The notes under the pieces are model-generated. The model did no database searches, was not told where the DNA came from, and worked only from the letters and a program-made list of their open reading frames with translations. Position numbers and translations under genes: made by a program. 64,000 nucleotides of DNA, taken from assembly GCA_977017575.1 (NCBI GenBank), contig CDRNVI010000045.1, positions 1 through 64,000 on the forward strand, read 5' to 3'. This document shows, one piece after another, positions 1-64,000 of this stretch; positions within the stretch are counted from its first letter, which is position 1, and every line of letters begins with the position of its first letter. Source of the stretch: Paramoeba atlantica (Eukaryota > Protista > Discosea).

Positions 1-943
1 CTCCCGGTCCCCCGCTCCCCCTCCCCCGAGCCCCCGCGCCCCCACACGCCTCGGTCAGCTCCCCGCGGCTCACGTTCGCGACCCCGAACAGCGACAGCGC
101 CCTGTCCTCCTCGTGGAGCCGGCGAAGGTGCCGGCGGATCGCGACCCGGAGCCCCGCGGTGGGGGTCAGCCGTGGCCCCAGGAGCACCGCGCCCCGGAGC
201 TGGAGGTACCGCGCCAGGGCGTAGAGCTGGGCGTGGGTTAAGGTGTCGAGTAAGGGGGTGGTGAGTTCCGTCGGGGGAGGGAACGAGAACGTACCGGTAG
301 GGTTGCTCTTCCTATTCTTTGGAGAAGAAAGGGGAGAAGAGGAAGGTGTACGGTTTTGTGGTGTACTTGGTGGGGTACACGCCGTAGTACGGCTTGTACT
401 CTTTGTCGTGCCCGTACCCTCATCTGTACCATGAGCCGTACCATTCGTAGTAGTACGCTCTGTACCCGTAGGGCTCCCCCTGTCCCTGCTGCCGTACTCC
501 TCCAGCACCCTCTTAATGGAGGGGGAGGAGAGCCGGGTGAGCTCCTCGGAGAGCCGCGCGCGGGTGGTTTGCAGGGCGTGGAGCCGGGCCCGTTGTTGGG
601 ACTCCTCCTCATAGGTGGAGGGGAGGAGGTTGGGGAAGAAGTAGAGCACGGCGGGGAGGGCGAACTCCAGGAAGGGGACCAGGATGAAGACACTGAACGG
701 GAGCAGGCGGAGCATGTCGGAGCGGGTGGTGCGGAGGTGGCAGAGGTGGGGGAAGGTGAGGGGGTGGCCGGCGGCACGGGCCCGCATGAGGTGGAGGGAG
801 AACCGGGTGTTGGACCCGAGGCGCTGGGTGCCGCGCCAGTAGAAGGCGGTGGCGTCACGGAGCCGGGTGGACCACGGGAGGGGGGAGGGGGTACCGGGAG
901 GAGAAGGTTTCTTGGCGAGAAAAGGGAGCCGGGTTCGGAGCAT
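1..943 (-). CDS. LETM1: LETM1/Mdm38-like mitochondrial inner-membrane protein; 3' end runs off the window; absent from the ORF track
   Basis: Manual translation from ATG at 943: MLRTRLPFLAKK...DMLRLLPFSVFILVPFLEFALPAVLYFFPNLLPSTYEEE...LDTLTHAQLYALARYLQL...LRVAIRRHLRRLHEEDRALSLFGVANVSRGELTEACGARG. No stop before position 1. Matches LETM1 TM and C-terminal motifs. Confidence 0.85.
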   Translation of the reverse strand, partial: MLRTRLPFLAKKPSPPGTPSPLPWSTRLRDATAFYWRGTQRLGSNTRFSLHLMRARAAGHPLTFPHLCHLRTTRSDMLRLLPFSVFILVPFLEFALPAVLYFFPNLLPSTYEEESQQRARLHALQTTRARLSEELTRLSSPSIKRVLEEYGSRDRGSPTGTERTTTNGTAHGTDEGTGTTKSTSRTTACTPPSTPQNRTPSSSPLSSPKNRKSNPTGTFSFPPPTELTTPLLDTLTHAQLYALARYLQLRGAVLLGPRLTPTAGLRVAIRRHLRRLHEEDRALSLFGVANVSRGELTEACGGAGARGRGSGGPG

Positions 944-1346
944 GACTTCGGAGCTGAGTAATGAAGGAGGAGAAATTTGAAAAGGAAGGAAAAACGAAGT
1001 TCTGGTGACAAAATTATTTAATGTACTTGTCTTCTGTTTTATCAACCATAAAGATGGATGATGTGGACCAAGGTGTTAGAGGAAATCTAGACTAGAGGAG
1101 CACGAAAAACGAATTGACTGCATAAATCAGTAAATCAAGGTTGCGGATTGTATCAAGCCTTCTCAAACTGGGGCGTGCACTATAATCATCACGTAGAGGT
1201 AAAAATTGAGGGACTGCGGGTACTTTGTCCGAGACTGGACCGAGACCGTAGTTTGTATTTTCGGTGGGGAGGGACGAAAAAAATGGCGACATGATACATT
1301 TTTTATATTTTTATGCGGAAATCATCGCTGCAATAATATAAAATTA

Positions 1347-1512
1347 TACTACCCTCCCTTAATCGCACTCGGTCAGACCCCCCCCGTTTAAGCGCACATA
1401 GAGTTGAGGTGCAGACTCCAGCTCCGCGAAGCAATGACAATTTTTTTATTACGTACTGATTCAGGCCCTCCGTTGAAACGCACTTTTCATGGAAAATGAG
1501 GTGCGCTTTCGG
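1347..1512. mobile_element. MITE family 1 (TTAAGCGCAC type), partial copy in reverse orientation
   Basis: Reverse-complement match to the 8263-8448 element (cggtcagacccccccgtttaagcg, gtactgattcag, aaatgaggtgcgc). Confidence 0.7.
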
Positions 1513-1760
1513 CGTCTTCGTTACGCCGCGTGCGCTTATCTCGAAGGTGTTCGTGTGGCAGTCGGGGTGAGAAATGCGCCGCTCGTGGAGAGGGAAATTG
1601 TGCTTCTCGCTCTTGCATTGGTTCACATTTTCATAGTTTTGCTCCCACAGCACAGTAAGTTCCAGGGTAAACTCTGTACGGTTTTTCAGGAGCAAGCAGC
1701 CATCAAGTCTTAGTAGTGAACCGTTCTGTCTTAGCTATGATGGCAGATCTCGTTCCCACC
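1513..1760 (-). pseudogene. Decayed REL endonuclease fragment of the HERO/NeSL-like retrotransposon family
   Basis: RLDGCLLLKNRTEFTLELTVLWEQN...HERRISHP...FEISARG aligns by eye with element A RPDGLITLKDGSEFIIELTVPWEEN...HERRINHP...FEVGARG. Confidence 0.75.
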
Positions 1761-2136
1761 ATTATGAGCTTCCCCAGTTCGAGTAGGCTTATGAGTTCAT
1801 TTTCTTAGGTACAGGATTTCGGAATCACTTTTAGGGAAGCGTGTCTTCTGTGATGAACAGATTGTTTCCTAAAAAGTTGTATGTCGGAAACTCCATGTGA
1901 TTGCCAAAAGACTCAACATAGCCTATTCGTTAGGCTCACCTGAACAGATTAGTGTGGCCTGATTATCCCCTTTCTGGGTTGCGATTTCCAGTCTGGTACG
2001 CGCGAAGAAGCGGAATGAGTTCTGTAAGAGCAGATACTGTAAGAGTACAAGCGTTGTCCCTCCTACGTGGGAGTCCTGTTTGACGAAGTTTTGAACTTCT
2101 CTGAGGAATAGACTTCAATACAAAAATACCAAAACA

Positions 2137-2600
2137 TACAGGGGTCAAAACCTCGTGGTGGGGGGTCTAAAATTTGTAAAAAAAAACTGCCCAATTTTGG
2201 AAAGTAATAGCGCATTCGACATCTCTCACAGATTTGTATGTTTTAGCACTATTTGCGGCCTGTGACTCAACATGAAATGGTGAGACAAAAAAATTATGAA
2301 TTTTTTTTGCCCAAATTTACGTTTTTTTCAGTTTTTAGCTGTTTTTCTGTCCATATTAGCACTATATGCCCCAGAAAGGGATTCGCTCCCGAACCTCACG
2401 TGGTGTACTCAGCGACAGGTCCTATTCCTCCCCCGGGGTGATACCAAGTCACCGTATGCTTCTTCTCTCAGATTATCTTGAAGCAGGGTCGTATTCTCAC
2501 ACAGCCCAAAACTTCGACGTCCAAGAAAATACCGCCAAACATCGTGTCATTATTGAGGGGAGTTATTTTACTACTTTGTGAAGCAATTGAATTCAGACTA
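2137..2600 (+). mobile_element. Tc1/mariner-like element 5' remnant (TIR plus truncated transposase N-terminus 2366-2581)
   Basis: TA|CAGGGGTC terminus similar to 5546-5653; ORF MPQKGIRSRTSRGVLSDRSYSSP nearly identical to the start of 5768-6685. Confidence 0.75.
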
Positions 2601-2743
2601 TTTACACTGTGCATCAATAGGAAAGAAAACCCTCCTTTTTGCAATGTCAACCTATAAAATGTGGTTCATCATGTAAGAACTTGAATGCATAATTACAAGT
2701 TGTCTTTCTGTATGCGCTCTTTCTGTATTTGTTCCTTGGGGGC

Positions 2744-2890
2744 ATGTGAGTTCTTATAAGAGGAGATGATTCGAATTTCACATTACCGTATACCCCCAAG
2801 TAATCGAGGATATGTGAGTTCTTATAAGAGCAGATGATTATTATCTCACATTACCGTATACCCCCTCCCAAGTAATAGAGGTATGTTTTG
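2744..2890. repeat. Tandem duplication of about 70 bp containing MITE family 2 termini
   Basis: atgtgagttcttataagag...cacattaccgtataccccc..aagtaat occurs twice; the terminus matches 9240 and 29567. Confidence 0.65.
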
Positions 2891-3254
2891 GGCGAAAATG
2901 ACCGAACTTCTATTGCTCAGGGTTATTCTCTTTTTGGCCAGTTTCTTCTTTTCTCCCAACTTTTTTGCCAATTGTTTCCTGTTTTATCCTCTGAAATCGT
3001 GTTAAAAAGCTTATTTGTGCTACTTCCGAGGCCCCGAACATGCGGACACTCACCCCGTACAGGAAGAACTGCCTATACGCGTCCTGCTGGTCTTCCAAGC
3101 CAAACCTCTATTCCCGGGGGGTGCTATTATTGGCGGGGTCTGCGGTATCTTGAGACTCGCCGGACTAGCTGGTGCAATAGATATTATGATAATAATAATT
3201 AATAATTATTATTATTATGCGATATAGAATTATTAAGAATTATAATTTTCTTTT

Positions 3255-3355
3255 TTAGGCTCCTCGATAAACGCGATGCTTGTTTTCAACTTAGAAGTCA
3301 CACATGCTGCGCGCTTCGCGTTGAAAATTACCACCGCGTTTAACGAAGAGCCTAA
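3255..3355. repeat. About 100-bp fold-back MITE family 3, copy 1
   Basis: ttaggctcctcgataaacgcg ... cgcgtttaacgaagagcctaa inverted termini; near-identical to 4960-5060. Confidence 0.7.
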
Positions 3356-3589
3356 AAAAGAAAATTTGGCCTGGAAAGCTGAAGAAAACGGAAAGATTAC
3401 TGTGACCTCCCCTTTATTATGGACACTTTTTCAGCTTTTGTCCATAGTAAAGGGGGGGGGTGATGAAAAAGGTGTGGAAAATTTTTTTTATCTTCTTATA
3501 ATTCTTATACGATTCGGAAAGAAGGTCTGACGAGCCGGATAAGGAAATCTTCTATAAGCTCACTGTAATACACGAGTTATCACCAACGA

Positions 3590-3840
3590 ATCAAAATAAA
3601 CGTGCACGCAACTGATGAAGGATGCGATGAAGCCAATTTTAAAAAATTGGCCTCCGAATTCACCAGATCTTTCCTCCATAGAAAATGTATGGTACATGGT
3701 CCAAGTGGCTGTGGACGAACTTGCTCCGTCGGATAAGCCTTCTTTCATTCGATGTGTAAAAAACGAGTGATGTAGATTGCCACAAAAAGTGATCGATAGG
3801 ACGGTGTTAAATTTTGACGCTCGTGTGACAGATTGGTAAT
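3590..3840 (+). pseudogene. Tc1-like transposase C-terminal remnant
   Basis: aattggcctccgaattcaccagatctttcctccatagaaaatgtatgg translates as NWPPNSPDLSSIENVW (Tc1 WPxxSPDLNPIENxW motif). Confidence 0.7.
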
Positions 3841-4959
3841 TGTAATCTAAACATGCTCATTGATCTTTGTTTCAACCCGTTCCCGGGCGCGCAAAATTCT
3901 CATTTTGACCTTTTTGACATTGTTGCAACAATGTCGGTGGTCACGTTTCGTGATCCGGGGTTTATTAAGCTAAGTTTCGTCCGCTTTTCTCCTTTGTGTG
4001 ATGTGAAAGCTGACGAAATTACCTAGCTACAGATACCCTAGAAAACGGAAAAAAAAACTTTTTTCAAAAACTCAAATCACTCGTAGGCATGCATTCGAGG
4101 CTACAGAACGTATTGGGTACAGAATGTGACTCCAACCACACGATTCTTTCGACCCAAAAAGACCCCTTGGTGTCCGAAAAATACTTTTTCGCATTTTTTG
4201 GTCAAAAATGGGTCATTTTGGGAGGGGTACCACGTCTTCAAGGAGCGACGTCTCGCAAAACTAATGGCGTAGAAAGCTACAATAGGTCCCAAACTATCAA
4301 AATACAATAGGCAAAACAATTTTGGAAAAATATTTTTTTACCATTTTTTTCGTCAAGTTGAAATTTTTTTCAAAAACATTTTTCCGAAAAAATCCGAACT
4401 TGACAGACCCGTCCTGCGGATACGAGGGGGGGTCACCCCCGGGTAGGGGGGTGGAAAATGCGCGCCAAGACCCCGGCTACCCCTTCTGCTATTTTGTTTC
4501 GAAAAATAATTTTTTCAAAAAAATTTCGTGCGGTATGCCCCCCCATGGACCCCCCAAGGGTTCGATTTTTTTTGAAAATTTTTGGACCACCGGAGCCCAT
4601 TTCATATATTTTTCTTTTATTATATTACTGTGTTCATCCTTATATTTTCACTGTTTTTGTTCACTTTTTTTTCAATAATCGAGGGTAGAGCGGTAGTTAT
4701 ACAACCACCGCAATTTATTATGCCTAGCTTCTTCTCCGGGTGTCTAGCTTGTTCTCAGGGTGAAAGTGGCGCCGCGAAGGGACGCAGATTTTTTTAACGC
4801 ATGTGATAATGAGTTTTTTTTAGCTGCATTTTTTTAGATAGTGAGTATCTTTATCGTCTACTATCCATGCAACAAGTAAGTTGTAGATCTATAATATAAT
4901 ATAATTATTAATAAGTAATTTCCTATTATTAGAGACATCAATTACTGTATTAATAATTT

Positions 4960-5060
4960 TTAGGCTCTTCGTTAAACGCGGTGGTTGTTCGCAACTTAGA
5001 AGTCACTCATGCTGCGCGCTTCGCGTTGAAAACTACCACCGCGTTTAACGAAGAGCCTAA
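4960..5060. repeat. About 100-bp fold-back MITE family 3, copy 2
   Basis: ttaggctcttcgttaaacgcggtggt / accaccgcgtttaacgaagagcctaa inverted termini; partial relatives near 26060 and 28550. Confidence 0.7.
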
Positions 5061-5545
5061 AAAAGAAAAATCGCTAAAAGATCATGAATAATAGATTTTT
5101 TTTAGGTGAAAAAGCTCGATTTTTCGGCAAAAAATGCGAATTTTTAACCCGAATTGGGGCCGTTTTTTGACGCCTTACCAGTAAGGGTAGGAGGCGAACC
5201 TGACGAGAAAAGCATCGTAGAATGGTAGCTGGGGTCCCAAACTCCTAAAACACGTTTTTTTACTTTTTACTTTTTTTTGGGTCAAAAACAAATTTTTTTC
5301 GTCATCCCAAAGTTTTCGGAAATTTTGACCTTGACGGACCTCCTGCGCGTACCGGGGGGGGTAGAAAATTATCGCCGCGGCCTGCTCTACCACTTCCCTG
5401 CGCTCGATTTTGAAAAGCAAAAAATTCGCGACGTATGCCCCCCCCTGGACCCCCCATTTTTTTGAATTCGTTTTTCAGTTTTGGACCACCGGAGCCCCCT
5501 TTTATATTTTTTTCTTCTATTATAATTTATTACTGTGTTCCTCTA

Positions 5546-6824
5546 TACAGGGGTGCGAATCTAAAGGTGGGGGGGTCTAAAATTCGTAAAAGTTGTCCAA
5601 TTTTGGAAAATAATAGCGCATTGGATAGCTCTCACAGAGTTGTATGTTTTAGGATAGGTAGCATCCGGGGTTTGGGGGGTACCCCCCTTTCATGTAAGGG
5701 TCAAAAACACATATTGCAATACTTTAGTGATGTCAATAATTTCTGTAATTTGGATTGCAAAAGACAATTAGTAACCACAGTGCCCCCCGTTCCGACTAAT
5801 AACAATTTCACAACGCTTCCTGAAACTCTTCAACGTTTTCTGAACCGTTGCAGAGTGGGTCTGTTTCAATTTAAGGAAAGACCCCTCAATGGCGGCTTCC
5901 AGTTGCTGTCGATTTCGGGGTCGAAGAAGATTTTTGTCTGTGTCCATCACAGACCACAAATTTTCGATCGGATTCAGGTCTGGAGATTTTGCAGGCCAGG
6001 GGAGAACGGAAACGCTCACACCCATCCAAACCATAATCCCATTTCCGCCGTACCATGATTCTAGCTCGCCTCGTTGTTCCTTATGGGGGTCCGTCCTCCG
6101 ACAAAGGTAAGTTCGCCCGGAACGCCCACGACCGCAAGTAAACTTCTTTTCGTCACAATAAACAAAATGAAGGAGTTGAGCGTCGCTCTTCTCGAGCATC
6201 GCCTTACAAAATTGCAACCGTTTCTCCTTGTGTTCGAGCGTGAGTGATGGTCGTCGCCGAAGAGTGCGGAGCACAACGCCTTGCTTCTTCAATGTGTCGA
6301 CTAGGGTCCGTCGACTGCAGGTGAATCCTTGGATACGGATCTCTCGCAGAAGATCGCTCCAGCTCTCTACGCCGTAAACAAGGTCGCGATACCCCTCGTC
6401 GACAAGCTTGAGAGCCACATCCAGGAACGCAGGGGTAACCACCGTCGAGACACGCTCTCGGGATGCCGTTAACACGTCACCTGTAAGGGTAAAACGTTCA
6501 ACCCAACGTTTTACAGTGTTCTCATGAACACCAAAGTACTGCGCCGTAGCGGAGTACGATCCTGTGCGCTCGTATTCCGCCACCAAAAGCATGCGGTGAC
6601 TCTCTTTGACGGGGGCGGGGGAAGAATACGATCTATCGCTCAGTACTCCACGGGAAGTCCTCGAGCGAGCGCGCTTTTGGGGCATTTTCTAGTAAAAAAT
6701 GTAATTCCTGCGAGGGAAAAAAGCGAAATGTGGTATCAAAAAATATGTACGTTAAAATCACAGGATTTTAATGCGCCTAAAACATACAACTCTGTGAGAG
6801 CTATCCAATGCGCTATTATTTTCC
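5546..6824 (-). mobile_element. Tc1/mariner-like DNA transposon with truncated right TIR
   Basis: TA|CAGGGGTG left end; exact 49-bp inverted repeat at 5605-5653 and 6776-6824; transposase ORF inside. Confidence 0.85.
5768..6685 (-). CDS. Tc1-like transposase with an in-frame internal deletion of the central catalytic-Asp region
   Basis: HTH-like N-terminus, YCDEKKF (first D), then IMVWMGVSVSVLPWPAKSPDLNPIENLW. The segment between VWMG and WPAKSPDL that is present in 6891-7361 is missing. Confidence 0.8.
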   Translation of the reverse strand: MPQKRARSRTSRGVLSDRSYSSPAPVKESHRMLLVAEYERTGSYSATAQYFGVHENTVKRWVERFTLTGDVLTASRERVSTVVTPAFLDVALKLVDEGYRDLVYGVESWSDLLREIRIQGFTCSRRTLVDTLKKQGVVLRTLRRRPSLTLEHKEKRLQFCKAMLEKSDAQLLHFVYCDEKKFTCGRGRSGRTYLCRRTDPHKEQRGELESWYGGNGIMVWMGVSVSVLPWPAKSPDLNPIENLWSVMDTDKNLLRPRNRQQLEAAIEGSFLKLKQTHSATVQKTLKSFRKRCEIVISRNGGHCGY

Positions 6825-6829
6825 TTTGC

Positions 6830-7361
6830 CGGAAGACTGACCCCGCTAAGGAACAACAGGGAGAGCCAGAACCTTGGAGGGAACGGCGTCATGGTGTGGA
6901 TGGGAGTACGTTTAAATCATGGATTTCATCCACAATTTTTTCCCCCCCACGACCCTTCCGGCCGGAAAGTAACTGTAACAGGGGATGTTTTCAATGACGC
7001 CATGAAGAAGCACAAAGGAATTTTAAATTATGTGAGGCGCCACCCAGCTGCAGTCATTGAAATGTATAATTGTCCTGTTCATAATTTTGCACGAACAACC
7101 TTTCGCAACGAAGGCATTAATGCACTCTCTTGGCCTGCAAAATCCCCCGATTTAAACACCATCGAAAACCTTTGGGGGACCATGGACAGGATCAAAAATG
7201 ATCTCCGACCCAAGAATCGGGCTGAATTAGTATCGGCCATTCAGACGGCGTTCGCAAGATTACAATCCGAACGCAAGCATGAGTGTACTAACACGACGAA
7301 CAGGTTTCGCAAACGTTGCCGCATCGTTATTGAGCGAAACGGATCTTCCTGTGGGTATTGA
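6830..7361 (+). pseudogene. Tc1-like transposase C-terminal fragment from a related copy
   Basis: MVWMGV...EMYNCPVH (degenerate QDNAPxH)...WPAKSPDLNTIENLW...RKRCRIVIERNGSSCGY. Confidence 0.8.
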
Positions 7362-7539
7362 GGGTAATTTTTGACCATTTTTTACAGTTTTTCAAATTTG
7401 CAAATCGTGTTCTTGACCCTCCTAACCCCCAAAAAGTTTGTGGGCATCACTTCACGAAACTGTTCTACATTTTCAGTTTTCTGCGTATTAAAGGGGGTTA
7501 AGAGCCAGGCGCCTTAAGCGCGAGGGTCAAAAGAATTTA

Positions 7540-8232
7540 CTAATTTCTTTTTTGCTTTCCCACGGCAACATTTTGAGGTACAGCGTCAGGTATGATGAAG
7601 CAATTACGGTCAAGCTGAATCCGCACGGTACTAGAAATCTTGGAAAAGTCTAAGCTCCCATAAAGTGCATTAGAACTCAGGTTCAGGAAACATAGAGAAG
7701 CGGGAAGAGAGTTAAGATCAATATCCCCTTCAAAACTGTTATAGCTTAAATTCAATAATTCCAATGAACATGGTAAGTGCGTGAGATCCAGGTGCCCACT
7801 GCACTCGTTCCCACCAATATCAAACTCTCTCAAGCATGATGGCAATAAAGCCAGTCGCACAGGACCAGATAAATCTTGCAAGAAAGATTCAAAGACTAAC
7901 AAGGTTTGTGGTGTGTACTCCCATTGTAGCTCGCCTTTTATATCTGCACACGGAGGATCGAACTCAAAGTCCTCGAATAGCGTTCTGCTCCACTTCAGCG
8001 ACGTAACGTGCTCATGAGCATCGCATTCGACCAACATCCACTCACAGGCAGGTGTACTATCCGTCCATGATTCGTGTTTACCGGTCAAGTTGCGCACGAA
8101 TTGAGATAGAGTGTATTCCTGTGGCAAGACAGAACCACGCACTCTACTTGGACGACGTGGGATATCATCGCTGAAAACGAACATCGGTCGAGGAGTTTTG
8201 CTCGGGCAACGCATAGGTGCTAGTAAAAACAA
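7540..8232 (-). CDS. LRR protein of the expanded family (LPQEY cap, W..C.W..V.C, LxxLxLxxN repeats)
   Basis: RVRGSVLPQEY...TPACEWMLVEC...LPCSLELLNLSYNSFEGDIDLNSLPASL. Confidence 0.8.
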   Translation of the reverse strand: MFLLAPMRCPSKTPRPMFVFSDDIPRRPSRVRGSVLPQEYTLSQFVRNLTGKHESWTDSTPACEWMLVECDAHEHVTSLKWSRTLFEDFEFDPPCADIKGELQWEYTPQTLLVFESFLQDLSGPVRLALLPSCLREFDIGGNECSGHLDLTHLPCSLELLNLSYNSFEGDIDLNSLPASLCFLNLSSNALYGSLDFSKISSTVRIQLDRNCFIIPDAVPQNVAVGKQKRN

Positions 8233-8262
8233 ATACGTGTATCCTATTATTTCAAAATTAAA

Positions 8263-8448
8263 TACTGTCCCCCTCCCCGTTTAAGCGCACCTCGTTTTCC
8301 GTGAAAAGTGCGCTTAAATGGGGGGGTCTGAATCAGTACATAAAAAATATTTGGCGCCGCTTCGCGGCGCCGGAGACTCCGCCTCAACTTTATGTACGCT
8401 TAAACGGGGGGGTCTGACCGGGTGCGCTTAAGGGGAAGGGGTACAGTA
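8263..8448. mobile_element. MITE family 1, complete, TA-flanked
   Basis: TA|CTGTCCCCCTCCCCGTTTAAGCGCAC ... GTGCGCTTAAGGGGAAGGGGTACAG|TA. Confidence 0.8.
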
Positions 8449-9239
8449 CATGAAAGCATTCGTGTAAATAGTGAGGGCACTATAAATATTAAATGCAAAG
8501 ACAAAAAAGTGATAAAAGAGAATAAAAAGAAAGGAGGAAAAGTTGATTCGTGAGGAGAAAAGAAAAGATGATTCGTGATCGAAAAAACAACTTTTATTAA
8601 GGAGTAGAGTCTAGAGAACCACAAACTCATTAACTTTGAGCCCATGAACGAGGGAACTCCCAATAAGCTGATTTCGGGACAGTGCCCTTCGGAATCGACC
8701 CACTAAGGCGTGCAATGTTATCCTGCATGGGCTTGAGAACTTAATTCTCATGTAATGTAACAGTACATAGAAAACGTGTTCACTCAATCTATATAATGCT
8801 GCCTATTTAATAACACCCGTGAATTCCTCAACCCTCATAACAAAATCATAGCGAAATATTGGACCCCTATTTACTGAGCATATCCTTTCACCCCCCCGCC
8901 TCCACACATCCTATAACTTACGACTGGGATATCAAAAGTTTCGCGCCGCACGTTCCGTTGTTTTCATTTTGGATATGTTCCTATAATACTATAGTTTCCA
9001 CTATAACTTAATTCGCCTATAACATATAAGTACATTCGAATTACTAACGCACGCTTCCAGGTGTGCACTCCATAGTGTTGTGCTTGTTCTTGGGTTTAAG
9101 TGCTCAATAACAACTTTGGTAAACGTCAAGAAATGCCACAGATGAAAATGCCATTGATTATGCGAACTTTAAAAAGAAAGCATGCACTGACCGATCAACA
9201 CAAGAAGCGATTTCACTTGGTCAGATACCCAACTGAGAT

Positions 9240-9551
9240 TACCGTATACCTCCCCCTCTAGTAATAGAATCAATTTTAGACCAAAATGGCCTAATCCTTG
9301 TTACTGGGGGGTATGCTTTTTTGGCGGACAAAGGCCTCTTTTGTTCATGAGTGGGTTGATTTTCTGTCCAGCCAATCCAGCAACTACGACATTCGCTCCG
9401 CCCTCTCACCCCCTCACCCCTCGCCCCCTCATCCCGCCCAAACACCGCCTTCCCCCTCCAACCACCCTCCCGAATACATTTTACTGGGGGACAGCCTAAA
9501 AAAGGCCCAATCTCCGTTACTCGGGGTTCTATTACTGAGGGGTATAAGGTA
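9240..9551. mobile_element. MITE family 2 (TA|CCGTATACC), complete
   Basis: Imperfect TIRs ttaccgtatacc..agtaatagaa / ttctattactgaggggtataaggtaa; internal homology to 29567-29868. Confidence 0.8.
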
Positions 9552-9632
9552 ATTGTTTTGTGCGATGAGAAGTCCATTTGCGGTAGGGGACGAGACACAC
9601 ACATTTTTTCTATTTTTTTTTTTTTTGAACAC

Positions 9633-12600
9633 TGAGGCCTCTTTTTTTTTTTTTGACTCTCTTGAAAGCGGCATGGGCTACATAATATTTTTTTTTTTCA
9701 CTCTATTTGACAAAACCAAACCAAATCAAATTTATCTCTATAAATCAATCTACAACAAATCAATCTATTTGACGAAACCAAACCAAAGAAAAGAAAAAGA
9801 AAAAAAAATGCATCACCCTCTAATTCAGGAGCAGAGGTGGATCCGGGTCATCTTCTGCCATCCGCGCCACCATCATACGAGCCTGAGCTCGCATTAAAGT
9901 GACATTCAAGTCACGGATGAGATTTGCCGTCGCCGTTCCCCTGTCCATCGTCCCTTGGGACGTAGCAGAGCGCCACGCTCCAACCTTCTTAAGCACAGCG
10001 AGGGCGCTGTCGGACCACGAGCCATAGGAGCCTACGACCATGGCCGCGAAGTCGTGCCCAGCAGTCTCGGCGTCCCGTCGCTGCACCTGCTTATGGCTTG
10101 TGGCATAACTCTCGGCGAATGATCCCGCCGTCACCCCGTTAGCGTTACGGACGAGGTCCGCGTATTTGGGTTGCTGAACGTGGGTAACGGCGAAATCAAG
10201 CACCAGAGACTTGCCTAAGCCAATGCTGGGCAAAACGACATCACCAGGCCTCGTGGGCGCTCCAGCGGGACCGCGATTGCCAAGACTTACCTCCCGTTGG
10301 GGGGCGAGGTGCGCCTTACTGCAGAAATCGACAAATTGACACGCCAGCGCGTTGTGGCGCGTCATGATGCCATGTCCACACTTACAGGACACGGCATGGT
10401 CGCCTTTTGGTCCCAACGGTTGCTGACACCTCCCCATAGGACAGGGCCGCGTTCCGGGGTAAATGTCTGCTCCCAACCACCAGCGGGACAAGGCGCGAAA
10501 CTCAGTAGGAGTGTAAGAGTATCCTCTCTCCTTGGAGGGAATAACGAATGCCCAACTCGCGGCCCCTCTCCCAGTTTGCGAAATCAAACGTGCGCGTGTG
10601 TTGAAGTCTGCTGCCTCATATGCTGAAGAAAATTCCCGGTCGCCTGTCTCGCGACAAAGGTGTTTCTGTCGCGGGATAATCAGCTTTTCATTCATCCCGG
10701 CATCTAGGCTGTGATCATGGTGTGCATTGAGAGGGTTGTTTGATGCGTTATAATCTTTGTGGATTAGTGCCTCCTGTATTTTGCCGGTTGTCGAATCCAC
10801 CAAAGTCTTTCCCGCCTGGCGGTTAACACGCTCCACTGCCTCGGAAAACCATTTCGCCTCGGACGGTGCCCAGTCATCTTGAGAACCCGCAAAGGCTGCT
10901 GAAGAGACATAAGCTGCAGATGAATGTATAACGGAGGATCTTAGGCCAAAACCACCGTGTCTCTTGTCGCGTTGGATTTGTGCTCGTGCCGGGGCGTCTA
11001 GAGGACAGAGTATAAGCTCCGTAGCGCGGAGCACGGCGTTATCAAGCCTCTGACAGAGGTCTACCATGTATTTTGGTGGCGTTGTGCGGAGGGAGTAGAC
11101 TAATTGGCAAAAGCCAGCGCAGTGGCGAATTAGCGTGAGGGCTACCTGTGGGTCTTCTAGTATGCCTATCGCCTTTAGAGTCGCTTCCGCAGGTTCGATC
11201 GCAAACTCACGTAGGTATTCAATACAGAACTCTTCTGACCCTACTGGGCTACCCAAAATGCTAAAGTTTCCTTCGTGATTTTTCATTCTGGCTGGGATGG
11301 TAGTGAATGAGTCCGTGCAACGCGAGGATACCGGATGAGATATTATCTCGCATTTACTCGCATTAAGATGGAGCCCCCACTGAGGTCCCGCACATGCTAT
11401 AGCATCCAACGCCCTCCGTACGCTGTCGTATTTTCCAGCTAAAACACCGTCATCGAGATACCAAAGGTGCAAGAGGAGTCCGCTGGGCACTTCATTCTCG
11501 ATCAGTTCAGTAATCTCTCGCAGAACCATGGAGAAAAGGAGGGGCCCTAAAGGGTCCCCCTGTTGAACTCCTTCGGTGGAGGCAACTGTTTGAGAACCAT
11601 ATGTGAGTGCGCTATCGGTGGCGTAGCACCAATTTATCCAAGGAGTCAACTCGGGGAAGTGCTTTTCTGATAGGGATATGAACGCCGCCCTGGAAACCGT
11701 ATTGAATGCGTTACGAAGGTCCACCTTGCATAAGACAAATTCTGGGTCATTCTTTGTGGACTCCACCACTTGGCGGCAGAGGTGGATAACCCTTTCGGAG
11801 CCAGATGCCGTTGCCACACCATATTGACGTCCTTGGAAAAGTGTGCTAGCTTTGGACTTTACAACAGAGCAGGCAGCCTTGCTGACCATGCGGGGCAACG
11901 TTTCCCCTGCTGCGATAGGTCTTACATCATTTTGCCCTTTCTGCAATGCACACAATCGAGCCCCTGCGTAATATTGTTGTGCTTCAACTGGAGCCTTACC
12001 GGCGAGTAGGTGATTGGCAAGCTTTGTGAGACTCTCGAGGGGATGAACATCCGTGTCAGTTCCAGCGAATAATGCCGCTTGCATGTGTTCCGCTCGTAGC
12101 GCCATGGTTCCACCTGAGGAGCCCCTGTTAAAGCTTTGGATCGCCTTTTGTACATCATCCTCATTGACAGTCAAGGAAATGATTTCGTTGGAGGACGGTG
12201 CGCTTTGGCGTAGTGGACCGAACAGCCGGCTCGGGTGCTTGGTGACTAGTTTGTTATATGTCTCCTCATTGTCGGGTGCCATTGGCGCCGAAGTGAGTGC
12301 AGCTATTCCTCGAGAAACTTCTCCTTGACGGACCAGTAGTTCGGAGCGAATCGCTTTCTTTTCCTCATCCAGTAGTGTACCTGCTCCGGATCGTTGCTTC
12401 CTCTTCTTCTGGTGTTCAAGTACAGCTTCTTTCCACAGGGCTGAATATTCGTGTGCTTCCCAGCGATCCAGACATTTCCGCACGTGGGAGGCGTACGAGC
12501 TATTTCCCTTTCGTCCTCTTCTATGCGGGGCTGGAAGGACACATTTCGGAAGCATCGCTAGTCGTGTCCATGCAGCGACGGTGTTCTCCCTCTCGGCTGT

Positions 12601-12673
12601 TGCGACGGTGGCTGTTAGGACCGTAGCCCACTGGCGTCGGCATCGGAAAGGAACGTCTTTGAGGCCTCTTTTT
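9633..12673 (-). mobile_element. CRE-clade non-LTR retrotransposon, 5'-truncated, with A-rich tail and 14-bp TSD
   Basis: TGAGGCCTCTTTTT at 9633-9646 and 12660-12673; T-run adjoining the 3' TSD; RT+REL ORF inside; the frame stays open upstream of the ATG to the junction. Confidence 0.85.
9820..12555 (-). CDS. CRE-like reverse transcriptase with CCHC knuckle and restriction-like endonuclease
   Basis: VRPIAAGE, KVDLRNAFN, GVQQGDPLGPLLF, WYLDDG, CPMGRC...DHAVSC...RHN, RPGDV...LVLDFAVTH. Confidence 0.9.
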   Translation of the reverse strand: MLPKCVLPAPHRRGRKGNSSYASHVRKCLDRWEAHEYSALWKEAVLEHQKKRKQRSGAGTLLDEEKKAIRSELLVRQGEVSRGIAALTSAPMAPDNEETYNKLVTKHPSRLFGPLRQSAPSSNEIISLTVNEDDVQKAIQSFNRGSSGGTMALRAEHMQAALFAGTDTDVHPLESLTKLANHLLAGKAPVEAQQYYAGARLCALQKGQNDVRPIAAGETLPRMVSKAACSVVKSKASTLFQGRQYGVATASGSERVIHLCRQVVESTKNDPEFVLCKVDLRNAFNTVSRAAFISLSEKHFPELTPWINWCYATDSALTYGSQTVASTEGVQQGDPLGPLLFSMVLREITELIENEVPSGLLLHLWYLDDGVLAGKYDSVRRALDAIACAGPQWGLHLNASKCEIISHPVSSRCTDSFTTIPARMKNHEGNFSILGSPVGSEEFCIEYLREFAIEPAEATLKAIGILEDPQVALTLIRHCAGFCQLVYSLRTTPPKYMVDLCQRLDNAVLRATELILCPLDAPARAQIQRDKRHGGFGLRSSVIHSSAAYVSSAAFAGSQDDWAPSEAKWFSEAVERVNRQAGKTLVDSTTGKIQEALIHKDYNASNNPLNAHHDHSLDAGMNEKLIIPRQKHLCRETGDREFSSAYEAADFNTRARLISQTGRGAASWAFVIPSKERGYSYTPTEFRALSRWWLGADIYPGTRPCPMGRCQQPLGPKGDHAVSCKCGHGIMTRHNALACQFVDFCSKAHLAPQREVSLGNRGPAGAPTRPGDVVLPSIGLGKSLVLDFAVTHVQQPKYADLVRNANGVTAGSFAESYATSHKQVQRRDAETAGHDFAAMVVGSYGSWSDSALAVLKKVGAWRSATSQGTMDRGTATANLIRDLNVTLMRAQARMMVARMAEDDPDPPLLLN

Positions 12674-12785
12674 ATATTTTTTTCCTCTATTTTACTACTG
12701 TGTTGCTCTGTATATTTTCTTTGTTTTGGTTCACTTTTTCTTCAATAATCGAGGGTAGAGCGGTAGTTAAACAATCACCGTAATA
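12674..12785. repeat. Dispersed AT-rich repeat ending aataatcgagggtagagcggtagt
   Basis: Related copies at about 4590-4720, 5480-5545 (partial) and 13015-13095. Confidence 0.6.
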
Positions 12786-13450
12786 ATTATTAATGGGGGG
12801 AGGAGTATTCATACTAAAGAAAATGCAGCCGACTCCTGGGGTTCCTACTCGGTGAAATTCTCCTGGGGTGAGATTCTTTCCACACTATCGCAAGATCGTA
12901 CAATTTTACAGAAGTGGGAGAAAGAGGCCATTCTTACATTTCTTGCTTCGTTTCTCTGTCGCTCCTTTATGCCTGGTTTCTAAAAAACAGTTTGGTCATA
13001 TCAATCTGTGAAATATATTTTCACTGTTTTTGTTCACTTCAATAGTCACTTTCAATAGTCGAGGGTAGAGCGGTAGTCACACCACCACCGCAATGTTACA
13101 TGGGTACGCTGCACGGGGATACGCCCGAGGATCACAATTAGCAAAAGTCTTTAACTTAAATCATTTATTAGGCATCCTGAGAACATTGCTAGGATGGGAT
13201 TAAGGAATGGGGTCTGAATTCGGGATCAAGTTTATCCATAAGTCGTCATATTACAGAAGGAAAAAACACGATTCATTAAAAAAATAATTAGAGCTACACT
13301 TCGTTCAGGTTCTGGGTTCACAGTTCTCTACTCCCGACTTTGTATTTTCTTCGGATCGTAATACTGTATGCCTCCCTATCTCAACATTGCTTTGGTTGAC
13401 TTTAAATGGTGCAAACGCACGTAAAACAAAATAAACGCTCCCTCTCCCCC

Positions 13451-15517
13451 TTACACGGACTCTGCCGTAAACGTGTCAAGATACCGATACGCCTCAGCCG
13501 TCTCCACCGCCCGCCGTATCGTTCCCCACCCCTTCACCTCCCCCATGAGTTCCACCACGCGGGGCACCGCCTCCTTTGCACGCGTGACATCGAGAAATGC
13601 CAACCGGGTGCGTCGGGCGAGGAAATCAATCGCCCGCTCGGCGTACTCCATCGTGGCACAATACGTTACCTCGGCCTCGATGAACGGAAACCCGGATACG
13701 ATCTCCCGACCCTGATCCTCGCTTTTCGCAATCTCCGCGACCAGAGCTGCCCGGTCCCCGTAGGCTTCACACAGCCGCCCAGCAGAAGCATAGGAAAACA
13801 CATTTGCGTAGTCCTGAGCAAGTTGTGGCAGCAACTCCTTGCCAAACCGTCGTGCACCAATGAGTTGAATATTTTCCGTAACACACGGCTTTATTTTGTG
13901 TTTTGCCATCGCTTTTCCTCCGCCGGATCCTCCCTCTATTTCCCTAATCTCAGGCTTATGTTTCAAAACAAAATCGATCGTGTCTTGTGCCATTTTTCGG
14001 TACGTGGTCCATTTTCCCCCGGTCACACTCACCACCCCATCGGCGGGGCTTAGAAAAACAGAATGCTCCCGGAGGACACTCGCGGAGGCACCGTTTTTCA
14101 TGGCAGCACTTGGATCTTTAGCCAGTGGACGGATCCCGCACCACACACTTTTTACATCACTACGCTTCATTTCAATCCCAATATAATCCTTCAGGGTGTT
14201 GAGAATAAACTGCACATCCGATTCCTTCCCTCGAGGTTCTCGAGAGAGGGGCACAACCTCATCGGTGGTTCCCGCAATGGTGGCCCCAAGCCATGGCACA
14301 AGAAACACCACACGACCATCCGCTGTTTTCGGCACAATCAGCGCCGTACTCTCTGGGGTATAAAACCCCGGCAACGTCACATGGACCCCCGCCGCCGGGA
14401 TACTCATCTCCGGGGCACTCGCTTCCCCCATTTTACGAATTAAATCCGTAAAGGGCCCTGTTGCATTGACAATCGCTTTTGCGCGAATCGGGTACTCCTC
14501 CCCCGTGAGCTCATCCCGGACCACCACCCCGGTCGCCTTACGCGTCTTCTCCCCGTCTTGAATCAACGACACCACCTGGGTGTAGTTCGCCACCGCCGCG
14601 CCGTGACAACTCGCGGACAGTGCCAGCGACACGTTCACCCGGGCATCGTCCATTTGCCCATCATAGTACACAATGGACCCGGAGAGTTTCCTCCCCCCCG
14701 GTCCGCTCCCCCGTAGTGTGGGGAAACGCTCCTTGGAGGCGCCCGCGGTTAGCCCGGTGCTCGTTTGCAGCGTGCCGAGACTGCACGCGGCCACGAGATC
14801 GTAGAACTTGAGCCCGCAGTAGTACCACGGGAGCTCCCACCAGGCGTAGCAGGGGAGGAGGGTGGCGATGGGGTGACACAGGTGCGGGGCTTGGTGGATT
14901 AAAATCGACCGCTCCCGGAGCGCCTCGTAGACGAGTTTGAACTGTCCGAGGTCGGCCCCGAACAGGGCTTTTTCGAGGTAGCGCACCCCTCCGTGGATGA
15001 GTTTTGTGCTCTTCGCGGAGGTCCCGCTGGCGAAATCGCCTTGTTCGACGAGACCGACGCGGAGACCACGGAGGGCGGCGTCGAGGGCACAGCCACACCC
15101 GGTGGCACCGCCGCCGATGATGAGGAGGTCGAGGGGTTGGGGTTGTTGTTGTTGTTTGTTATTAGAAGAAGAAGATCTCGAGTTCGAAGAACTAGAAGGA
15201 TTAGAAGCGGCAGAACTAGAGGAATTAGAACCAGAAACAGCAGAAGCAGCAGAATTAGAATTCGATGAAGAAGAATTTGCAGCAGCAGAAGGAGAAGATT
15301 CCGAGACCGACAACCCCGATGCCCTGAGTCGCTTTACGTTCTGCATTCTGGAGGGGGGGTGTTCATGGATAAAGGGCGGTAGGGTGTGGACGGGGGGGAA
15401 GGAGCGGGAGGAGAGACCGGGGTAGTGGTTGAGCAGGAGTAGAGTGGTAAGGGTGGTGCCCGCGGTGAGGTAGAGGGTGGTGCGGGTGCGACGGGAGAGC
15501 CGGGTGAGGAGTTTCAT
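13451..15517 (-). CDS. GPD2: Mitochondrial FAD-dependent glycerol-3-phosphate dehydrogenase
   Basis: DLLIIGGGATGCGCALDAALRG, DFASGTSAKSTKLIHGGVRYL, YYDGQMDDAR, VNATGPFTD, SVTGGKWTTYRKMA; basic N-terminal presequence plus TM segment. Confidence 0.95.
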   Translation of the reverse strand: MKLLTRLSRRTRTTLYLTAGTTLTTLLLLNHYPGLSSRSFPPVHTLPPFIHEHPPSRMQNVKRLRASGLSVSESSPSAAANSSSSNSNSAASAVSGSNSSSSAASNPSSSSNSRSSSSNNKQQQQPQPLDLLIIGGGATGCGCALDAALRGLRVGLVEQGDFASGTSAKSTKLIHGGVRYLEKALFGADLGQFKLVYEALRERSILIHQAPHLCHPIATLLPCYAWWELPWYYCGLKFYDLVAACSLGTLQTSTGLTAGASKERFPTLRGSGPGGRKLSGSIVYYDGQMDDARVNVSLALSASCHGAAVANYTQVVSLIQDGEKTRKATGVVVRDELTGEEYPIRAKAIVNATGPFTDLIRKMGEASAPEMSIPAAGVHVTLPGFYTPESTALIVPKTADGRVVFLVPWLGATIAGTTDEVVPLSREPRGKESDVQFILNTLKDYIGIEMKRSDVKSVWCGIRPLAKDPSAAMKNGASASVLREHSVFLSPADGVVSVTGGKWTTYRKMAQDTIDFVLKHKPEIREIEGGSGGGKAMAKHKIKPCVTENIQLIGARRFGKELLPQLAQDYANVFSYASAGRLCEAYGDRAALVAEIAKSEDQGREIVSGFPFIEAEVTYCATMEYAERAIDFLARRTRLAFLDVTRAKEAVPRVVELMGEVKGWGTIRRAVETAEAYRYLDTFTAESV

Positions 15518-15670
15518 GAAGAAGCCGGGATGGAAGAGGGGGGGAGGGGCGAAGAGAATGAGGGACTAAAAAAGGGGGAAGGGGGAGAGCGAGAGAGAGC
15601 GCAATAAAGAAGGTTTGAGATAGAAGATTACGTAAAGGGGATTTATTGTCACGATTATCATACAAATAAT

Positions 15671-16260
15671 ATGTGCGCCTCCCTTCCCTCATCTCCCAGC
15701 ACCCCGCTCGGAACACGGTTCCGAGTCCCCATGCGCTGCAGGACCCTACTACGGGACCACGCGGCGTGCCTTCACTATCCGGCGACACCGGTACTTCTGC
15801 GCGTAGGAAGCTTCCATATACCGGAAGTCTCCCACACGGCGAGCAAACACGTTGTATGCGTGTTCTAGAGGATGTTCTATGCACCTCCCTTGCTCACCAG
15901 CCGTGGCGGATTCTGTGGGACCCCGATGCCTATGATGCATCATGAACCATGACTCCATTTGCCAGCATGCATCCATGGCCCTGACCATGTTGTATCATGA
16001 ACCATGGAAGTCATTTGTAGCATGTACGATGGGAATATCATCCGCGTCCCACAAATCCGTATATCTTTCCTGGCGCACTGCGCTTACGAAACATCTCGGG
16101 ACATATTATCCCGATGAGGCCGTCTCTTTTCGCTTTCCTGGGGAGGATATCCCGCGCTTTTCCCTGTGTTGCCTCGGAAGGCGAAAAGGTCCAGCAGGGA
16201 GCGTTGATTGCGCTTACCCCTGCTCGACCTAATTATCTCTACAGGTACTGCCCTGTATGA
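15671..16260 (+). mobile_element. Non-autonomous retroelement E (SINE-like), related to C and carrying the 3' tail of element B; 5' boundary approximate
   Basis: 15841-16040 shares blocks with C (acacgttgtatgcgtgt, atgatgcatcatga, catgaaccatgg, tgtagcatg..cgatggg); 16188-16258 aligns to the B 3' UTR (ctctacaggta.tgccctgtat). Confidence 0.7.
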
Positions 16261-17262
16261 ACAAGCAATTAGGAATCATTTTTCGTTTTCTATAGACTAG
16301 GGGGACCGCAGGTCGCGGGTTCGGTGCGAATTCGGCGCGGGTTCGGTGCGGGTTTGGCATCGGATCAGGCCTTCTCAAGCTCAGGTCAACTTGCAGAAAA
16401 CTAACCAAAGGAGAAACAATGAAATTTCGTACGTAGTATAATTGCAGTGTTAGATGGTTCATTACAGTTTTAAGAGCGAAGCGCGGTGGTACTTGTTTTG
16501 TTGGATGTGGCATTGTTTTGTGCGGAAATCGTCTTGTGTGCGTAGTTTTGATTTTCTTTGAAATTCATTGAGATTTAGTTACTTTTAGGATTTTTTTTGA
16601 AAATTGAGGAAATTTCGTTCAATCTGGCCCCATTATGTACATTTCATCCGAAAAATGCGAAAAAATGCCCCGAAAAAAGTCGCAATTAGCTTTTTTGACC
16701 CCTACCTGGCTAGGGGGGTAGGGGGTCGCTCGAGTGAAAAGGACCTCGGATTCGGAACGATTGGGTCGAAAAACGGTGTTATACCAAATATTTCCAAAAT
16801 CGGACAAAATACAAGACCTGTAGGGGAGGGGTAAAAGAGGCTGAACACCACTGTACATGTATGCGTATGTAGAAAGTGTGCAAATATTAAGTGGGAGGAA
16901 AGTTTTCATTTCTTCTTATTAAGTGGGAGCGGGGTAAATTCGGTAGCTTGGCCACTGTAATAGAGTCAATGCTCTTATAGACTGTAGCACTATAATAGTG
17001 CTATTCCACACAAAATGTTCTGGTTCTAAATGTTTTTCCGTTCTTCTGGTATAAAACTACTATTTTAAAATGTGAGACTGTATGTGCATGAACATACAGT
17101 ATTTCAACGTACATTTTCTACGTGTGTACATTAATAATTTCTCGAAAACATTGGCCTCCCTGCCATTTCCTTCTGCCTCCCTTCTCCACGCCTTCCGACG
17201 CATTCACATTTAAAATCATCGACGACATTCTAAATACCAGGTACTTTAACGCCGTTTTTTTT

Positions 17263-18270
17263 TCAAAATTTAAACACCTGCTCCTGTGTATATCCCACAT
17301 CGCGGAGATGTCCCGTAAGGCCACCCTGGGCCGGGGGAAACACCGACCCGTCCTTTCCCCCGCACACATCCTCCATCATCCCGGGAGGACCGCAGACAAA
17401 GATTTTTACTTTTTCCCCGAGCTGCGGCCCGGGAAGGTACGTTCGAATCTTCTCTGCATCCACACGACCACGCAGCCCTTTCCATTTCCCCTCTACTTTC
17501 GTCTCTTTTGTCACGGAGAGATGAAGATGGAGATTTTGTGACTTTTCTTCACACTCTCGTAACTCCTTATAGAGCAACATATCCTGCTCCGTGTGACACG
17601 TATAGAGCAGATGAATTTGTGTCGTATCTTTTGGATTTTTCACCACGGCATCTAACAGCTGAAACATTGGAGTAATGCCGGTACCCCCGGCAATCATACC
17701 GATGGTTTCCCACTGATTGGCTTGGTATTCAAATTTCGGAAACGGTCCCTGGACCTCAACGGTGTCTCCGAGCTCCCGTTTAAATAAATAAGAGCTCATT
17801 TGTCCTGTCGGATAGTGTTTGATGACAAGATCAAGATACCCAACGGTTTCTGGGGGACTCACGGGGGTGTAGGGCCGTATCACATATTGTTTCTTCTCGG
17901 TATGATTTGATTCCACGTTATTGAATTCTTTGGGACAACGCAAACAGATACAACTCGCCACTTTAAGCCCACTGCATTTGTCGGGAAAAGGAAACGCTAA
18001 TCGAAATCGTTTCGTGTCGGGACTTTCTTGTTGAATCGAAGCAATGGCGAAGTTTTGGTAAAGTTTTGGATTTAACGCCTGGGTAGGGGATGAAGAGGAA
18101 ACAGGAGCGGGAGAGGGAGGGGGAGAAGAGCCAAAAGCTCGGGTTATGGAGAGACGGTGAGAAAGTGTACGGTACACTAGATTCCAGAAAGGAAATGTAG
18201 TGGCAGCAACACCCAGGAGAAGGGGCGCAGTAAGACGGGAATCAGCAAGTCGTTTCATAAAAAACAGCAT
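17263..18270 (-). CDS. NADH-cytochrome b5 reductase (MCR1-like)
   Basis: VIRPYTPVS, IKHYPTGQMS, GMIAGGTGITPMFQL, IFVCGPPGMM, C-terminal QVFKF. Confidence 0.93.
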   Translation of the reverse strand: MLFFMKRLADSRLTAPLLLGVAATTFPFWNLVYRTLSHRLSITRAFGSSPPPSPAPVSSSSPTQALNPKLYQNFAIASIQQESPDTKRFRLAFPFPDKCSGLKVASCICLRCPKEFNNVESNHTEKKQYVIRPYTPVSPPETVGYLDLVIKHYPTGQMSSYLFKRELGDTVEVQGPFPKFEYQANQWETIGMIAGGTGITPMFQLLDAVVKNPKDTTQIHLLYTCHTEQDMLLYKELRECEEKSQNLHLHLSVTKETKVEGKWKGLRGRVDAEKIRTYLPGPQLGEKVKIFVCGPPGMMEDVCGGKDGSVFPPAQGGLTGHLRDVGYTQEQVFKF

Positions 18271-19210
18271 AAGACGTGTAAAGTGTCTGGAGTTCGCAAA
18301 GAGTGAAACGTGTAAAATAAGATGGGGTGAAATTTAAGGTAATTCATGGGGCTCTCGCGAAGGTGTTGATCTACGTAGGAACACTCCAAAATCAAATCCA
18401 AATCATTCCGGATTGCTCCGGACGGTCACTGGCAAGCCAGACCCTTCAGACAGATTTGTCCCGAGGCCGTCCTCTACCAGTTTCCGCTTGCCCACGGCGG
18501 CACCAACATGCTGTTACCAACACGCTGCGTTGACAAATTGTACGTCAACACGGCTTACCCAAGAGGTGTAAGACGGGTAAGGGAGCTGGTTCCCTGAGGG
18601 GAGGGTCCGGGACGGTCCTCCGAGTACTGGGCTTAGTTGGTTGTCAGCCTAGCCTCTTAGAGTGAGGCCTCCATGAATATTGCTATGAGAGGGTTGAACT
18701 TGAAAACTTGTACTCGCCGTCTGAGCACCGTGTATTTCAAACTTTGAATTCTTCCATTCCGCGACCTCAACTTTTAAGCCCCAGCTCCCTTCTCGGGAAA
18801 CGGGGACAAACGTAGGAACACTGAGAAAGGGTAAAAAATAAACTTTCTGATACCTTAGCTTATTTCTTTGTTTCCCTCCAGGGTGACATCTGCCTTTTTA
18901 ATATTGGTTTGTTTGACCTACTTTGCGAAACTACTCTTTCCCTTCACAAAATTTGTTGTTCATGCAGTCTTGCTGCAGAGATACCTGCTAAAGAGATAAT
19001 AAATAATTTTTTTTACCCAATACATGAACAATGAAGGTCCATAGGGGAGGGGGTGCATATTTGAAAACAAGCAACTATATAAATTTTTAAGCCCAAAACT
19101 AGCAATTGTATGTAAAACATGCCGCAAACATGGAACACTAAAAATAATAACAGAGAAGAAAGCAATACAAGCCATTCGCGCAGGTCTTTTTAATAAATAT
19201 AAATTTTTAC

Positions 19211-19700
19211 CCCGCATACGACGGGTCTCTCTTTCGCTTTTGCCTTCCTCGCTAGAAGTGCACCATCGCTACCCAGTTTTGCAAGTTTTTTCCCATGTGC
19301 AGCTGCCATGTTCTCTTTCACGGGCACGTTAGCTCTATAATAAATTCCGTGCCGTTGTGGAGTCATACCCACCCATCTGGATTTAGTTCAGTTCCTGATA
19401 GCCAGGATGTCGGTTTCCGGTACAGGTCAAGGTCGAAATGGGTTTGCGCTGTCGTCGGGCAGCTGGATACAGCATCAGCTAGCGTCACGAGCACCAAATT
19501 GTGGCGATAGGTGTATCATCCTTGTTCCAGGGAGACTCGACAGCCAGCAAGTATGTGGCGGATAGTTTGGACTTCCTCATTGCAAATGGGACACTTCGTG
19601 TTAACATGCGTGTTTAGGCCCCATCTATAAAGTCGGGCACATAGTGTAGGTTTCACTAGCATCCTACATGAACATTACCATTTTCCGGAAGAGAGAGAAA
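19211..19700 (-). pseudogene. Decayed 3' fragment of a HERO/NeSL-like retrotransposon (knuckle, REL, 3' hairpin)
   Basis: KCPICNEEVQTIRHILAGCRVSLEQG*YTYRHNLVL and PDGWV*LHNGTEFIIELTCP; ends at cccgtcgtatgcggg. Confidence 0.8.
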
Positions 19701-19923
19701 TGAAGGGAAGTCAACGGAACGGTTGCAGTTTACAGTTTTATCCTTTTACACCCGCGTGGAGCACCCGCACGGGTACCTACGCGGAAAGTGCGGAGGTCAC
19801 ATCTTATCGGAGACAAACGGACCGGACTCGAAAACCACAACATACGACCGTACGCTAGAAAAAGAAAAAAAAAGGACCGGCTTCACGAAGCCTCGTGTCC
19901 AAGGTTCCATCGAAAATAACAAT

Positions 19924-20257
19924 TACTCCCCCCCCCCTCTATTTAATAAGACTCCGATTTTGGGCAAAAGGTCCTAATAAAGGGGGGGACATGTAAAATA
20001 ATACGAAAGAAAAAAATCGGCGCCCCTTCGCGGCGCCTTTTTTATCGTTGTGAAACAAGGTCTTACTCCCTTTTGATACACTTTTGGTTGTTGGGCTAGA
20101 TACGAAAAAAAAATCCGCCGCTTCGCGGCGCATTCGACAATTTTTTGGCACTTTCCCTGAAATCTTTTTTGGCCTTCCAGACAAAATGGCCCTATTAAAG
20201 GGGGGGGTGACACGGAGCCCTATTAACTAGGGGGGATAGTAAATAGGGGGGGGGGTA
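19924..20257. mobile_element. MITE with C/G-run termini
   Basis: tactcccccccccctctattta ... taaatagggggggggggta; internal repeats of gcgccccttcgcggcg. Confidence 0.6.
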
Positions 20258-20285
20258 GAGCGGTCACAATTAATTAGGGAAGTGC

Positions 20286-20326
20286 AGTACTATAGCCAGA
20301 TATCACTTATGAATCTACAATGTTCT
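20286..20326. repeat. 41-bp imperfect direct repeat downstream of the LRR gene (partner at 21265-21305)
   Basis: 34/41 identity counted by eye (agtactatagccaga..atc...tatgaat.taca..gttct). Confidence 0.75.
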
Positions 20327-20421
20327 AATAATAGCAGAAAAAATCACTCGTGAAGAAAACAACATCTCCATTCAGGTTGAATGACTCAACATCAACTTCT
20401 CTAGGGACTCTCTTTCAGAGT

Positions 20422-21222
20422 CTACTCAGAGTCTGAGAAATACCACGTTTCTAATATCTTCAAGGTTAATGACTGGTGGACCTTATCATCAATATCTGGA
20501 TTATCGTCTACGGACACGTCCTTTATTGACATAGGGAGATGATCGCAACACACATCGGAGAAGCAATTCCTGCTGCAATTCAGCACTTCCAGAGACTGTG
20601 GCAAAGCGTGCAGCGCAAGCTGTCCTGAAAATGAATTTTCTTGCAAATGAACGATCTTAATTCCGCTGGGGAAATGAGAAACATCAACAACCCCGGAGAA
20701 CCGATTCCTGTCGAGCTCCAAACGCAGCATTCTTGGGGGTAAATGTGCAAGATCTACGTTTCCTTCAAATAAGTTGTCGGCCAGCGTAAGCATTCTCAAC
20801 GTTTGCGGCAATTTCGCCAAATTTATATGCCCAGAAAACTTGTTGTTTTCAAGTGACAGGACTAAAAGTCCCAGTGGCAGTTTATCAAGCGCAACCGGAC
20901 CATGCAATTTGTCCCCGTTCAACCAACATACCACCGTTGTTCGAGGCAAGTAAGTGAAGTCAAGTGTCCCCCTCAGATCCAGGTCACTAATAGACAAACG
21001 TGAAACGGATTCTCCATCCTCGCACAGGACACCGTACCACAGGCACGCTGAGTTTGAAATATTCCACGTGAAGTGGGGCTTCTCAATATTTTTGAAAAAC
21101 TCTGCAAGTTCACATTCCTGTGGCACATTTACTCCTCTTCGAGCCCTTCCCAGGCGTGAATGTTCTCCACTGGCTGGCACGTCGAATGCGTAGTGTAGCA
21201 TGCAGAGTTGGTTGTACATCAT
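20422..21222 (-). CDS. LRR protein of the expanded family
   Basis: NVPQECELAEF...SACLWYGVLC...LPQTLRMLTLADNLFEGNVDLAHLPP. Confidence 0.8.
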   Translation of the reverse strand: MMYNQLCMLHYAFDVPASGEHSRLGRARRGVNVPQECELAEFFKNIEKPHFTWNISNSACLWYGVLCEDGESVSRLSISDLDLRGTLDFTYLPRTTVVCWLNGDKLHGPVALDKLPLGLLVLSLENNKFSGHINLAKLPQTLRMLTLADNLFEGNVDLAHLPPRMLRLELDRNRFSGVVDVSHFPSGIKIVHLQENSFSGQLALHALPQSLEVLNCSRNCFSDVCCDHLPMSIKDVSVDDNPDIDDKVHQSLTLKILETWYFSDSE

Positions 21223-21264
21223 AAATATTGTCAGTCTGTATTTCTCTAGTAGAAAACTCTAGAT

Positions 21265-21305
21265 AGTACTATAGCCAGACATCGAATATGAATTTACAGA
21301 GTTCT
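21265..21305. repeat. 41-bp imperfect direct repeat upstream of the LRR gene (partner at 20286-20326)
   Basis: Direct comparison with 20286-20326. Confidence 0.75.
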
Positions 21306-21612
21306 GAAAGTAGATTCGCTATACAGAAAACAATTCTGTATTTTTTTCTGTATTACACATGGGAAGAAAATGGTGTTTCCATTAAAGTTGAATGGATTCA
21401 ACGTCAATTTCACTCCCTAGTGCTGTGACAGAGTCCCGTGACAGAGTGCAAATCTCGAGCTTAACTGCCAAGACCACGGTGACACGTCGCAGAGGGCCTT
21501 CTGTTTTATGTACAGGCGTGAAAAAACTCGCTTTAAGACGTTTCTACCGCGCATCATCCCTCTACGATCCTGTTCCAACGTGTTTCTACGTTCCACCGCT
21601 ACCCCCTCTGCC

Positions 21613-24600
21613 TTACCCCTCCTGTTTGTCCAGCCGTGCGGTTAGATCCTTCATGTACACCTCCCATCGCCGACAGTCCCTGTCGCTGGAGTTCTTCAAA
21701 ATATCCGACTCGCACTGCTGCAGCCTGCGCAGCAACGCACGACTCCCGACTCGCGTGTGGTACATCATCGCGAGCACGGGAATCACAAACCCAGGAGAAA
21801 GCGTGTTATTCCGGGCGGATGCTGTCGCACGGCTCCGGTGCCCCCCATCCTGCTCCCCGGTGAGCAAAATCGTTTTCATGGCACGAAAAAACAATTTAAT
21901 CTCCTCCGGGCCCATGCGCATACGCACCCGCGCAAACACATCCAGGATTTGTGCAATTGTAAGCAGCGAGAACGGGCGGATTGGGGCGGCTTGGCGTTGT
22001 CGAATGCGCCGGGGGGCGCGCTGCTCCGGGTTCGACCCCTCACGTAGGCTCAGGGTCTCGTCCAGGGCTTCCCATTGGCGCAGTACAAACACACACCAGC
22101 GGTGAACGATTTTCGAGTCCGGACAGTACCGGGTCTGGTTTACCGTAACAAGAAAATCCGTAGCTTGATCCGGGGTGAAGGGGAGTTCTCGAGGGTAGGG
22201 CTTTCCTATGGGGGTCGGCGTGTAGGACGGAGAACCCTTATTCAATTCGGTACGAGATTCCCTATCTGATTGTGCAGATGCCTCATCATTCGATTGCTGC
22301 CCCTCTCCTTCCCACCCCCACTCTTCCGACTGACGACTTGTGTCCCGCCGCTGTGCATCCGCTCCATACGTAAAAAACTCTCCCAATTCATTTGTCTTTT
22401 CTTCTTCCTGCGGGATTTTATTCGGAAACCGCGTAAGCTCCACGGCGCGATCCAGCAGCAGTCGCGAGGCCTCCGCATGCAGCGCACGAATCTTATCCCC
22501 CCCTCTCCACGTACGACAGCGTTGCATCCCGAACAGACAGTTGGCAATATGCGGGGGCTGGAACTTTTCGCGTAAAGCGCGGTCGTTGTAAATACGAGAT
22601 ACAAAGGGGAACAACTCCGCAGGGCTCACCAGCAGCAGGCCTGCATTCATTAAACAAAGCGACAGGACCGCAGGGTCGAGACTCGCACACGTCTCGGGAT
22701 CACTCAGGCGACGCAGGTTACCGACCACGAGATCCGGGGGGACATTACCCCCCTTGGACTTCGCCCACGCCAGAACTTTCATCACACGACACAGCTGGGT
22801 GCTGTCAAGATCACTTAGCGGAACTTTCCTCATCTTCTCTTCCTTTGTTTTCACCAACTCCGCTTCCCCATGTAAGGCTGTGTTGTTTTCACGGGTCTTT
22901 TGCTCACTTGTTTTGTGTATGCCCTCTCGCGGCTCTTGTTCCTTTGAACAGGAAAATTCCCGTAACAACGCACAAATCCGATCCCGGGGCTGAGAGGTAT
23001 GCATGGCAGAGTTTAACACCAGCACGAGGGTCTGTGCGGTCCACGGCTGTGTCTTCGAGGCCTGTACACAGGACTCAAACATCACCCCTGCGTCCCGAGG
23101 GGACATGATCCCCAAAATCGACCCGGAGGAGTACATATGGGCCATATCAAACAGCGTCCCCTCCCGTAGGTGTTCCGGGGAGAGGTGATCTAGAAACGCC
23201 CGTAACCAGGCTCGTGTATTGGGGTAATGCCCCGCACGGTGATAGGCGCGACTCCCCCCTTCCGCGTTCTCCAAACACCCGCCCTGCTCCTGCCTCCAGG
23301 GGAGCCCCAGCAAGTGTCGCCTGCGCTCCAAATAGGCGAAAGCATCCCCGAGTCCTGAGACCATTAGATTAATATAGGTGGGCTGCTTTCGGGATAACGA
23401 CGGGAGCACGCCTTTGTCCACGATCGCGTTAGCTTCCTCGGTAACGACCGCTGAGAACAATTCTAAAATCCGTACACGAATGAGATCGACTAAATCGGCA
23501 TGGACAACCCCCGCTACGGTTTTTTCACTTGCACCCGCATTTGTGTTTGCATTCGTTTTCGCCTTTGCATTAGTCTGCGGATATAAAACCGGATCCTCCC
23601 AGCTTTGTTCTTTCACCAACGGCCGGAGTGTGTCTTCGATTTCACTATACCAATTTAAATGGGGCGCTTTTGCGGCGGCGCTTCGGTAGCTGTCGGTGCG
23701 TCGTAACAACGTACCCATGTCGCACGATAACGGGGCCACGGTGTGATGTTCTAACACTTCCAATAGAGGAAAGATAAAACAGGCCGGGGCACCTTGGCTT
23801 AAGGCCCCGGAGAGAACTTGAATAAGTTCATTGGGGGACCAATCCAGACACATCTTTTGGGGGAGGTAACGCGGGGGGACGGAATTTCGGATTCTTGGAG
23901 ATGAAGAAGACACTGACCTTGAATTTGAATTCTCCTCTTCGGCGAACATCACTTCCCCATTCATTGTCTCCTCCGGAAGAGAAATATCCGGGGAGGTGTT
24001 TAGAAAATCACTCTGGTCATTTTCAACATCACCACCATCACCCGACAAAGAGGACGAATCCCCTCTCCACCCCACCCCCTCCCTCTCCCCTCTTTCCTCA
24101 TCTCCCCCACCAGATGAACCTTTGTTCATCTCTGTTCCTGATCTCCCCACTGTTGTACCCCCACCCTCCTCCAACCCCTTTCTCAACTCCTGCGTCACCC
24201 AATCCAACACCAGTGGGGTTAACCCCACACACGCCGCGGGGGCCCGGGCCCACGATGTGGCACACTCCGCCACCATCGCACGGGTCACCCAAGGGCTGCC
24301 CCCACCCCCACTACCCCCACTCCCACTACCCCCACTCCCACTACCCCCACTCCCACTACCCCCACTCCCACTGCCACTCCCACTGCTACGGCTCCCACTC
24401 CCATTGCCACGGCTCCCACTCCCACTGCCACTGCCCCTGCCGCCACTGCCACAGCGAGAGGCAATGGCTTGGGCTAAGGCGGTGAGGGGGGAGGGCCGCA
24501 GAGCGCTGCTGGGGGGGTGGGAGGGGCCGAGCCGTAGCAGTGAGGTGAGCACACAGCTGGCTTGGTGGGGGGAGTACTGCGGGGTGAGCTCGGGGAGGAG

Positions 24601-25074
24601 AGCGTGGATCGTGGCAAGGGTGGACGGGGGGAGATACCCGATACGACGGGAGCTGCGGAGCAGGAGACGGATCTCCTCGGGGAAGGCGGAGGGGGGGGTG
24701 GGGGTGTCGGGGGGGGGCGTGGGGGTTTCGGTTTCGGTACAGGTGGCGTCGGTTTCGGTGGCGGGACGAAGGAGGTGGGCGGTGGCGAGGAAGAGTTTCT
24801 CCAGACGGTCTTGGGCGACGGGGTTGAAACGGGCATCGTTGCCGGAGGCGGCGACGAAGGTGAGGATTTGGTTGAGGTTGGCCAGGTTGAGATCGCTGGA
24901 GAGACGTTTGGCTTGCCAGAGGGCGTTGCGGAGTACGGGTAGGGAGGGTTTCACGCGGAGGGTGGAGAGGGCGGAGAGAAGGATACAGAGGGTTTCAACT
25001 TCAATTTTTTGTTCTAGAATCTCTCCCGAGCGGCGTAGCACGGTACGTAACATTGAATGCCGCAGATTTTTCAT
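21613..25074 (-). CDS. Large helical-repeat hypothetical protein with a Gly/Ser tract, possibly an organellar RNA-binding protein (OPR/HPR/RAP-like)
   Basis: 1153-aa ORF; short helical units such as NLANLNQILTFVA, SPNELIQVLSGA, FQPPHIANCLFGM, FTPDQATDFL; (SGSGG)n linker. Confidence 0.7.
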   Translation of the reverse strand: MKNLRHSMLRTVLRRSGEILEQKIEVETLCILLSALSTLRVKPSLPVLRNALWQAKRLSSDLNLANLNQILTFVAASGNDARFNPVAQDRLEKLFLATAHLLRPATETDATCTETETPTPPPDTPTPPSAFPEEIRLLLRSSRRIGYLPPSTLATIHALLPELTPQYSPHQASCVLTSLLRLGPSHPPSSALRPSPLTALAQAIASRCGSGGRGSGSGSGSRGNGSGSRSSGSGSGSGGSGSGGSGSGGSGSGGSGGGGSPWVTRAMVAECATSWARAPAACVGLTPLVLDWVTQELRKGLEEGGGTTVGRSGTEMNKGSSGGGDEERGEREGVGWRGDSSSLSGDGGDVENDQSDFLNTSPDISLPEETMNGEVMFAEEENSNSRSVSSSSPRIRNSVPPRYLPQKMCLDWSPNELIQVLSGALSQGAPACFIFPLLEVLEHHTVAPLSCDMGTLLRRTDSYRSAAAKAPHLNWYSEIEDTLRPLVKEQSWEDPVLYPQTNAKAKTNANTNAGASEKTVAGVVHADLVDLIRVRILELFSAVVTEEANAIVDKGVLPSLSRKQPTYINLMVSGLGDAFAYLERRRHLLGLPWRQEQGGCLENAEGGSRAYHRAGHYPNTRAWLRAFLDHLSPEHLREGTLFDMAHMYSSGSILGIMSPRDAGVMFESCVQASKTQPWTAQTLVLVLNSAMHTSQPRDRICALLREFSCSKEQEPREGIHKTSEQKTRENNTALHGEAELVKTKEEKMRKVPLSDLDSTQLCRVMKVLAWAKSKGGNVPPDLVVGNLRRLSDPETCASLDPAVLSLCLMNAGLLLVSPAELFPFVSRIYNDRALREKFQPPHIANCLFGMQRCRTWRGGDKIRALHAEASRLLLDRAVELTRFPNKIPQEEEKTNELGEFFTYGADAQRRDTSRQSEEWGWEGEGQQSNDEASAQSDRESRTELNKGSPSYTPTPIGKPYPRELPFTPDQATDFLVTVNQTRYCPDSKIVHRWCVFVLRQWEALDETLSLREGSNPEQRAPRRIRQRQAAPIRPFSLLTIAQILDVFARVRMRMGPEEIKLFFRAMKTILLTGEQDGGHRSRATASARNNTLSPGFVIPVLAMMYHTRVGSRALLRRLQQCESDILKNSSDRDCRRWEVYMKDLTARLDKQEG

Positions 25075-25352
25075 TGTAGATGAAAGGTTACAAAAAAACA
25101 GGGCGTTGGTGCAGCTGTAGAAAAGAGTTATGGATGACTTCTTTGGACAGAGAGCCTACAAATAAGTAAATTCCTTCTCTACTACAATAGAACAACAATA
25201 ACATTCACGATATACAATAACAAAGTATGATTACACGTTTGAGACACGAGGCATGAACCAAACGTTGGCCCTGCGTTCATTCCTACTTTCATAAGATCCT
25301 TAAAAAGAATGGTCCTGAGAAACGAGCTATTTGCTACAAGATAATAAGGTTC

Positions 25353-25613
25353 TCAAACGTTTGCCGCTTCAGCATCTTCTGCGGTGCTGGCCAATTTCTC
25401 AGTGTCGGTGTATCGATCCGCTGGATTAAATAATAGCAAAATGTGTGTTTGCTCGGAGTGTGAAAGAAACATTCGTCGGCAACACATGCGATGCAAACCC
25501 AGCAAGTCCATCGCATCGCCGCTACGGTAGCCCTGTTTCTGGTAACTCATGTAGTCATCCCACTTGTCGCCAATTACTTTGCCACAAGTGAAGCATCGTA
25601 TCGGGATGATCAT
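25353..25613 (-). CDS. RPB10: RNA polymerase I/II/III common subunit RPB10
   Basis: MIIPIRCFTCGKVIGDKW...LDLLGLHRMCCRRMFLSH-type signature (here MDLLGLHRMCCRRMFLSH). Confidence 0.95.
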   Translation of the reverse strand: MIIPIRCFTCGKVIGDKWDDYMSYQKQGYRSGDAMDLLGLHRMCCRRMFLSHSEQTHILLLFNPADRYTDTEKLASTAEDAEAANV

Positions 25614-26138
25614 TAAGGGAAATTATGTATTTATAATTAACTATTGTATACATGTAGACTACTTTGTGTACTACATGCGCTGTATCTACGCTCGTGTCTG
25701 TTCATAAATTTAGTAGTAGTCAGTGGTCTACACCACACCTTGCACAATTTTTACTGCAGCTTTATGCAGCGAATTAGTGTCAAAAACAAGTTTACGTTGC
25801 TTCCATGCTTGAGCACCACTTGAGCGACATCGCCAAATGGAATTGGATTCCGGAGGAATCAAAAGTGTATTACAAGACTTCCAAATTCCCAAAAGGTAGT
25901 GTTTCTCAGTACTTGCCTTAAAACTTCACGTTTTAAAAGGTATGCACACCTGAAATTATTTCATATATGAGCGCCAAACATTAATCAAGGTACCAGAAAG
26001 TAAGGTAAAAATTACGGGCAAAAAACGTTATCCTAAATAATGTCGGTGTGCTAGCTGCTTCGTTAAAAAGCGGTGGTTGTTGGTAAACGGGCTTCGCAAA
26101 TTGCTTCCCATTAACGACGCCGCGTATGGCTGAAAATA

Positions 26139-26228
26139 TAGCCGCCGGGAGTCGAACCTGCGACCATCAGATTATGAACGGCAGGTCTTATGAACTTGAC
26201 TACCTGGGTTCGAGTCCCGGGACCTACG
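26139..26228. pseudogene. Two tRNA-like 3' halves in divergent orientation
   Basis: Minus: tcataatctgatggtcgcaggttcgactcc (Met-CAT-like loop plus B-box). Plus: caggt-cttatga-acttg stem-loop then ctgggttcgagtcccgg T-arm. No D-arm or matching acceptor 5' strand. Confidence 0.5.
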
Positions 26229-26449
26229 TTTTTAAGCTCCGTGATTTGTGCCCAAATCGAGGATAGGAGGGGGGCTGGACCCCCTTTCTCACCCTGCTGG
26301 ATCCACCCTACCCCGGATACCATAAAGAAGGGAGAGGCAGAGGTTGTAAACAACCCCCGCAATCTCACTCTTAATTAATGTTTTCACGGCGTCGTGATTC
26401 TTCGCTTTTCAAATTCAATATACAATGGAATTCTTAAAATTAGTTCGCA

Positions 26450-27319
26450 TTACTGGTTGTTCACATCACTGATTCTAACTTGCGTATCCGTGATCTGCAA
26501 CGTCTGAAGACGAGCCGGAAGTTCGGACTTTTGCACGTCGCCACGCAAACTCGGATTCTTCGACAAATCCAAGGATGCCATATTAGCAGGAAGATGCGTC
26601 AAGTCTACGTCCCCAAAAAACGCGTTGCTGGATAAAAGAAGATTCCTTAAACTCAATGGCAGGTGGTCGAGCTCGAGCGCACACGAAAAATTATTTTGCT
26701 CTACGTTAAGATTCTTGATCCTAGAGGGGAGCGACTTCAAATCAAGAGACCCCGTGAAACGATTTCGCTCGAGAAACAAATGCATCACGTCAGTGGGAAG
26801 CGTCAATAAGCACACATTACCTGAGAAAACGTTGTGTCCGAGATAGATGTACTTAATTTTCCGGGGTAGGGAAGTCAAGTCAACCTCTCCTTCGAATATA
26901 TTACGACGCAGACTCAAAATGACTAGTTCCCAAGGTAGCTGATCGAAGGGTACCGAACCTGACAAAGCATTGTCACCAACCTGCAAGGAATGGAGCATAT
27001 GAGGAAGATCCTGAAAACTCATTTTTCCCAATAACTTGGAATGACTCCAGGAGATAACTTCCACTTCATTACGTTCATTACAACCCACACCTTCCCACTC
27101 ACATGCTGGTGTGTCAGTGCACCATGATTTTTCTTCGTGGTGAACTTTTGCAATGGCCCGTGCGAGTTGGTATTCTTGAGGTAAATTTGCAAAGCTAACT
27201 TTTGCGGCGTGGACTTTCCCACTTCGGGTATTCTTTTTTGATGGTGGCTAGTCTTCATTCATTTTTCGACGTTTACTGGATGGCTCCGGAATATCCGAGA
27301 ATGAAGAAAGGGGGAGCAT
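26450..27319 (-). pseudogene. LRR family gene with one premature TAG (27248-27250); the track ORF 26450-27088 is its 3' part
   Basis: Manual frame from ATG 27319: MLPLSSFSDIPEPSSKRRKMNED*PPSKKNTRSGKVHAAKVSFANLPQEYQLARAIAKV...TPACEWEGVGC, continuing into the LRRs. Confidence 0.75.
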
Positions 27320-27566
27320 GTAAATAATAGAAAAAAACGGGTGTAAATGAACAACGATGGAATGGTGACCATATAAAGTACTCCGTTATTTTTATGAGTG
27401 GGTGTCTTGTCCAATGTTTTAACAAAGGAAAATAAGAGGTTGAATCCCCATTGAATCTACACAATAATTTAGTAGTTCAATACACTGCACTGTATGTGAC
27501 ATCTCGGACGATTATTACTACACTCCTCTGTGGCGAAGACAGGACCGAAATCTTCACATCTTTGTA

Positions 27567-28397
27567 TTACAATACTTTGGATCTCACCCACTGCAACGGT
27601 TCTAACCACCACTGCGGGTCGCGTTGCAATTCCAGTTGAGATACCTTTCCACTCCCCGTCATCAAGCCACCTCCCCACCGCTTCGTATTCTCAAAATACA
27701 AATCACGAGCCGGTGTACTCTCCAACACCGTACTACTCTCCCTCCCTTCTTGCCTCACCCCCGTACGCTCCGACACCCCTCGCATCCCCCTCTGCCCAAC
27801 CTCTCCCACGTTGCTCCACCCCCCTTCCTCCGTTTCTCTCCCTCCATAACCTCTCCCCCCACCCCTGTTCGCCTCACTGCCCCGGGGAGCGTGAGCGCTG
27901 CGCTCGGAGCCCTCCCGGGACAAACTCCGCAGCCCCCCCTCCTCGGGGTTCCCCGCATTCACCCACATGGCAGGGAAGCGACTCGGGTCGCCCCCGCGCT
28001 GGGAGAACCCCGCGCTCTCGTGTGTACTTGTCGTTTTCACATCCTTTTGAGGGGTCTGAACCCAAGGATTGTTCAAAGGGGTTGGTTCAAAGGGGTTGTT
28101 AGGGGGGGGAGGCACCACATAGGGCTGAACCCCAATGGAGTACCCGGGGATGAGCTCGGTGGCATGGAGCTCGAGCAGAGCCCGTGCCGCGCTGGGCTCG
28201 GGAAGGGTGAGATGGAGGAAATTGGCCCCCATGGTCTCGGGGTACTCCGTGGTGAATGGGGTGGGGAGGCCGGCGTTGTGGAGAGCGGTGCGTAGGGAGG
28301 AGAGCACGCTGTCGCACAGGGCCGGGGGGAAGCCGGAGATGGTGAGGTGGGTTGTGGTGGGGGGGTTGTGGTGGGGGTGCGGGGAGGGGTGGAACAT
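27567..28397 (-). CDS. Nup35/Nup53-like (MPPN-type RRM) protein
   Basis: LTISGFPP...NFLHLTL...AARALL...SIGVQPY resembles the Nup53 RRM pattern (VFGFPP...NWMHI.Y...A.KAL...IGV.P). Confidence 0.5.
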   Translation of the reverse strand: MFHPSPHPHHNPPTTTHLTISGFPPALCDSVLSSLRTALHNAGLPTPFTTEYPETMGANFLHLTLPEPSAARALLELHATELIPGYSIGVQPYVVPPPPNNPFEPTPLNNPWVQTPQKDVKTTSTHESAGFSQRGGDPSRFPAMWVNAGNPEEGGLRSLSREGSERSAHAPRGSEANRGGGRGYGGRETEEGGWSNVGEVGQRGMRGVSERTGVRQEGRESSTVLESTPARDLYFENTKRWGGGLMTGSGKVSQLELQRDPQWWLEPLQWVRSKVL

Positions 28398-29039
28398 GGA
28401 GGACGAAGGGGGTTAAATTTGACGTTGTTGGGATAGGGAGGAGATTAAAGGTGTCTAAAATGTAACGATTCGTGACAAAAACATTCGCAAGGTATACATG
28501 CAATTCGTACATTTGAAAACTTTTGTAAGCTTTTCACCTCGAAAATACCACTGATGCGCGCTTCGCGTTGCAAACTACTCCGAGAAAAAAGTAAAATTCG
28601 CGAAAAGATCAAGCAGGTTCTATAGCATTTTGGGTGAAAATACAGGATTTCTCAGCGAAATTTTCGCCCTGGTTTGGGTCGCTTTTGGGACCTTCCCAGC
28701 TGTAGTGAGACACATATCTCACCGCCAAAATATTGTAAAAAAATATTGTAAAAGGGTAGATGAGATCCCAAAAATATGTGTTCAAACATGGATTTTTTTT
28801 AAAGTTTGCCTTTACGCATTTTGTTGCGATCCTGATTGAACACATAAAATTTTTGTTATGCTCCAGAAAAGAAGTTTGGTTTGTACCATCGACAAATGAT
28901 GATGAAAAACTCAAGCACGTGTATGTGAACAACCTGCACTACCACAGAAAGATCGCTCTATCGAATCAAATGTGACGTCGGGTCGATTATGTCACAAAAT
29001 ATTCTATGGTCCAAGCTACACTCCCGACCAGAACTATTC

Positions 29040-30074
29040 TGAAAACGTGGGGCAATCTAATAGTGTTACATGTCGTATCTGTGGCTCAGAGCCCGAGACC
29101 TTGAGACACGTATTATCACGCTGCAAAATATCGCATGACCAAGGGCGATATATATATACATGTATTTTTACATGTATATATATATCGCCCTTATGTATAT
29201 ACATGTATTTTTACATGTATATACATATCGATGCAACAAAGTGTTACGCATCATCGCGAGAGCAGTTGCCATCCCTCCCCGTACCTCCTGGTCGTCCTTC
29301 GATCTTCTGAGTCTCAGGAACCCCCCGGGATGGTGCCGCCATCATGGTGGGACGATTTTGACACCACTGTGTCCCGATGGTCTGGCCCAACTCAATGATG
29401 GAACTGAGTATATCGTTGAGCTTACCGCCCCTTGGGAGGGCAACTTTGCCGAAGCGCACTGTCGCGAAAAACACCAAAATTTGTTGCATCGGTGGCGGAT
29501 GACCCACCCAAACACGTATCTTCTATGCGCGGAGGTGGGCGCGAGAAGTCTTCCGGCTTCTTCTCTTACCGTATATCCCCCGGTAATAGAATCGGTTTTG
29601 GACCCAAATAACCCATCTCTGTTACTTGCGGGGATATGCTTTTTTTGGGGGGGGAAAAACCTTTTTTGTTCATATGTGCGTTGATTTTCTGCCCAGGCAA
29701 CGCCGCAACTACGCCATTCGTTCCCGCGCAACCACCCTCATCCGGCCCAGCGACCCCCACCCGACCAAACACCCCCTCCCCCCTCCAACCACCCTCCCCA
29801 GCCAATTCTCTGTTACTGGGGATCAGCCCAAAAATGGCCAAATCTCTGGTACCGGGGGGTATACGGTAGACAGTTAACCCGCCTTTTTGGGGATGTAAAC
29901 CGGTTCTCCATGTCGTGCCAATATGAAGTCATACGCGAAGCAATTCGCAGTGCCTTCGTTCTTTGGCTCATCCGTGAGTCTCCCGAATGGAAAGGGGGCG
30001 GATGGGCTAGAAACGACGCCCATGCGAGGTCGTCGTATGCGATATTCACATACAGGGTGTACATTACTCTACAG
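29040..30074 (+). pseudogene. 3' fragment of a HERO/NeSL-like retrotransposon, interrupted by a palindrome and a MITE
   Basis: TCRICGSEPETLRHVLSRCKISHDQGRY; PDGLAQLNDGTEYIVELTAPWEGN; after the MITE, RQLTRLF...EVIREAIRSAFVLWLIRESPEW; hairpin at 30029 and attactctacag at 30063-30074, as in the B tail. Confidence 0.85.
29567..29868. mobile_element. MITE family 2 copy with TA duplication
   Basis: TA|CCGTATATCCCC ... GGGGTATACGG|TA; removing it restores tct ctt aga cag tta (SLRQL) in the host retroelement frame. Confidence 0.85.
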
Positions 30075-30184
30075 ATTTTTCTGCATTGAATAAAATAGAT
30101 GCATGTTCCGAAACATTTTGTTTTTACATGTTACATGATTTTTCTTGCATGTTATATGATGTATTATGAAATGGTACGTGCTGA

Positions 30185-31057
30185 TTAAGGAGGTAGTGCC
30201 TTTTGCCAATGCATTTTGACATGTTTCTTCCCATAGAAACGGGCCATGGGACATTCCTGTTCAACGGCTTTGCCCAATGTCTCAATTTGCTTGGTCGTCG
30301 CCGCTGGCGCCTGAACCTGAACGTGGACCTCAGACCCCTTGACGTCAAAGCGAATGTCCTCGACCTTGACATTCATACGAGACGCGATTTGATGGGCATG
30401 ACTGGTTGAGCACATTTCCAACATCTTGTTGAAAATTGCGCTAAAAGGACTGAACCGTCCAGGCGACTGACTTCCTCCACTGGCGTCATTTGCCGATCCT
30501 GAAGAAGCGCTCGACCCAGAATTCTTCACTGAAAATGGCGAACTCGCCGCGCTCGTATGAAATAAGGAGCTAAATCGAGATGATTTCACGAATGTTTTTT
30601 GTGTTCCTGGTGCACCGGGGCGAAGGATATCCGTTAGACTACTTACTAAAGGCTTTTGTTTGTACGACGCAGAACGTGGCCCTTCTGTATCAGCCAGGTA
30701 TCTCCAAGCAGATTTTACGGCTTCTTTCGCCATACTGAGCTCACGTGGGGCAAACTGAGCCAAGAATCTTGGGGTCTGTATAGAATCTCGAGTTGAACCA
30801 ATCTTGTTTAAATAACTGCGAAGAGAGGGGTGATTGCGCAATCCTTGCACAGTCTCCTTAAACATTTGTGGCACTCCTCTCACCCATTCAAAGAAAGCAT
30901 CAAAGTCACGTACCTGTTCAGTTTTCTGATGTCCAGTACCAGTATAGAATACTCGAGCTATCATGTATGGGCGACCATATCTCTGCGTTGAAAGCTTGCA
31001 ATAACGGCATGGTGACTCGGCAAGAGATTTAGTACATTGCCGGCTCACGTAAATCAT
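30185..31057 (-). CDS. OsmC/Ohr-like domain protein (true start uncertain)
   Basis: C-terminal MLEMCSTSHAHQIASRMNVKVEDIRFDVKG...LGKAVEQECPMA with the two Cys in OsmC-like spacing. Confidence 0.5.
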   Translation of the reverse strand: MIYVSRQCTKSLAESPCRYCKLSTQRYGRPYMIARVFYTGTGHQKTEQVRDFDAFFEWVRGVPQMFKETVQGLRNHPSLRSYLNKIGSTRDSIQTPRFLAQFAPRELSMAKEAVKSAWRYLADTEGPRSASYKQKPLVSSLTDILRPGAPGTQKTFVKSSRFSSLFHTSAASSPFSVKNSGSSASSGSANDASGGSQSPGRFSPFSAIFNKMLEMCSTSHAHQIASRMNVKVEDIRFDVKGSEVHVQVQAPAATTKQIETLGKAVEQECPMARFYGKKHVKMHWQKALPP

Positions 31058-31935
31058 TTTGGTCGGGCAGTATTACCCAAAACGCTGAATTCCTCAAATG
31101 CTTTTGCGTAAATTTTGTTTTAGTTTATGCACGAAATTTATTTTAATCAATGATTACTCTTAATCTAAATAATATGTCCTAGATAGTGTCTTTACCAAAG
31201 TGAGATGTGAAATAAAGGACAAACCCTTTTACCATTTGCGATTACACCCCTGTTAATATATTTCTGTAAACGAGACATTTTGTAAATGGGACAAAAACTA
31301 GGTAAAACGGTTTCCAATTGGTAGTCTATGGTCACCATACGACAAAGCAAGAATTGTGACTAAAGCGAAACAAATGTAACTGTCTAGTAATTTTCTAGTC
31401 CTACAGCAAATTCAATGAGCTCCAGACAGAAAACGTTGAATACTAGAATAGTATTAAGAATATTTAGAATAGGTGTAACTGATCGTCTAAGCAAGTGTGT
31501 ACGTGATTCAGCAAATGCAAGCTTTAAATAAATACAATTAAACAATAATATAGTATAGACAAGTTTACCATTGTAGACAAGAGTAAGCAAGTAACTCAGC
31601 TTGAAATTCATATCTACACCTACTGTTTGAATAGGTGACTCCACACTATCGCCTTATTAGTTGATGTTCTCACTTAGATACGAGACGTTTCCCAATATAC
31701 TCCCCCATAGGTAAGCGTGGAACACTTTGTTCGATCCATCGTCTGGGAAGCTTTTGTTTGGGATAGATTACAGCCTCGAATAGATTGTCCAGCAAATCCA
31801 GTTGCAAATTCCGCGCATCCCTTCCCATATCATGTAAGTTTAAGTAACCAGAAAACCGATTTCTGCTGAAGTTCAAAATCTCTAACGAGTCAGGAAGATG
31901 CTTCACATCTAGCTCTCCAAAAAACAAATTCTCGC

Positions 31936-32542
31936 ATGGTCATGATCATACGCTCGTGGCGCAGAGATACGTCTCTCTGTGTGACGGCCGATACCATCGG
32001 CGCATGACCCGCATACGACGGGTGTCACACAGAGAGTGGAGTGCGAGGTAGGAGACGAGACGCCCATCGGTCATGCTACAGCACGTATAGCCATGGTTCA
32101 TGCTGCAACACGGTCAAGCCGTGGGTTCATGCTGTCAGATGGTCTATCGTGGATCATGATGCATCATGGGGAGGTCCGTTACCGCCGCACTCGCTACAGC
32201 ATGTAGGGAGAGAGGGGTGCAAGTTCGCATCCCCTATACACGCATACAACGTGTCCTCCCGCTGTAGCACGCCCAGTGGTCCTCAAGGGAGGCCACCATG
32301 GCGCATAGCTCCCGGGAGAAGAAAGCACGAGAAGGAGAGAGCCGGGGAGGGAAGAAAGCTCACTCGAAGAGAGCGATCCGGGGAGGGGTGAAGAGTGCGA
32401 AGTGCGTCCCCTACTTCCGCGACAAAGAGGGACAGTTCCAGCTAGCCGTCAGCCGGAAACGGGCATTTAAAAGTAAGAATATGCCCGTTTCCGGGAAAAG
32501 AAAGGAAGGGCTCAACAAGGTATAGAAACTGTATCTTTATTT
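31936..32542 (-). mobile_element. Non-autonomous SL-capped retroelement C (607 bp)
   Basis: Starts AAATAAAGATACAGTTTCTATACCTTGTTG; no ORF; LRR frame resumes at 31935; the empty site (38261-38280) implies a 3-nt deletion; homologous to D and E. Confidence 0.85.
32513..32542 (-). other. Spliced-leader exon 3' fragment (30 nt)
   Basis: AAATAAAGATACAGTTTCTATACCTTGTTG; compare the kinetoplastid SL end CAGTTTCTGTAC+7 nt ending TTG. Confidence 0.75.
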
Positions 32543-33274
32543 GATTGAGACTTATAAGATCAGGAAGTTTTGTCAAGTCTACAGAACCAGTTAACATATT
32601 CGACTGCAGCGATAACTGCCTGATACGAGCCGGAAGGTTTTCTAAAGTTATGGTGCCGTTAAAGTTGTTGTTATCCAGACGCAGAAAAGAAATATTCCGA
32701 GGCGATGCGTCAAGGGCTAAAGTCCCCGAGAGTAAGTTGCCGCTCACACTCAATTGCTTCAAATAGGGAGAAATCAATGACAAATCTAATTCACCTTCAA
32801 AAACGTTACTGTCCAGACCTAGATGCGTAAGTGAACGTGCCAAACTATCCAAAAGTATATTGCCTTTGAAAAAGTTTCTATGGAGACTCAAATACTTTAG
32901 ACTTTGAGGTAAATTACCAAATTGTAGGTTCCCACTGAGTGAGTTACATGATGGAACGCTGCAGGAGTTCCATTTTTACTGGTAGTGTTGATAAATCCAG
33001 TGGCCCAGTATGTGCATGAAGAAAGAGCGATGAGCATTCCAACGAGGCGGCAAATGAAGTTTTGGAATAGTCCCATGCAAGTTCCTCTTCCGTCCTGAAG
33101 GAACATCAGCTGAAAAATAAGAGAGTTGAATGGGCTTGGCATGCCAAGTAAGATTTCCTTTCATGATAATATCATTAAAGAAAAGAAAAAATATCCGCAT
33201 GCGTTCATCACAATTAACTCCTTCCCATTGAGCATGCAAAAAGAGCATGAATAGGGGGAGTGTGTACGATGTTC

Positions 33275-33475
33275 TTACTCAGATACGAAATGTTTGTCTA
33301 GATATTCACGCATGGATAAGCGCGGAACACTTTGTTCGATCCATCGTTTTGGAAGCTTATGTTTGTGATAGATTACAGCCTTGAATAGATTGTCCCGCAA
33401 ATCAAGTTTCAAATTCCGCGTATCCTTTCCTATATCATATAAGTCTAAGTAACCAGAAAACTGATTTCTGCTCAA
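33275..33475 (-). pseudogene. LRR gene copy X, 3' piece
   Basis: LSRNQFSGYLDLYDIGKDTRNL...KHFVSE*, near-identical to the end of 51359-52531. Confidence 0.9.
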
Positions 33476-33565
33476 TTTAATTTATCATACCTTTATAAGG
33501 CAGAGAATATGCGGATAGGCCTGGGGGGCGCATATGACGCTGCCCAGACCTATCTTTTACAGACG

Positions 33566-35962
33566 TTATACCCGTCCTTCTGTCCAAACGGCAGACTCGC
33601 GGTTCTGCCAGATAATGAAACTGCCTCGAAGGGCGGTCTGCATTAGACTTTCTCGACATTTTTCCGCAAGCTTTGTGTCCTCGTCAAAGAGGAGGTTGAG
33701 GTTTCGACAAGATGTGAGTAACGAGCCGCGGGCTCCCACTTCGAATACAACAAGGGTCGTCCTAGGGTGATTAATGCGTCGTTCATGGAAGAGAGCATTA
33801 TATTTACGGGATTTGCCCTCGTGCGCCTGAGACTGGTTCTCTTCCCAGGGCACAGTGAGCTCAATGATGAACTCACTTCCATCCTTAAGTGTAATCAAAC
33901 CGTCGGGGCGAAGAAGGTCCTCACGGGTGCCGAGCCATGCCGGGGCATTCCTAAATCCGGGGATATCTAGGTGTACGCTCTTGGTATACGGCGAACGCAG
34001 CAAGTGTTTTCCGAGCTCTTCAAGTAACATGTCATGACGGAGGGTGTATCTCCCTTGCTGAAGGGACTCTTTGCACCCCGAGAGCACGTGCCTTGTTGTT
34101 TGAGGTTCGAGTTTACATATGGGACATGTTACACTCGCACGCCGCAGACCCCAAAGCCGAAGATTGGTTCTGGATGGTAGGGGTGAAAGCGTTAGTACTG
34201 AAGCTGCGAAGCGATAAAGTTTTTCACTGTTGAGGTTGTTCAGGGCCGCTGAGAACTCTTTCGCGAGATCAGCCTCGGAGGGGAGGCTCCACCATTTTGC
34301 TGCTGTCGGTGCCCGTCTCTGAAGCTGATTTATGACGTAAGATTCATGGTTATCACGGGCTATCTGTTGCGCCTTCCGCGCGTCATGAAGGTGTTGAATG
34401 GCGTCAGCGCTTGGACGAATATAACCAGAGGATCGTTTTTCTTCTTCTTGCTTGATTCGGGCTCGTAGTGCCGCCTGTATCGATGGGTCCCGCGACTTGT
34501 GCATCTGTGTTAAGGCTAGGATAGAGCATTCGGACCACAGCTTGGATAAACTTTTAAGGTTCCACCCTCGTTCAGTATAAAGAATTTCGGTGCAAGTCGT
34601 GGATGCTGCATTGATCCATTTCTTAAGGTGACGTGTAATTCTTTTCTGCAATCGCAATACAAAGTTGAAAGTGACACACGGGTGAACGGTGAGGGCGTAG
34701 CGCAGACGGGATACGATCGCTCTGTTGTAGATCCAAAGTTTTTCGGGGAGACTGTGTGCACTCTCGTCGACATTCCGAAGCCATGTTCTTAGTCTGACAT
34801 CCAGCTTTTTGAAAAGTTCTTTCGCTTGCTGTGCTCCTGGTGCTATGGTCATTCCAAGAAAAGTGCTTCCACGGTCACATATATGTGGTATCGCTTTGCC
34901 TTCGATACTGAGTCTCGGCTTCCTGGTCATGTAACCCGGGTGCTCACTGCCTTCACGCATGGACATGCACTGTGTACGGCTCTTGTCTACGTTGATTGAG
35001 AGTCCTATTCGTCTCAGTGCAGTTTCGAGTGTGTTGGTCGCGTGCTGCATGTCGGTATCGCTGCTAGTCAGTATCGTCAGGTCGTCAACGTAGGCTTTCA
35101 GGAAATGCCTTGGAGTATCTGGGTAGTCAAGGCCATACCGGGGGCACGATTGCTTGAGGTATCGTAGTACAGTTTCCATCACTAAGTTGAAAATTATGGG
35201 CGACAGGGTATCACCTTGTAGTACGCCTCTGTGTATCGGTATAGCACGTGACAAACCTTCGACACACTTAATACGCATTTCCGCATGTGAATACATGCTT
35301 TCAACGTAGGACACGATTTGTGGCGAGACGTTTGCCCATCGCAGTGCCTCGAAGATGATGTTATGGGGGACCGAGCCGAATGCATTGCTGAGATCAAACT
35401 GCGTGAGACAATATTGCCTTTTGTTTCGGCGGTAATATTGTAGTATTTCGGATAGAGCTTGCGTGTGTTCCAGTGTACCACTCATCTTCGGAAGAAAGCC
35501 TTTTTGAACGCTTGTATCTAGGAGGCCGGAGGACACGGTATGCGTCAAAATTTGGTGTCCGATCATGCTATTGAAAAGTTTGCCTAGAGCGCTAGTCAGG
35601 GAGATAGGTCTCCAGTTTTTCGGGATGTGTTTTTCGCCTCCTTTGTGAATGAGTTTAACTACGGCGGAGGACCAGCATGGCGGGCAGACGCCGTAGCGCA
35701 GAAGATCATTAAACGTGTTCGCTATACGGGGGTACAGGTATTTGCATTGTTTTAGAAGTGCGTTTGTAATCGTATCACGCCCTGGCGCGCTTGCGCTTCT
35801 TTTGCTGCTGAGCGCGTCTGCGACATCTTGCGCGGTCAGTGGAGACCATTCCATTTCGTTGATGGGTAGAGGACCAAGTACGTTGTTCGGCGGCAGACGA
35901 ACGCTTCGGCGGGAGGTGCTGTGCTTTCTGTGAAATATTTTTCTATCGTAGGTAAATCGCAT
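33566..35962 (-). CDS. Element A RT, CCHC knuckle and REL endonuclease (C-terminal part of a frameshifted single ORF)
   Basis: KNWRPISL, QKGF, QFDLSNAFGSV, GVLQGDTLSP, AYVDDL, CPICKLEPQTTRHVLSGC..QGRYTLRH, RPDG...IIELTVPWEEN...K..KY, FEVGARG. Confidence 0.9.
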   Translation of the reverse strand: MRFTYDRKIFHRKHSTSRRSVRLPPNNVLGPLPINEMEWSPLTAQDVADALSSKRSASAPGRDTITNALLKQCKYLYPRIANTFNDLLRYGVCPPCWSSAVVKLIHKGGEKHIPKNWRPISLTSALGKLFNSMIGHQILTHTVSSGLLDTSVQKGFLPKMSGTLEHTQALSEILQYYRRNKRQYCLTQFDLSNAFGSVPHNIIFEALRWANVSPQIVSYVESMYSHAEMRIKCVEGLSRAIPIHRGVLQGDTLSPIIFNLVMETVLRYLKQSCPRYGLDYPDTPRHFLKAYVDDLTILTSSDTDMQHATNTLETALRRIGLSINVDKSRTQCMSMREGSEHPGYMTRKPRLSIEGKAIPHICDRGSTFLGMTIAPGAQQAKELFKKLDVRLRTWLRNVDESAHSLPEKLWIYNRAIVSRLRYALTVHPCVTFNFVLRLQKRITRHLKKWINAASTTCTEILYTERGWNLKSLSKLWSECSILALTQMHKSRDPSIQAALRARIKQEEEKRSSGYIRPSADAIQHLHDARKAQQIARDNHESYVINQLQRRAPTAAKWWSLPSEADLAKEFSAALNNLNSEKLYRFAASVLTLSPLPSRTNLRLWGLRRASVTCPICKLEPQTTRHVLSGCKESLQQGRYTLRHDMLLEELGKHLLRSPYTKSVHLDIPGFRNAPAWLGTREDLLRPDGLITLKDGSEFIIELTVPWEENQSQAHEGKSRKYNALFHERRINHPRTTLVVFEVGARGSLLTSCRNLNLLFDEDTKLAEKCRESLMQTALRGSFIIWQNRESAVWTEGRV

Positions 35963-38151
35963 TCAGGATATTCGGCGGTGGCGGAGGTCGAGGGGCGGTC
36001 CAAGGCCTCGGATGCTGCTGTCCACGGGTTCCGCGTGAATCTGCTATGGGCCCATTGTCTTTCTAGCTGTTTCCTATGTGCTTTGGCCTCTTCTGTGTAT
36101 GTTTTCTCTAGCTTCTCACTTTCCTTAATGCAGCGACGGAGCTCTTGGCGTTCCGTTCCGTGTGTGTAGCGTAGTGATTTCTTTTGGTTGCGTATGTGTT
36201 TCGTCATTTCGTGGGCTGCATTTTCAGACGAAAGTGGCCGGTGCTTGAATCGGGCGTGTCCGCGTTTCGATCGCGTGAGGAAACCTTTAGTGGGGTTAAT
36301 CTCTTGTGCAATTTCGTATGCCGCCACTGCCAGAGAGGCACCCAGGAGTTCTGCGTTTTTCACTGCGATTTCCGGGGTGTCTACTGTTGGATATTGCAGC
36401 CTTCGGCATGTATCGTATGCCTTGTTTTCAACCGCCTTCCATTGATCGTCGTTAAGCTTTAGGCACATTTTTCCCCCTGTTATGGTTTTGTGTTGTTCAA
36501 GCAGATGGAGGCGTTCCCTTTCGCTGGTTTCATCCCATGATGGAACTCGAAGTTCCGTAGTGTGCGAAGGAGGAGGAAGAGGAGAAGGTCGGACGAGGGG
36601 CTCATTGTACCTAAGCGGTCCATATATCTTACAGCATTTATGCAGACAGCGTAGCTTGGCCGAGCATCGGTGACGACATGGTTCCACGTGTATGGTGTTC
36701 TGTGGGTAATGCGCTGCACTGCTAGGCGTCGCGTCAGGGAGTGGCGCAGGGTTGTGCATAGTGCTATCTTTGTTGTCAGTGCACGTCGCATCCGTGATTT
36801 GCACAGTATGTTGGTTCCCGTTTGTTGGTCCGTTGATGCTAGTATTGGGAAGGCGGTAGAAGTTTATAACGTTACGCATGGCCCAACCAGCCAATTTAGC
36901 AGCTTTCCGTAGGAAATCACTATCGTTGTCGTTGAGGTTTGGTGTTACGGAGTTCTGGTTGACGTCGGCCCCCTCTGTTTGGGTTCCCTCGGCAGGTGGG
37001 ACCATTTGGACATCAGGTGGAGGTTGTGTTGCCGGGTTTAACCCTCGTTCTAAAGTTGTGTGAGCGCCCTCCCGTGATATTGCGTTGCATAGCTTCGTTT
37101 GTAGATTTTCATTTGTAGAAGTCGCGGAAGTTGGAAAGTCCAGATGCGAAGATTTAATGCCTCGTTTACAACATAGATGTCCGCACGTAGCTTTGTTCTT
37201 GCAGGAATGACGACATGGATGCGGGGCGGAAGGTTCATCATGTACGGTAGGTTTGCGGTGACCGTTCGACGCATGTGTGTTGCATTTTGTATGTGTCGCA
37301 GGTTCCGAAGAGGTGCTTTCCGGCGTATATTTACTTGGATCTCCTGGGTTGGTGTTATTTGCAGTTCCTTCTGGGACGATCTCAGTTGGCAGTGCTCCTT
37401 CTGATGAGCAATATGTAGCGTCCTCACTCGGCAGCGGTCCATAGATTTTACAGCACTTGTGAGCACAGGAGAGTTTGCTCAAGCAGCGGTGCTTGCATGG
37501 TCCCTTGTGTTGATCAGTTTTACCCTTCTGGGGCTTTGGCGTTCGTGGGGGAGCGATTTTATGAGGGGATTCTTCTATCCTGCGCGGCTTCTCGTATTCC
37601 GCGGTTTCAGTGCTTGGTGTTTCCTGGTTTCTTATGAGCTCGATTTTTATGTGCTTCAGTCCCGATATTTCTCTTCCCTGTATGGCCTTCAGGGCTGCCT
37701 TATTTAGCGTGCTTGGGGTGGAATACTTGTCTCGCAGGCTGAGGGCAGGGTCGGTGTGCATCGAGACCCAGTTTGGGTGCAGGGAGATGGTGTAGGGGTG
37801 TTCATTCCTCGTAACCTTTATATAGTCGCACGCGTTATGCTCCACGAGCTCCTCAAAGGTGGTGTGTTCAGCTACGAGATCGTGTGCTGATGCACACTTA
37901 CTCAGCAGTTTCGTGATAGCTACTTCCGCACCTTGTCGGGATGGAATTCTTTGTCTGACTATGGACCATTGGCTCGCGGTCTTAATGTCCGGGAAATACG
38001 TCCAATGCAGATCAGTGAGGCGTCGTATCTTAACGGGCCGTGATCTGCTGTGGACGAAGTGCAGGGTTTGCGTCCGTACGCCGCCGGAAGCTCGAGGGAG
38101 GTCCGGCAGCGCATCGTCAACATTCCGCGGAGAAGTGGGATTGTCGGACAT
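35836..38151 (-). CDS. Element A N-terminal part (true start MSDNPT at 38151) with 3 CxHxCxxKxxCxHxCCK fingers
   Basis: ATG 30 nt after the SL end; ends in RNPWTAAS...YP.C, which is contiguous with the RT in element B, so one frameshift lies near 35900-35930. Confidence 0.8.
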   Translation of the reverse strand: MSDNPTSPRNVDDALPDLPRASGGVRTQTLHFVHSRSRPVKIRRLTDLHWTYFPDIKTASQWSIVRQRIPSRQGAEVAITKLLSKCASAHDLVAEHTTFEELVEHNACDYIKVTRNEHPYTISLHPNWVSMHTDPALSLRDKYSTPSTLNKAALKAIQGREISGLKHIKIELIRNQETPSTETAEYEKPRRIEESPHKIAPPRTPKPQKGKTDQHKGPCKHRCLSKLSCAHKCCKIYGPLPSEDATYCSSEGALPTEIVPEGTANNTNPGDPSKYTPESTSSEPATHTKCNTHASNGHRKPTVHDEPSAPHPCRHSCKNKATCGHLCCKRGIKSSHLDFPTSATSTNENLQTKLCNAISREGAHTTLERGLNPATQPPPDVQMVPPAEGTQTEGADVNQNSVTPNLNDNDSDFLRKAAKLAGWAMRNVINFYRLPNTSINGPTNGNQHTVQITDATCTDNKDSTMHNPAPLPDATPSSAAHYPQNTIHVEPCRHRCSAKLRCLHKCCKIYGPLRYNEPLVRPSPLPPPSHTTELRVPSWDETSERERLHLLEQHKTITGGKMCLKLNDDQWKAVENKAYDTCRRLQYPTVDTPEIAVKNAELLGASLAVAAYEIAQEINPTKGFLTRSKRGHARFKHRPLSSENAAHEMTKHIRNQKKSLRYTHGTERQELRRCIKESEKLEKTYTEEAKAHRKQLERQWAHSRFTRNPWTAASEALDRPSTSATAEYPECDLPTIEKYFTESTAPPAEAFVCRRTTYLVLYPSTKWNGLH

Positions 38152-38180
38152 GTTGGAGATACAGTTTAGAAAAAAAAAAA

Positions 38181-38203
38181 CAACAAGGTACAGAAACTGT
38201 ATC
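38181..38203 (-). other. Spliced-leader exon 3' fragment at the 5' end of A
   Basis: GATACAGTTTCTGTACCTTGTTG, preceded by AA shared with the LRR flank. Confidence 0.75.
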
Positions 38204-38405
38204 TTCAGAACCTCCAACGAGTCAGGAAGATGCTTCACATCTAGCTCTCCAAAAAACAAATTCTCGCTGAGATTGAGACTTATAAGATCAGGAAGTTTTG
38301 TCAAGTCTACAGAACCAGTTAACATATTCGACTGCAGCGATAACTCCTTTATACTAGCAGGTAGGATTTCTAAAGTTATGGTGCCGTTAAAATCGTTGGT
38401 ATCCA
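38204..38405 (-). pseudogene. LRR gene copy X, middle piece between elements B and A
   Basis: DTNDFNGTITLEILPASIKELSLQSN...HLPDSLEVL, matching the intact paralog. Confidence 0.9.
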
Positions 38406-38491
38406 TTATTTATATCTATACAGGGCATTACCTGTAGAGTAATAAAGTCTAACAGGACGTACGCATATGACGTCGCCTGCTAGACCATTTG

Positions 38492-41400
38492 CTAACCAAA
38501 GCTTTGGTTGTCCCATAAAGGGGATTCCCTTTTCAGCCAGAGTTGAAAGCTGCTCCGGATCGCCGTTCGGATGACTTCGACACGGCACTTATCTGAGAGT
38601 GCCTTGTCACCCAAAAAGAGACGGTTGATGTGACGCAGCGTCGTAGAAGGGAGACCTCTAGCTCCAACTTCAAAGCATATCAAGTGGCAGTCTGAGTATC
38701 TTATTTTTCGTCGGTGTAGAATATTTATGTACTTTTCTACTTTTCGGCAGTGGGCTTCGTGTACGTTTTCCTCCCAGGGCATCGTCAACTCAACGATAAA
38801 TTCAGTTCCGTCGTTGAGTTTGACGATTCCATCTGGGCGAAGCTGTGTTTCCAGGTCGGACCACCATGCGGGTAGTTGACGTAGGTGTGGGAGATCAAAA
38901 TGTGCCTCTGCGGTATGGGGGGAAGAGAGTATCGCGTTTGCAAAGGTGGAGAGTACACAATCATGGCGATATGTGTAACGTCCCTGTTCTAGTGATACCT
39001 TGCACGAGGATAAGAGGTGTCGTAATGTTTCCGGTTCTTGTTTACAAATTCGGCATTGTACTGTATCTGTGCCGTGAATTCCCCATGTCCTCAGCATTGT
39101 CCTAGTAGGGAGAGTGTTTTGTACCATTAAAGAAGTTGCGAAGCGGCTAAGGGAAGTGCTACGTAATCCGTTTATCGCGGCGCTGAAATCTTTCGCCTGT
39201 TCTTCCTCGGAGGCTATATCCCACCACTGAATAGCGAACGTTGACCTGCGGCGTAGTGCGTTGATCATTCGGTCCTCATTAAGCTCAAGAAGAGTTCGTT
39301 TTGCGAGGTCGCGATCCTCCAGTATGTGTGTGATGTCACATGCTGGTCGAATTTGGCCTTTCCTGCGCTTATGTTCTTCAGCCCGTATTCTTTCCTGCAG
39401 TGCGGCGGTAACGTTCGGGTCTCGGGACCGCTTCATTTGACAGAGAAGATCAGCTGTACAGTCTTCCCAGAGTCTGGACAAGCTGCAGATGTTCCATCCA
39501 CGCTGAGAGTAGATTGCTTCGCTGCATGTAGTTCTAGCCGCATTGATCCACCGTTTCAGGGAGTGAGTACACATTTTCTGAAGGCGTAAAATAAAGTTTA
39601 GCGTGATACATGGGTGTATAGTAAAGGTGAAGCGTAGCCGAGAGATGATTGCGTGCTGATATATCCAAATTTTTGATGGGAGGTCGTGGGCCGACTGGTC
39701 AATGTTATGAAGCCATCGCTTCAATAAGGGCCTAACTTTCGTGAAAAGGGCTCGGGATTGTTGAGAACCGGGGGCAATATTCATGCCAAGAAACGTACTT
39801 CCTTCGTCGCATATATGCGGTATAGCTTCGTTCTTGATGAAAATTTGAGGACGTCGTGTCATGTAGCCGGGGTGTTCATCATTTTTCTTGGACGCCATAT
39901 ATTGGACTCTGCACTTTTTGACGTTGATCGAAAGGCCAAGCGAACCGAGTACCGTGGATAGTGTTTCAACAGCCAGTTGCATTTCTTTTTCACTATTCGT
40001 CAGGACCGTGAGATCGTCTGCGTACGCTTTTAGGAAGCTTTTTGGAAATCCAGGGAGGTTCAATCCAAATGAGGGAAATGATTTTGCCATGTAACGTAGG
40101 GCTAGCTCCATAATCACCAGAAAGAGCGTAGGAGAGAGAGTGTCACCTTGTAAGACACCTCGTTTAGCTGGGATCGCGCTGGACAGACCTTCGTAACATT
40201 TAATGCGGGTACTTGCGTCAGTGTATAAGCATTGGACGTATTTAATAATGTTTGGGGAGATTCTCGCCCATTCCAGTGCTTCAAAGATGATGTTGCGGGG
40301 GACTGAACCAAAGGCGTTACTGAGGTCTAGCTGGGCCATGCAGTAGTTCCACTTGTTCTTCCGGTAGTGGCGTAGGAGCTCTGAGAGGGATTGCGTATGT
40401 TCGAGAGTACCGTTAATGGCGGGGAGAAAGCCTTTCTGTATCTTGGGGTCAATGACAGAGGCTTCAAGTAGGAATTTCGTCATTTTCCGGCTGATGATGG
40501 AATGCAGGAGTTTCCCTAGTACGCTAGTCAGGCCGATGGGACGCCAGTTTTGTGGGTTGTCAGGCTCCCCTTTTTTGTAAATGAGGCGAGTGACGGATAT
40601 TTTCCACGACGTCGGACATGTGCTGAAGCGCACTAGCGCGTTGAAGACGTTTGCCATGTGGGTGTGGGAGCTGTGGCATCGCTTTAGAGTCTGGTACGTA
40701 ATGGAGTCCTGGCCTGGAGCACTGCTGTTTTTCTTTGATGTGAGAGCGTTCGAAATGTCGATTGAAGCCAGTTCGTCCCAGGTCATTTCTGCCAGAGGAC
40801 GGTTTCCGAGGACGTCGTGGGGTGGTAAGTGATGCACTGTAGTGGGGTCCGTAAGTAATGTTGTGAACACACTTTCCACTTTCTGTACATTGCAAGTCGG
40901 ATAGGCCGGTACACTTTCTGCTTCTGTCCTTTTGTCCAAGGTTTGACTCGCAGCCGTCCATGGATTGCGGTTGAATTGTTGAAGTGCCCAGCGACTTTCC
41001 AGTTCCCGTTTTTGGGCCATGGCTTCTGCGCTGTATATACGTTCCGCCTTTTTGGTTTCCTTAATCTTTTGTTTCAACGCCATGCGGGGAGCCTTGCCGT
41101 GTGTGTATCGCAGCTTCATTTGTAGTTGTTTTACATGTCGAGAGAAGGAAAAGGCAACTTTTTCGCTTTCTAATGGACGGACTTTCCCCTTTATGTGTCC
41201 TCGAGCCGTTCGGATAATGAAACCCTTCCTGGAGTCGACGTCTCGCGCCACTTCATATGCCGACACCGCTAGTATTGCACTCAGTAGTTCTGCGTTATGG
41301 ACGGCGGAGAGTGCGTCGCCAGAGACAGTGAGCAAGGTGTTGCATCTGTGGAGGGCCCTACGTTCCACCTCGTGCCAGTGCGCATCAGCCAAGTTTATGT

Positions 41401-41944
41401 TTAACTTGCCCCCCTGGATGTATCGTGCCGTGCGGAAAAGGTACTCCGTCTCGTCGAGTGGTCTCGGAGAGGAAGCGGAAGTGGGGGGGTTAAGTTCGGG
41501 GTGTTCTTGCTCTTGTCCTGCGTTGGGGCTCCCCTCAGAGTCTCCTTCGATTCTCTGATCGAGGGATGGTCCATAAATTTTGCAGCATGGATGGCTGCAT
41601 TTGAGTTTACTTATGCATCGATGTTGGCATGGGTGCGTCCGCTTCAAGGAGGGGGCGTGGTCACGCGAAATAATCTCGTATGGTGGAAGTGTTGGGACCG
41701 TTTGGGGCTTTGATGGCTGTACTTCTTCTTTGTCGTCGGTGCGAAGGAGCAGAACGATCCGAAACGCCGATAACCCAGGGACCGCTCTCCCGTTCAGTAC
41801 CTTATTTACCGCTTTACCCATTGAGCTAGGTGATGCATAGTGGTTGTATAATTCCAGGCGGCTGTCGTGAAAAAGAGATACCCAGTTCGCGTGGCGAGAA
41901 ATGTGACTTGTTGAGTCTACTCTACTAACTTCTAAAAAAGTCAC
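38492..41944 (-). CDS. Element B RT, knuckle and REL with one finger (C-terminal part of a frameshifted single ORF)
   Basis: QNWRPIGL, QLDLSNAFGSV, GVLQGDTLSP, AYADDL, CRICKQEPETLRHLLSSC..QGRYTYRH, RPDG...IVELTMPWEEN. Confidence 0.9.
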   Translation of the reverse strand: MTFLEVSRVDSTSHISRHANWVSLFHDSRLELYNHYASPSSMGKAVNKVLNGRAVPGLSAFRIVLLLRTDDKEEVQPSKPQTVPTLPPYEIISRDHAPSLKRTHPCQHRCISKLKCSHPCCKIYGPSLDQRIEGDSEGSPNAGQEQEHPELNPPTSASSPRPLDETEYLFRTARYIQGGKLNINLADAHWHEVERRALHRCNTLLTVSGDALSAVHNAELLSAILAVSAYEVARDVDSRKGFIIRTARGHIKGKVRPLESEKVAFSFSRHVKQLQMKLRYTHGKAPRMALKQKIKETKKAERIYSAEAMAQKRELESRWALQQFNRNPWTAASQTLDKRTEAESVPAYPTCNVQKVESVFTTLLTDPTTVHHLPPHDVLGNRPLAEMTWDELASIDISNALTSKKNSSAPGQDSITYQTLKRCHSSHTHMANVFNALVRFSTCPTSWKISVTRLIYKKGEPDNPQNWRPIGLTSVLGKLLHSIISRKMTKFLLEASVIDPKIQKGFLPAINGTLEHTQSLSELLRHYRKNKWNYCMAQLDLSNAFGSVPRNIIFEALEWARISPNIIKYVQCLYTDASTRIKCYEGLSSAIPAKRGVLQGDTLSPTLFLVIMELALRYMAKSFPSFGLNLPGFPKSFLKAYADDLTVLTNSEKEMQLAVETLSTVLGSLGLSINVKKCRVQYMASKKNDEHPGYMTRRPQIFIKNEAIPHICDEGSTFLGMNIAPGSQQSRALFTKVRPLLKRWLHNIDQSAHDLPSKIWIYQHAIISRLRFTFTIHPCITLNFILRLQKMCTHSLKRWINAARTTCSEAIYSQRGWNICSLSRLWEDCTADLLCQMKRSRDPNVTAALQERIRAEEHKRRKGQIRPACDITHILEDRDLAKRTLLELNEDRMINALRRRSTFAIQWWDIASEEEQAKDFSAAINGLRSTSLSRFATSLMVQNTLPTRTMLRTWGIHGTDTVQCRICKQEPETLRHLLSSCKVSLEQGRYTYRHDCVLSTFANAILSSPHTAEAHFDLPHLRQLPAWWSDLETQLRPDGIVKLNDGTEFIVELTMPWEENVHEAHCRKVEKYINILHRRKIRYSDCHLICFEVGARGLPSTTLRHINRLFLGDKALSDKCRVEVIRTAIRSSFQLWLKRESPLWDNQSFG

Positions 41945-43943
41945 ACGCTCTCTTTTCCATAAGTTCGTCTACGGTACACGTTTCTACGACGATGTCGTGT
42001 GCTGCACTTTTCCCATTGAGCGCTTTGGACAGGGCGGCTTCAGCCCCCTGGGGGGAAGGGATACGACTACGCACAAGTTGGCTTACGCATGCTGCATGCA
42101 CATCCGGGAAATATCTCCATTTGTTGTCGTTGACGAGGCGGAGTTTGACAGGTTTTGACCGGGACTGGATAAAGTGGAAACGTTGCTTGTGTCGGTTATG
42201 GGTTACGGGATGCGTGGGGTCCTGGGGCGGCGGGAGATACTGTGACGGGCTGTCGGGAGTTTGTGTGGGAATCTGGGGACCCTCGGATTCATCCGAATGT
42301 AAATGGGTGTCCAGTTGTGATGGGGGTAAGAGGCTTCCTTGTTCAAGCGGCGGGCTTTGTATTCGCCCTACGCTGTGCGCTTGTTGGAAAACCCAGGATG
42401 GGACTTCGTCATCGCCATTCTCATTCCGCGGACTGTGTTGGTGTGCTGGGGAAGATGAGTCCAAGAGAATGATACTTTCCCGTGCCTTGTTTTTGGGAGT
42501 CCGGATGGCTGGTTCCCTGGCAATGGCACGGTCAGCTGTCGTAGTGGTTGTGTTTAGGGACGGTGTGACGAGATTCTTGGGAAGGGTACATGGGCCGGTG
42601 GGTAGAGTATCCTGCCCATCCAGTTTGCTTATCGGTGTGTCAAGCGAAGTCAACGGTGTGCCAGTGCGTTTGCAGCAAGGATGGCCGCACCCTGCTTTGT
42701 TCTTACATTTATGCTTACAGGGCTCGACACGGTCTGCTTGTTCGGAGGCGGGGCCTAGGCCTTGCTTGCAGCACACGTGCTTACATTGATCTTTACTCTT
42801 GCAGATATGCTTGCATACTCTAGTTAAGGCGTGGACCTGAAGTTGTGTTGGAGATTTAGGTTTGGGGAGGCTTTGGGAGTCCGGAGTTTGACATGGAACG
42901 CCGTTGAAAAGTAGGAATTTGGCAAGCGAGCAGGCAGTTGATGCGACGGCACGACCGACGGTAACAGTGGGTGATTTTTGATGGGGAGTAACCTCCTTGG
43001 GTGGGGGTACATGTAAATCGTGTTCGTCTTTTGGACAGGGTGCTATTGTGTACGACAAGCGTTCCTGTCCGGTGCTGCTGTGAGGTCGTACGGTTACCGC
43101 CGGGGTTGAGGGAGTGCCGTTAGCGTACGGTTGAGTGCGGCTTGAAAACAGATATCGTGTTGCAGCTCGCGCTGCCATGCCAAGTAGGTTGCTTGATTTC
43201 GGTACTTTCACATCCTGTGTTACGTGGTCACGGGTGCATGGCGGTGACGTTTCGTCCCTTTGTCGCGTACTTGGAGCTTCTTTGGGCCCGGATTCTTGGC
43301 CGCTCGCCGTAGTGCTCGTGAGTTCGTATGTTGTTGGTGTAAGATTACGTTTGCAACATGGGTGCCCGCAGGTCTGTTTGTTTTTACAGACATGCTTACA
43401 GGGTGTGCTACGTTGTACCGGCATTACACTCACAGCCGTGATCACCTTTACGTCTTCTCTTGCATCCACCGGTGCGTCACTTCTCTTATTGTTGTACGTA
43501 TCCGGTTTTGCTACGCGTACCAGGTGTCGTTTGCAGCATGGGTGTTCACAGTGAGCTTTGTCCTTGCAGCGGTGTTTGCATTCCGGAACCGTTTGTTGTG
43601 TGGTGGGGGGGACGGGGTGAGGGGGAAGTTCGTTTGTGTGAGGAGTGACCAGGATATGTGGCCGCGTTACACCCCGCTTGCAACAGGGGTGTCCGCAGGT
43701 GCTTTTGTCCTTACAAGGATGTTTGCATGGAGCTGGGGGTGCTTCTCCTGTGTCGCTGGTAAGGGACTCATTGCTCTTTTGGGATATGAGAGCCTGGACG
43801 GTTCGGGTAGCAGATTTTGCAACCCTGTCTGTGGGAGTGCCTTTCAGGGACAGGTTTTTGTTTTGGTTAGACACGTCGCGTGGTCTCTTAGGAGAGTCCT
43901 GCGACGCCTGGTGTGTGCCCTTCACTAGTAGTAAGCAAAACAT
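41925..43943 (-). CDS. Element B N-terminal part with 5 CxHxCxxKxxCxHxCCK fingers
   Basis: Ends ...EKRACDFFRS*; the homologous domain continues without a break in A (ACDYIKVTR), so there is one extra T in the T6 run near 41935. Confidence 0.8.
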   Translation of the reverse strand: MFCLLLVKGTHQASQDSPKRPRDVSNQNKNLSLKGTPTDRVAKSATRTVQALISQKSNESLTSDTGEAPPAPCKHPCKDKSTCGHPCCKRGVTRPHILVTPHTNELPPHPVPPTTQQTVPECKHRCKDKAHCEHPCCKRHLVRVAKPDTYNNKRSDAPVDAREDVKVITAVSVMPVQRSTPCKHVCKNKQTCGHPCCKRNLTPTTYELTSTTASGQESGPKEAPSTRQRDETSPPCTRDHVTQDVKVPKSSNLLGMAARAATRYLFSSRTQPYANGTPSTPAVTVRPHSSTGQERLSYTIAPCPKDEHDLHVPPPKEVTPHQKSPTVTVGRAVASTACSLAKFLLFNGVPCQTPDSQSLPKPKSPTQLQVHALTRVCKHICKSKDQCKHVCCKQGLGPASEQADRVEPCKHKCKNKAGCGHPCCKRTGTPLTSLDTPISKLDGQDTLPTGPCTLPKNLVTPSLNTTTTTADRAIAREPAIRTPKNKARESIILLDSSSPAHQHSPRNENGDDEVPSWVFQQAHSVGRIQSPPLEQGSLLPPSQLDTHLHSDESEGPQIPTQTPDSPSQYLPPPQDPTHPVTHNRHKQRFHFIQSRSKPVKLRLVNDNKWRYFPDVHAACVSQLVRSRIPSPQGAEAALSKALNGKSAAHDIVVETCTVDELMEKRACDFFRS

Positions 43944-43981
43944 GTCGTTGTAAAGGGTAGGGAAAAGAAAAAGTCAACAAG

Positions 43982-43999
43982 CAACAAGGTACAGAAACT
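43982..43999 (-). other. Spliced-leader exon 3' fragment at the 5' end of B
   Basis: AGTTTCTGTACCTTGTTG followed by a second CTTGTTG. Confidence 0.7.
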
Positions 44000-44033
44000 C
44001 AATATTTGGAGGTAATGTGTCAAGGGAATATTT

Positions 44034-44774
44034 GCAGAAGCTCAATATTTGGAGGTAATGTGTCAAGGGCCAAACTTCCCGAGAGTAAGTTGTTGCGCAT
44101 ATTAAGGCGATGCAAATAAGGTGAAATCAATGATAAACTTAAGTCACCTTCAAAGAAGTTACAGCCCAAATCTAGATCGGTAAGTGAACGTGGCAAACTA
44201 TCCAAAAGTATGTTGCCTTTGAAAGAGTTTCCATGGAGATTCAATTTCTCTAGACTTTGAGGTAAATTACCAAATTGCAAATTCCCACTGAGTGAGTTAC
44301 ATGATAGCTGTAGCAGTTCCATTTTTTCAGGTAGTGTTGATAAATCAAGCGGCCCAGTATGTGCATGACGAGACATAGCTAAAAATTCCAACGAGGCGGC
44401 AAACAAAGCTGTTGGAATAGTCCCATGCAAGTTCCTCTTCCGTCCTAAAGGAACGTTAGCTGCAAAATAAGAGAGTCGAACGGGCATGACATGCCAAGTA
44501 AGGTTTCCTTTTAGGACAATGTCGTCAAAGAGAAGAGAAAAAATACGCATGCGTTCATCACAATTACCTCCTTTCCATTGACACACGTGGAGGAATTACG
44601 CCAATAAGCGGGTCGATAGGTAATATGGGCTACGAAACGCCTCATGCGAGTATCATCATCTTCCGTAAGTGCACTTACTTTGCTGCCAAACTTTCTTCTT
44701 TTTAGCGGGGGCTCGCATGCGAGAAAGAAAAATGCGTCAGCATGGAAGTCAATCACGAAAACAAGAGCGACGCC
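44034..44774 (-). pseudogene. LRR gene copy X, 5' piece (start codon lost, frameshifted)
   Basis: IDFHADAFFFLACEPPLKRRKF..., CQWKGGNCDERMRIF...LPPNIELL, near-identical to 51359-52531; homology stops at cgacgcc (44774). Confidence 0.9.
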
Positions 44775-45830
44775 CTAAAGGTGCATTTCCTAAAGAAATT
44801 CAAGCAACGCCCTAAAGGTGCATGGAGTATGATCAAAGGCGTGATTGGTAACGAAAAGACTACGCTACGAGTCGAAGTCCGATCAGAGCATTTCTCAAAA
44901 ATTTACAGCAAGCCAGATACGAGTGTGGAAGGACTTTTCGAAAAAGTGGTGGGTATCAACATATCCGACGAACCTTTTACATTACAAGAACTAGTTGCTG
45001 CGCTATCCAAAATGGCTCGAGGAAAAGCGACTTGCTCCGACGAGATTCCTTTGGAGGTGCTCTGCTATGGCGAAACATGAAGTCCTATGTACGGTCTTGC
45101 TGCAACTCGTAAGTGAAGTTATTATTCCGGGAAAGTGCCGGTGTCTTGGCGTCATATTCTTCATGTACCAATACCCAAGAAAGGGGTCTAACAATACTGA
45201 AAAACTGGCGAGGAATCTGCTTAACAAATCATATATTGAAGCTGGTAAATAAATTGGTCTTAGAGCGTATTCAACCGAGCACAGAACCAAATTTAAGAGG
45301 CAACCAATTCGGTTTTAGACCCCTGAGCTCTACTGTTGCTGCTCAAGCAATTCTTACGGAAGTCATAGAGAAGGCATTGGGCGGCTCTGAAAATATCTTT
45401 CTAGGCTTTATCGACTTTCAAAGCGCTTTTCCTTCTCAGTATTAGGGAAGCCTTGAAAGCATTTTCCGTTCCGCCAATGCTCACTAGAATAATTTTAGCG
45501 ACCTATGAATCGCCTACAGGATACGTGCGCACGGATTTCGGGAATACAAAGAGTTTCGAAATTTCTTCTGGAGTTCTGCAAGGCGACGTGCTTGCACCTT
45601 TTCTTTTCATCATGTGCCTTGACAGAATTTTGGATAGAGCTCTGCAAAGCCCAGATTTTGGGTTGACTCTTTTTTCTACTGGAACGAAAAGCCGTGGAAT
45701 ATCAAAACTTCGTATTACAGACATTGATTATGCCGATGATGTTGTGTTCTTTGCATCCAGTCGCGAAACACCGCAAATATATGATGTGGGCTCTTGTAGA
45801 GGTGGCAAAACACGCAGGTTTGAAACGTAA
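44775..45830 (+). pseudogene. Decayed LINE-type reverse transcriptase from a different family than A, B or CRE
   Basis: PFTLQEL..ALSKMARGKA...D.IP, NWRGICL, NQFGFR, FIDFQSAF, GVLQGDVLAPFLF, DYADDV, spread over three frames. Confidence 0.85.
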
Positions 45831-46642
45831 ATGTAGGTCCTTCTAAAACGGCGGTTTGTATTTTTTTAGCCACCCTCAAAAGATAGAGCGGTTTTTTTTT
45901 GAGATATCTTTAGATGGGCCCGAAAAGCACCCTGAAGATGAGCCCCTAAGGGGAACTTCATACCGTATTTCGGGTCGGGCACCGCTCATCTGCGGCTTGC
46001 AACTAGCCCATGATAACTGGGCTAGGGTCAGAATTCGGAGAGATACGAGCTCGTTGAAGCTGAGGTTTAGTCCTTTAAAGCTGAGGAGCCAAGTCCGCTC
46101 GAGGGTATAACACCCTAGAAGACTTGGTCCGTTGAAGCTGAGGAGTCCAAACCGTTGAAGCTGAGACTCGAGACTCCCGAACTATGCCAGCAAGCCGTTA
46201 GAGCTAATCTCTCCTTCGGGAGACGTGGGGCGTTCGGGACGAACTGGTGCAACACCCAGTTCGCCCCGAATATCGGGAGCTCAGCACCCCGGGGAAGGAT
46301 GTCCTTGGAACAGCGGAATAACGTATGTAGTCGCATCATTGCGACTACGTATGATATCCGAACTCGCAAGAGATCGGATGGTTCAGCGGCCTAAGTACAC
46401 CTTCCCCCAAGCTACCTCGGCTTTCTCCGGGGAGGCTACATCTCAAGTAGGGATAAAAGCCTGCGTTTCTATCTATCTATCTCTATTCGCAAAAAAGCTG
46501 AAAAAATGATAAATCGTTCACTTTTTTGGATAATTTTGGGGCGAAAATTACGTAACAATTTCCCATGACGCCATATCAGCTTCAATGGGGGCAACGATGG
46601 CACCAGTAGTATTCAAATTTCGAGATCTGTCATCGAAGGAAT

Positions 46643-46832
46643 TACTGCCCGCACTCCCCCGAAGCGCACCCGGCCAGAACCCACCTGTTTAAGCGCACAT
46701 AATGTTGAGGCGGACATCGAGTTGGCTCATAGAGAGACACGACAACCGAATCGTTTTTTACTAGTGATTCAAAATCCTGTTTAAGCACACTTTTCACGAA
46801 ACCAGGTGCGCTTAAACGGATGGGGGACAGTA
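46643..46832. mobile_element. MITE family 1 copy, followed by a Tc1 TIR remnant (to about 46893)
   Basis: TA|CTGCCC..GAAGCGCACC ... GGTGCGCTTAAACGGATGGGGGACAG|TA. Confidence 0.7.
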
Positions 46833-47038
46833 GTTCAAAACCTCGCGCGATACAAATTACTAGACCCCCCACCTTTTTCATGAATCCCCTGTATAAGGGG
46901 TGACATCGCTCTGACAACTCGAACAAACTACACTACAACCTGAAGGGGGTCTGAATGAGCACCACATTACGACGTACAGTACGTCCACCCTTTCTTATTC
47001 TCCTCAACAATCCCTCCCCATCCGATGTTTCAGCACCA

Positions 47039-48034
47039 TCAAAACCCCATCCCCCATGCATTCTTCCGCTTCCCAAAACAATGCCCCGGAATCGCACCCT
47101 CCCGCTCCGGAATCCCACTCCACCACGAATCACTCGCCACCGTACGATTCACCTCACATCGCATCGGGGCCGCTTTCTCCCCCGCCGCACGAACCGGCAC
47201 CGGCACCGGATCCCAATGCCCCGTTTCAAACACCGTCTCCGGAAGTAGCCCCGTGTTCTGCAACCCCCCGCGCTGGTCTTGCGTTGTAGGGTCCGTTGTA
47301 TTTCTCCCTCCCCCCTCCACCCACCCACACAGGCACGGCCGCGTGTTCACCCCCCAGTACCTCTCCAACGGTTTCAGCAACTCCCACGCGGGGCGATTCG
47401 GTCGGTAGTAGTGAAACAGTACCGCATCTTTTCGTTCCTTCACCAACCCCCCCAGACTCGACCCCGGGCAGCAATGCCCGTGGGGGGTTTTAACACACAC
47501 CGCGTTGCACAGGAGGGTGAGATCGGGCGACACGAACGCATACAGCTCGAACACGGCGGCAATGCGAGCGGAGAGCCTGCCGTAGTGCATGAGGTAGTCC
47601 GTGGGGGGTAGGGGGGTGCCGGTCCAGTGCGGGGGGCCCCACTCGTTGGGGTTAGGCCCCAGCAGGGTTCGAACCTCGGGAAGGAGATACACCATCCCGG
47701 GGAGAAGGTGCTGTATGGTTTTAGGGTTCATAGGGCTATTGGGATTGTTACTATGACTATTATTATTATTGGTATTATTACTAGTATCATCATTATTTAC
47801 ATTCCCCTGTGGCTCCTCGAACTCCGGATGAAAGTCTTGGAGAAGTAACGGCACGGTGACGCGTCGAGCGAGATCGAGGAGCTGGAAGTAACTGCCAGCG
47901 GCATGTTGGTGGATGTCGGGGGATCGCGGAGGGAGACATTTCCAGGGGAGGCGGTGGTGCTCGATTTGGTACGGGTAGCGTGCGGTGGTGCGGAGGGTGC
48001 GGTTGAGGAGGGTGGTGGTGGCGGAGAGCGGCAT
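47039..48034 (-). CDS. Hypothetical protein, probably mitochondrion-targeted, with a poly-Asn insert
   Basis: 331-aa ORF with host-gene-like composition and an Arg/Thr-rich N-terminus (MPLSATTTLLNRTLRTTAR); no family recognised. Confidence 0.6.
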   Translation of the reverse strand: MPLSATTTLLNRTLRTTARYPYQIEHHRLPWKCLPPRSPDIHQHAAGSYFQLLDLARRVTVPLLLQDFHPEFEEPQGNVNNDDTSNNTNNNNSHSNNPNSPMNPKTIQHLLPGMVYLLPEVRTLLGPNPNEWGPPHWTGTPLPPTDYLMHYGRLSARIAAVFELYAFVSPDLTLLCNAVCVKTPHGHCCPGSSLGGLVKERKDAVLFHYYRPNRPAWELLKPLERYWGVNTRPCLCGWVEGGGRNTTDPTTQDQRGGLQNTGLLPETVFETGHWDPVPVPVRAAGEKAAPMRCEVNRTVASDSWWSGIPEREGAIPGHCFGKRKNAWGMGF

Positions 48035-48196
48035 GGGGGAAAGAGGAAAGGATAAGGGGGGGGGTTAATTTGAAATGAGTTAGTAAAAGAAATTGTATTT
48101 ATGTGATGGAAAAATATTTTTAATGTCTGTAATTTACAATGGAAAATCGAAAGAAGACTCTTAAGTAGGGGTCAGCATTTTTTCATAAAGAGAAAC

Positions 48197-48925
48197 GTGC
48201 CTTTCGCGAAAGTCTATGACATCCGAATGATCGAAATGCGAGTATCTAATCAACACCCTTACTTGGCGCATGGCTTGGAAGAGACCGAGTTGCTGCTTCT
48301 GAATGACGCCACGATCGAGATATTGCAGAAGTATTACTTGCGCGGATTGGTTGTTGAATCGTCGTCAGCAGCTTTTAAGCGTATCAGAAACGTGCTCACT
48401 TTGTGAAGTGCCAATCGATGAGACTATCCTGCTTGAGGCACTGGTTATGATGGCAAAGGCCAGTGACACGGGACTCATGTTCTCCAAAGATGCCCTGAAA
48501 TCTGAACTTTGTGGCGTTAATGCGTAAGAAATGGACAATTTTTGGCGATGGAACAGTCCGGAGGGCAAGTGGAAACTTGTTATACAAGATTCGCCTGTGG
48601 AATCGTTGGCTAAGGAAATGAGTGACTTCCTTGGGTATGAGATGGAGATACTCCTTGGTGGAAAGTATGAACATTCTCCTCACTCCTTAGAAGCCATGGC
48701 AGAATGGTTCGCACTACGTGGCGAAGTTTGCGTGGGGACACGGTGGAAGCAAACAAAAAACGCCGCAAACGTCAGCGAGACCTGAAACAAGTCGTTTGGG
48801 GAACGCAAGTGAAGGCAAAAAAAGGTGCTGATGAAATTGTCGCTCTACACCAGCAAGTGCATGTTCTTGAAAGCACAGTTAAGAAGTTAGAGAATGATCA
48901 TCAGAGGATGTATGAAAAGGTGTGA
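48197..48925 (+). pseudogene. Possible decayed gene of unknown family
   Basis: Four overlapping short ORFs with protein-like composition on the counter strand; no recognised motif. Confidence 0.3.
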
Positions 48926-50024
48926 ATTTTGGGATGCCATGTCATGCTTTGGAGAGTTTGAAGTTCCATGAAGGTATACTCAAGATGGATTACGTCCGAC
49001 ATAGAAAGGCAGTTTTCGCAGTCATAAGAAGTGTCCTCTATGTAAAGCTTTATAACGTATAGTAAGTATTGTAGCTATTAGAAATACTCGTCTTTTTTGG
49101 CCTCTTGACCTCTGAATCAGACTGATCTATCAGACTGATAGATACAATGTATTTCCAGTGTAATTCACCATTATTGAAAATCAAGTAATCCATTATGTCT
49201 TAAAATTGAAATCATTTTGTCATATAGTGTGTACACAGTGTCCCGTATATATAGTGTGTACACAGTGGTCTCTTACTATGTCGGTATTCAAATTTAACAT
49301 ATTCTGTATATCCTATTGCATATTATATTTTTGGGCCCTATAAAAAACTAACTGTACTAACTTACGATTGAGCAATCTCCTGGTTAGCATTGCGGCCAAA
49401 AACAAAATTCAGTAGGTAATCAAATATTTCTTCTGAAAATATATACGGTAATATTCAAGTTTTTTGAAAAGGATTTTCTATATACAAGGATTTTCTATAT
49501 TCTGTATGTTAATGTTGAATTACTGTCGCCGGCTTACATATTTCCTGCACTATATTGAAAAAAATTAACTTGACAAAAAAAATAGAAACAACCAAATGTA
49601 TTAAACATTTGTAGTTAAACATTTGTAAATGTATTAGACATTGTGTAATCATGCGTGTTAGATTACCGTCTTGTATTCATCACATAAAAAAGAACAAAAA
49701 GTTTTCAGAAAAATTACAAAAAATTGAAAAAGGAGATTTTTTTTTCCACTGGCCCACCGGAAGTCTACACCCCCCAAACAATACAATATTTTTAGCAATC
49801 GTTTCGTCTATTGTATTTTGAGAGTTTGGGACCTATACGAGCTTTCTATACCGTCGTTTTCACAAGATACGCCTTCTTGGAGTTGTAGAATGTCTCCTAA
49901 AATGACACACCAAAAAAAAGGTGTCCACGCAAAACCTGGCAAAACCCGACAAAATTTGACAGGTTTCAACCCTCTAAATAGATCATTAGAAATTCTTTCC
50001 ATGTACCATTATTCCAATTTGTCC

Positions 50025-50660
50025 TTAAAATTTATAATTAATAAATGAGGGAATTTCAGTTATTGCATAGAGCTTATTTCCTGATAACACAGCGTCTTTT
50101 AATGACGCTGGCAGTTTTGAAAGGTCTACAGGGCCTTCGAATTCATTACCATATAAGTCTAGCGACACCAGCGTTGCAGGCAAACTAGTCAGATCGAGCG
50201 TTCCACAAAATCGGTTGTTGGTAAGAGACAATCTTCTTAACCCAGGAGGTAAGATTGTAAGATCAACGAAGCCGAATAGATCGCAGGAAAGCAGTAAAAA
50301 TCTGGTGAGTGCTATAGGAAGGTATGCAATGGGTAACGTACCTGTGACACCTTCCTGATCCGACATAACAAAGTGATCTGTTGTACGCGGCATATGGCTC
50401 CAAGCCAGCGTCCCGAAATATTTATACTCAGTATCGAAAAGATCGGTCGCTCCTAAATCAATATAGTTCACACGCTTTTCTTCATCGCAGTATACGCTAT
50501 GCCATTCACAAAGTGTAGTGGTGGGTCTCCATGAAGGATGAGGGTTCGAAATGTTGGCTAGGAACCGAGCCATTTCATATTCTTGCGGGAGGAACGTGCC
50601 TTTGACTTTGGAAGGACGAGAGATATCTGCACCGCTGAAGCTAAAGAGACTCGTTGACAT
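50025..50660 (-). CDS. LRR protein of the expanded family
   Basis: SKVKGTFLPQEY...TLCEWHSVYC...LPPGLRRLSLTNNRFCGTLDLTSLPATL. Confidence 0.8.
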   Translation of the reverse strand: MSTSLFSFSGADISRPSKVKGTFLPQEYEMARFLANISNPHPSWRPTTTLCEWHSVYCDEEKRVNYIDLGATDLFDTEYKYFGTLAWSHMPRTTDHFVMSDQEGVTGTLPIAYLPIALTRFLLLSCDLFGFVDLTILPPGLRRLSLTNNRFCGTLDLTSLPATLVSLDLYGNEFEGPVDLSKLPASLKDAVLSGNKLYAITEIPSFINYKF

Positions 50661-51358
50661 TCTTATTTAAACAATGGACCAAACGAACGGAATTTTCGGT
50701 ACAAAGAATTCCGGATTCGTTAGTTCGTGTTGAAACTATCAATATGCACATAATAGCCACCAAAAATTATAGATATCCTTTATTTCCGGCTTTTTAAAAA
50801 TATTTTAAAAAAATTGGAAAATGGGCTCCCGTTTTAAAATACTTAGTCCCGAGCGAAGTAATCTGGGTCTCTATCCGATGAGGATGTTTTCCTTTCTTCG
50901 CCCCACTGTGCTGATGAATAGTGTTGAGGTAATTTAGATTTGTTCCCATTCTAACATTATTATAATAAAGCAAGTCAAAATATTTTAGTACCTACAGCTT
51001 TTACCTACAGGTATACAGATTGTGTACCAGGTATACAGATGTACCTAATGACACTAGATCGTGGCTTGATCGTGCAACTAGATATGTAAATCATGCAACT
51101 ACTGTTTGTATACATACGATAAACGAAAATATGTAGTGCCTACCTCTACACAAAATCCAGTGTGGACCACGCAGCAAAAAAGCGAATCCCGGTGTAGAAT
51201 GAAGAAGATTTAGAATGAAGAAGATGTGTAAGTGATTGAGCAAATACAAGCCCTAATTGAATAACATGTGAGCAAGAGTAACATCTAAGCAAGAAATAAA
51301 CAAAAAACAAGAGTGCGCAAGAAAAAGAGCATGAATAGGGGGAGAGTGTACGATGTTC

Positions 51359-52531
51359 TTACTCAGATACGAAATGTTTGTCTAGATATTCGCGCATGGA
51401 TAAGCGCGGAACACTTTGTTCGATCCATCGTTTTGGAAGCTTATGTTTGTGATAGATCACAGCCTCGAATAGATTGTCCCGCAAATCAAGTTTTAAATTC
51501 CGCGTATCCTTTCCTATATCATATAAGTCAAGGTAGCCAGAAAACTGATTTCTGCTCAAGTTCAGAACCTCCAACGAGTCAGGAAGATGTTTCAAATCTA
51601 GTACCCCAAAAAACAAATTCTCGCGGACATTGAGACTTATAAGATCAGGAAGTCTCATCAAGTTTAAGAATCCTGTCAACTTATTCGACTGCAGCGATAA
51701 CTCCTTTATGCTAGCAGGTAGGCTTTCTAAAGTTATGGTGCCGTTAAAATCGTTGGTATCCAGGCGCAGAAGCTCAATATTTGGAGGTATTGTGTCAAGG
51801 GCTAAACTTCCCGAGAGTAAGTTGTTGCGCACATTAAGGCGATGCAAATAAGGTGAAATCAATGATAAACTTAAGTCGCCTTCAAAGAAGTTACAGCCCA
51901 AATCTAGATCGGTAAGTGAACGTGGCAAACTATCCAAAAGTAGGTTGCCTTTGAAAGAGTTTCCGTGGAGGTTCAATCCCTCTAGACTTTGAGGTAAATT
52001 ACCAAATTGCAAATTCCCACTGAGTGAGTTACATGATAGCTGTAGCAGTTCCATTTTTTCTGGTAGTGATGATAAATCAAGCGGCCCAGTATGTGCATGA
52101 CGAGACATAGCTAAAAATTCCAACGAGGCTGGAAACGAAGCTGTTGGAATAGTCCCATGCAAGTTCCTCTTCCGTCCTAAAGGAACGTTAGCTGCAAAAT
52201 AAGAGAGTCGAACGGGCATGACATGCCAAGTAAGGTTTCCTTTTAGGACAATGTCGTCAAAGAGAAGAGAAAAAATACGCATGCGTTCATCACAATTCAC
52301 TCCCTCCCACTGACACACGTGGACGGAGGAATTACGCCAATAAGCGGGTCGATAGGTAACGTGCGCTACAAAGCGTCTCATGCGAGTATCATCATCTTCC
52401 GTAAGCGCACTTACTTTGCTGCCAAACTTTCTTCTTTTTAGCGGGGGCTCACATGCCAGAAAGAAAAACACGTTAGCATGGAAGTCAATCACGAATGGCC
52501 ACAAAAACAAGAGCGACGCCAAATTGGGCAT
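51359..52531 (-). CDS. Intact LRR protein; empty-site paralog of copies X and Y
   Basis: 390 aa; PPLKRRKF, CQWEGVNC, about 9 LRRs. Confidence 0.85.
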   Translation of the reverse strand: MPNLASLLFLWPFVIDFHANVFFFLACEPPLKRRKFGSKVSALTEDDDTRMRRFVAHVTYRPAYWRNSSVHVCQWEGVNCDERMRIFSLLFDDIVLKGNLTWHVMPVRLSYFAANVPLGRKRNLHGTIPTASFPASLEFLAMSRHAHTGPLDLSSLPEKMELLQLSCNSLSGNLQFGNLPQSLEGLNLHGNSFKGNLLLDSLPRSLTDLDLGCNFFEGDLSLSLISPYLHRLNVRNNLLSGSLALDTIPPNIELLRLDTNDFNGTITLESLPASIKELSLQSNKLTGFLNLMRLPDLISLNVRENLFFGVLDLKHLPDSLEVLNLSRNQFSGYLDLYDIGKDTRNLKLDLRDNLFEAVIYHKHKLPKRWIEQSVPRLSMREYLDKHFVSE

Positions 52532-53157
52532 AAAACTGGAGAATTTGTTTTAATTTTGAAACTGATTATAGTTTTGGTTTTAAAATTTTGGGCTTATCCA
52601 CGAAAAACAGTATAAATACGAAAACGAGGTTCGCGCTTTATACGTTATGTTCCGATTTCCGACTTGTCGTTGCGATGTTGGAAGACTACAACACAGTTTT
52701 GTTTCAGCCTACGTTGTAAGTCCTTGTATTTCCAAAGTTTTAAGAAAAATACAAAATCACACATGTCATTCAGCAAAATTAAGAAAAGAACGGTTTTCCG
52801 TCTCCTCCTGTGACTGATATTCACTGCCCAAAAATCGCTCATCGTACGGCGCCCAAGACATTCCCAAACCCATACTCATTCCACAAATTACTACCGGACA
52901 CACCCAATGGTGCTATGCTTATATAAGCCATATGCACATACCGTAACCAAAAACACGAACAACAGTTTTTAAACGTGCGACCACGAATCGCACTCGCGTT
53001 TTCCTTCTCATGCCCAAGCTCACTCCGCAAAAAGAAAGTCTGTTGAGTTCTATTTTTTGCTCTATAACCCACCTTTTACACTTTAAAACAGCACTCCACA
53101 CGTCCGCTTTATATTCTCGTTCGTCTAACTCATAGGATTCATCATACCTTTACGTGC

Positions 53158-54327
53158 TTAGTAGGAGTAACCTTTGACAAACAATGACTGCTCCTCACCA
53201 CAAACATCCTCCTTCGCATCGTACTTCCCCAACGTTGCTAGCGAGTTCATCCGTGCGCGGTGCAGTAATCCCTGCCGGGCTTTTTCCACATTCTCCTCCT
53301 TCCCCTGCCATAGTCGCAGTGCTGAACTCTGGAGCGCACGAGCATAGGAAAAGCGCAGCTGCCAAGGAAGCGGGGAGGTAACCCCCGGAACCTCCTGCAA
53401 ACCCTCCGCCCCCTTATTCATTTCAGTTAAGTACCGCGTGGCTTCCTTCTCACTCAACCCGCCGGAGAGGAATACAACCCCGGGGCATGCGGCCGGAAGA
53501 GCCCGACGTAAGGCGTACACCGTCGCTTTGGCAATTTCAGCGCCCATATCCGTCGTCTCCATGTTCTTCTTTTCCGCACACTCGACCCCAGGGACGACCA
53601 TACTGGGTTTTAACAACATCCCCTCCCAGACCACACCATACTCCGACAATTTCTCCGCCACCGCACGCCAGATCCGAACACTCGCGGCCGCACACTGCGC
53701 TAAACTATGCCCCCCCTCCATCAAAACCTCCGGTTCCACAATCGGCACCAACCCCACACTTTGCGTTAACTTCGCATACATCGCCAGGGTCGCGGCATTA
53801 TACTCCACCAAACTTGCCGAGACCTTTCCCTGCGCATCCAACCGGTACACATTCCGCCATTTCGTAAAACGAGCCCCCAGGGCTTTATACTTCTCCAGTC
53901 GAGCCACATACCCCTCCAGCCCCATCGTCATCTGCTCCCCTTCGGCTCCCGCCGCAAACGGCACAAGCCCGGCATCGGTTTTAATCCCGGGAACAATGCC
54001 TTTACCTTCGAGTAACTTCGCAAAGGACTCCCCAGTGCCACGCGCGCTTTGCCCCAGCGTCTCCTCATGGAGGATCACTCCACTGATGCAGTCTTCCAGC
54101 CCCGGAGCCGCGAGCATTAACTCCCGGTACCTTTGTCGGTTTTCGGCAGTGTTCTCGAGACCGATCGGGTCGAATCGCTTCGCACAGGTGCCGGTGCTCT
54201 CGTCGGCGGCCAGGATCCCTTTGCCGGGTTGCAGGAGCTGGGCGACGGTGGTGGTGAGGGCGGTGTAGGTGGTGGGGGGAAGGGGGAGGGGGGGGAGGGT
54301 AAGGGAGAGGGACATGGGGAGGGACAT
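53158..54327 (-). CDS. FBA: Fructose-bisphosphate aldolase, class I
   Basis: GKGILAADES, GVILHEETL, GARFTKWR, PIVEPEV, LLKPSMV, VVFLSGG, FSYARALQ, C-terminal Tyr. Confidence 0.95.
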   Translation of the reverse strand: MSLPMSLSLTLPPLPLPPTTYTALTTTVAQLLQPGKGILAADESTGTCAKRFDPIGLENTAENRQRYRELMLAAPGLEDCISGVILHEETLGQSARGTGESFAKLLEGKGIVPGIKTDAGLVPFAAGAEGEQMTMGLEGYVARLEKYKALGARFTKWRNVYRLDAQGKVSASLVEYNAATLAMYAKLTQSVGLVPIVEPEVLMEGGHSLAQCAAASVRIWRAVAEKLSEYGVVWEGMLLKPSMVVPGVECAEKKNMETTDMGAEIAKATVYALRRALPAACPGVVFLSGGLSEKEATRYLTEMNKGAEGLQEVPGVTSPLPWQLRFSYARALQSSALRLWQGKEENVEKARQGLLHRARMNSLATLGKYDAKEDVCGEEQSLFVKGYSY

Positions 54328-54710
54328 GGTGGGGATACTATTAGAGAGGGAGAGGATAAGGTTGTTTTTCTTTTTTTATTGTTTTTTTTAAGTTAAAAAT
54401 TTATTTACCGTTTTTACATTTTCATTTTTTATCTTAATTTTTTTTCAATTTTTTTTAGGAATCTCATTTTAATTCTAGGTTTGTATTTTTAGTTTTAGAA
54501 GGATAAGGTCACTTTAGAAAATAAAACATGTTTTGTACAGCATAAATACGTATAAATGTTGTTTGTAAAATTGGAGTGAGAGGTTCGGGCTACACATGGT
54601 TTCAGAATTGTATGCTGGTACCCTCGATACGTGGCCTCATGGTCCCTCAAATGGACAGAGCGAGCTTGGCGAGTAATTCCAAACGTTACGTTAGCCCACT
54701 CTGTTGAACG

Positions 54711-54956
54711 TTACTCTTGAGCAGGGTGTATCCTATAGACACCTCGACGAGTGCTACTCTGCTGATTGTTTTTACAAATAATCTGATGTTTGTCTATTCG
54801 GGAAAGGTGGAAGCACCGACCACAGGTGGCACAGGGTTTCAGAGCATCCGAGCCTTGGGCTCCACGCTTTTGTTCGTCCTCTAAAAAGTCTTGCGGGATT
54901 CGGGTATATTCTGTTTTGTCGTGACAAACGTTAAGGGGTTTGTCGTCCCGAGACAT
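54711..54956 (-). CDS. Small C2HC zinc-finger (ZC2HC1-like) protein or fragment
   Basis: LKPCATCGRCFHLSRIDKHQIIC. Confidence 0.5.
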   Translation of the reverse strand: MSRDDKPLNVCHDKTEYTRIPQDFLEDEQKRGAQGSDALKPCATCGRCFHLSRIDKHQIICKNNQQSSTRRGVYRIHPAQE

Positions 54957-55394
54957 TGTTTGGAAAGATATGCGTTAGAAAAATGGTTTTGAGGAATTGG
55001 AAATATGAATCATCGATAAACATTGTATGAAAACGTTTCTTTATCCCTCTTGTTTATAGTGATGAAAAAATTTCTGCATTGGTATACGCAACAAATGGTG
55101 GACCTCAAAAACTAAAACTGTTTTCTTTCAAAATATTCGCAAAATTCAGCAACTAGTCTACATCATCTTCATTGTGATTCATTGTTCGCAAGAAATATCG
55201 CTCTATATACAAATATTCGAACTCCCAATTTTCTCGAAACCTAAAAATGTCATTGTAAACGAAATTGCCCCTACATATTACGTATTGTGAAACACGTTTC
55301 GTTCCACAAAATATGCATCAACTCATTTGTTCAATACGAGGTCCTGTGTATATACCAATTCCACATTTCAAAATCGTTTTCTTCATCAACATAT

Positions 55395-56360
55395 TTAGAA
55401 GTAAGTGTAGCACGGATTCTTCCGCACCGCACGCGAGCGAGCTAGGCTACTGGACCCACATAAGCTCCTCTCCAACGCACTCACGGGACGGTGCGCGAGC
55501 TTGTACCGGTTATACCCCGAGATCGCGACAGTCGCGAGCAGCAGCACCAGTCCCAGACTTATCCCCACGCACAGCACAATGTACTTTGGGGTCCACTTCC
55601 CGGCTCGTTTCGCGGAACGCAACTTGACGCTTCCGTTTTCTTCCTGCTCTTCCTCCTGTATCATTTCCGAAAGCTGGGCATGGGCCTTCTGCAACTCAGT
55701 CATGGGGTCTACAATTTCTTGAGGCATTAGAGCATTTTCTTCTTTCTTTTCCCCATCGCTCCCTGCCCACCAGTTTTGAACCCCCGACATCATACGCGAG
55801 ACATAGCCTTGGGTTTCCTCCACCGTATGATCCCGATCAGATGCCGAATTAGAATCAGAAGATGAAAGCTTCATCTCTTCTCCACTCTCCCCTCCGGGAA
55901 GAAACTCCTTTGCCTTTGCTTTCACCCGATGAAACAAACTATGCGGACTTGGGGTCTCCGTATTCTCCAAATCGGCCAGCGCTTGTTCCGCGAGCTCGGA
56001 TCCCAAATCAGTGGCGAATTGCGTTGCGGAGTGCTGAATCGCAGAAGTATCAAACGGCGCGGTGTCGTGTAGCGCGTGCGGGAGAACGGAATCCGAATCG
56101 CTAAATGTGTTGAGTGCTTTATGGATTCCTTTCTTATTGCTGTTCTTTATCTTCTCATGTTCCTCTTCCTCCGCTTCATCCGCAAAGGTTTCGTGGATTT
56201 TACGTTTCGCGACATGATAGAGTCGACGTGCGGCACTTTTGGTGCGTTGACGACCGGAGGACGGGGAGGGGTTGGGGGGACCGGAGGATGGGGCGGCAGC
56301 CAGGGAGGTTGCGGGGAAGACAAGGAGAACTGCGAGGATGCAGAAGGAAGATAGACGCAT
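55395..56360 (-). CDS. Hypothetical type I membrane protein
   Basis: Signal-peptide-like MRLSSFCILAVLLVFPATSLA; charged ectodomain; TM YIVLCVGISLGLVLLLATVAI. Confidence 0.7.
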   Translation of the reverse strand: MRLSSFCILAVLLVFPATSLAAAPSSGPPNPSPSSGRQRTKSAARRLYHVAKRKIHETFADEAEEEEHEKIKNSNKKGIHKALNTFSDSDSVLPHALHDTAPFDTSAIQHSATQFATDLGSELAEQALADLENTETPSPHSLFHRVKAKAKEFLPGGESGEEMKLSSSDSNSASDRDHTVEETQGYVSRMMSGVQNWWAGSDGEKKEENALMPQEIVDPMTELQKAHAQLSEMIQEEEQEENGSVKLRSAKRAGKWTPKYIVLCVGISLGLVLLLATVAISGYNRYKLAHRPVSALERSLCGSSSLARSRAVRKNPCYTYF

Positions 56361-56976
56361 TGGGGGGATAAGGAATAAAAATGCGAAAAAATGAAGTTTA
56401 TAGCGTTTGTTTAGGAATAAATAGCATAGAGAGGATAAATACTGTCACGAGTTCCCACTTCTCCGGCGTCATGAATCGCCACGCGCGGATGCCATACGTT
56501 TCTTTTTTGTAATCAAAGAAAGCTGTTCTTTTTTTTAATTAAAGAAAGAACAAGGTCACGACGAAAAGAAAATTATTATATTCGAGTACAGTGAAGTATT
56601 CAAACACGGGTGGATTATATTACGGGTATTTTTAATTACGGGTATTTTTAATTAAGATTATTTTGAGGACCGAACAAAAATACTTTTTTTCATACCTATA
56701 ACCATCGACCTCACTTTCATACGAAACACAAACCTTTATAAAATGATCACAGACGAATCCAATGGCTTGGGCGCTTAAATGTTACTCAAAATGTGTGTTC
56801 AAAAATTATTAATTTACGAGCGGATTATAAATTTATTACGGTTAATTTAATTAAGATTAATTTTAGCCAAAACCAACCTTAAAAGCGTAATTATATAATA
56901 CTGTAATTAAATATATCACTGTAACTAAACAGAACTAATAGTAGCTAAGGTAGTAACGTGCTAATAAAAAGTGAGC

Positions 56977-57344
56977 TACTCTCCCCCCCCTATCCTAGCG
57001 TTGTCCCGGTGCCCCCACCTCCTAGCGTTGCTTTTGAGGATGACTAATCCTGGCACGAAGCGGCAGATGTTTTTTTTCGTTCTTTTCCGAGTTTTATATT
57101 CATGAAAACATTTTTTATCGATTTCAAGAATTTATCAATCCCATGTTATTACTTTCATTAGCTATTAGTCTCACTATATTACCATCTTAGAGCCGTCATC
57201 GACATGTCTAAAGATTCACTTGAAAATTGTGGCCCGATGAGCAAGTACATTATTCGAAATCTCCCATTGGTGAGGTTTTTTACCCCCCCTTCCTAGCGTT
57301 GCTTTTCACCAAAACCAGGCAACTCTAGGATAGGGGGGGGAGTA
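56977..57344. mobile_element. TA-flanked MITE (CCCCCCCCTATCCTAG TIR)
   Basis: tactctcccccccctatcctagcgttg ... caactctaggataggggggggagta. Confidence 0.75.
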
Positions 57345-57405
57345 TTTCCTTTCATATCCCTATCATACTCACTGTTCAGTTTCCGTAAAAGTGTTGATCT
57401 TTACA

Positions 57406-57945
57406 TTATATAGCCATACAGCCCTTGATTCTAGGATTCCTGCTAAGACGAAGATAAAAGAGTCCCTTTGGGCGTGATTCGAATAATACCGTTCCAGAAA
57501 AATCATTACAATGCAGGTCTAGAACCTGCAGCGTCTGGGGTAGGCAGGAAAAATCGATCTCCCCAGTAAAGCGATTTGAAGACAGCCACAACTGAACCAA
57601 CGTAGGGGGCAACATGCCCCATTCCACCTCTCCTGTTAAGGCATTATCACTCACATCAATACAACGCATGTTTCGGGGAAGAAATGCCCAGTTGAGAGAC
57701 CCGGATAATCCGTACTCACGCCATCGAATAGTTCGTACTTCGTCATTGCGGTACAACACCCCATCACCTCGACCTAACGTATTGCTCCGGGATGATCTCT
57801 TTTGTTTCCCAGATAACTTTTCGGACCACGAAAAAACGTGACCATCTATTTGCTTAGTAAGCATCTCGAGGTCGTATTCTGGAGGAAGATTGAGTGCACC
57901 ACGCACCTTTGCAGGCCTGGTAACTACCGTTGGAGCTTCGTCCAT
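57406..57945 (-). CDS. LRR protein of the expanded family
   Basis: AKVRGALNLPPEY...LPPTLVQLWLSSNRFTGEIDFSCLPQTL. Confidence 0.75.
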   Translation of the reverse strand: MDEAPTVVTRPAKVRGALNLPPEYDLEMLTKQIDGHVFSWSEKLSGKQKRSSRSNTLGRGDGVLYRNDEVRTIRWREYGLSGSLNWAFLPRNMRCIDVSDNALTGEVEWGMLPPTLVQLWLSSNRFTGEIDFSCLPQTLQVLDLHCNDFSGTVLFESRPKGLFYLRLSRNPRIKGCMAI

Positions 57946-57998
57946 AAAAATATTTAGATTGGTATTAAAACCCTAAAAGTATAACGTAAATAAACGCA

Positions 57999-58075
57999 TA
58001 CAGGAGTTCGAGTCCAAAGGTGGGGGCGGGGGGTAAAAAATTACCTAATTTTGGAAAATGCTAGCGCACTCGAGA
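57999..58075. repeat. Solo Tc1-family TIR remnant
   Basis: TA|CAGGAG..aaaggtggggg..ctaattttggaaaatgctagcgcact, similar to 5546-5625. Confidence 0.55.
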
Positions 58076-58357
58076 GAGTTGACCATTTCCGGCAATTTAT
58101 GATTCTGTGATTTTAAATTCTATTCTTTGTGGACTTCTCCCTCTAATAACTAATTATGAATTATTCGGTTCACAGGATTTATAAATACTTCTTAGAGGGT
58201 TGAAACCTATGAGGGGCAAAACCTGGTAAAACCTTGCAAAACCCGCGTATTCCTTATTGACGTGGCGAAAAAAGTACTTTGTCAAAAATAGTGAAGAGCA
58301 TACATGTTCTCCATTGTGCGCTGAATGCTGTGAGACTGGGTGGGAAGCCTGGGAGTG

Positions 58358-59798
58358 TACCGTCACCCCCCCTCACTTGTCCCGGCGAAAAGGCCAAAAA
58401 AGCGGAAAAGGCGGATAAGTCGCGTGGTAGGACAAGTCACGTAGCATCAAGAGGAACTGTATGACACATTTTTGTATACATCCGTATACATGAAAAAACT
58501 CTTTTTCGAACTTAAAGGGGGGGCTCGTTTATTGTTAACATTCGGTTATTGTTAACAATGAATTAATTTCGGTTTTTTCGTGTGACTTTTGAATTTTTTT
58601 GTTCCCTATGGTCATGTTGTATAGCGTTCATGATAAGGAAAATGGTGCGCTTAACTATATGCGAAACAATGTTATTGAAACAACAGACTTTCGGTCGCCC
58701 GACGATGGCAACCTCCAGAGACACAGTTTTGGGTGAAACTGGATGGCAATTGAAAACTACATAGTTCCCTAAAGAGGTGTCATTGGAGAGTTGTTAGTAG
58801 CTCCGGCGATTGCAGTGACCTTCAGTGACCTCCAGAGAGTGTCCAAATACCCCCCATTGTTAACAATATTCGAACTTTCATTGCAACACGTATAATGTTA
58901 ACATTGGGGGGTAAAAGTTCGATTATTGTTAATATTCGATTTTTGTTGGCAAAAAATGCTCGAAAAAAATGTTAACAATAAACGAGCCCCCCTTTATTAG
59001 GTCGGCGTCAGTACCATCAGCGAGATGGCAGTGCCAGGGAAGACCACGAGGAGGTCCCAACCTTACTTCCCCATTTCGGTTTTGTGCCTAACTTTCAGAG
59101 GAAGTAGTTTTCTTTACACAAACGGTAACTTTATCGCTTTCCGAATATAACGTGATTCTTGACTTGAAATGAACGTACATTTTAATTACGCTAAAAAGTG
59201 TGTCACCGGTAACATGAGCCCACGTACTAATAGATTAAATACATTGTATATGAATATAAATGGTGTTTACAAGGGAAAAACAATATCAACTGAATTAAAG
59301 CATGTAAACAAACCCAAGTAAACAAAAAGTGCGCAAATATAGATTTTATGAAAGATAGGAAGGCGTATAACGCTAAAACGGAAAATACAATTTAAGTTTA
59401 TTCTGATTTATAATACAGCTATCATTTTTAATAAAACAGTTTCTGATCTTTCTGACATTTCCAGACGTGTCTCCCACATGGGGCATTACCGCTGTGTTTT
59501 CAGTTTTCAAAGTGATGAGTACTAGTACTTGACTAGCGTTGAATGGTTCGTAGTTTCGCTTCTTTCTAGACATCATGATTCAAATAGTTTTTAAAGAGAT
59601 AATATCTGTAGACTGAGTGTCGTACTTTGTAGAGATAGTCGTAACTGGTTTCTATTAAATATCTGCAACTTAAAAATACGAAAACTAAATTTTCAAAAAT
59701 GATCAAGGGCAGAGGGGATACCACAAGACTTATCCGCCTTCAAAATCTCAAAAGCGGATATGTCACGTGGTAGGACAAGTGAGGGGGGGGTGACGGTA
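58358..59798. mobile_element. Non-autonomous TA-flanked TIR element (1.44 kb) with a nested MITE
   Basis: TA|CCGTCACCCCCCCTCACTTGTCC ... GGACAAGTGAGGGGGGGGTGACGG|TA; no transposase seen. Confidence 0.75.
58513..58996. mobile_element. Nested MITE
   Basis: taaagggggggctcgtttattgttaaca ... tgttaacaataaacgagcccccctttta; many internal gttaaca repeats. Confidence 0.75.
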
Positions 59799-59866
59799 CC
59801 TTACCCTCTTTACAGGTCACGAATACAAAGCATACCAATGTAGTACAACCTGGGCGTTGAGTAATA

Positions 59867-60250
59867 TTGAGTAAAAAGAAGTACACAGGCATTTCCTTCC
59901 TTTTGCTAAAAGGAAGTACACGGGCGTCCCGCCATAAATTGGTTAAGGATGGCTTCCATCATCTCCTACCCCAGTACGGGCACAACCCAGGTCTCAACGA
60001 ACCCCGATTTGATAATGAAAAGGGTCCGGATGTGTGCTTCCAAATCGGGCCCCGCCTTGCCCTGGTGGACGTCACGGTCGTTAACCCCCTCGCATCGTCT
60101 TACATCGCCAGGGAGGCAGGATCCCCCGGCTTCTCTTTAGGCCTGACGGAGGGCAAGAAGGCTTCAACCCATGCCACAAAACCCGTGCCAAAGCAGCGGT
60201 GAGAAATATGGACTTTTACTCCCTGGCGTTTACAACTTTCTGGGCTCCAG
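59867..60250 (+). pseudogene. CRE-like REL endonuclease fragment
   Basis: EPRF....PDV......ALVDVTVVNPLASSY...KK, the C-terminal pattern of CRE-type ORFs. Confidence 0.55.
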
Positions 60251-60682
60251 GGAACGATCACCCCCGTAACATGGATTAGACCATTCTACCCAAAACCGAT
60301 TGTATTTTTTTGCTAGCCTTTTTTACGATTTTCGGTTCCTTTTGCAAAACACTTTGCCCAAAATATCACTATTTTGTAAGTAAAAAAATATCTGATTAGG
60401 AGAAACGGGATCTAAGTAGCGTAGACACGATATTCAGAGCGAGATCTCTCGTTTGCGATAAAAATCAGCTCAAACGGCCTCACGAGGCTAAAATGCAAAA
60501 CGAGTCAGTTTTCGTGGTCCCCCCTGTATGGTAGTACAGGACTTTAAGCTCATGTACACGGATTTAAAAAATTAATACTGTAAAACTAGTACTTAACATG
60601 TCCCACATATTCGAGGAAAAGCCAAGTGGGCTAGCGAGACGAATGTTTAGATTAAAACGCGCAAACTCAGTTGCAACGCACT

Positions 60683-61453
60683 CTACTTGCAAAACCCAAA
60701 GCGGCCCGCTTCTTTCAGCTCATGTTCGCCATCCATACGACACAGTAAATCTGGATTAAAGGACAAATCGACAGTTCTAACAGAAGGCGGCAACTGTGTG
60801 ATGTCAGCAATACCAGAAAAACGGTTTCTACACAATCCCAAGTGGCGCAAAGATGCCGGAAGAGCTGTAAGATCAGGTGTTCCGGAGAGACGATTGCGCG
60901 CAAGAGAAAGCTTTTGCAATTGGTGAGGCAGACTTGTCAGGCAAACTTCGCCTGAAAACTCGTTGTCGTACAGCAGAACGGATATCATACCTTGTGGAAG
61001 AACAGTTAAGTCGAGTTCACCGTCAAATTTATTCCATCCAATGCTAAAGATTTTATGACCTGAAGGAAGATCACCTAGGAAGTTGCGTCCTTCCAGTGTA
61101 TTATCTATGCCGGTAAATACCAACACAGTTTCTGGAAGATGCTGCATACGTAGCAAGCCGTATAATTGTAGTTGATCCCAGTGAATCTCTGTAATCAGGC
61201 CTTCGTCGTTACACTTTGCACCTAACCACTCGCAAGCGGGAGTTTTGGTATTCCAGGATTTGGGCAAATTGCCTATCTCTCGGACCAGTCGGGCCAGTTG
61301 ATATTCTCCCGGTAGGGTAGCGTGACTTACCTTTCCAGTGCGCACGACTGATCCTTTACACGGACTTCCGGATGTACTTGAATCGACAGGGTTAATTTTA
61401 CGTCTCTTAGACGAACGTTCAGCTGGGTCGTGAAGAAATGCCAGAAGAATCAT
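60683..61453 (-). CDS. LRR protein of the expanded family
   Basis: SSKRRKI...ATLPGEYQLARL...TPACEWLGAKC...LPASLRHLGLCRNRFSG. Confidence 0.8.
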   Translation of the reverse strand: MILLAFLHDPAERSSKRRKINPVDSSTSGSPCKGSVVRTGKVSHATLPGEYQLARLVREIGNLPKSWNTKTPACEWLGAKCNDEGLITEIHWDQLQLYGLLRMQHLPETVLVFTGIDNTLEGRNFLGDLPSGHKIFSIGWNKFDGELDLTVLPQGMISVLLYDNEFSGEVCLTSLPHQLQKLSLARNRLSGTPDLTALPASLRHLGLCRNRFSGIADITQLPPSVRTVDLSFNPDLLCRMDGEHELKEAGRFGFCK

Positions 61454-61632
61454 AAAGGAAAAAATACGGGAATCATAATGATCAAAATGGTTGTTGTAAA
61501 AAAGAAACGAAGTCCTTCAATGTCATAACAAAAGAACAGGTATTATGGGTATGCAAAATACAGAAGGAAACAATTTGTTTAAAAAACGTTTCAACTTATA
61601 GTCCAATTCGCACTCGCTATTTATCCTCCACC

Positions 61633-62556
61633 TTATTCCACTCTGTGCATCACAACACCTTTTCCTCCCCTCGATCCCCGCAAGATCTGCACCGCACTCC
61701 AAACCCCCGCAAACCGAAACGTCAGCAAACCCGCACAAACCACCGCATAGGAAAGCTGCCAAAACCACAGATACGGCACCGCACCCCCCTCCTTCCCCAC
61801 CTTCATCACCTCCCACAGCAACCCCACACAATTCAAATTCGACAACGTCACAAACACCACCTGCAGGGCGGCAAATTTACGCACGGGAAACAAAATCGCG
61901 AGGTTATAAAACAACGAACTCACCTCCACCCCCACGCCCACATAAAACACCCTCTCCTTTAGAAACGGAACCCCCAGACACCACCCACAGGCGTAGCTGG
62001 TCATCGCGTGGTGGACCAGCAGCGTCCAGTGGTTCCGGTTCCCATAGACCCAGTGGTCCTTGAGCATGGCCCCCGCCACGGAACACACCGCATGTAAGTG
62101 GTAGAGCGCAGCCACAGCGCCCATCCCGGGGGAAGAGCCCAGGCTGCTGAGTAATCCTATTGAACTACTACTCCCACCACTACTACTCCCATTATAATCA
62201 TAACTACAATGGCTACTGTTGTATAGATTACATAAATCATACCTACTATTATGATGACTATTGACTAGATGTATATTCATATTATCATACCTACTGTAAT
62301 AATAATACCCGTAGGTGAGTGCGGGTAGGATCAGTACCTGCTGGAGCAGGCTGCTGTGGTACGACCACAGGGGGTAGCCGTCGATGAGCCTGCCGGAGCC
62401 GGGGAGTCGCTGGAGCTTGTACCCCAGGGAGGTGTGCAGGAGGGCCCAGGCCAGGGTGAGGAGGGTGGGGTGGGGGCCGGTGAGGGCGTGGAGGAGGGCG
62501 AGGGAGAGGAGGGGGCAGAGGAGGCAGTTGAGGAGGGAGGAGAGGGTGGGGGACAT
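61633..62556 (-). CDS. TLC (TRAM/LAG1/CLN8)-domain membrane protein
   Basis: Multi-pass hydrophobic protein with LVHHAMT and VEVSSLFYNL motifs. Confidence 0.6.
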   Translation of the reverse strand: MSPTLSSLLNCLLCPLLSLALLHALTGPHPTLLTLAWALLHTSLGYKLQRLPGSGRLIDGYPLWSYHSSLLQQVLILPALTYGYYYYSRYDNMNIHLVNSHHNSRYDLCNLYNSSHCSYDYNGSSSGGSSSSIGLLSSLGSSPGMGAVAALYHLHAVCSVAGAMLKDHWVYGNRNHWTLLVHHAMTSYACGWCLGVPFLKERVFYVGVGVEVSSLFYNLAILFPVRKFAALQVVFVTLSNLNCVGLLWEVMKVGKEGGAVPYLWFWQLSYAVVCAGLLTFRFAGVWSAVQILRGSRGGKGVVMHRVE

Positions 62557-62885
62557 GGGGGGAGGGGGGAAAGATGGTGTGAATGTGGGGATAAAAGGTT
62601 GAAAATGGGATTTTTTTTTTGTTTTTTAATTTTTTGTTTTAAAAAACGACGTAAAATGGGGAATAGGTTGAAGAGGGTCATGAGAGAAAAGAAATTTGGA
62701 TACACAGCTTTGCCTCTGGTTGGTTAGAGGTGTAGAAAAAGAGAGTTGTTTGTGATTTATTTACAAAAGTTCATGATAAAGAGTTAGAATACACAATGGG
62801 TTGCAGCGTGGCAAACACGGTAACGGAGTGTTTTAGGAACGATTGTGTCAGGAGAAATTCAAAGAAACCGCGAGGAAGATCCATT

Positions 62886-63488
62886 CTATACGATTTCGAC
62901 CTTTGCTTGGTGCTTCTCGAATAATCCTTTCAATTTCTCTGCCTCCTCTTTGCCTAATTTCTTCGCCACAATCCCAGACTTTTCAATGGTTTGCTTCGCA
63001 TCCATCAGTCCGAGCTGCGTTACGGAGCGCAGTTCCTTGATAAGCTGTACCTTACTGGTGGGAGGATAGGAAACCAACTTTACGTCAAAGGAGGTCTGCT
63101 CCTTCTTCGGGGCCTCTTCAGCCGGTTCCGCTTCCTGGGTCGGTTTGGCAGCCGGAGCCGCTGCGGCGGCCGCCATGACCACCGGAGTACCTCCTCCCCC
63201 GCCCATGGACTGCAAAAGTGCCTTCTCGTAAAACTCTGGAGTATAACCCAATTCAACAAAAATTTGACGTTGCAGGGAAGTGAATTCTTTTAAAGAGAGC
63301 TTTGAGTAAGTCTGTGCAAGCTCGACAATTTTCGGTGACGGGAGTTCCGCGTTCTTCGGGGAGGGTGCCGATGAGGGGGAAGCAGTACAGGTACAGTAGT
63401 GTCGGTGAGGTACACGATAGTCGAAAATGGAAAAAGAAGGGCGATGGAATACGCGTTGCCTCCGATCCAGTTTCCGAAAAGGATACAT
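62886..63488 (-). CDS. MRPL12: Mitochondrial ribosomal protein L7/L12
   Basis: Ala-rich hinge, EQTSFDVKL...KVQLIKELRSVTQLGLMDAK..IEK...KEEAEKLK..FEKHQAKVEIV. Confidence 0.88.
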   Translation of the reverse strand: MYPFRKLDRRQRVFHRPSFSIFDYRVPHRHYCTCTASPSSAPSPKNAELPSPKIVELAQTYSKLSLKEFTSLQRQIFVELGYTPEFYEKALLQSMGGGGGTPVVMAAAAAAPAAKPTQEAEPAEEAPKKEQTSFDVKLVSYPPTSKVQLIKELRSVTQLGLMDAKQTIEKSGIVAKKLGKEEAEKLKGLFEKHQAKVEIV

Positions 63489-63721
63489 TTGATGAGCAAA
63501 AGTAACTTTAATTTAGTTAAACTTTGATTATGAAAGTTTATAAACGTAGGAAAACTACAGTAGACGATACGACTACTACAGTAACATAAATAAACAAAAT
63601 TTTGCCCATGCAAGCTTGGGGAATGCAAGTAATATCAGAACAAAGTATGGCGCGAATTGAGTGAAACAGTTGGTGATCATTTTACGCAGAGAAGTGGGAA
63701 GACATGAGTGAGATGTCATAC

Positions 63722-64000
63722 AGATGCAGTTTCTGTACCTTGGTACAGACTTGCTAGCCCTTCTTTTCTTATGCTAGAAACAGGCATACATTTTCTCTTT
63801 CATGCCCGTTTCCCGTTCACGGCTAGCGGGAACTGTCCCTCTTTGTCGTGGAAGTAGGGGACGTATTTTTGACTCTTCATCCGTCCCCAGCTCACTCCTT
63901 GAGTGAGTTTTCTTCCCTTCCCGACCCTCTGTGTCTCGCGCTTTCCGGGGAGCCATGCACCATGATGGCCTCCCCGGAAGAACACTGGGCGTCGTTTTGT
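63722..64000 (+). mobile_element. Non-autonomous SL-capped retroelement D (C family); runs off the window
   Basis: AGATGCAGTTTCTGTACCTTG followed by continuous homology to C (agcccttc, atgcccgtttcc, gaactgtccctctttgtcg.ggaagtaggggacg, gagtgag, atggcctccc, cactgggcgt). Confidence 0.8.

Follow-up and report, generated by a model that had tools for sequence, protein, structure and literature searches.

Retroelements in LRR gene copies

The window (the whole stretch of DNA that was analysed, 64,000 nucleotides of Paramoeba atlantica contig CDRNVI010000045.1) carries two autonomous retroelements, A and B, and the non-autonomous elements C and E, together with remnants designated F and G. A, B and C are laid out as follows:

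33479-38203, minus strand: autonomous element A, with an SL-like 5' end; ORF1 at 35836-38203 (the listed ORF continues into the LRR flank, to 38406) and ORF2, with the RT, at 33566-35962
38406-44033, minus strand: autonomous element B; ORF1 at 41925-43943 and ORF2 at 38492-41944, with RT, zf-RVT, CCHC knuckle and RLE
31936-32543, minus strand: non-autonomous element C, 608 nt, with no long ORF and an SL-like 5' end

The insertions lie at three different sites in LRR gene copies. The stretch 51352-52531, considered as a further element, is an uninterrupted LRR gene that matches the flanks of A, B and C and represents an empty target. Also set aside as a family member was an RT ORF at 9820-12555 (minus strand), which has no 3' module of the kind described below and an A/T-rich 3' region, and belongs to a different family.

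RVT_1 is matched by ORF2 of A (E-value 1e-32) and of B (5e-29). The nearest solved relatives of B ORF2 are R2 proteins (9nl3, 9dou and 8gh6; E 1e-31), and its alignment with 9nl3 takes in the RT, the C-terminal CCHC knuckle and the RLE, reaching residue 1098 of 1150. The alignment includes CRxC..H..C and RPD..ELT.P.E..K..KY, columns that are nearly invariant in the family, and Pfam identified no APE domain in the element ORFs. Protein homology supports an R2-like enzyme, that is, an RLE-bearing member of the R2 superfamily. Each autonomous element has two overlapping ORFs, which sets it outside R2 proper, defined by a single ORF and residence in 28S rDNA.

C has a word depth of 124-567 in run X1 and 1,600-10,500 in run X2, compared with ~3 and ~28 over the flanks and 15-20 and 200-480 over A. 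In X2, one contig at the depth of the flanks skips exactly from 31935 to 32543, the boundaries of C that had been inferred independently. C is thus present in high copy number and missing from the same site in another sample, which indicates that it has been mobilised. A second joint in X2, from 33475 to 32544, has doubled depth and carries its own variants; it was read as a paralogous LRR copy and not used. The sole run labelled, questionably, as RNA yields one 153-nt contig on the C 3' module with a foreign flank, and is uninformative on transcript ends.

A bipartite module at the element 3' ends

A sequence-only reading of the window had described one hairpin, CG-[TYRTATG]-CG (hp1), as common to the family. 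We find that hp1 is only half of a bipartite 3' signal. The second half is a 3'-terminal hairpin, hp3, which with its UCUCU and AUGA flanks is the better conserved of the two and had been overlooked. From 5' to 3', the module comprises an outer stem of free sequence around hp1, the UCUCU hinge, hp3, AUGA and about 10 A/U-rich nt; a second inner hairpin (hp2) often lies beside hp1 within the outer stem. The copies and remnants in the window, with the z-score of the fold and the covariance model (CM) score where available, are:

33479-33554, minus strand: 3' module of A (z -4.6; CM 60 bits), nearly all of the 87-nt 3' UTR; outer stem 33543-33554 with 33514-33525, hp1 gCG-UCAUAUG-CGc at 33528-33540, UCUCU hinge from 33506, hp3 GCCUU/AAGGU, then AUGA and a tail ending at 33479
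38406-38486, minus strand: 3' module of B (z -5.1; CM 43 bits; 3' UTR 86 nt); outer stem 38476-38486 with 38447-38456, hp1 aCG-UCAUAUG-CGu at 38461-38473, hinge ACUCU from 38440, hp3 ACAGG/CCUGU, then AUAGA and a tail ending at 38406
31936-32036, minus strand: Y-shaped 3' module of C (z -2.9; CM 68 bits); 13-bp outer stem, hp1 ACCCG-UCGUAUG-CGGGU at 32006-32024, hp2 GCCGAU-GGU-AUCGGC, UCUCU hinge from 31967, hp3 GCGC/GCGU, then AUGA and the tail
32190-32270, minus strand: tailless internal Y module of C (z -4.0; CM 14 bits); outer stems, hp1 ACACG-UUGUAUG-CGUGU at 32238-32254, and hp2
15833-15906, plus strand: internal Y module of E (z -3.9); hp1 ACACG-UUGUAUG-CGUGU at 15847-15863
16186-16270, plus strand: B-like 3' module of E (z -4.0; CM 47 bits); outer stem AGGUC.AGCAGGG, hp1 AGCG-UUGAUUG-CGCU at 16199-16215, UCUCU hinge from 16236, hp3 ACAGG/CCUGU, then AUGA and the tail
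18942-19243, minus strand: remnants F (CM 27 bits for 19189-19243 and 35 bits for 18942-19028); hp1 CCCG-UCGUAUG-CGGGG at 19210-19226, which lacks an outer stem; the 3' tail UCUCU-GCAG..CUGC-AUGA at 18950-18981 follows 232 nt downstream
30011-30104, plus strand: remnant G (CM 13.7 bits, E 0.7); hp1 GUCG-UCGUAUG-CGAU at 30028-30044, then a degenerate B-like tail ACUCU-ACAG..CUGC-AUUGA

In A and B, the module (~86 nt) makes up the whole 3' UTR (86-87 nt). It begins 5-11 nt past the ORF2 stop, with hp1 20-26 nt past it (10-25 nt on another count). The RTs of A and B are ~55% identical, and their 3' UTRs have no BLAST-detectable similarity. A and B share a conserved 3'-end stem-loop with six additional autonomous families, and the module is also present at the non-autonomous 3' ends of C, E and three copies on other contigs (numbered with L: the C-like L005 6704-6814 and L009 10882-10992 and the E-like L001 8489-8609). 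A hairpin common to autonomous and non-coding elements, as had been proposed, is thus borne out for A, B, C and E. Its description as a 3' element holds for the 3' UTRs of A and B but not for the internal copies in C and E, which sit ~230 nt (C) and ~350 nt (E) from the 3' end. The extension to an element "D" finds no footing, as no hairpin was listed for it and the sole further C-like copy, starting at 63718 on the plus strand, continues past the end of the window.

The internal modules of C and E are homologous (71% identity) with differing outer stems, and the E 3' module is 85% identical to the B tail. The fragments at 19213 (F) and 30031 (G) lack an outer stem (z -0.07 and -1.5, respectively); the degenerate tail after 30031 reads ACTCTACAG..CTGCATTGAA. 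Both fragments look like decayed 3' ends.

Covariation of the hairpins

All eight hairpin sites listed in the sequence-only reading are present at the coordinates and on the strand claimed. Seven of them match CGTYRTATGCG exactly, compared with 0.08 expected in the window, a count reached by none of 100 shuffles; the eighth, in E at 16199-16215, has the variant loop TTGATTG and falls outside the exact pattern. Across 158 kb of the same genome the motif has 12 matches, and across 190 kb of other DNA it has none. The proposed restriction to the element sense strand likewise stands, as every exact match lies on the sense strand of a retroelement.

The third pair of hp1 lies next to CG pairs that are invariant apart from one pair broken in each of two relatives (L004 8809 and L005 7644). 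It takes all four Watson-Crick forms in the window, as had been reported: g-c in A, a-t in B and the internal copies of C and E, c-g in the C 3' copy and fragment 19213, and t-a in fragment 30031. Across 16 distinct copies it is Watson-Crick in every one (CG 6, GC 5, AU 4, UA 1), with an hp1 covariation score of 0.356 versus 0.094 in shuffled data; the true register pairs 84% of cells, versus 20-71% in slid registers. When hp1 and hp3 are taken jointly over 12 modules, 95.4% of cells are paired, double changes occur at 5 of 9 pairs and the score rises to 0.621 versus 0.188. For both scores 0 of 500 shuffles are as high, statistics that overstate independence because the copies share descent. 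The RT tree demands at least three independent double substitutions at the third pair.

The minimum free energy (MFE) folds of A, B, C and E contain the outer stem, hp1 and hp3, with z from -2.9 to -5.1. As the sequence-only reading had it, outer stems of unrelated sequence enclose hp1 in A, B, both C copies and both E copies, and those of the C and E internal modules differ by four compensatory double changes. Among modules on other contigs, nine of ten MFE folds show the outer stem, hp1 and hp3 (z from -0.9 to -5.3 across the set); in the exception, L005 7550-7664, the MFE fold draws neither hp1 nor the outer stem, and the Y shape is a manual pairing. The hp1 loop is less uniform than the fixed length of 7 nt that had been claimed: the C-like copy L005 6721 has a 6-nt loop, TCAATA, and, because the fold predicts a U.G closing pair within the 7-nt box, the loop is effectively 5 nt. 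Taken together, the data support reading hp1 as an RNA structure that covaries and lies on the sense strand.

A covariance model of genome copies, which had been suggested as a check, was built by training on 12 modules (model R1). The outer stems were left out because MAFFT fails to align them columnwise, given their variable lengths and the variation of hp2; they are supported by the folds of the individual sequences and by the comparison of the C and E internal modules. R1 recovers copies outside its training set (L009 10882, L001 7451, L007, F, G and the new E-like L001 8489). In 168 kb it finds nothing further except a weak opposite-strand match at L008 8666-8756 (12 bits, E 2.4), and 180 kb of control loci give no match. 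Rfam at gathering thresholds has no match in the whole window, ribozymes included; an E-value scan of 31900-33600 returned only an opposite-strand, chance miRNA-like match (E 0.88), and no hammerhead-like CUGAUGA/GAAA core was found by eye.

These patterns bear on whether the motif acts as RNA at all. CATATG is a DNA palindrome and all copies derive from a common ancestor, so hp1 could be a DNA-level motif (a near-palindromic protein site or a site of second-strand priming) or inherited sequence without function. We consider this very unlikely, given that the motif is strictly strand-specific, that the compensatory stem changes tolerate G.U, that the core persists within a 3' UTR whose flanking sequence is too diverged for BLAST to detect, and that three nested or adjacent helices covary jointly.

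A candidate recognition signal and its relation to known systems

We propose that the module is probably a two-stem-loop RT-recognition and TPRT start signal of an R2-superfamily lineage, whose host is a deep-branching kinetoplastid-like euglenozoan. The RT protein of the element would bind the two-stem-loop RNA, making sequence-specific contacts with the hinge, the conserved loop and both CG pairs, and the variable stems would contribute shape. Binding would place the exact RNA 3' end into the active site, and TPRT would start at the element boundary whatever the downstream transcript sequence. The non-coding C and E, which carry the same module, would be copied in trans. That the protein binds the module, that it does so specifically and that this sets off TPRT are inferred from position, conservation, covariation and analogy. 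Against an initiation role stand the internal copies in C and E, which at 230-350 nt from the 3' end cannot start TPRT there.

The absence of poly(A) at any 3' junction and the placement of the terminal hairpin ~10 nt short of the element end would also fit a 3'-end protection or processing signal for non-polyadenylated RNA, bound by a host factor like the histone mRNA stem-loop. Passengers would then keep the module for RNA stability and not for template choice. Kinetoplastid mRNAs normally owe their 3' ends to trans-splicing signals further downstream, so that a signal defining the end autonomously would be useful in a kinetoplastid-like host. We nevertheless regard this explanation as unlikely: the hp1 loop sequence follows the RT clades, which fits an element-encoded partner and not a single host factor, and cDNA start must in any case equal the element end, a position fixed in R2-type elements by recognition between protein and RNA (PMC11194090). 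A protection role and an RT-recognition role are compatible with each other.

Simple cognate pairing of RT and passenger is not evident within the window, since E has B-like flanks and a UUGAUUG loop, versus UCAUAUG in its apparent parent B, and the C loops (UCGUAUG and UUGUAUG) match neither A nor B. The loop might act through RNA-RNA contact, with a self-complementary YRUAUG hexamer forming a kissing-loop dimer of element RNAs. CAUAUG is a perfect palindrome, CGUAUG, UGUAUG, UGAUUG, UGUGUG and UUUGGG are self-complementary if G.U is allowed, and an A or B loop would form five Watson-Crick pairs and one G.U pair with a C loop. In the alignment, 95.8% of cells pair versus 88.4% in shuffled data, with two double changes, and 6 of 500 shuffles are as high. 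This signal is weak, however, at a level reached by the tool's own unconstrained trials, and palindrome transitions retain wobble pairing half the time by default. Self-complementarity is broken by UUUGUG (L008), by UGAAUG (L009 and L001) and by the 6-nt loop, and the predicted U.G closing pair would remove the last G of the hexamer from the loop, leaving 5 nt. We therefore hold the kissing loop to be improbable, and give just as little credence to its corollary, that passengers such as C are mobilised by hairpin pairing with the autonomous RNA or RNP, which would give a non-LTR element a retrovirus-like dimerisation signal. Two other pairing partners were rejected. Only UUGUAUG has 5 nt complementary to the SL sequence AUACA, and loop-SL pairing lacks covariation because the CG and CA variants lose complementarity; the loop and the tail both contain GUAUG in the same sense and are non-complementary.

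Returning to recognition by the RT, 51 metagenomic loci with RTs 25-38% identical have no R1 match and no exact motif, and the 3' UTRs of these relatives are longer and different. These loci act as a negative control and lend no deeper phylogenetic support. The module, absent from them, is therefore a lineage-specific solution, in which likeness to R2 is one of architecture and not of RNA homology. The module is a compact (~85-nt), well-delimited candidate RT-recognition signal for an undescribed R2-like lineage. Across its eight RT families the stem changes match and the loops are clade-specific, a natural mutagenesis that bears on how RLE-type retrotransposons choose and position their template, on how non-coding parasites borrow the signal, and on R2-based gene-insertion tools. 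The covariance model would also provide a precise annotation marker for the elements and their passengers in the genome.

Signals of this kind have been described before, in R2 and in stringent LINE/SINE pairs. R2 SIDEs are internally deleted passengers, non-coding derivatives that keep the R2 3' end. R2 of Bombyx mori and its relatives share with the present elements the alignment from RT to CCHC and RLE, the lack of poly(A) and a structured 3' UTR that defines the template; indeed, the minimal core by which the R2Bm protein picks out its 3' UTR comprises a pair of stem-loops together with a hinge and a single-stranded 3' tail (PMC11194090). In contrast to R2, which lies in 28S rDNA and whose module is about 250 nt, the present elements have a module of ~85-110 nt without RNA sequence similarity to that of R2, two ORFs and an SL-like 5' end, and they occupy LRR genes or SL-like sequence. 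The 3' end of a C-like copy in L009 directly adjoins the following element at its SL-like 5' end; the window copies lie in LRR genes.

UnaL2/UnaSINE1 of eel and ZfL2-1 and ZfL2-2 of zebrafish likewise have a 3' stem-loop common to autonomous and non-autonomous elements, with a stem free to covary and a conserved, clade-specific loop; this matches the recognition reported for ORF2 proteins of stringent LINEs, which is general for the stem and specific for the loop (PMC4176376). Those elements encode an APE endonuclease, belong to the L2 clade and use one stem-loop followed by short tandem repeats, whereas the elements described here are RLE-type, with two stem-loops and a conserved hinge.

A literature search found no shared 3' hairpin for CRE, SLACS or CZAR, and these elements end in poly(A). 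CRE1/CRE2, SLACS, CZAR and NeSL nonetheless share with the present family an RLE-type enzyme, a kinetoplastid-like host and spliced-leader association, and one metagenomic relative abuts the canonical kinetoplastid SL. Unlike CRE, SLACS and CZAR, the elements of the window reside in LRR genes, and the SL sequence is their own 5' end.

Reverse-transcriptase elements, passengers and the anatomy of their 3' ends

The source genome is that of a eukaryote with long genes that lack introns, and the nearest named proteins to its glycerol-3-phosphate dehydrogenase are those of Perkinsela and the prokinetoplastid PhM-4 (55-56% identity). Element 5' ends carry a spliced-leader-like (SL-like) sequence of kinetoplastid type, AAGATACAGTTTCTGTACCTTGTTG. 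Insertion boundaries come from an LRR gene copy that has no interruption (51352-52531, minus strand): aligned to it, the flanks fix three minus-strand insertions, A, B and C. The sequence common to their flanks and to 51.3-52.5 kb belongs to the host LRR gene and to none of the elements.

Elements in the window
44033..38406, minus strand: element B, autonomous; bounds from flank alignment to the LRR copy
38203..33479, minus strand: element A, autonomous; bounds from the same alignment
32543..31936, minus strand: element C, non-coding passenger without a long ORF; bounds from the same alignment
about 15640-16270, plus strand: element E, non-coding passenger; 5' piece and 3' end B-like
from 63718, running off the window: further C-like copy
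9820-12555, minus strand: third RT ORF, 911 aa, RVT_1 E 1e-17; 3' module absent

A and B each have two ORFs, with the RT domain in ORF2. The alignment of B ORF2 to R2 proteins of solved structure covers the RT, the CCHC knuckle and the restriction-like endonuclease, columns that are conserved across the family alignment. The middle of E is homologous to that of C. The third RT ORF, after which T-rich and A-rich runs come, appears to be a member of a different retroelement family. At the 5' junction of B (43987-44069, minus strand) about 40 nt of LRR target sequence are duplicated, and the second LRR copy passes directly into ...GAGTTTCTGTACCTTGTTG, so that LRR sequence stands where the SL-like leader would start; a template jump at microhomology (GAGCTTCTG versus CAGTTTCTG) may be the cause.

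The 3' UTRs of A and B are 87 and 86 nt long, without poly(A). Each has an outer stem of 10-12 bp, unlike in sequence between the two, with the CG-[UYRUAUG]-CG hairpin (hp1) at its tip, followed by a hinge (UCUCU in A, ACUCU in B), a 3'-terminal hairpin (hp3), AUGA in A or AUAGA in B, and about ten A/U-rich nucleotides. The sequence-only reading had taken hp1 as the 3' signal; hp1 is indeed there, and the second half of the module (hinge, hp3, AUGA and tail) had escaped it. Within the window, the pattern TCTCT-R-C..N..-Y-ATGA identifies a new remnant at 18981 in addition to the A, C and E 3' ends, and in other same-genome contigs it identifies six element ends; the ACTCT tails of B and of a related element (L007) were added after this search. 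In C and several relatives the first domain is Y-shaped, its outer stem enclosing another inner hairpin (hp2) as well as hp1. The folds also pair UC of the hinge with the GA of AUGA, which makes hp3 a longer stem that a conserved internal loop interrupts.

We further note that the hp3 stem is often RCAG/CUGY (window 33479-33506, 38406-38440, 31936-31967 and 16236-16270; L002 8498, L003 8324 and, on the minus strand, L005 7589), reading ACAG..CUGU in B, E and L005 and GCAG..CUGC or CUGU in L002, L003, L008 and the remnant near 19 kb. This is also the stem of the palindromic core in the SL-like sequence, UACAG-UUU-CUGUA; the element 3' end may thus mimic its SL-like target, or the match could be a coincidence of a 4-bp stem. 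In some families the tail past AUGA ends in short tandem repeats, (TA)n at L003 8350-8400 and (ATC)n at L007 4885-4903, which recall the 3' microsatellite tails of stringent non-LTR elements.

Covariation of the hairpins across copies and lineages

All eight hp1 sites listed by the sequence-only reading are present on the strands it gave, and the enrichment over shuffled sequence on which its claim hinged is evident: the window has seven occurrences of CGTYRTATGCG where dinucleotide-preserving shuffles predict 0.08, and the loop of the eighth site (E, 16199-16215) is the variant TTGATTG. Allowing one mismatch adds only three matches, the number that chance predicts. Exact matches to the motif number 12 in 158 kb of same-genome DNA, and 190 kb of other DNA has none.

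Nine contigs of the same genome (L001-L005, L007-L009; ENA assembly ERZ24900291) were reached through the RT proteins; they hold six additional RT families (42-59% identity) and further passengers. All element ends in them share the same 3' architecture with other stems and slightly different loops, and fold z-scores of their modules range from -0.9 to -5.3 (8/10 below -2.4).

The hp1 hairpin in same-genome contigs
L003: CGCG-UUGUGUG-CGCG
L002: GUGCG-UUUUGGG-CGCAC
L008: CCCG-UUUUGUG-CGGG
L004: CCCG-UUGUAUG-AGGG
L009a: CCCG-UUGAAUG-CGGG
L007: GCG-UCAUAUG-CGC
L009c: CCCG-UCGUAUG-CGGG
L005, minus strand: ACACG-UCGUAUG-CUUGU
L005, plus strand: AUCCG-UCAAUA-CGGAU

The 16 distinct copies of hp1 show almost no variation in the U.G closing pair or in the two CG pairs; a CG pair is broken in two copies. 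The third pair does take all four Watson-Crick forms, as had been claimed (CG 6, GC 5, AU 4, UA 1; 0/16 unpaired), and the pair beyond it is formed in 13/16. The 7-nt loop, described as fixed, holds for most copies, one having six nucleotides. In the true register 84% of hp1 cells are paired, against 20-71% in slid registers, and the covariation score is 0.356 versus 0.094 in shuffles (0/500 as high), which ignore descent. Similarly, over the 12 whole modules hp1 and hp3 together have 95.4% of cells paired and double changes at 5/9 pairs, with a score of 0.621 versus 0.188 in shuffles that likewise ignore descent (0/500 as high).

Since the shuffles ignore descent, the third pair was mapped onto the maximum-likelihood RT tree, where B (a-t), L004 with L009a (c-g), A with L007 (g-c), and L003 (g-c) with the pair L002 (g-c) and L008 (c-g) require at least three independent double substitutions. 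The RT clades are mirrored by loop sequence. The internal modules of C and E have the same hp1, in enclosing stems that are set apart by four compensatory double changes. BLAST detects no similarity between the A and B 3' UTRs (their RTs are about 55% identical), and the conserved 3' core stands out from this diverged background. The module is very likely a selected RNA structure of the element 3' end; a role at the DNA level, or no function, we regard as highly improbable.

Lineage specificity and passenger mobility

The covariance-model check gave a favourable outcome: a model (R1) built from the 12 modules, with only hp1 and hp3 pairs annotated, recovered in 168 kb (the window and same-genome contigs) its training modules and left-out copies. 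The listed matches all lie on the element sense strand, and R1 has no significant match elsewhere in the 168 kb.

R1 matches beyond the training modules
C copy in L009, left out: 63 bits
B copy in L001, left out: 34 bits
L007, left out: 20 bits
Two remnants near 19 kb, left out: 35 and 27 bits
Remnant at 30 kb, left out: 13.7 bits
Internal modules of C and E, left out: 14-17 bits
E-like end, L001 8489-8609, previously unseen: 17.5 bits

R1 finds nothing, even at E 10, in the 180 kb that surround 51 metagenomic RT relatives (25-38% identity); this serves as a clean negative control and is evidence that the module is specific to this element lineage. One such relative (L013, 30% identity) carries, about 50 nt past its stop (about 2765-2860), the 3' part of a canonical kinetoplastid SL, AGATACAGTTTCTGTACTTTATTG, with TTTCTGTACTTTATTG repeated; relatives in other kinetoplastids are likewise tied to SL sequence. 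In four others (L010 4830, L014 4947, L016 4872, L039 3582) the 3' UTR opens with ACGCG.. directly after the stop, extending to a GC-rich palindrome (ACGCG..CGCGC) in all except L016, a possible post-stop hairpin that is analogous but differs in sequence.

At L005 6223-6240 a C-like passenger is inserted into an autonomous element, cutting short the P0005 RT ORF (99% identical to A over half its length), whose premature stop precedes the SL-like 5' end of the passenger by about 10 nt. At L009 10406-11570 three element 3' ends lie in tandem inside 1.2 kb, and the terminal ...GATCATGACC of the C-like copy directly abuts TACAGTTTCTGTACCTTGTTG, the SL-like sequence with which the next element begins; this arrangement suggests head-to-tail insertion into, or beside, the SL-like sequence of a resident element. 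CCCTCGTTGTATGCCCGG and CCCTCGTTATATGCCCGG, which flank the L003 element (1679 and 8683, 7,004 nt apart), have the loop box without the hairpin and are probably part of repeated host sequence.

Logan contigs of three DNA runs with the same organism label were placed on 31700-37699. A possible RNA run yielded a single contig, 153 nt on the 3' module of C with a foreign flank.

Summed word depth in two DNA sequencing runs (X1; X2)
LRR flanks: about 3; about 28
Element A: 15-20; 200-480
Element C: 124-567; 1,600-10,500

The ratio of depth over C (31900-32699) to depth over A (33500-37699) is about 6-35, and to depth over the flanks 40-375. Judged by assembler word depth, a rough measure, the C family is much more highly repeated than A, and non-coding passengers outnumber autonomous copies. 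One X2 contig at flank (single-copy) depth joins 31935 straight to 32543, with three other letters between, at the C boundaries found independently by paralogue alignment. C is thus absent from this site in the X2 sample, a presence/absence polymorphism at this LRR gene copy exactly at the inferred element ends; a near-identical paralogue is the less probable source of this joint.

A probable template signal of R2 and stringent LINE type

The R2 protein selects its own RNA at the 3' UTR, and the smallest RNA active in binding and TPRT has a pair of stem-loops plus a hinge and a single-stranded 3' tail, in which stem sequence is free and hinge and tail matter for positioning (PMC11194090). In stringent LINEs, ORF2 recognition is general for the stem and specific for the loop, and the tail is common to their SINE partners (PMC4176376). 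The module resembles both: its two stem-loops vary freely in stem sequence, the nucleotides of loop, hinge and flanks are invariant, and a fixed short tail follows without poly(A), all of which recurs in the passengers. From this shared logic we favour, as somewhat the likelier case, the reading that it is an RT-recognition and initiation signal, which the R2-like element protein would take as such. A role in the stability or 3'-end processing of a tail-less RNA, compatible with this reading, is unlikely. A loop-loop kissing contact is quite doubtful: the hexamer YRUAUG is self-complementary with wobble pairs in most variants, including two double changes, but pairing reaches 95.8% against 88.4% in shuffles (6/500 as high), a lead and not a result.

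The internal hp1 copies of C and E, which had been counted as 3' recognition sites, cannot be initiation sites at those positions and look like duplicated first domains. The flanks of E are B-like, yet its 3' loop, UUGAUUG, is unlike that of B, and the loops of C match neither those of A nor those of B; the window alone does not match either passenger to its RT.

Rfam holds nothing resembling the module, and the specific RNA, host lineage and element family are new relative to Rfam and the searchable literature. As a type, the module is not new: template signals in the 3' UTR are known from R2-type elements and from stringent LINE elements with SINE/SIDE passengers.

What the first reader, a model, noticed from the sequence alone, without database searches (positions are those of the whole stretch)
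31936..43999. SL-capped retroelements (two autonomous, one non-autonomous) inserted in tandem LRR genes
Seen: A (33476-38203), B (38406-43997) and C (31936-32542) all start, on the sense strand, with the same ..(GATAC)AGTTTCT(G/A)TACCTTGTTG. The interrupted LRR gene resumes after each with a 1-, 3- and 3-nt deletion, no TSD and no poly(A). Established: kinetoplastid mRNAs receive a 39-nt SL ending CAGTTTCTGTAC-(N)4-TTG; CRE/SLACS/CZAR and nematode NeSL target SL genes. A and B have HERO/NeSL-type motifs (QGRY..RH, RPDG, ELTVPWE), not CRE motifs. Inference: either the element RNA is trans-spliced and copied together with its SL, or the elements normally sit in SL RNA genes and carry the co-transcribed exon to new sites. 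I do not know of this combination (non-CRE RLE clade, SL cap, LRR-gene insertion, SINE partner) being described in kinetoplastids.
Basis: partly seen in the sequence, partly recalled or inferred. Interest (0 to 1): 0.92.

Follow-up and report, generated by a model that had tools for sequence, protein, structure and literature searches.

The report
Spliced-leader-headed retrotransposons hitting LRR genes
Three jumping genes lying in two neighbouring leucine-rich-repeat genes of a kinetoplastid each begin with the tail of the cell's own spliced leader, which indicates they were copied from ordinary trans-spliced RNAs, and their families land preferentially at one fixed point of the LRR coding motif.

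Summary
Elements A, B and C each start, on the minus strand, with 23, 18 and 28 bases identical or nearly identical to the 3' end of the genome's real spliced leader (SL). I located that SL in 5S-linked SL RNA gene arrays. A and B are related R2-type retrotransposons with a reverse transcriptase and a restriction-like endonuclease. Both window copies are frameshifted; intact copies lie elsewhere. C is a non-coding 0.6-kb retroposon.

- No A, B or C copy that I read lies in an SL array.
- Unrelated retroelements in the genome carry the same head.
- A variant of the C family joins the SL exactly after an internal AG.
- Stacked leader relics begin exactly after the SL's own AGs.

New here: 17 of 41 independent insertions sit 5-10 bases upstream of the Asn codon of the LRR motif, always in sense orientation. 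A distant relative from another organism carries that organism's own SL.

Still open: how A and B regain the SL each generation; whether an A/B-type enzyme moves C; and one unread SL-gene-like locus.

This scan had already noted SL-headed and LRR-targeting elements elsewhere in this genome. I found no published description.

The parts
31936..32542 (-). Element C: 607-bp non-coding, SL-headed retroposon (SINE-like), inserted in LRR gene 2
   Evidence: About 48 copies share its exact 3' tail and more than 140 have related SL+GTAC heads. No Rfam or tRNA match. No similarity to A or B beyond the SL head.
32513..32540 (-). SL relic heading C: 28 nt (SL nt 11-38), with one G>A change
   Evidence: compared with the SL gene.
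33476..38203 (-). Element A: 4.7-kb R2-type (RT + restriction-like endonuclease) non-LTR retrotransposon, one frameshift near 35900
   Evidence: Other copies and read contigs carry one extra base at 35900-35901.
38181..38203 (-). SL relic heading A: 23 nt, followed by a T-run and the start codon at 38151
33566..35962 (-). A, downstream ORF piece: reverse transcriptase, CCHC zinc knuckle and RPD...ELTVP nuclease core
   Evidence: Pfam RVT_1 at E=1e-32. The intact copy aligns to solved R2 proteins through the nuclease domain.
35836..38151 (-). A, upstream ORF piece: N-terminal region with repeated C-x-H-x-C-x6-C-x-H-x-CC motifs
38406..43999 (-). Element B: 5.6-kb relative of A (49% identity over the RT and nuclease part), split into two ORFs in this copy
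43975..43999 (-). B head: 18-nt SL relic followed by a second 7-nt CTTGTTG relic
44000..44030 (-). B 5' junction filler, including a 28-nt duplication of upstream LRR target sequence that ends in ..TTGAG
   Evidence: read directly. A similar 24-nt junction duplication occurs at another A copy (L048).
44032..44586 (-). LRR gene 1, 5' piece (upstream of B)
   Evidence: Pfam FNIP/LRR hits. The ORF is restored when B and A are removed.
38204..38405 (-). LRR gene 1, middle piece between B and A
33275..33475 (-). LRR gene 1, 3' piece after A, up to the stop codon
32543..32975 (-). LRR gene 2, piece upstream of C
31670..31935 (-). LRR gene 2, piece downstream of C

Best explanation
A and B are R2-type retrotransposons. 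Each encodes one long protein with N-terminal Cys/His repeats, a reverse transcriptase, a CCHC knuckle and a restriction-like endonuclease. They lie in sense orientation inside polycistronic transcription units.

Proposed cycle:
1. Their RNA gets its cap the way every kinetoplastid mRNA does, by trans-splicing of the 38-nt spliced leader onto an AG acceptor in front of the 5'UTR of source copies (inferred).
2. The endonuclease nicks DNA, preferentially 5-10 nt upstream of the Asn codon of the LRR coding motif LxxLxLxxNxFxG, in the sense orientation (shown statistically).
3. Reverse transcription starts at the element's own 3' end, so no poly(A) is copied. It runs into the leader but stops 6-28 nt short of the cap (shown).
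4. The 5' end is joined by microhomology, filler or short duplications, with 0-3 nt of target lost and no duplication of the target site (shown for the window copies).

Each new copy therefore carries a leader tail as a birthmark. C is a non-coding RNA that goes through the same cycle using an enzyme of this type supplied in trans (inferred).
For: 1. The head is the genuine SL exon and stops exactly at its splice donor.
2. About 978 dispersed places match the 18-mer with up to one mismatch. The exon-intron junction occurs at only 38 places (array genes plus a few retrocopies).
3. All full-length copies read are outside SL arrays: 7 of A, 12 of B, about 28 of the SINE.
4. Unrelated elements carry the same head. 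An APE-type LINE with a 12-bp TSD starts with CTTGTTG. Poly(A)-type retrocopies keep 34-38 nt of SL.
5. The C family has SL+GTACATTTTGCTAG+CCCTTCC copies and SL+CCCTTCC copies. The second form is joined exactly after the AG of the first.
6. Stacked relics exist. Fourteen places in at least 10 families read SL + the 16 nt that follow the SL's internal CAG, and two read SL + the 22 nt after AAAG. They include a SINE and a LINE that is 55% identical to A.
7. Other RLE families of this organism are SL-headed. A 29%-identical element from another organism carries that organism's different SL (ACGCTATAAAAGATACAGTTTCTGTACTTTATTG).
8. R2-type identity: RVT_1, alignment to R2 structures through CCHC and RPD..E..K, and no APE domain.
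9. Target: 17 of 41 independent insertions have N-x-F/L-x-G starting 5-10 nt (one at 19 nt) after the 3' junction, all in sense. The background is 0.9%.
10. The three window insertions lie at the same phase of three different LRR units, and the host ORFs close when the elements are removed.
Against: - No RNA evidence. No RNA run holds the elements. The one possible RNA data set shows SL-bearing contigs but not A's body.
- In every A and B copy, the SL is followed by TG + T-rich sequence with no AG before the start codon. A daughter copy therefore cannot be re-spliced at the same junction, and no SL-less, AG-preceded source copy was found.
- The short T-rich stretch between SL and body differs among copies that are otherwise 99% identical, and this is reproduced in a second assembly. 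Simple inheritance from one master does not explain it.
- C shares no tail with A or B.
- One locus (G000:C41:280658-280877) has the SL gene's upstream region plus the complete exon, then leaves the intron exactly at the exon end. I could not read what follows.
Confidence: 0.77

Rival explanations
1. Co-transcription from an SL RNA gene. Source copies sit directly behind an SL gene promoter and exon. They are transcribed from it, and they carry the exon to new sites without any trans-splicing.
For: One locus, C41:280658-280877, matches 182 nt of SL gene upstream sequence plus the whole exon and diverges exactly at the exon end. No AG-preceded source copy of A or B was found. SLACS is said to use the SL promoter (my own knowledge, not checked here).
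Against: There is only one such locus, set against at least seven different SL-body junctions in B alone and many unrelated SL-headed families. No A, B or C hit falls near it in the scored hit lists. The junction after an internal AG in the C family and the relics after CAG/AAAG need a splice acceptor, not a promoter. The insertion seen inside an SL array is an APE-type LINE in the spacer, not at the exon.
Confidence: 0.1
2. Template switching. The element RNA has no leader. The reverse transcriptase, on reaching the RNA's 5' end, jumps onto an SL-bearing RNA and adds the leader to the cDNA.
For: R2-type enzymes are known to jump between templates (my own knowledge). The variable T-rich or filler bases between SL and body, and the many places where a poly(A) run abuts a full SL, look like end-to-end jumps.
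Against: A jump lands on the 3' end of the acceptor RNA, and no stable RNA ends at the SL exon's last base. Retrocopies of the unspliced SL RNA exist as a separate class and include the intron. The C-family variant joined exactly after an AG, and relics that start after AGs, are not expected from jumps.
Confidence: 0.08
3. The shared head is an element-internal terminal sequence that merely resembles the SL.
For: None beyond the first impression. The heads are only partial (10-32 nt).
Against: The heads are identical to the exon of the 5S-linked SL RNA genes up to its last base. Their 5' extent varies along the SL sequence. The same head occurs on unrelated elements, and a relative in another organism carries that organism's own SL.
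Confidence: 0.02

Closest known systems
R2 (restriction-like-endonuclease, site-specific non-LTR retrotransposons)
   Same: Single ORF with RT, CCHC knuckle and C-terminal PD-(D/E)xK-type nuclease. A and B align to solved R2 proteins from the RT to the nuclease. No poly(A), small target deletions, untidy 5' junctions, strand-specific target choice.
   Different: The target is a protein-coding repeat motif (LRR) and only a preference (about 40%), not one rDNA site. The N-terminus has repeated C-x-H-x-C...C-x-H-x-CC motifs, with no Pfam zinc-finger or Myb match. The 5' end is made by SL trans-splicing rather than by co-transcription with rRNA and ribozyme cleavage (the R2 mechanism is from my own knowledge).
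CRE clade (SLACS, CZAR, CRE1, CRE2) of trypanosomatids
   Same: Kinetoplastid host, RT + RLE, single ORF, and an association with SL sequence (definition taken from PMC12278014).
   Different: CRE elements insert at one fixed position inside SL RNA genes, end in poly(A) and make TSDs. A and B are outside SL arrays, lack poly(A) and TSD, and carry the 3' part of the SL as their own 5' end. Their RT relationship to CRE was not tested.
NeSL / Utopia / HERO groups of RLE elements
   Same: In a tree of database relatives, A and B fall nearer to proteins that combine RT with a C48 or UCH protease domain than to insect R2-like proteins (support 83/72). As I recall, such protease domains are typical of NeSL-like elements.
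   Different: A and B have no protease domain. No named reference sequences were available, so the clade is undetermined.
SL-relic retrogenes of dinoflagellates and perkinsids
   Same: DNA copies of trans-spliced RNAs keep the leader at their 5' end. Re-splicing of retrocopies at an AG inside the relic gives stacked, truncated leaders (PMC6050394, PMC5585692; here).
   Different: Here the host is a kinetoplastid. The tagged molecules include autonomous RLE and APE retrotransposons and a SINE-like family, not only host retrogenes. The SL does not end in AG, so a copy cannot be re-spliced at the same junction.
ingi / L1Tc retroposons with the Pr77 internal promoter
   Same: Kinetoplastid non-LTR elements that must solve the problem of making a translatable RNA.
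   Different: Pr77 elements produce unspliced transcripts from an internal promoter (PMC1874656, PMC8190864). They use an APE nuclease and poly(A). A and B appear to rely on ordinary trans-splicing.

Membership tests
RLE-type (R2 supergroup) non-LTR retrotransposon | Reverse transcriptase domain | tested here: met
   Pfam RVT_1 at E=1e-32 (A) and 2e-28 (B); catalytic YVDD / YADD.
RLE-type (R2 supergroup) non-LTR retrotransposon | C-terminal CCHC motif plus PD-(D/E)xK-type nuclease; no APE domain | tested here: met
   phmmer alignment to R2 structures 9nl3, 9dou and 9nl2 spans CPICK..H..C and RPD..ELTVP..K. No Exo_endo_phos hit.
RLE-type (R2 supergroup) non-LTR retrotransposon | Sequence-specific, strand-specific insertion with little or no TSD | tested here: met
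   17 of 41 insertions lie at one phase of the LRR coding motif, all in sense. Window sites lose 0-3 nt and show no TSD. It is a preference, not strict specificity.
CRE clade (SLACS/CZAR/CRE1/CRE2) | Insertion at a fixed position within SL RNA genes | tested here: not met
   None of 19 full-length A/B copies is in an SL array. The array insertion found is an APE-type LINE in the spacer.
CRE clade (SLACS/CZAR/CRE1/CRE2) | Poly(A) tail and target-site duplication | tested here: not met
   The 3' ends are ..GTATGATAAATTAAA (A) and ..GTATAGATATAA+3-5 variable nt (B). There is no A-run and no TSD.
CRE clade (SLACS/CZAR/CRE1/CRE2) | RT phylogeny groups with CRE references | not testable with these tools
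   No named CRE sequence could be retrieved.
NeSL / HERO | RT phylogeny with named references; a protease domain in NeSL-like elements | tested here: inconclusive
   A and B lie nearer to C48/UCH-bearing proteins than to ant R2-like ones, but support is weak. A and B have no protease domain.
SINE partnered with a LINE | Non-coding, multi-copy, and a 3' tail shared with the partner LINE | tested here: not met
   C is non-coding and multi-copy. Its tail and body show no similarity to A or B above shuffled controls. The only shared features are the target phase (9/20 for C, 4/8 for A, 4/13 for B), no poly(A), a truncated SL head and a short GTATGAT near the end.
SINE partnered with a LINE | Head derived from tRNA, 5S or 7SL with a Pol III promoter | tested here: not met
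   No Rfam match at E<=1 and no tRNA. The head is the SL tail.
SL-relic retrocopies (dinoflagellate type) | Leader sequence encoded in DNA at the 5' end of a retrocopy | tested here: met
SL-relic retrocopies (dinoflagellate type) | Stacked relics truncated at an AG inside the leader | tested here: met
   The 16-nt relic after CAG occurs 14 times in at least 10 families; the 22-nt relic after AAAG occurs twice. Within the window, only B has a second relic, of 7 nt and not at an AG.

The most novel reading that the evidence does not exclude
A lineage of R2-type retrotransposons, spread across more than one euglenozoan, has given up promoters and SL-gene residence. It relies entirely on the host's trans-splicing to cap its RNA, so each copy is stamped with a leader tail. 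In this genome, several of its families and a hitch-hiking non-coding element have become specialised on a protein-coding target: one fixed phase of the LRR repeat. That would be the first site-preferring LINE aimed at a coding motif of a large surface-protein gene family. It repeatedly breaks, and possibly reshuffles, those genes.
Probability: 0.45. Interest if true: 0.82.

Novelty: new variant of a known kind. Interest (0 to 1): 0.72.

Why it matters
- Trypanosomatid retroposons are described as making capped, translatable RNA in two ways: an internal promoter (ingi/L1Tc), or residence in SL genes (CRE clade). Ordinary trans-splicing, with the leader carried into the DNA copy, would be a third way.
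- It gives this genome a built-in tag for every retroposition event, with about 940 dispersed leader tails. So far that kind of record has been exploited only in dinoflagellates.
- The length of leader retained differs by enzyme type: 10-32 nt for RLE-type families against 34-38 nt for poly(A)/TSD-type copies. This is a natural read-out of how far each reverse transcriptase gets toward the modified cap.
- The preference for one phase of LRR-coding DNA shows a site-preferring LINE aimed at a protein-coding repeat. It bears on the turnover of LRR surface-protein genes in free-living kinetoplastids.
- It offers a new DNA-recognition module, the Cys/His repeats, for study.

Tried and rejected
- RNA evidence. 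I laid contigs of four runs. The possible RNA set (X5) matched only the 35-nt leader region, so expression of A and its RNA 5' end remain untested.
- Unread loci. I could not read beyond C41:280877, could not read C25:199013-199081, and could not fetch the other 25 copies of C.
- Naming the clade.
- Tail sharing. Alignment and word search of C against A and B gave nothing above shuffled controls.
- Origin of C's head. Rfam and tRNA scans of C were empty.
- Source copies. I looked for SL-less, AG-preceded full-length A or B copies among all high-identity hits and found none.
- An apparent SL-promoter remnant in front of the SL at L009 turned out to be weak 21-nt similarity and was dropped.
- Other metagenomic relatives (L107-L114) showed no leader. 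Several probably lack their 5' ends.
- Literature searches for the exact SL string, for SL-headed retroelements in kinetoplastids and for LRR-targeting LINEs found nothing relevant.
Full report
**The observation.** The 18-mer AGTTTCT(G/A)TACCTTGTTG occurs three times on the minus strand of the window, at 32513-32530, 38181-38198 and 43982-43999. Shuffles give 0.02 matches on average. A fourth, degenerate match lies on the plus strand at 63728-63745.

Reading the junctions shows three heads:
- C begins ..ATAAAGATACAGTTTCTATACCTTGTTG.
- A begins GATACAGTTTCTGTACCTTGTTG, followed by a T-run.
- B begins AGTTTCTGTACCTTGTTG, followed by a second CTTGTTG.

All ORFs of 250 aa or more in the window are on the minus strand. 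The three elements therefore lie in sense within one transcription unit.

**Is the motif the real spliced leader?** Yes. In the whole genome (45.7 Mb, 248 contigs), the 18-mer matches 978 places with at most one mismatch. Extending it by the splice-donor GT, and reading the loci, showed tandem units in which AACTTTAACGATAAAGATACAGTTTCTGTACCTTGTTG is followed by GTATGAGAAGC. Each unit also holds a 5S rRNA gene (99 bits), which as I recall is the arrangement described for bodonid SL arrays. The exon-intron junction occurs at 38 places, mainly in arrays on contigs C3, C11, C24, C74, C97 and C107. The heads of A, B and C match the last 23, 18 and 28 nt of this exon, with one G>A change in C. Each stops exactly at its last base.

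**What the elements are.** A has six full-length hits at 98-99% identity (the window copy included), one copy that matches only the first 3.5 kb, and several 5'-truncated copies. B has about ten to twelve full-length copies at 99%.
- Intact copies encode one ORF: 1528 aa for A (L043:559-5142) and 1816 aa for B (L056:458-5905). The window copies are each split into two ORFs.
- For A the break is near 35900, where contigs from sequencing runs carry one extra base.
- Both proteins have Pfam RVT_1.
- Both align to solved R2 proteins from the RT through the CCHC knuckle and the RPD...ELT(V/M)P...K nuclease core. There is no APE domain.
- A and B are 49% identical over this part.
- Their N-terminal halves carry three (A) or six (B) copies of a C-x-H-x-C-x6-C-x-H-x-CC motif that matches no Pfam family.

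C is 607 bp and non-coding. About 48 copies share its exact tail, and more than 140 copies in the genome have related SL+GTAC heads. It has no Rfam or tRNA match and no similarity to A or B apart from the leader.

**Junctions.** None of the families has a poly(A) tail. The last few bases vary from copy to copy after a conserved ..GTATGAT.. (A, C) or ..GTATAGATATAA (B).

The two tandem LRR genes serve as each other's empty sites:
- Removing A needs one filler base to restore the ORF.
- Removing C needs none or three.
- Removing B together with 31 nt of junction filler needs one.

A paralogous contig joins 38204 to 33475 with exactly one extra base. So the target loses 0-3 nt and there is no target-site duplication. 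B's filler includes a 28-nt duplicate of upstream target. A similar 24-nt duplicate is seen at another A copy.

**Trans-splicing versus residence in SL genes.** Five lines of evidence favour trans-splicing.
1. No A, B or C copy that I read is in an SL array. The 4.7-kb insertions that stretch the array on C74 are an APE-type LINE in the spacer. That LINE has a 12-bp TSD, and it too begins with CTTGTTG, the last 7 nt of the leader.
2. The leader heads many unrelated sequences. In an unselected sample, RLE-type families keep 10-32 nt (A 22-32, B 10-24, SINE mode 28). Other retrocopies, often preceded by a poly(A) run, keep 34-38 nt.
3. The C family has two junction forms. Most copies read SL+GTACATTTTGCTAG+CCCTTCC, and some read SL+CCCTTCC. 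The second is the leader joined immediately after the AG of the first, as expected if a copy of the first form was transcribed and trans-spliced at that AG. The window's C reads SL+AGCCCTTCC, two bases off, which I cannot explain by a canonical acceptor.
4. Stacked relics exist. Among 104 places with two abutting leader tails, 14 (from at least 10 different families) have the 16 nt that follow the leader's internal CAG, and two have the 22 nt that follow AAAG. They include a SINE relative and an RLE LINE that is 55% identical to A (L093, L104).
5. Other RLE families of this organism are also SL-headed (L104, L105). A 29%-identical element on a GC-rich metagenome contig from a different organism starts with ACGCTATAAAAGATACAGTTTCTGTACTTTATTG, a different euglenozoan leader, again ending at the exon boundary.

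**What remains unexplained.** The leader ends in TG, not AG, and A and B have no AG between the relic and their start codon. A daughter copy therefore cannot be re-spliced at the same junction. I found no SL-less copy preceded by an AG.

The few bases between leader and body differ among copies that are 99% identical elsewhere. Examples are TTTTCTTTT, ATTTTTTTTT, ACTTTTTTTTTCTTTT, CTTGTTGAC.. and ACCTTGTTGTCTC... These variants are reproduced in a second assembly of the same loci, so they are not assembly noise. Possible causes:
- slippage on the U-run during reverse transcription;
- several short-lived source copies whose untidy 5' junction happened to create an AG;
- template jumps.

One locus (C41:280658-280877) matches the SL gene's upstream region and complete exon and then departs exactly at the exon end. 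It could be a promoter-fused source copy or a recombinant with a retrocopy.

No RNA data could be brought to bear.

**Target preference.** The three window insertions lie at the same phase of three different LRR units: IELLQ^xDTNDFNG, LEVL^xLSRNQFSG and LISLN^xxENLFFG.

Across 41 independent insertions of A, B and C, 17 have N-x-F/L-x-G starting 5-10 nt after the nominal 3' junction (one at 19 nt), always in the element's sense frame. By family this is 4/8 for A, 4/13 for B and 9/20 for C. The same motif occurs anywhere in a random 60-nt window in only 0.9% of cases. Several further sites are degenerate LRR units (for example L044).

This is a strong preference rather than strict specificity. 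A more distant family sits in a (GT)n tract (L105, L024). That C shares this target phase and junction style is the only evidence that an A/B-type enzyme moves it.

**Classification.** On the features that define the CRE clade, as given in PMC12278014, A and B fail: a fixed site in SL genes, poly(A) and TSD.

A maximum-likelihood tree of database relatives puts A, B and four sister families of this organism in one clade (100/99). Together with two unnamed database proteins, that clade lies nearer to a clade of proteins carrying C48 or UCH protease domains, and to the clade that contains the SL-headed metagenome element, than to ant R2-like proteins. Support for this is only 83/72.

Published genome papers on Bodo saltans list 'SLACS/CZAR' elements without describing leader-headed copies (PMC4728078). 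I do not know whether this genome is that species.

**Novelty.** Leader relics on retrocopies, and stacked relics from re-splicing, are established in dinoflagellates (PMC6050394, PMC5585692). Full-text searches found nothing on the following:
- leader-headed retroelements in kinetoplastids;
- autonomous RLE elements that take their 5' end from trans-splicing;
- LINEs aimed at LRR-coding DNA.

Trypanosomatid ingi/L1Tc elements are described as making unspliced transcripts from an internal promoter (PMC1874656, PMC8190864).

Earlier passes of this same scan had already noted SL-headed SINEs, SL-headed poly(A) retrocopies and an LRR-targeting RLE element on other pieces of this genome. My results agree with them and were reached independently. 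I rate the finding a new variant of a known kind, real and well supported at the DNA level, with the RNA step and the source-copy question open.

Noticed in passing
G000:C41:280658-280877: SL gene upstream region (182 nt) plus the complete 38-nt exon at 98% identity. The match ends exactly at the exon's last base, so something other than the intron follows. It could not be read.
   Followed up: partly
G000:C83:132963-133065, C6:27023-27125, C87:74326-74426, C87:106884-106984; C25:199013-199081: Four dispersed copies of the unspliced SL RNA itself, running from exon nt 3-5 to about intron nt 67 with no promoter. These are retrocopies of the SL RNA. One further piece starts exactly at intron nt 1 (intron only).
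   Followed up: no
L053/L054 = G000:C74:104000-123752: Two units of an SL-5S array are stretched from 2.7 to 7.3 kb by an APE-type (Exo_endo_phos + RT) LINE in the spacer, 337 nt after the exon. The LINE has a 12-bp TSD (ATATGCATGAAC) and a 7-nt leader relic at its head. A C-family SINE sits inside each of these LINEs.
   Followed up: partly
L005, L006, L015-L017, L021, L025, L089, L092, L094, L101 (G000 C1, C2 and others): A poly(A) run directly abuts a complete or nearly complete leader (AAAAA|AACTTTAACG..). This looks like head-to-tail retrocopies, possibly from end-to-end template jumps of a reverse transcriptase.
   Followed up: no
L105:2700-3010 and L024 (G000:C2:374598): A more distant RLE family (45% identical to A) is SL-headed and inserted at the end of a long (GT)n tract. 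This suggests that different families of this group have different target preferences.
   Followed up: no
L106:1-6048 (metagenome contig, GC 60%): An RT-RLE element of another organism, headed by 34 nt of a different leader (..CAGTTTCTGTACTTTATTG). It has an extra 259-aa upstream ORF, ends in a short A-run, and is embedded in a satellite-like repeat (..CTGCTTATCGTTTCC..).
   Followed up: partly
genome-wide: The commonest stacked relic is the 10-nt TACCTTGTTG, at about 45 of 104 places. It does not follow an AG in the leader. It probably marks a few large families descended from a copy with a 10-nt relic, but this was not checked.
   Followed up: no
window 63725-64000 (+): Another SINE of the C superfamily, on the opposite strand and running off the window's end. 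Its head reads CAGTTTCTGTACCTTG-GTACAGACTTGCTAGCCC: three leader bases are missing and the linker is altered.
   Followed up: partly
L001-L004 = G000:C1:8252-26547: A 5,093-bp tandem array in which a 37-nt leader lies between two copies of the same 5'UTR segment (..TTTGTATTTCGCACGAATAAAAGT..). This suggests that a leader-bearing cDNA was built into a host gene array.
   Followed up: no
L043:559-5142 and L056:458-5905 (proteins of A and B): Three (A) or six (B) repeats of PC(K/R)HxCxxKxxCxHxCCK in the N-terminal half, with no Pfam match. They are a candidate DNA-binding module for target choice.
   Followed up: partly
whole genome: At least 1,851 reverse-transcriptase candidates in 45.7 Mb, many with long open frames. 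The genome is unusually rich in apparently young retroelements.
   Followed up: no
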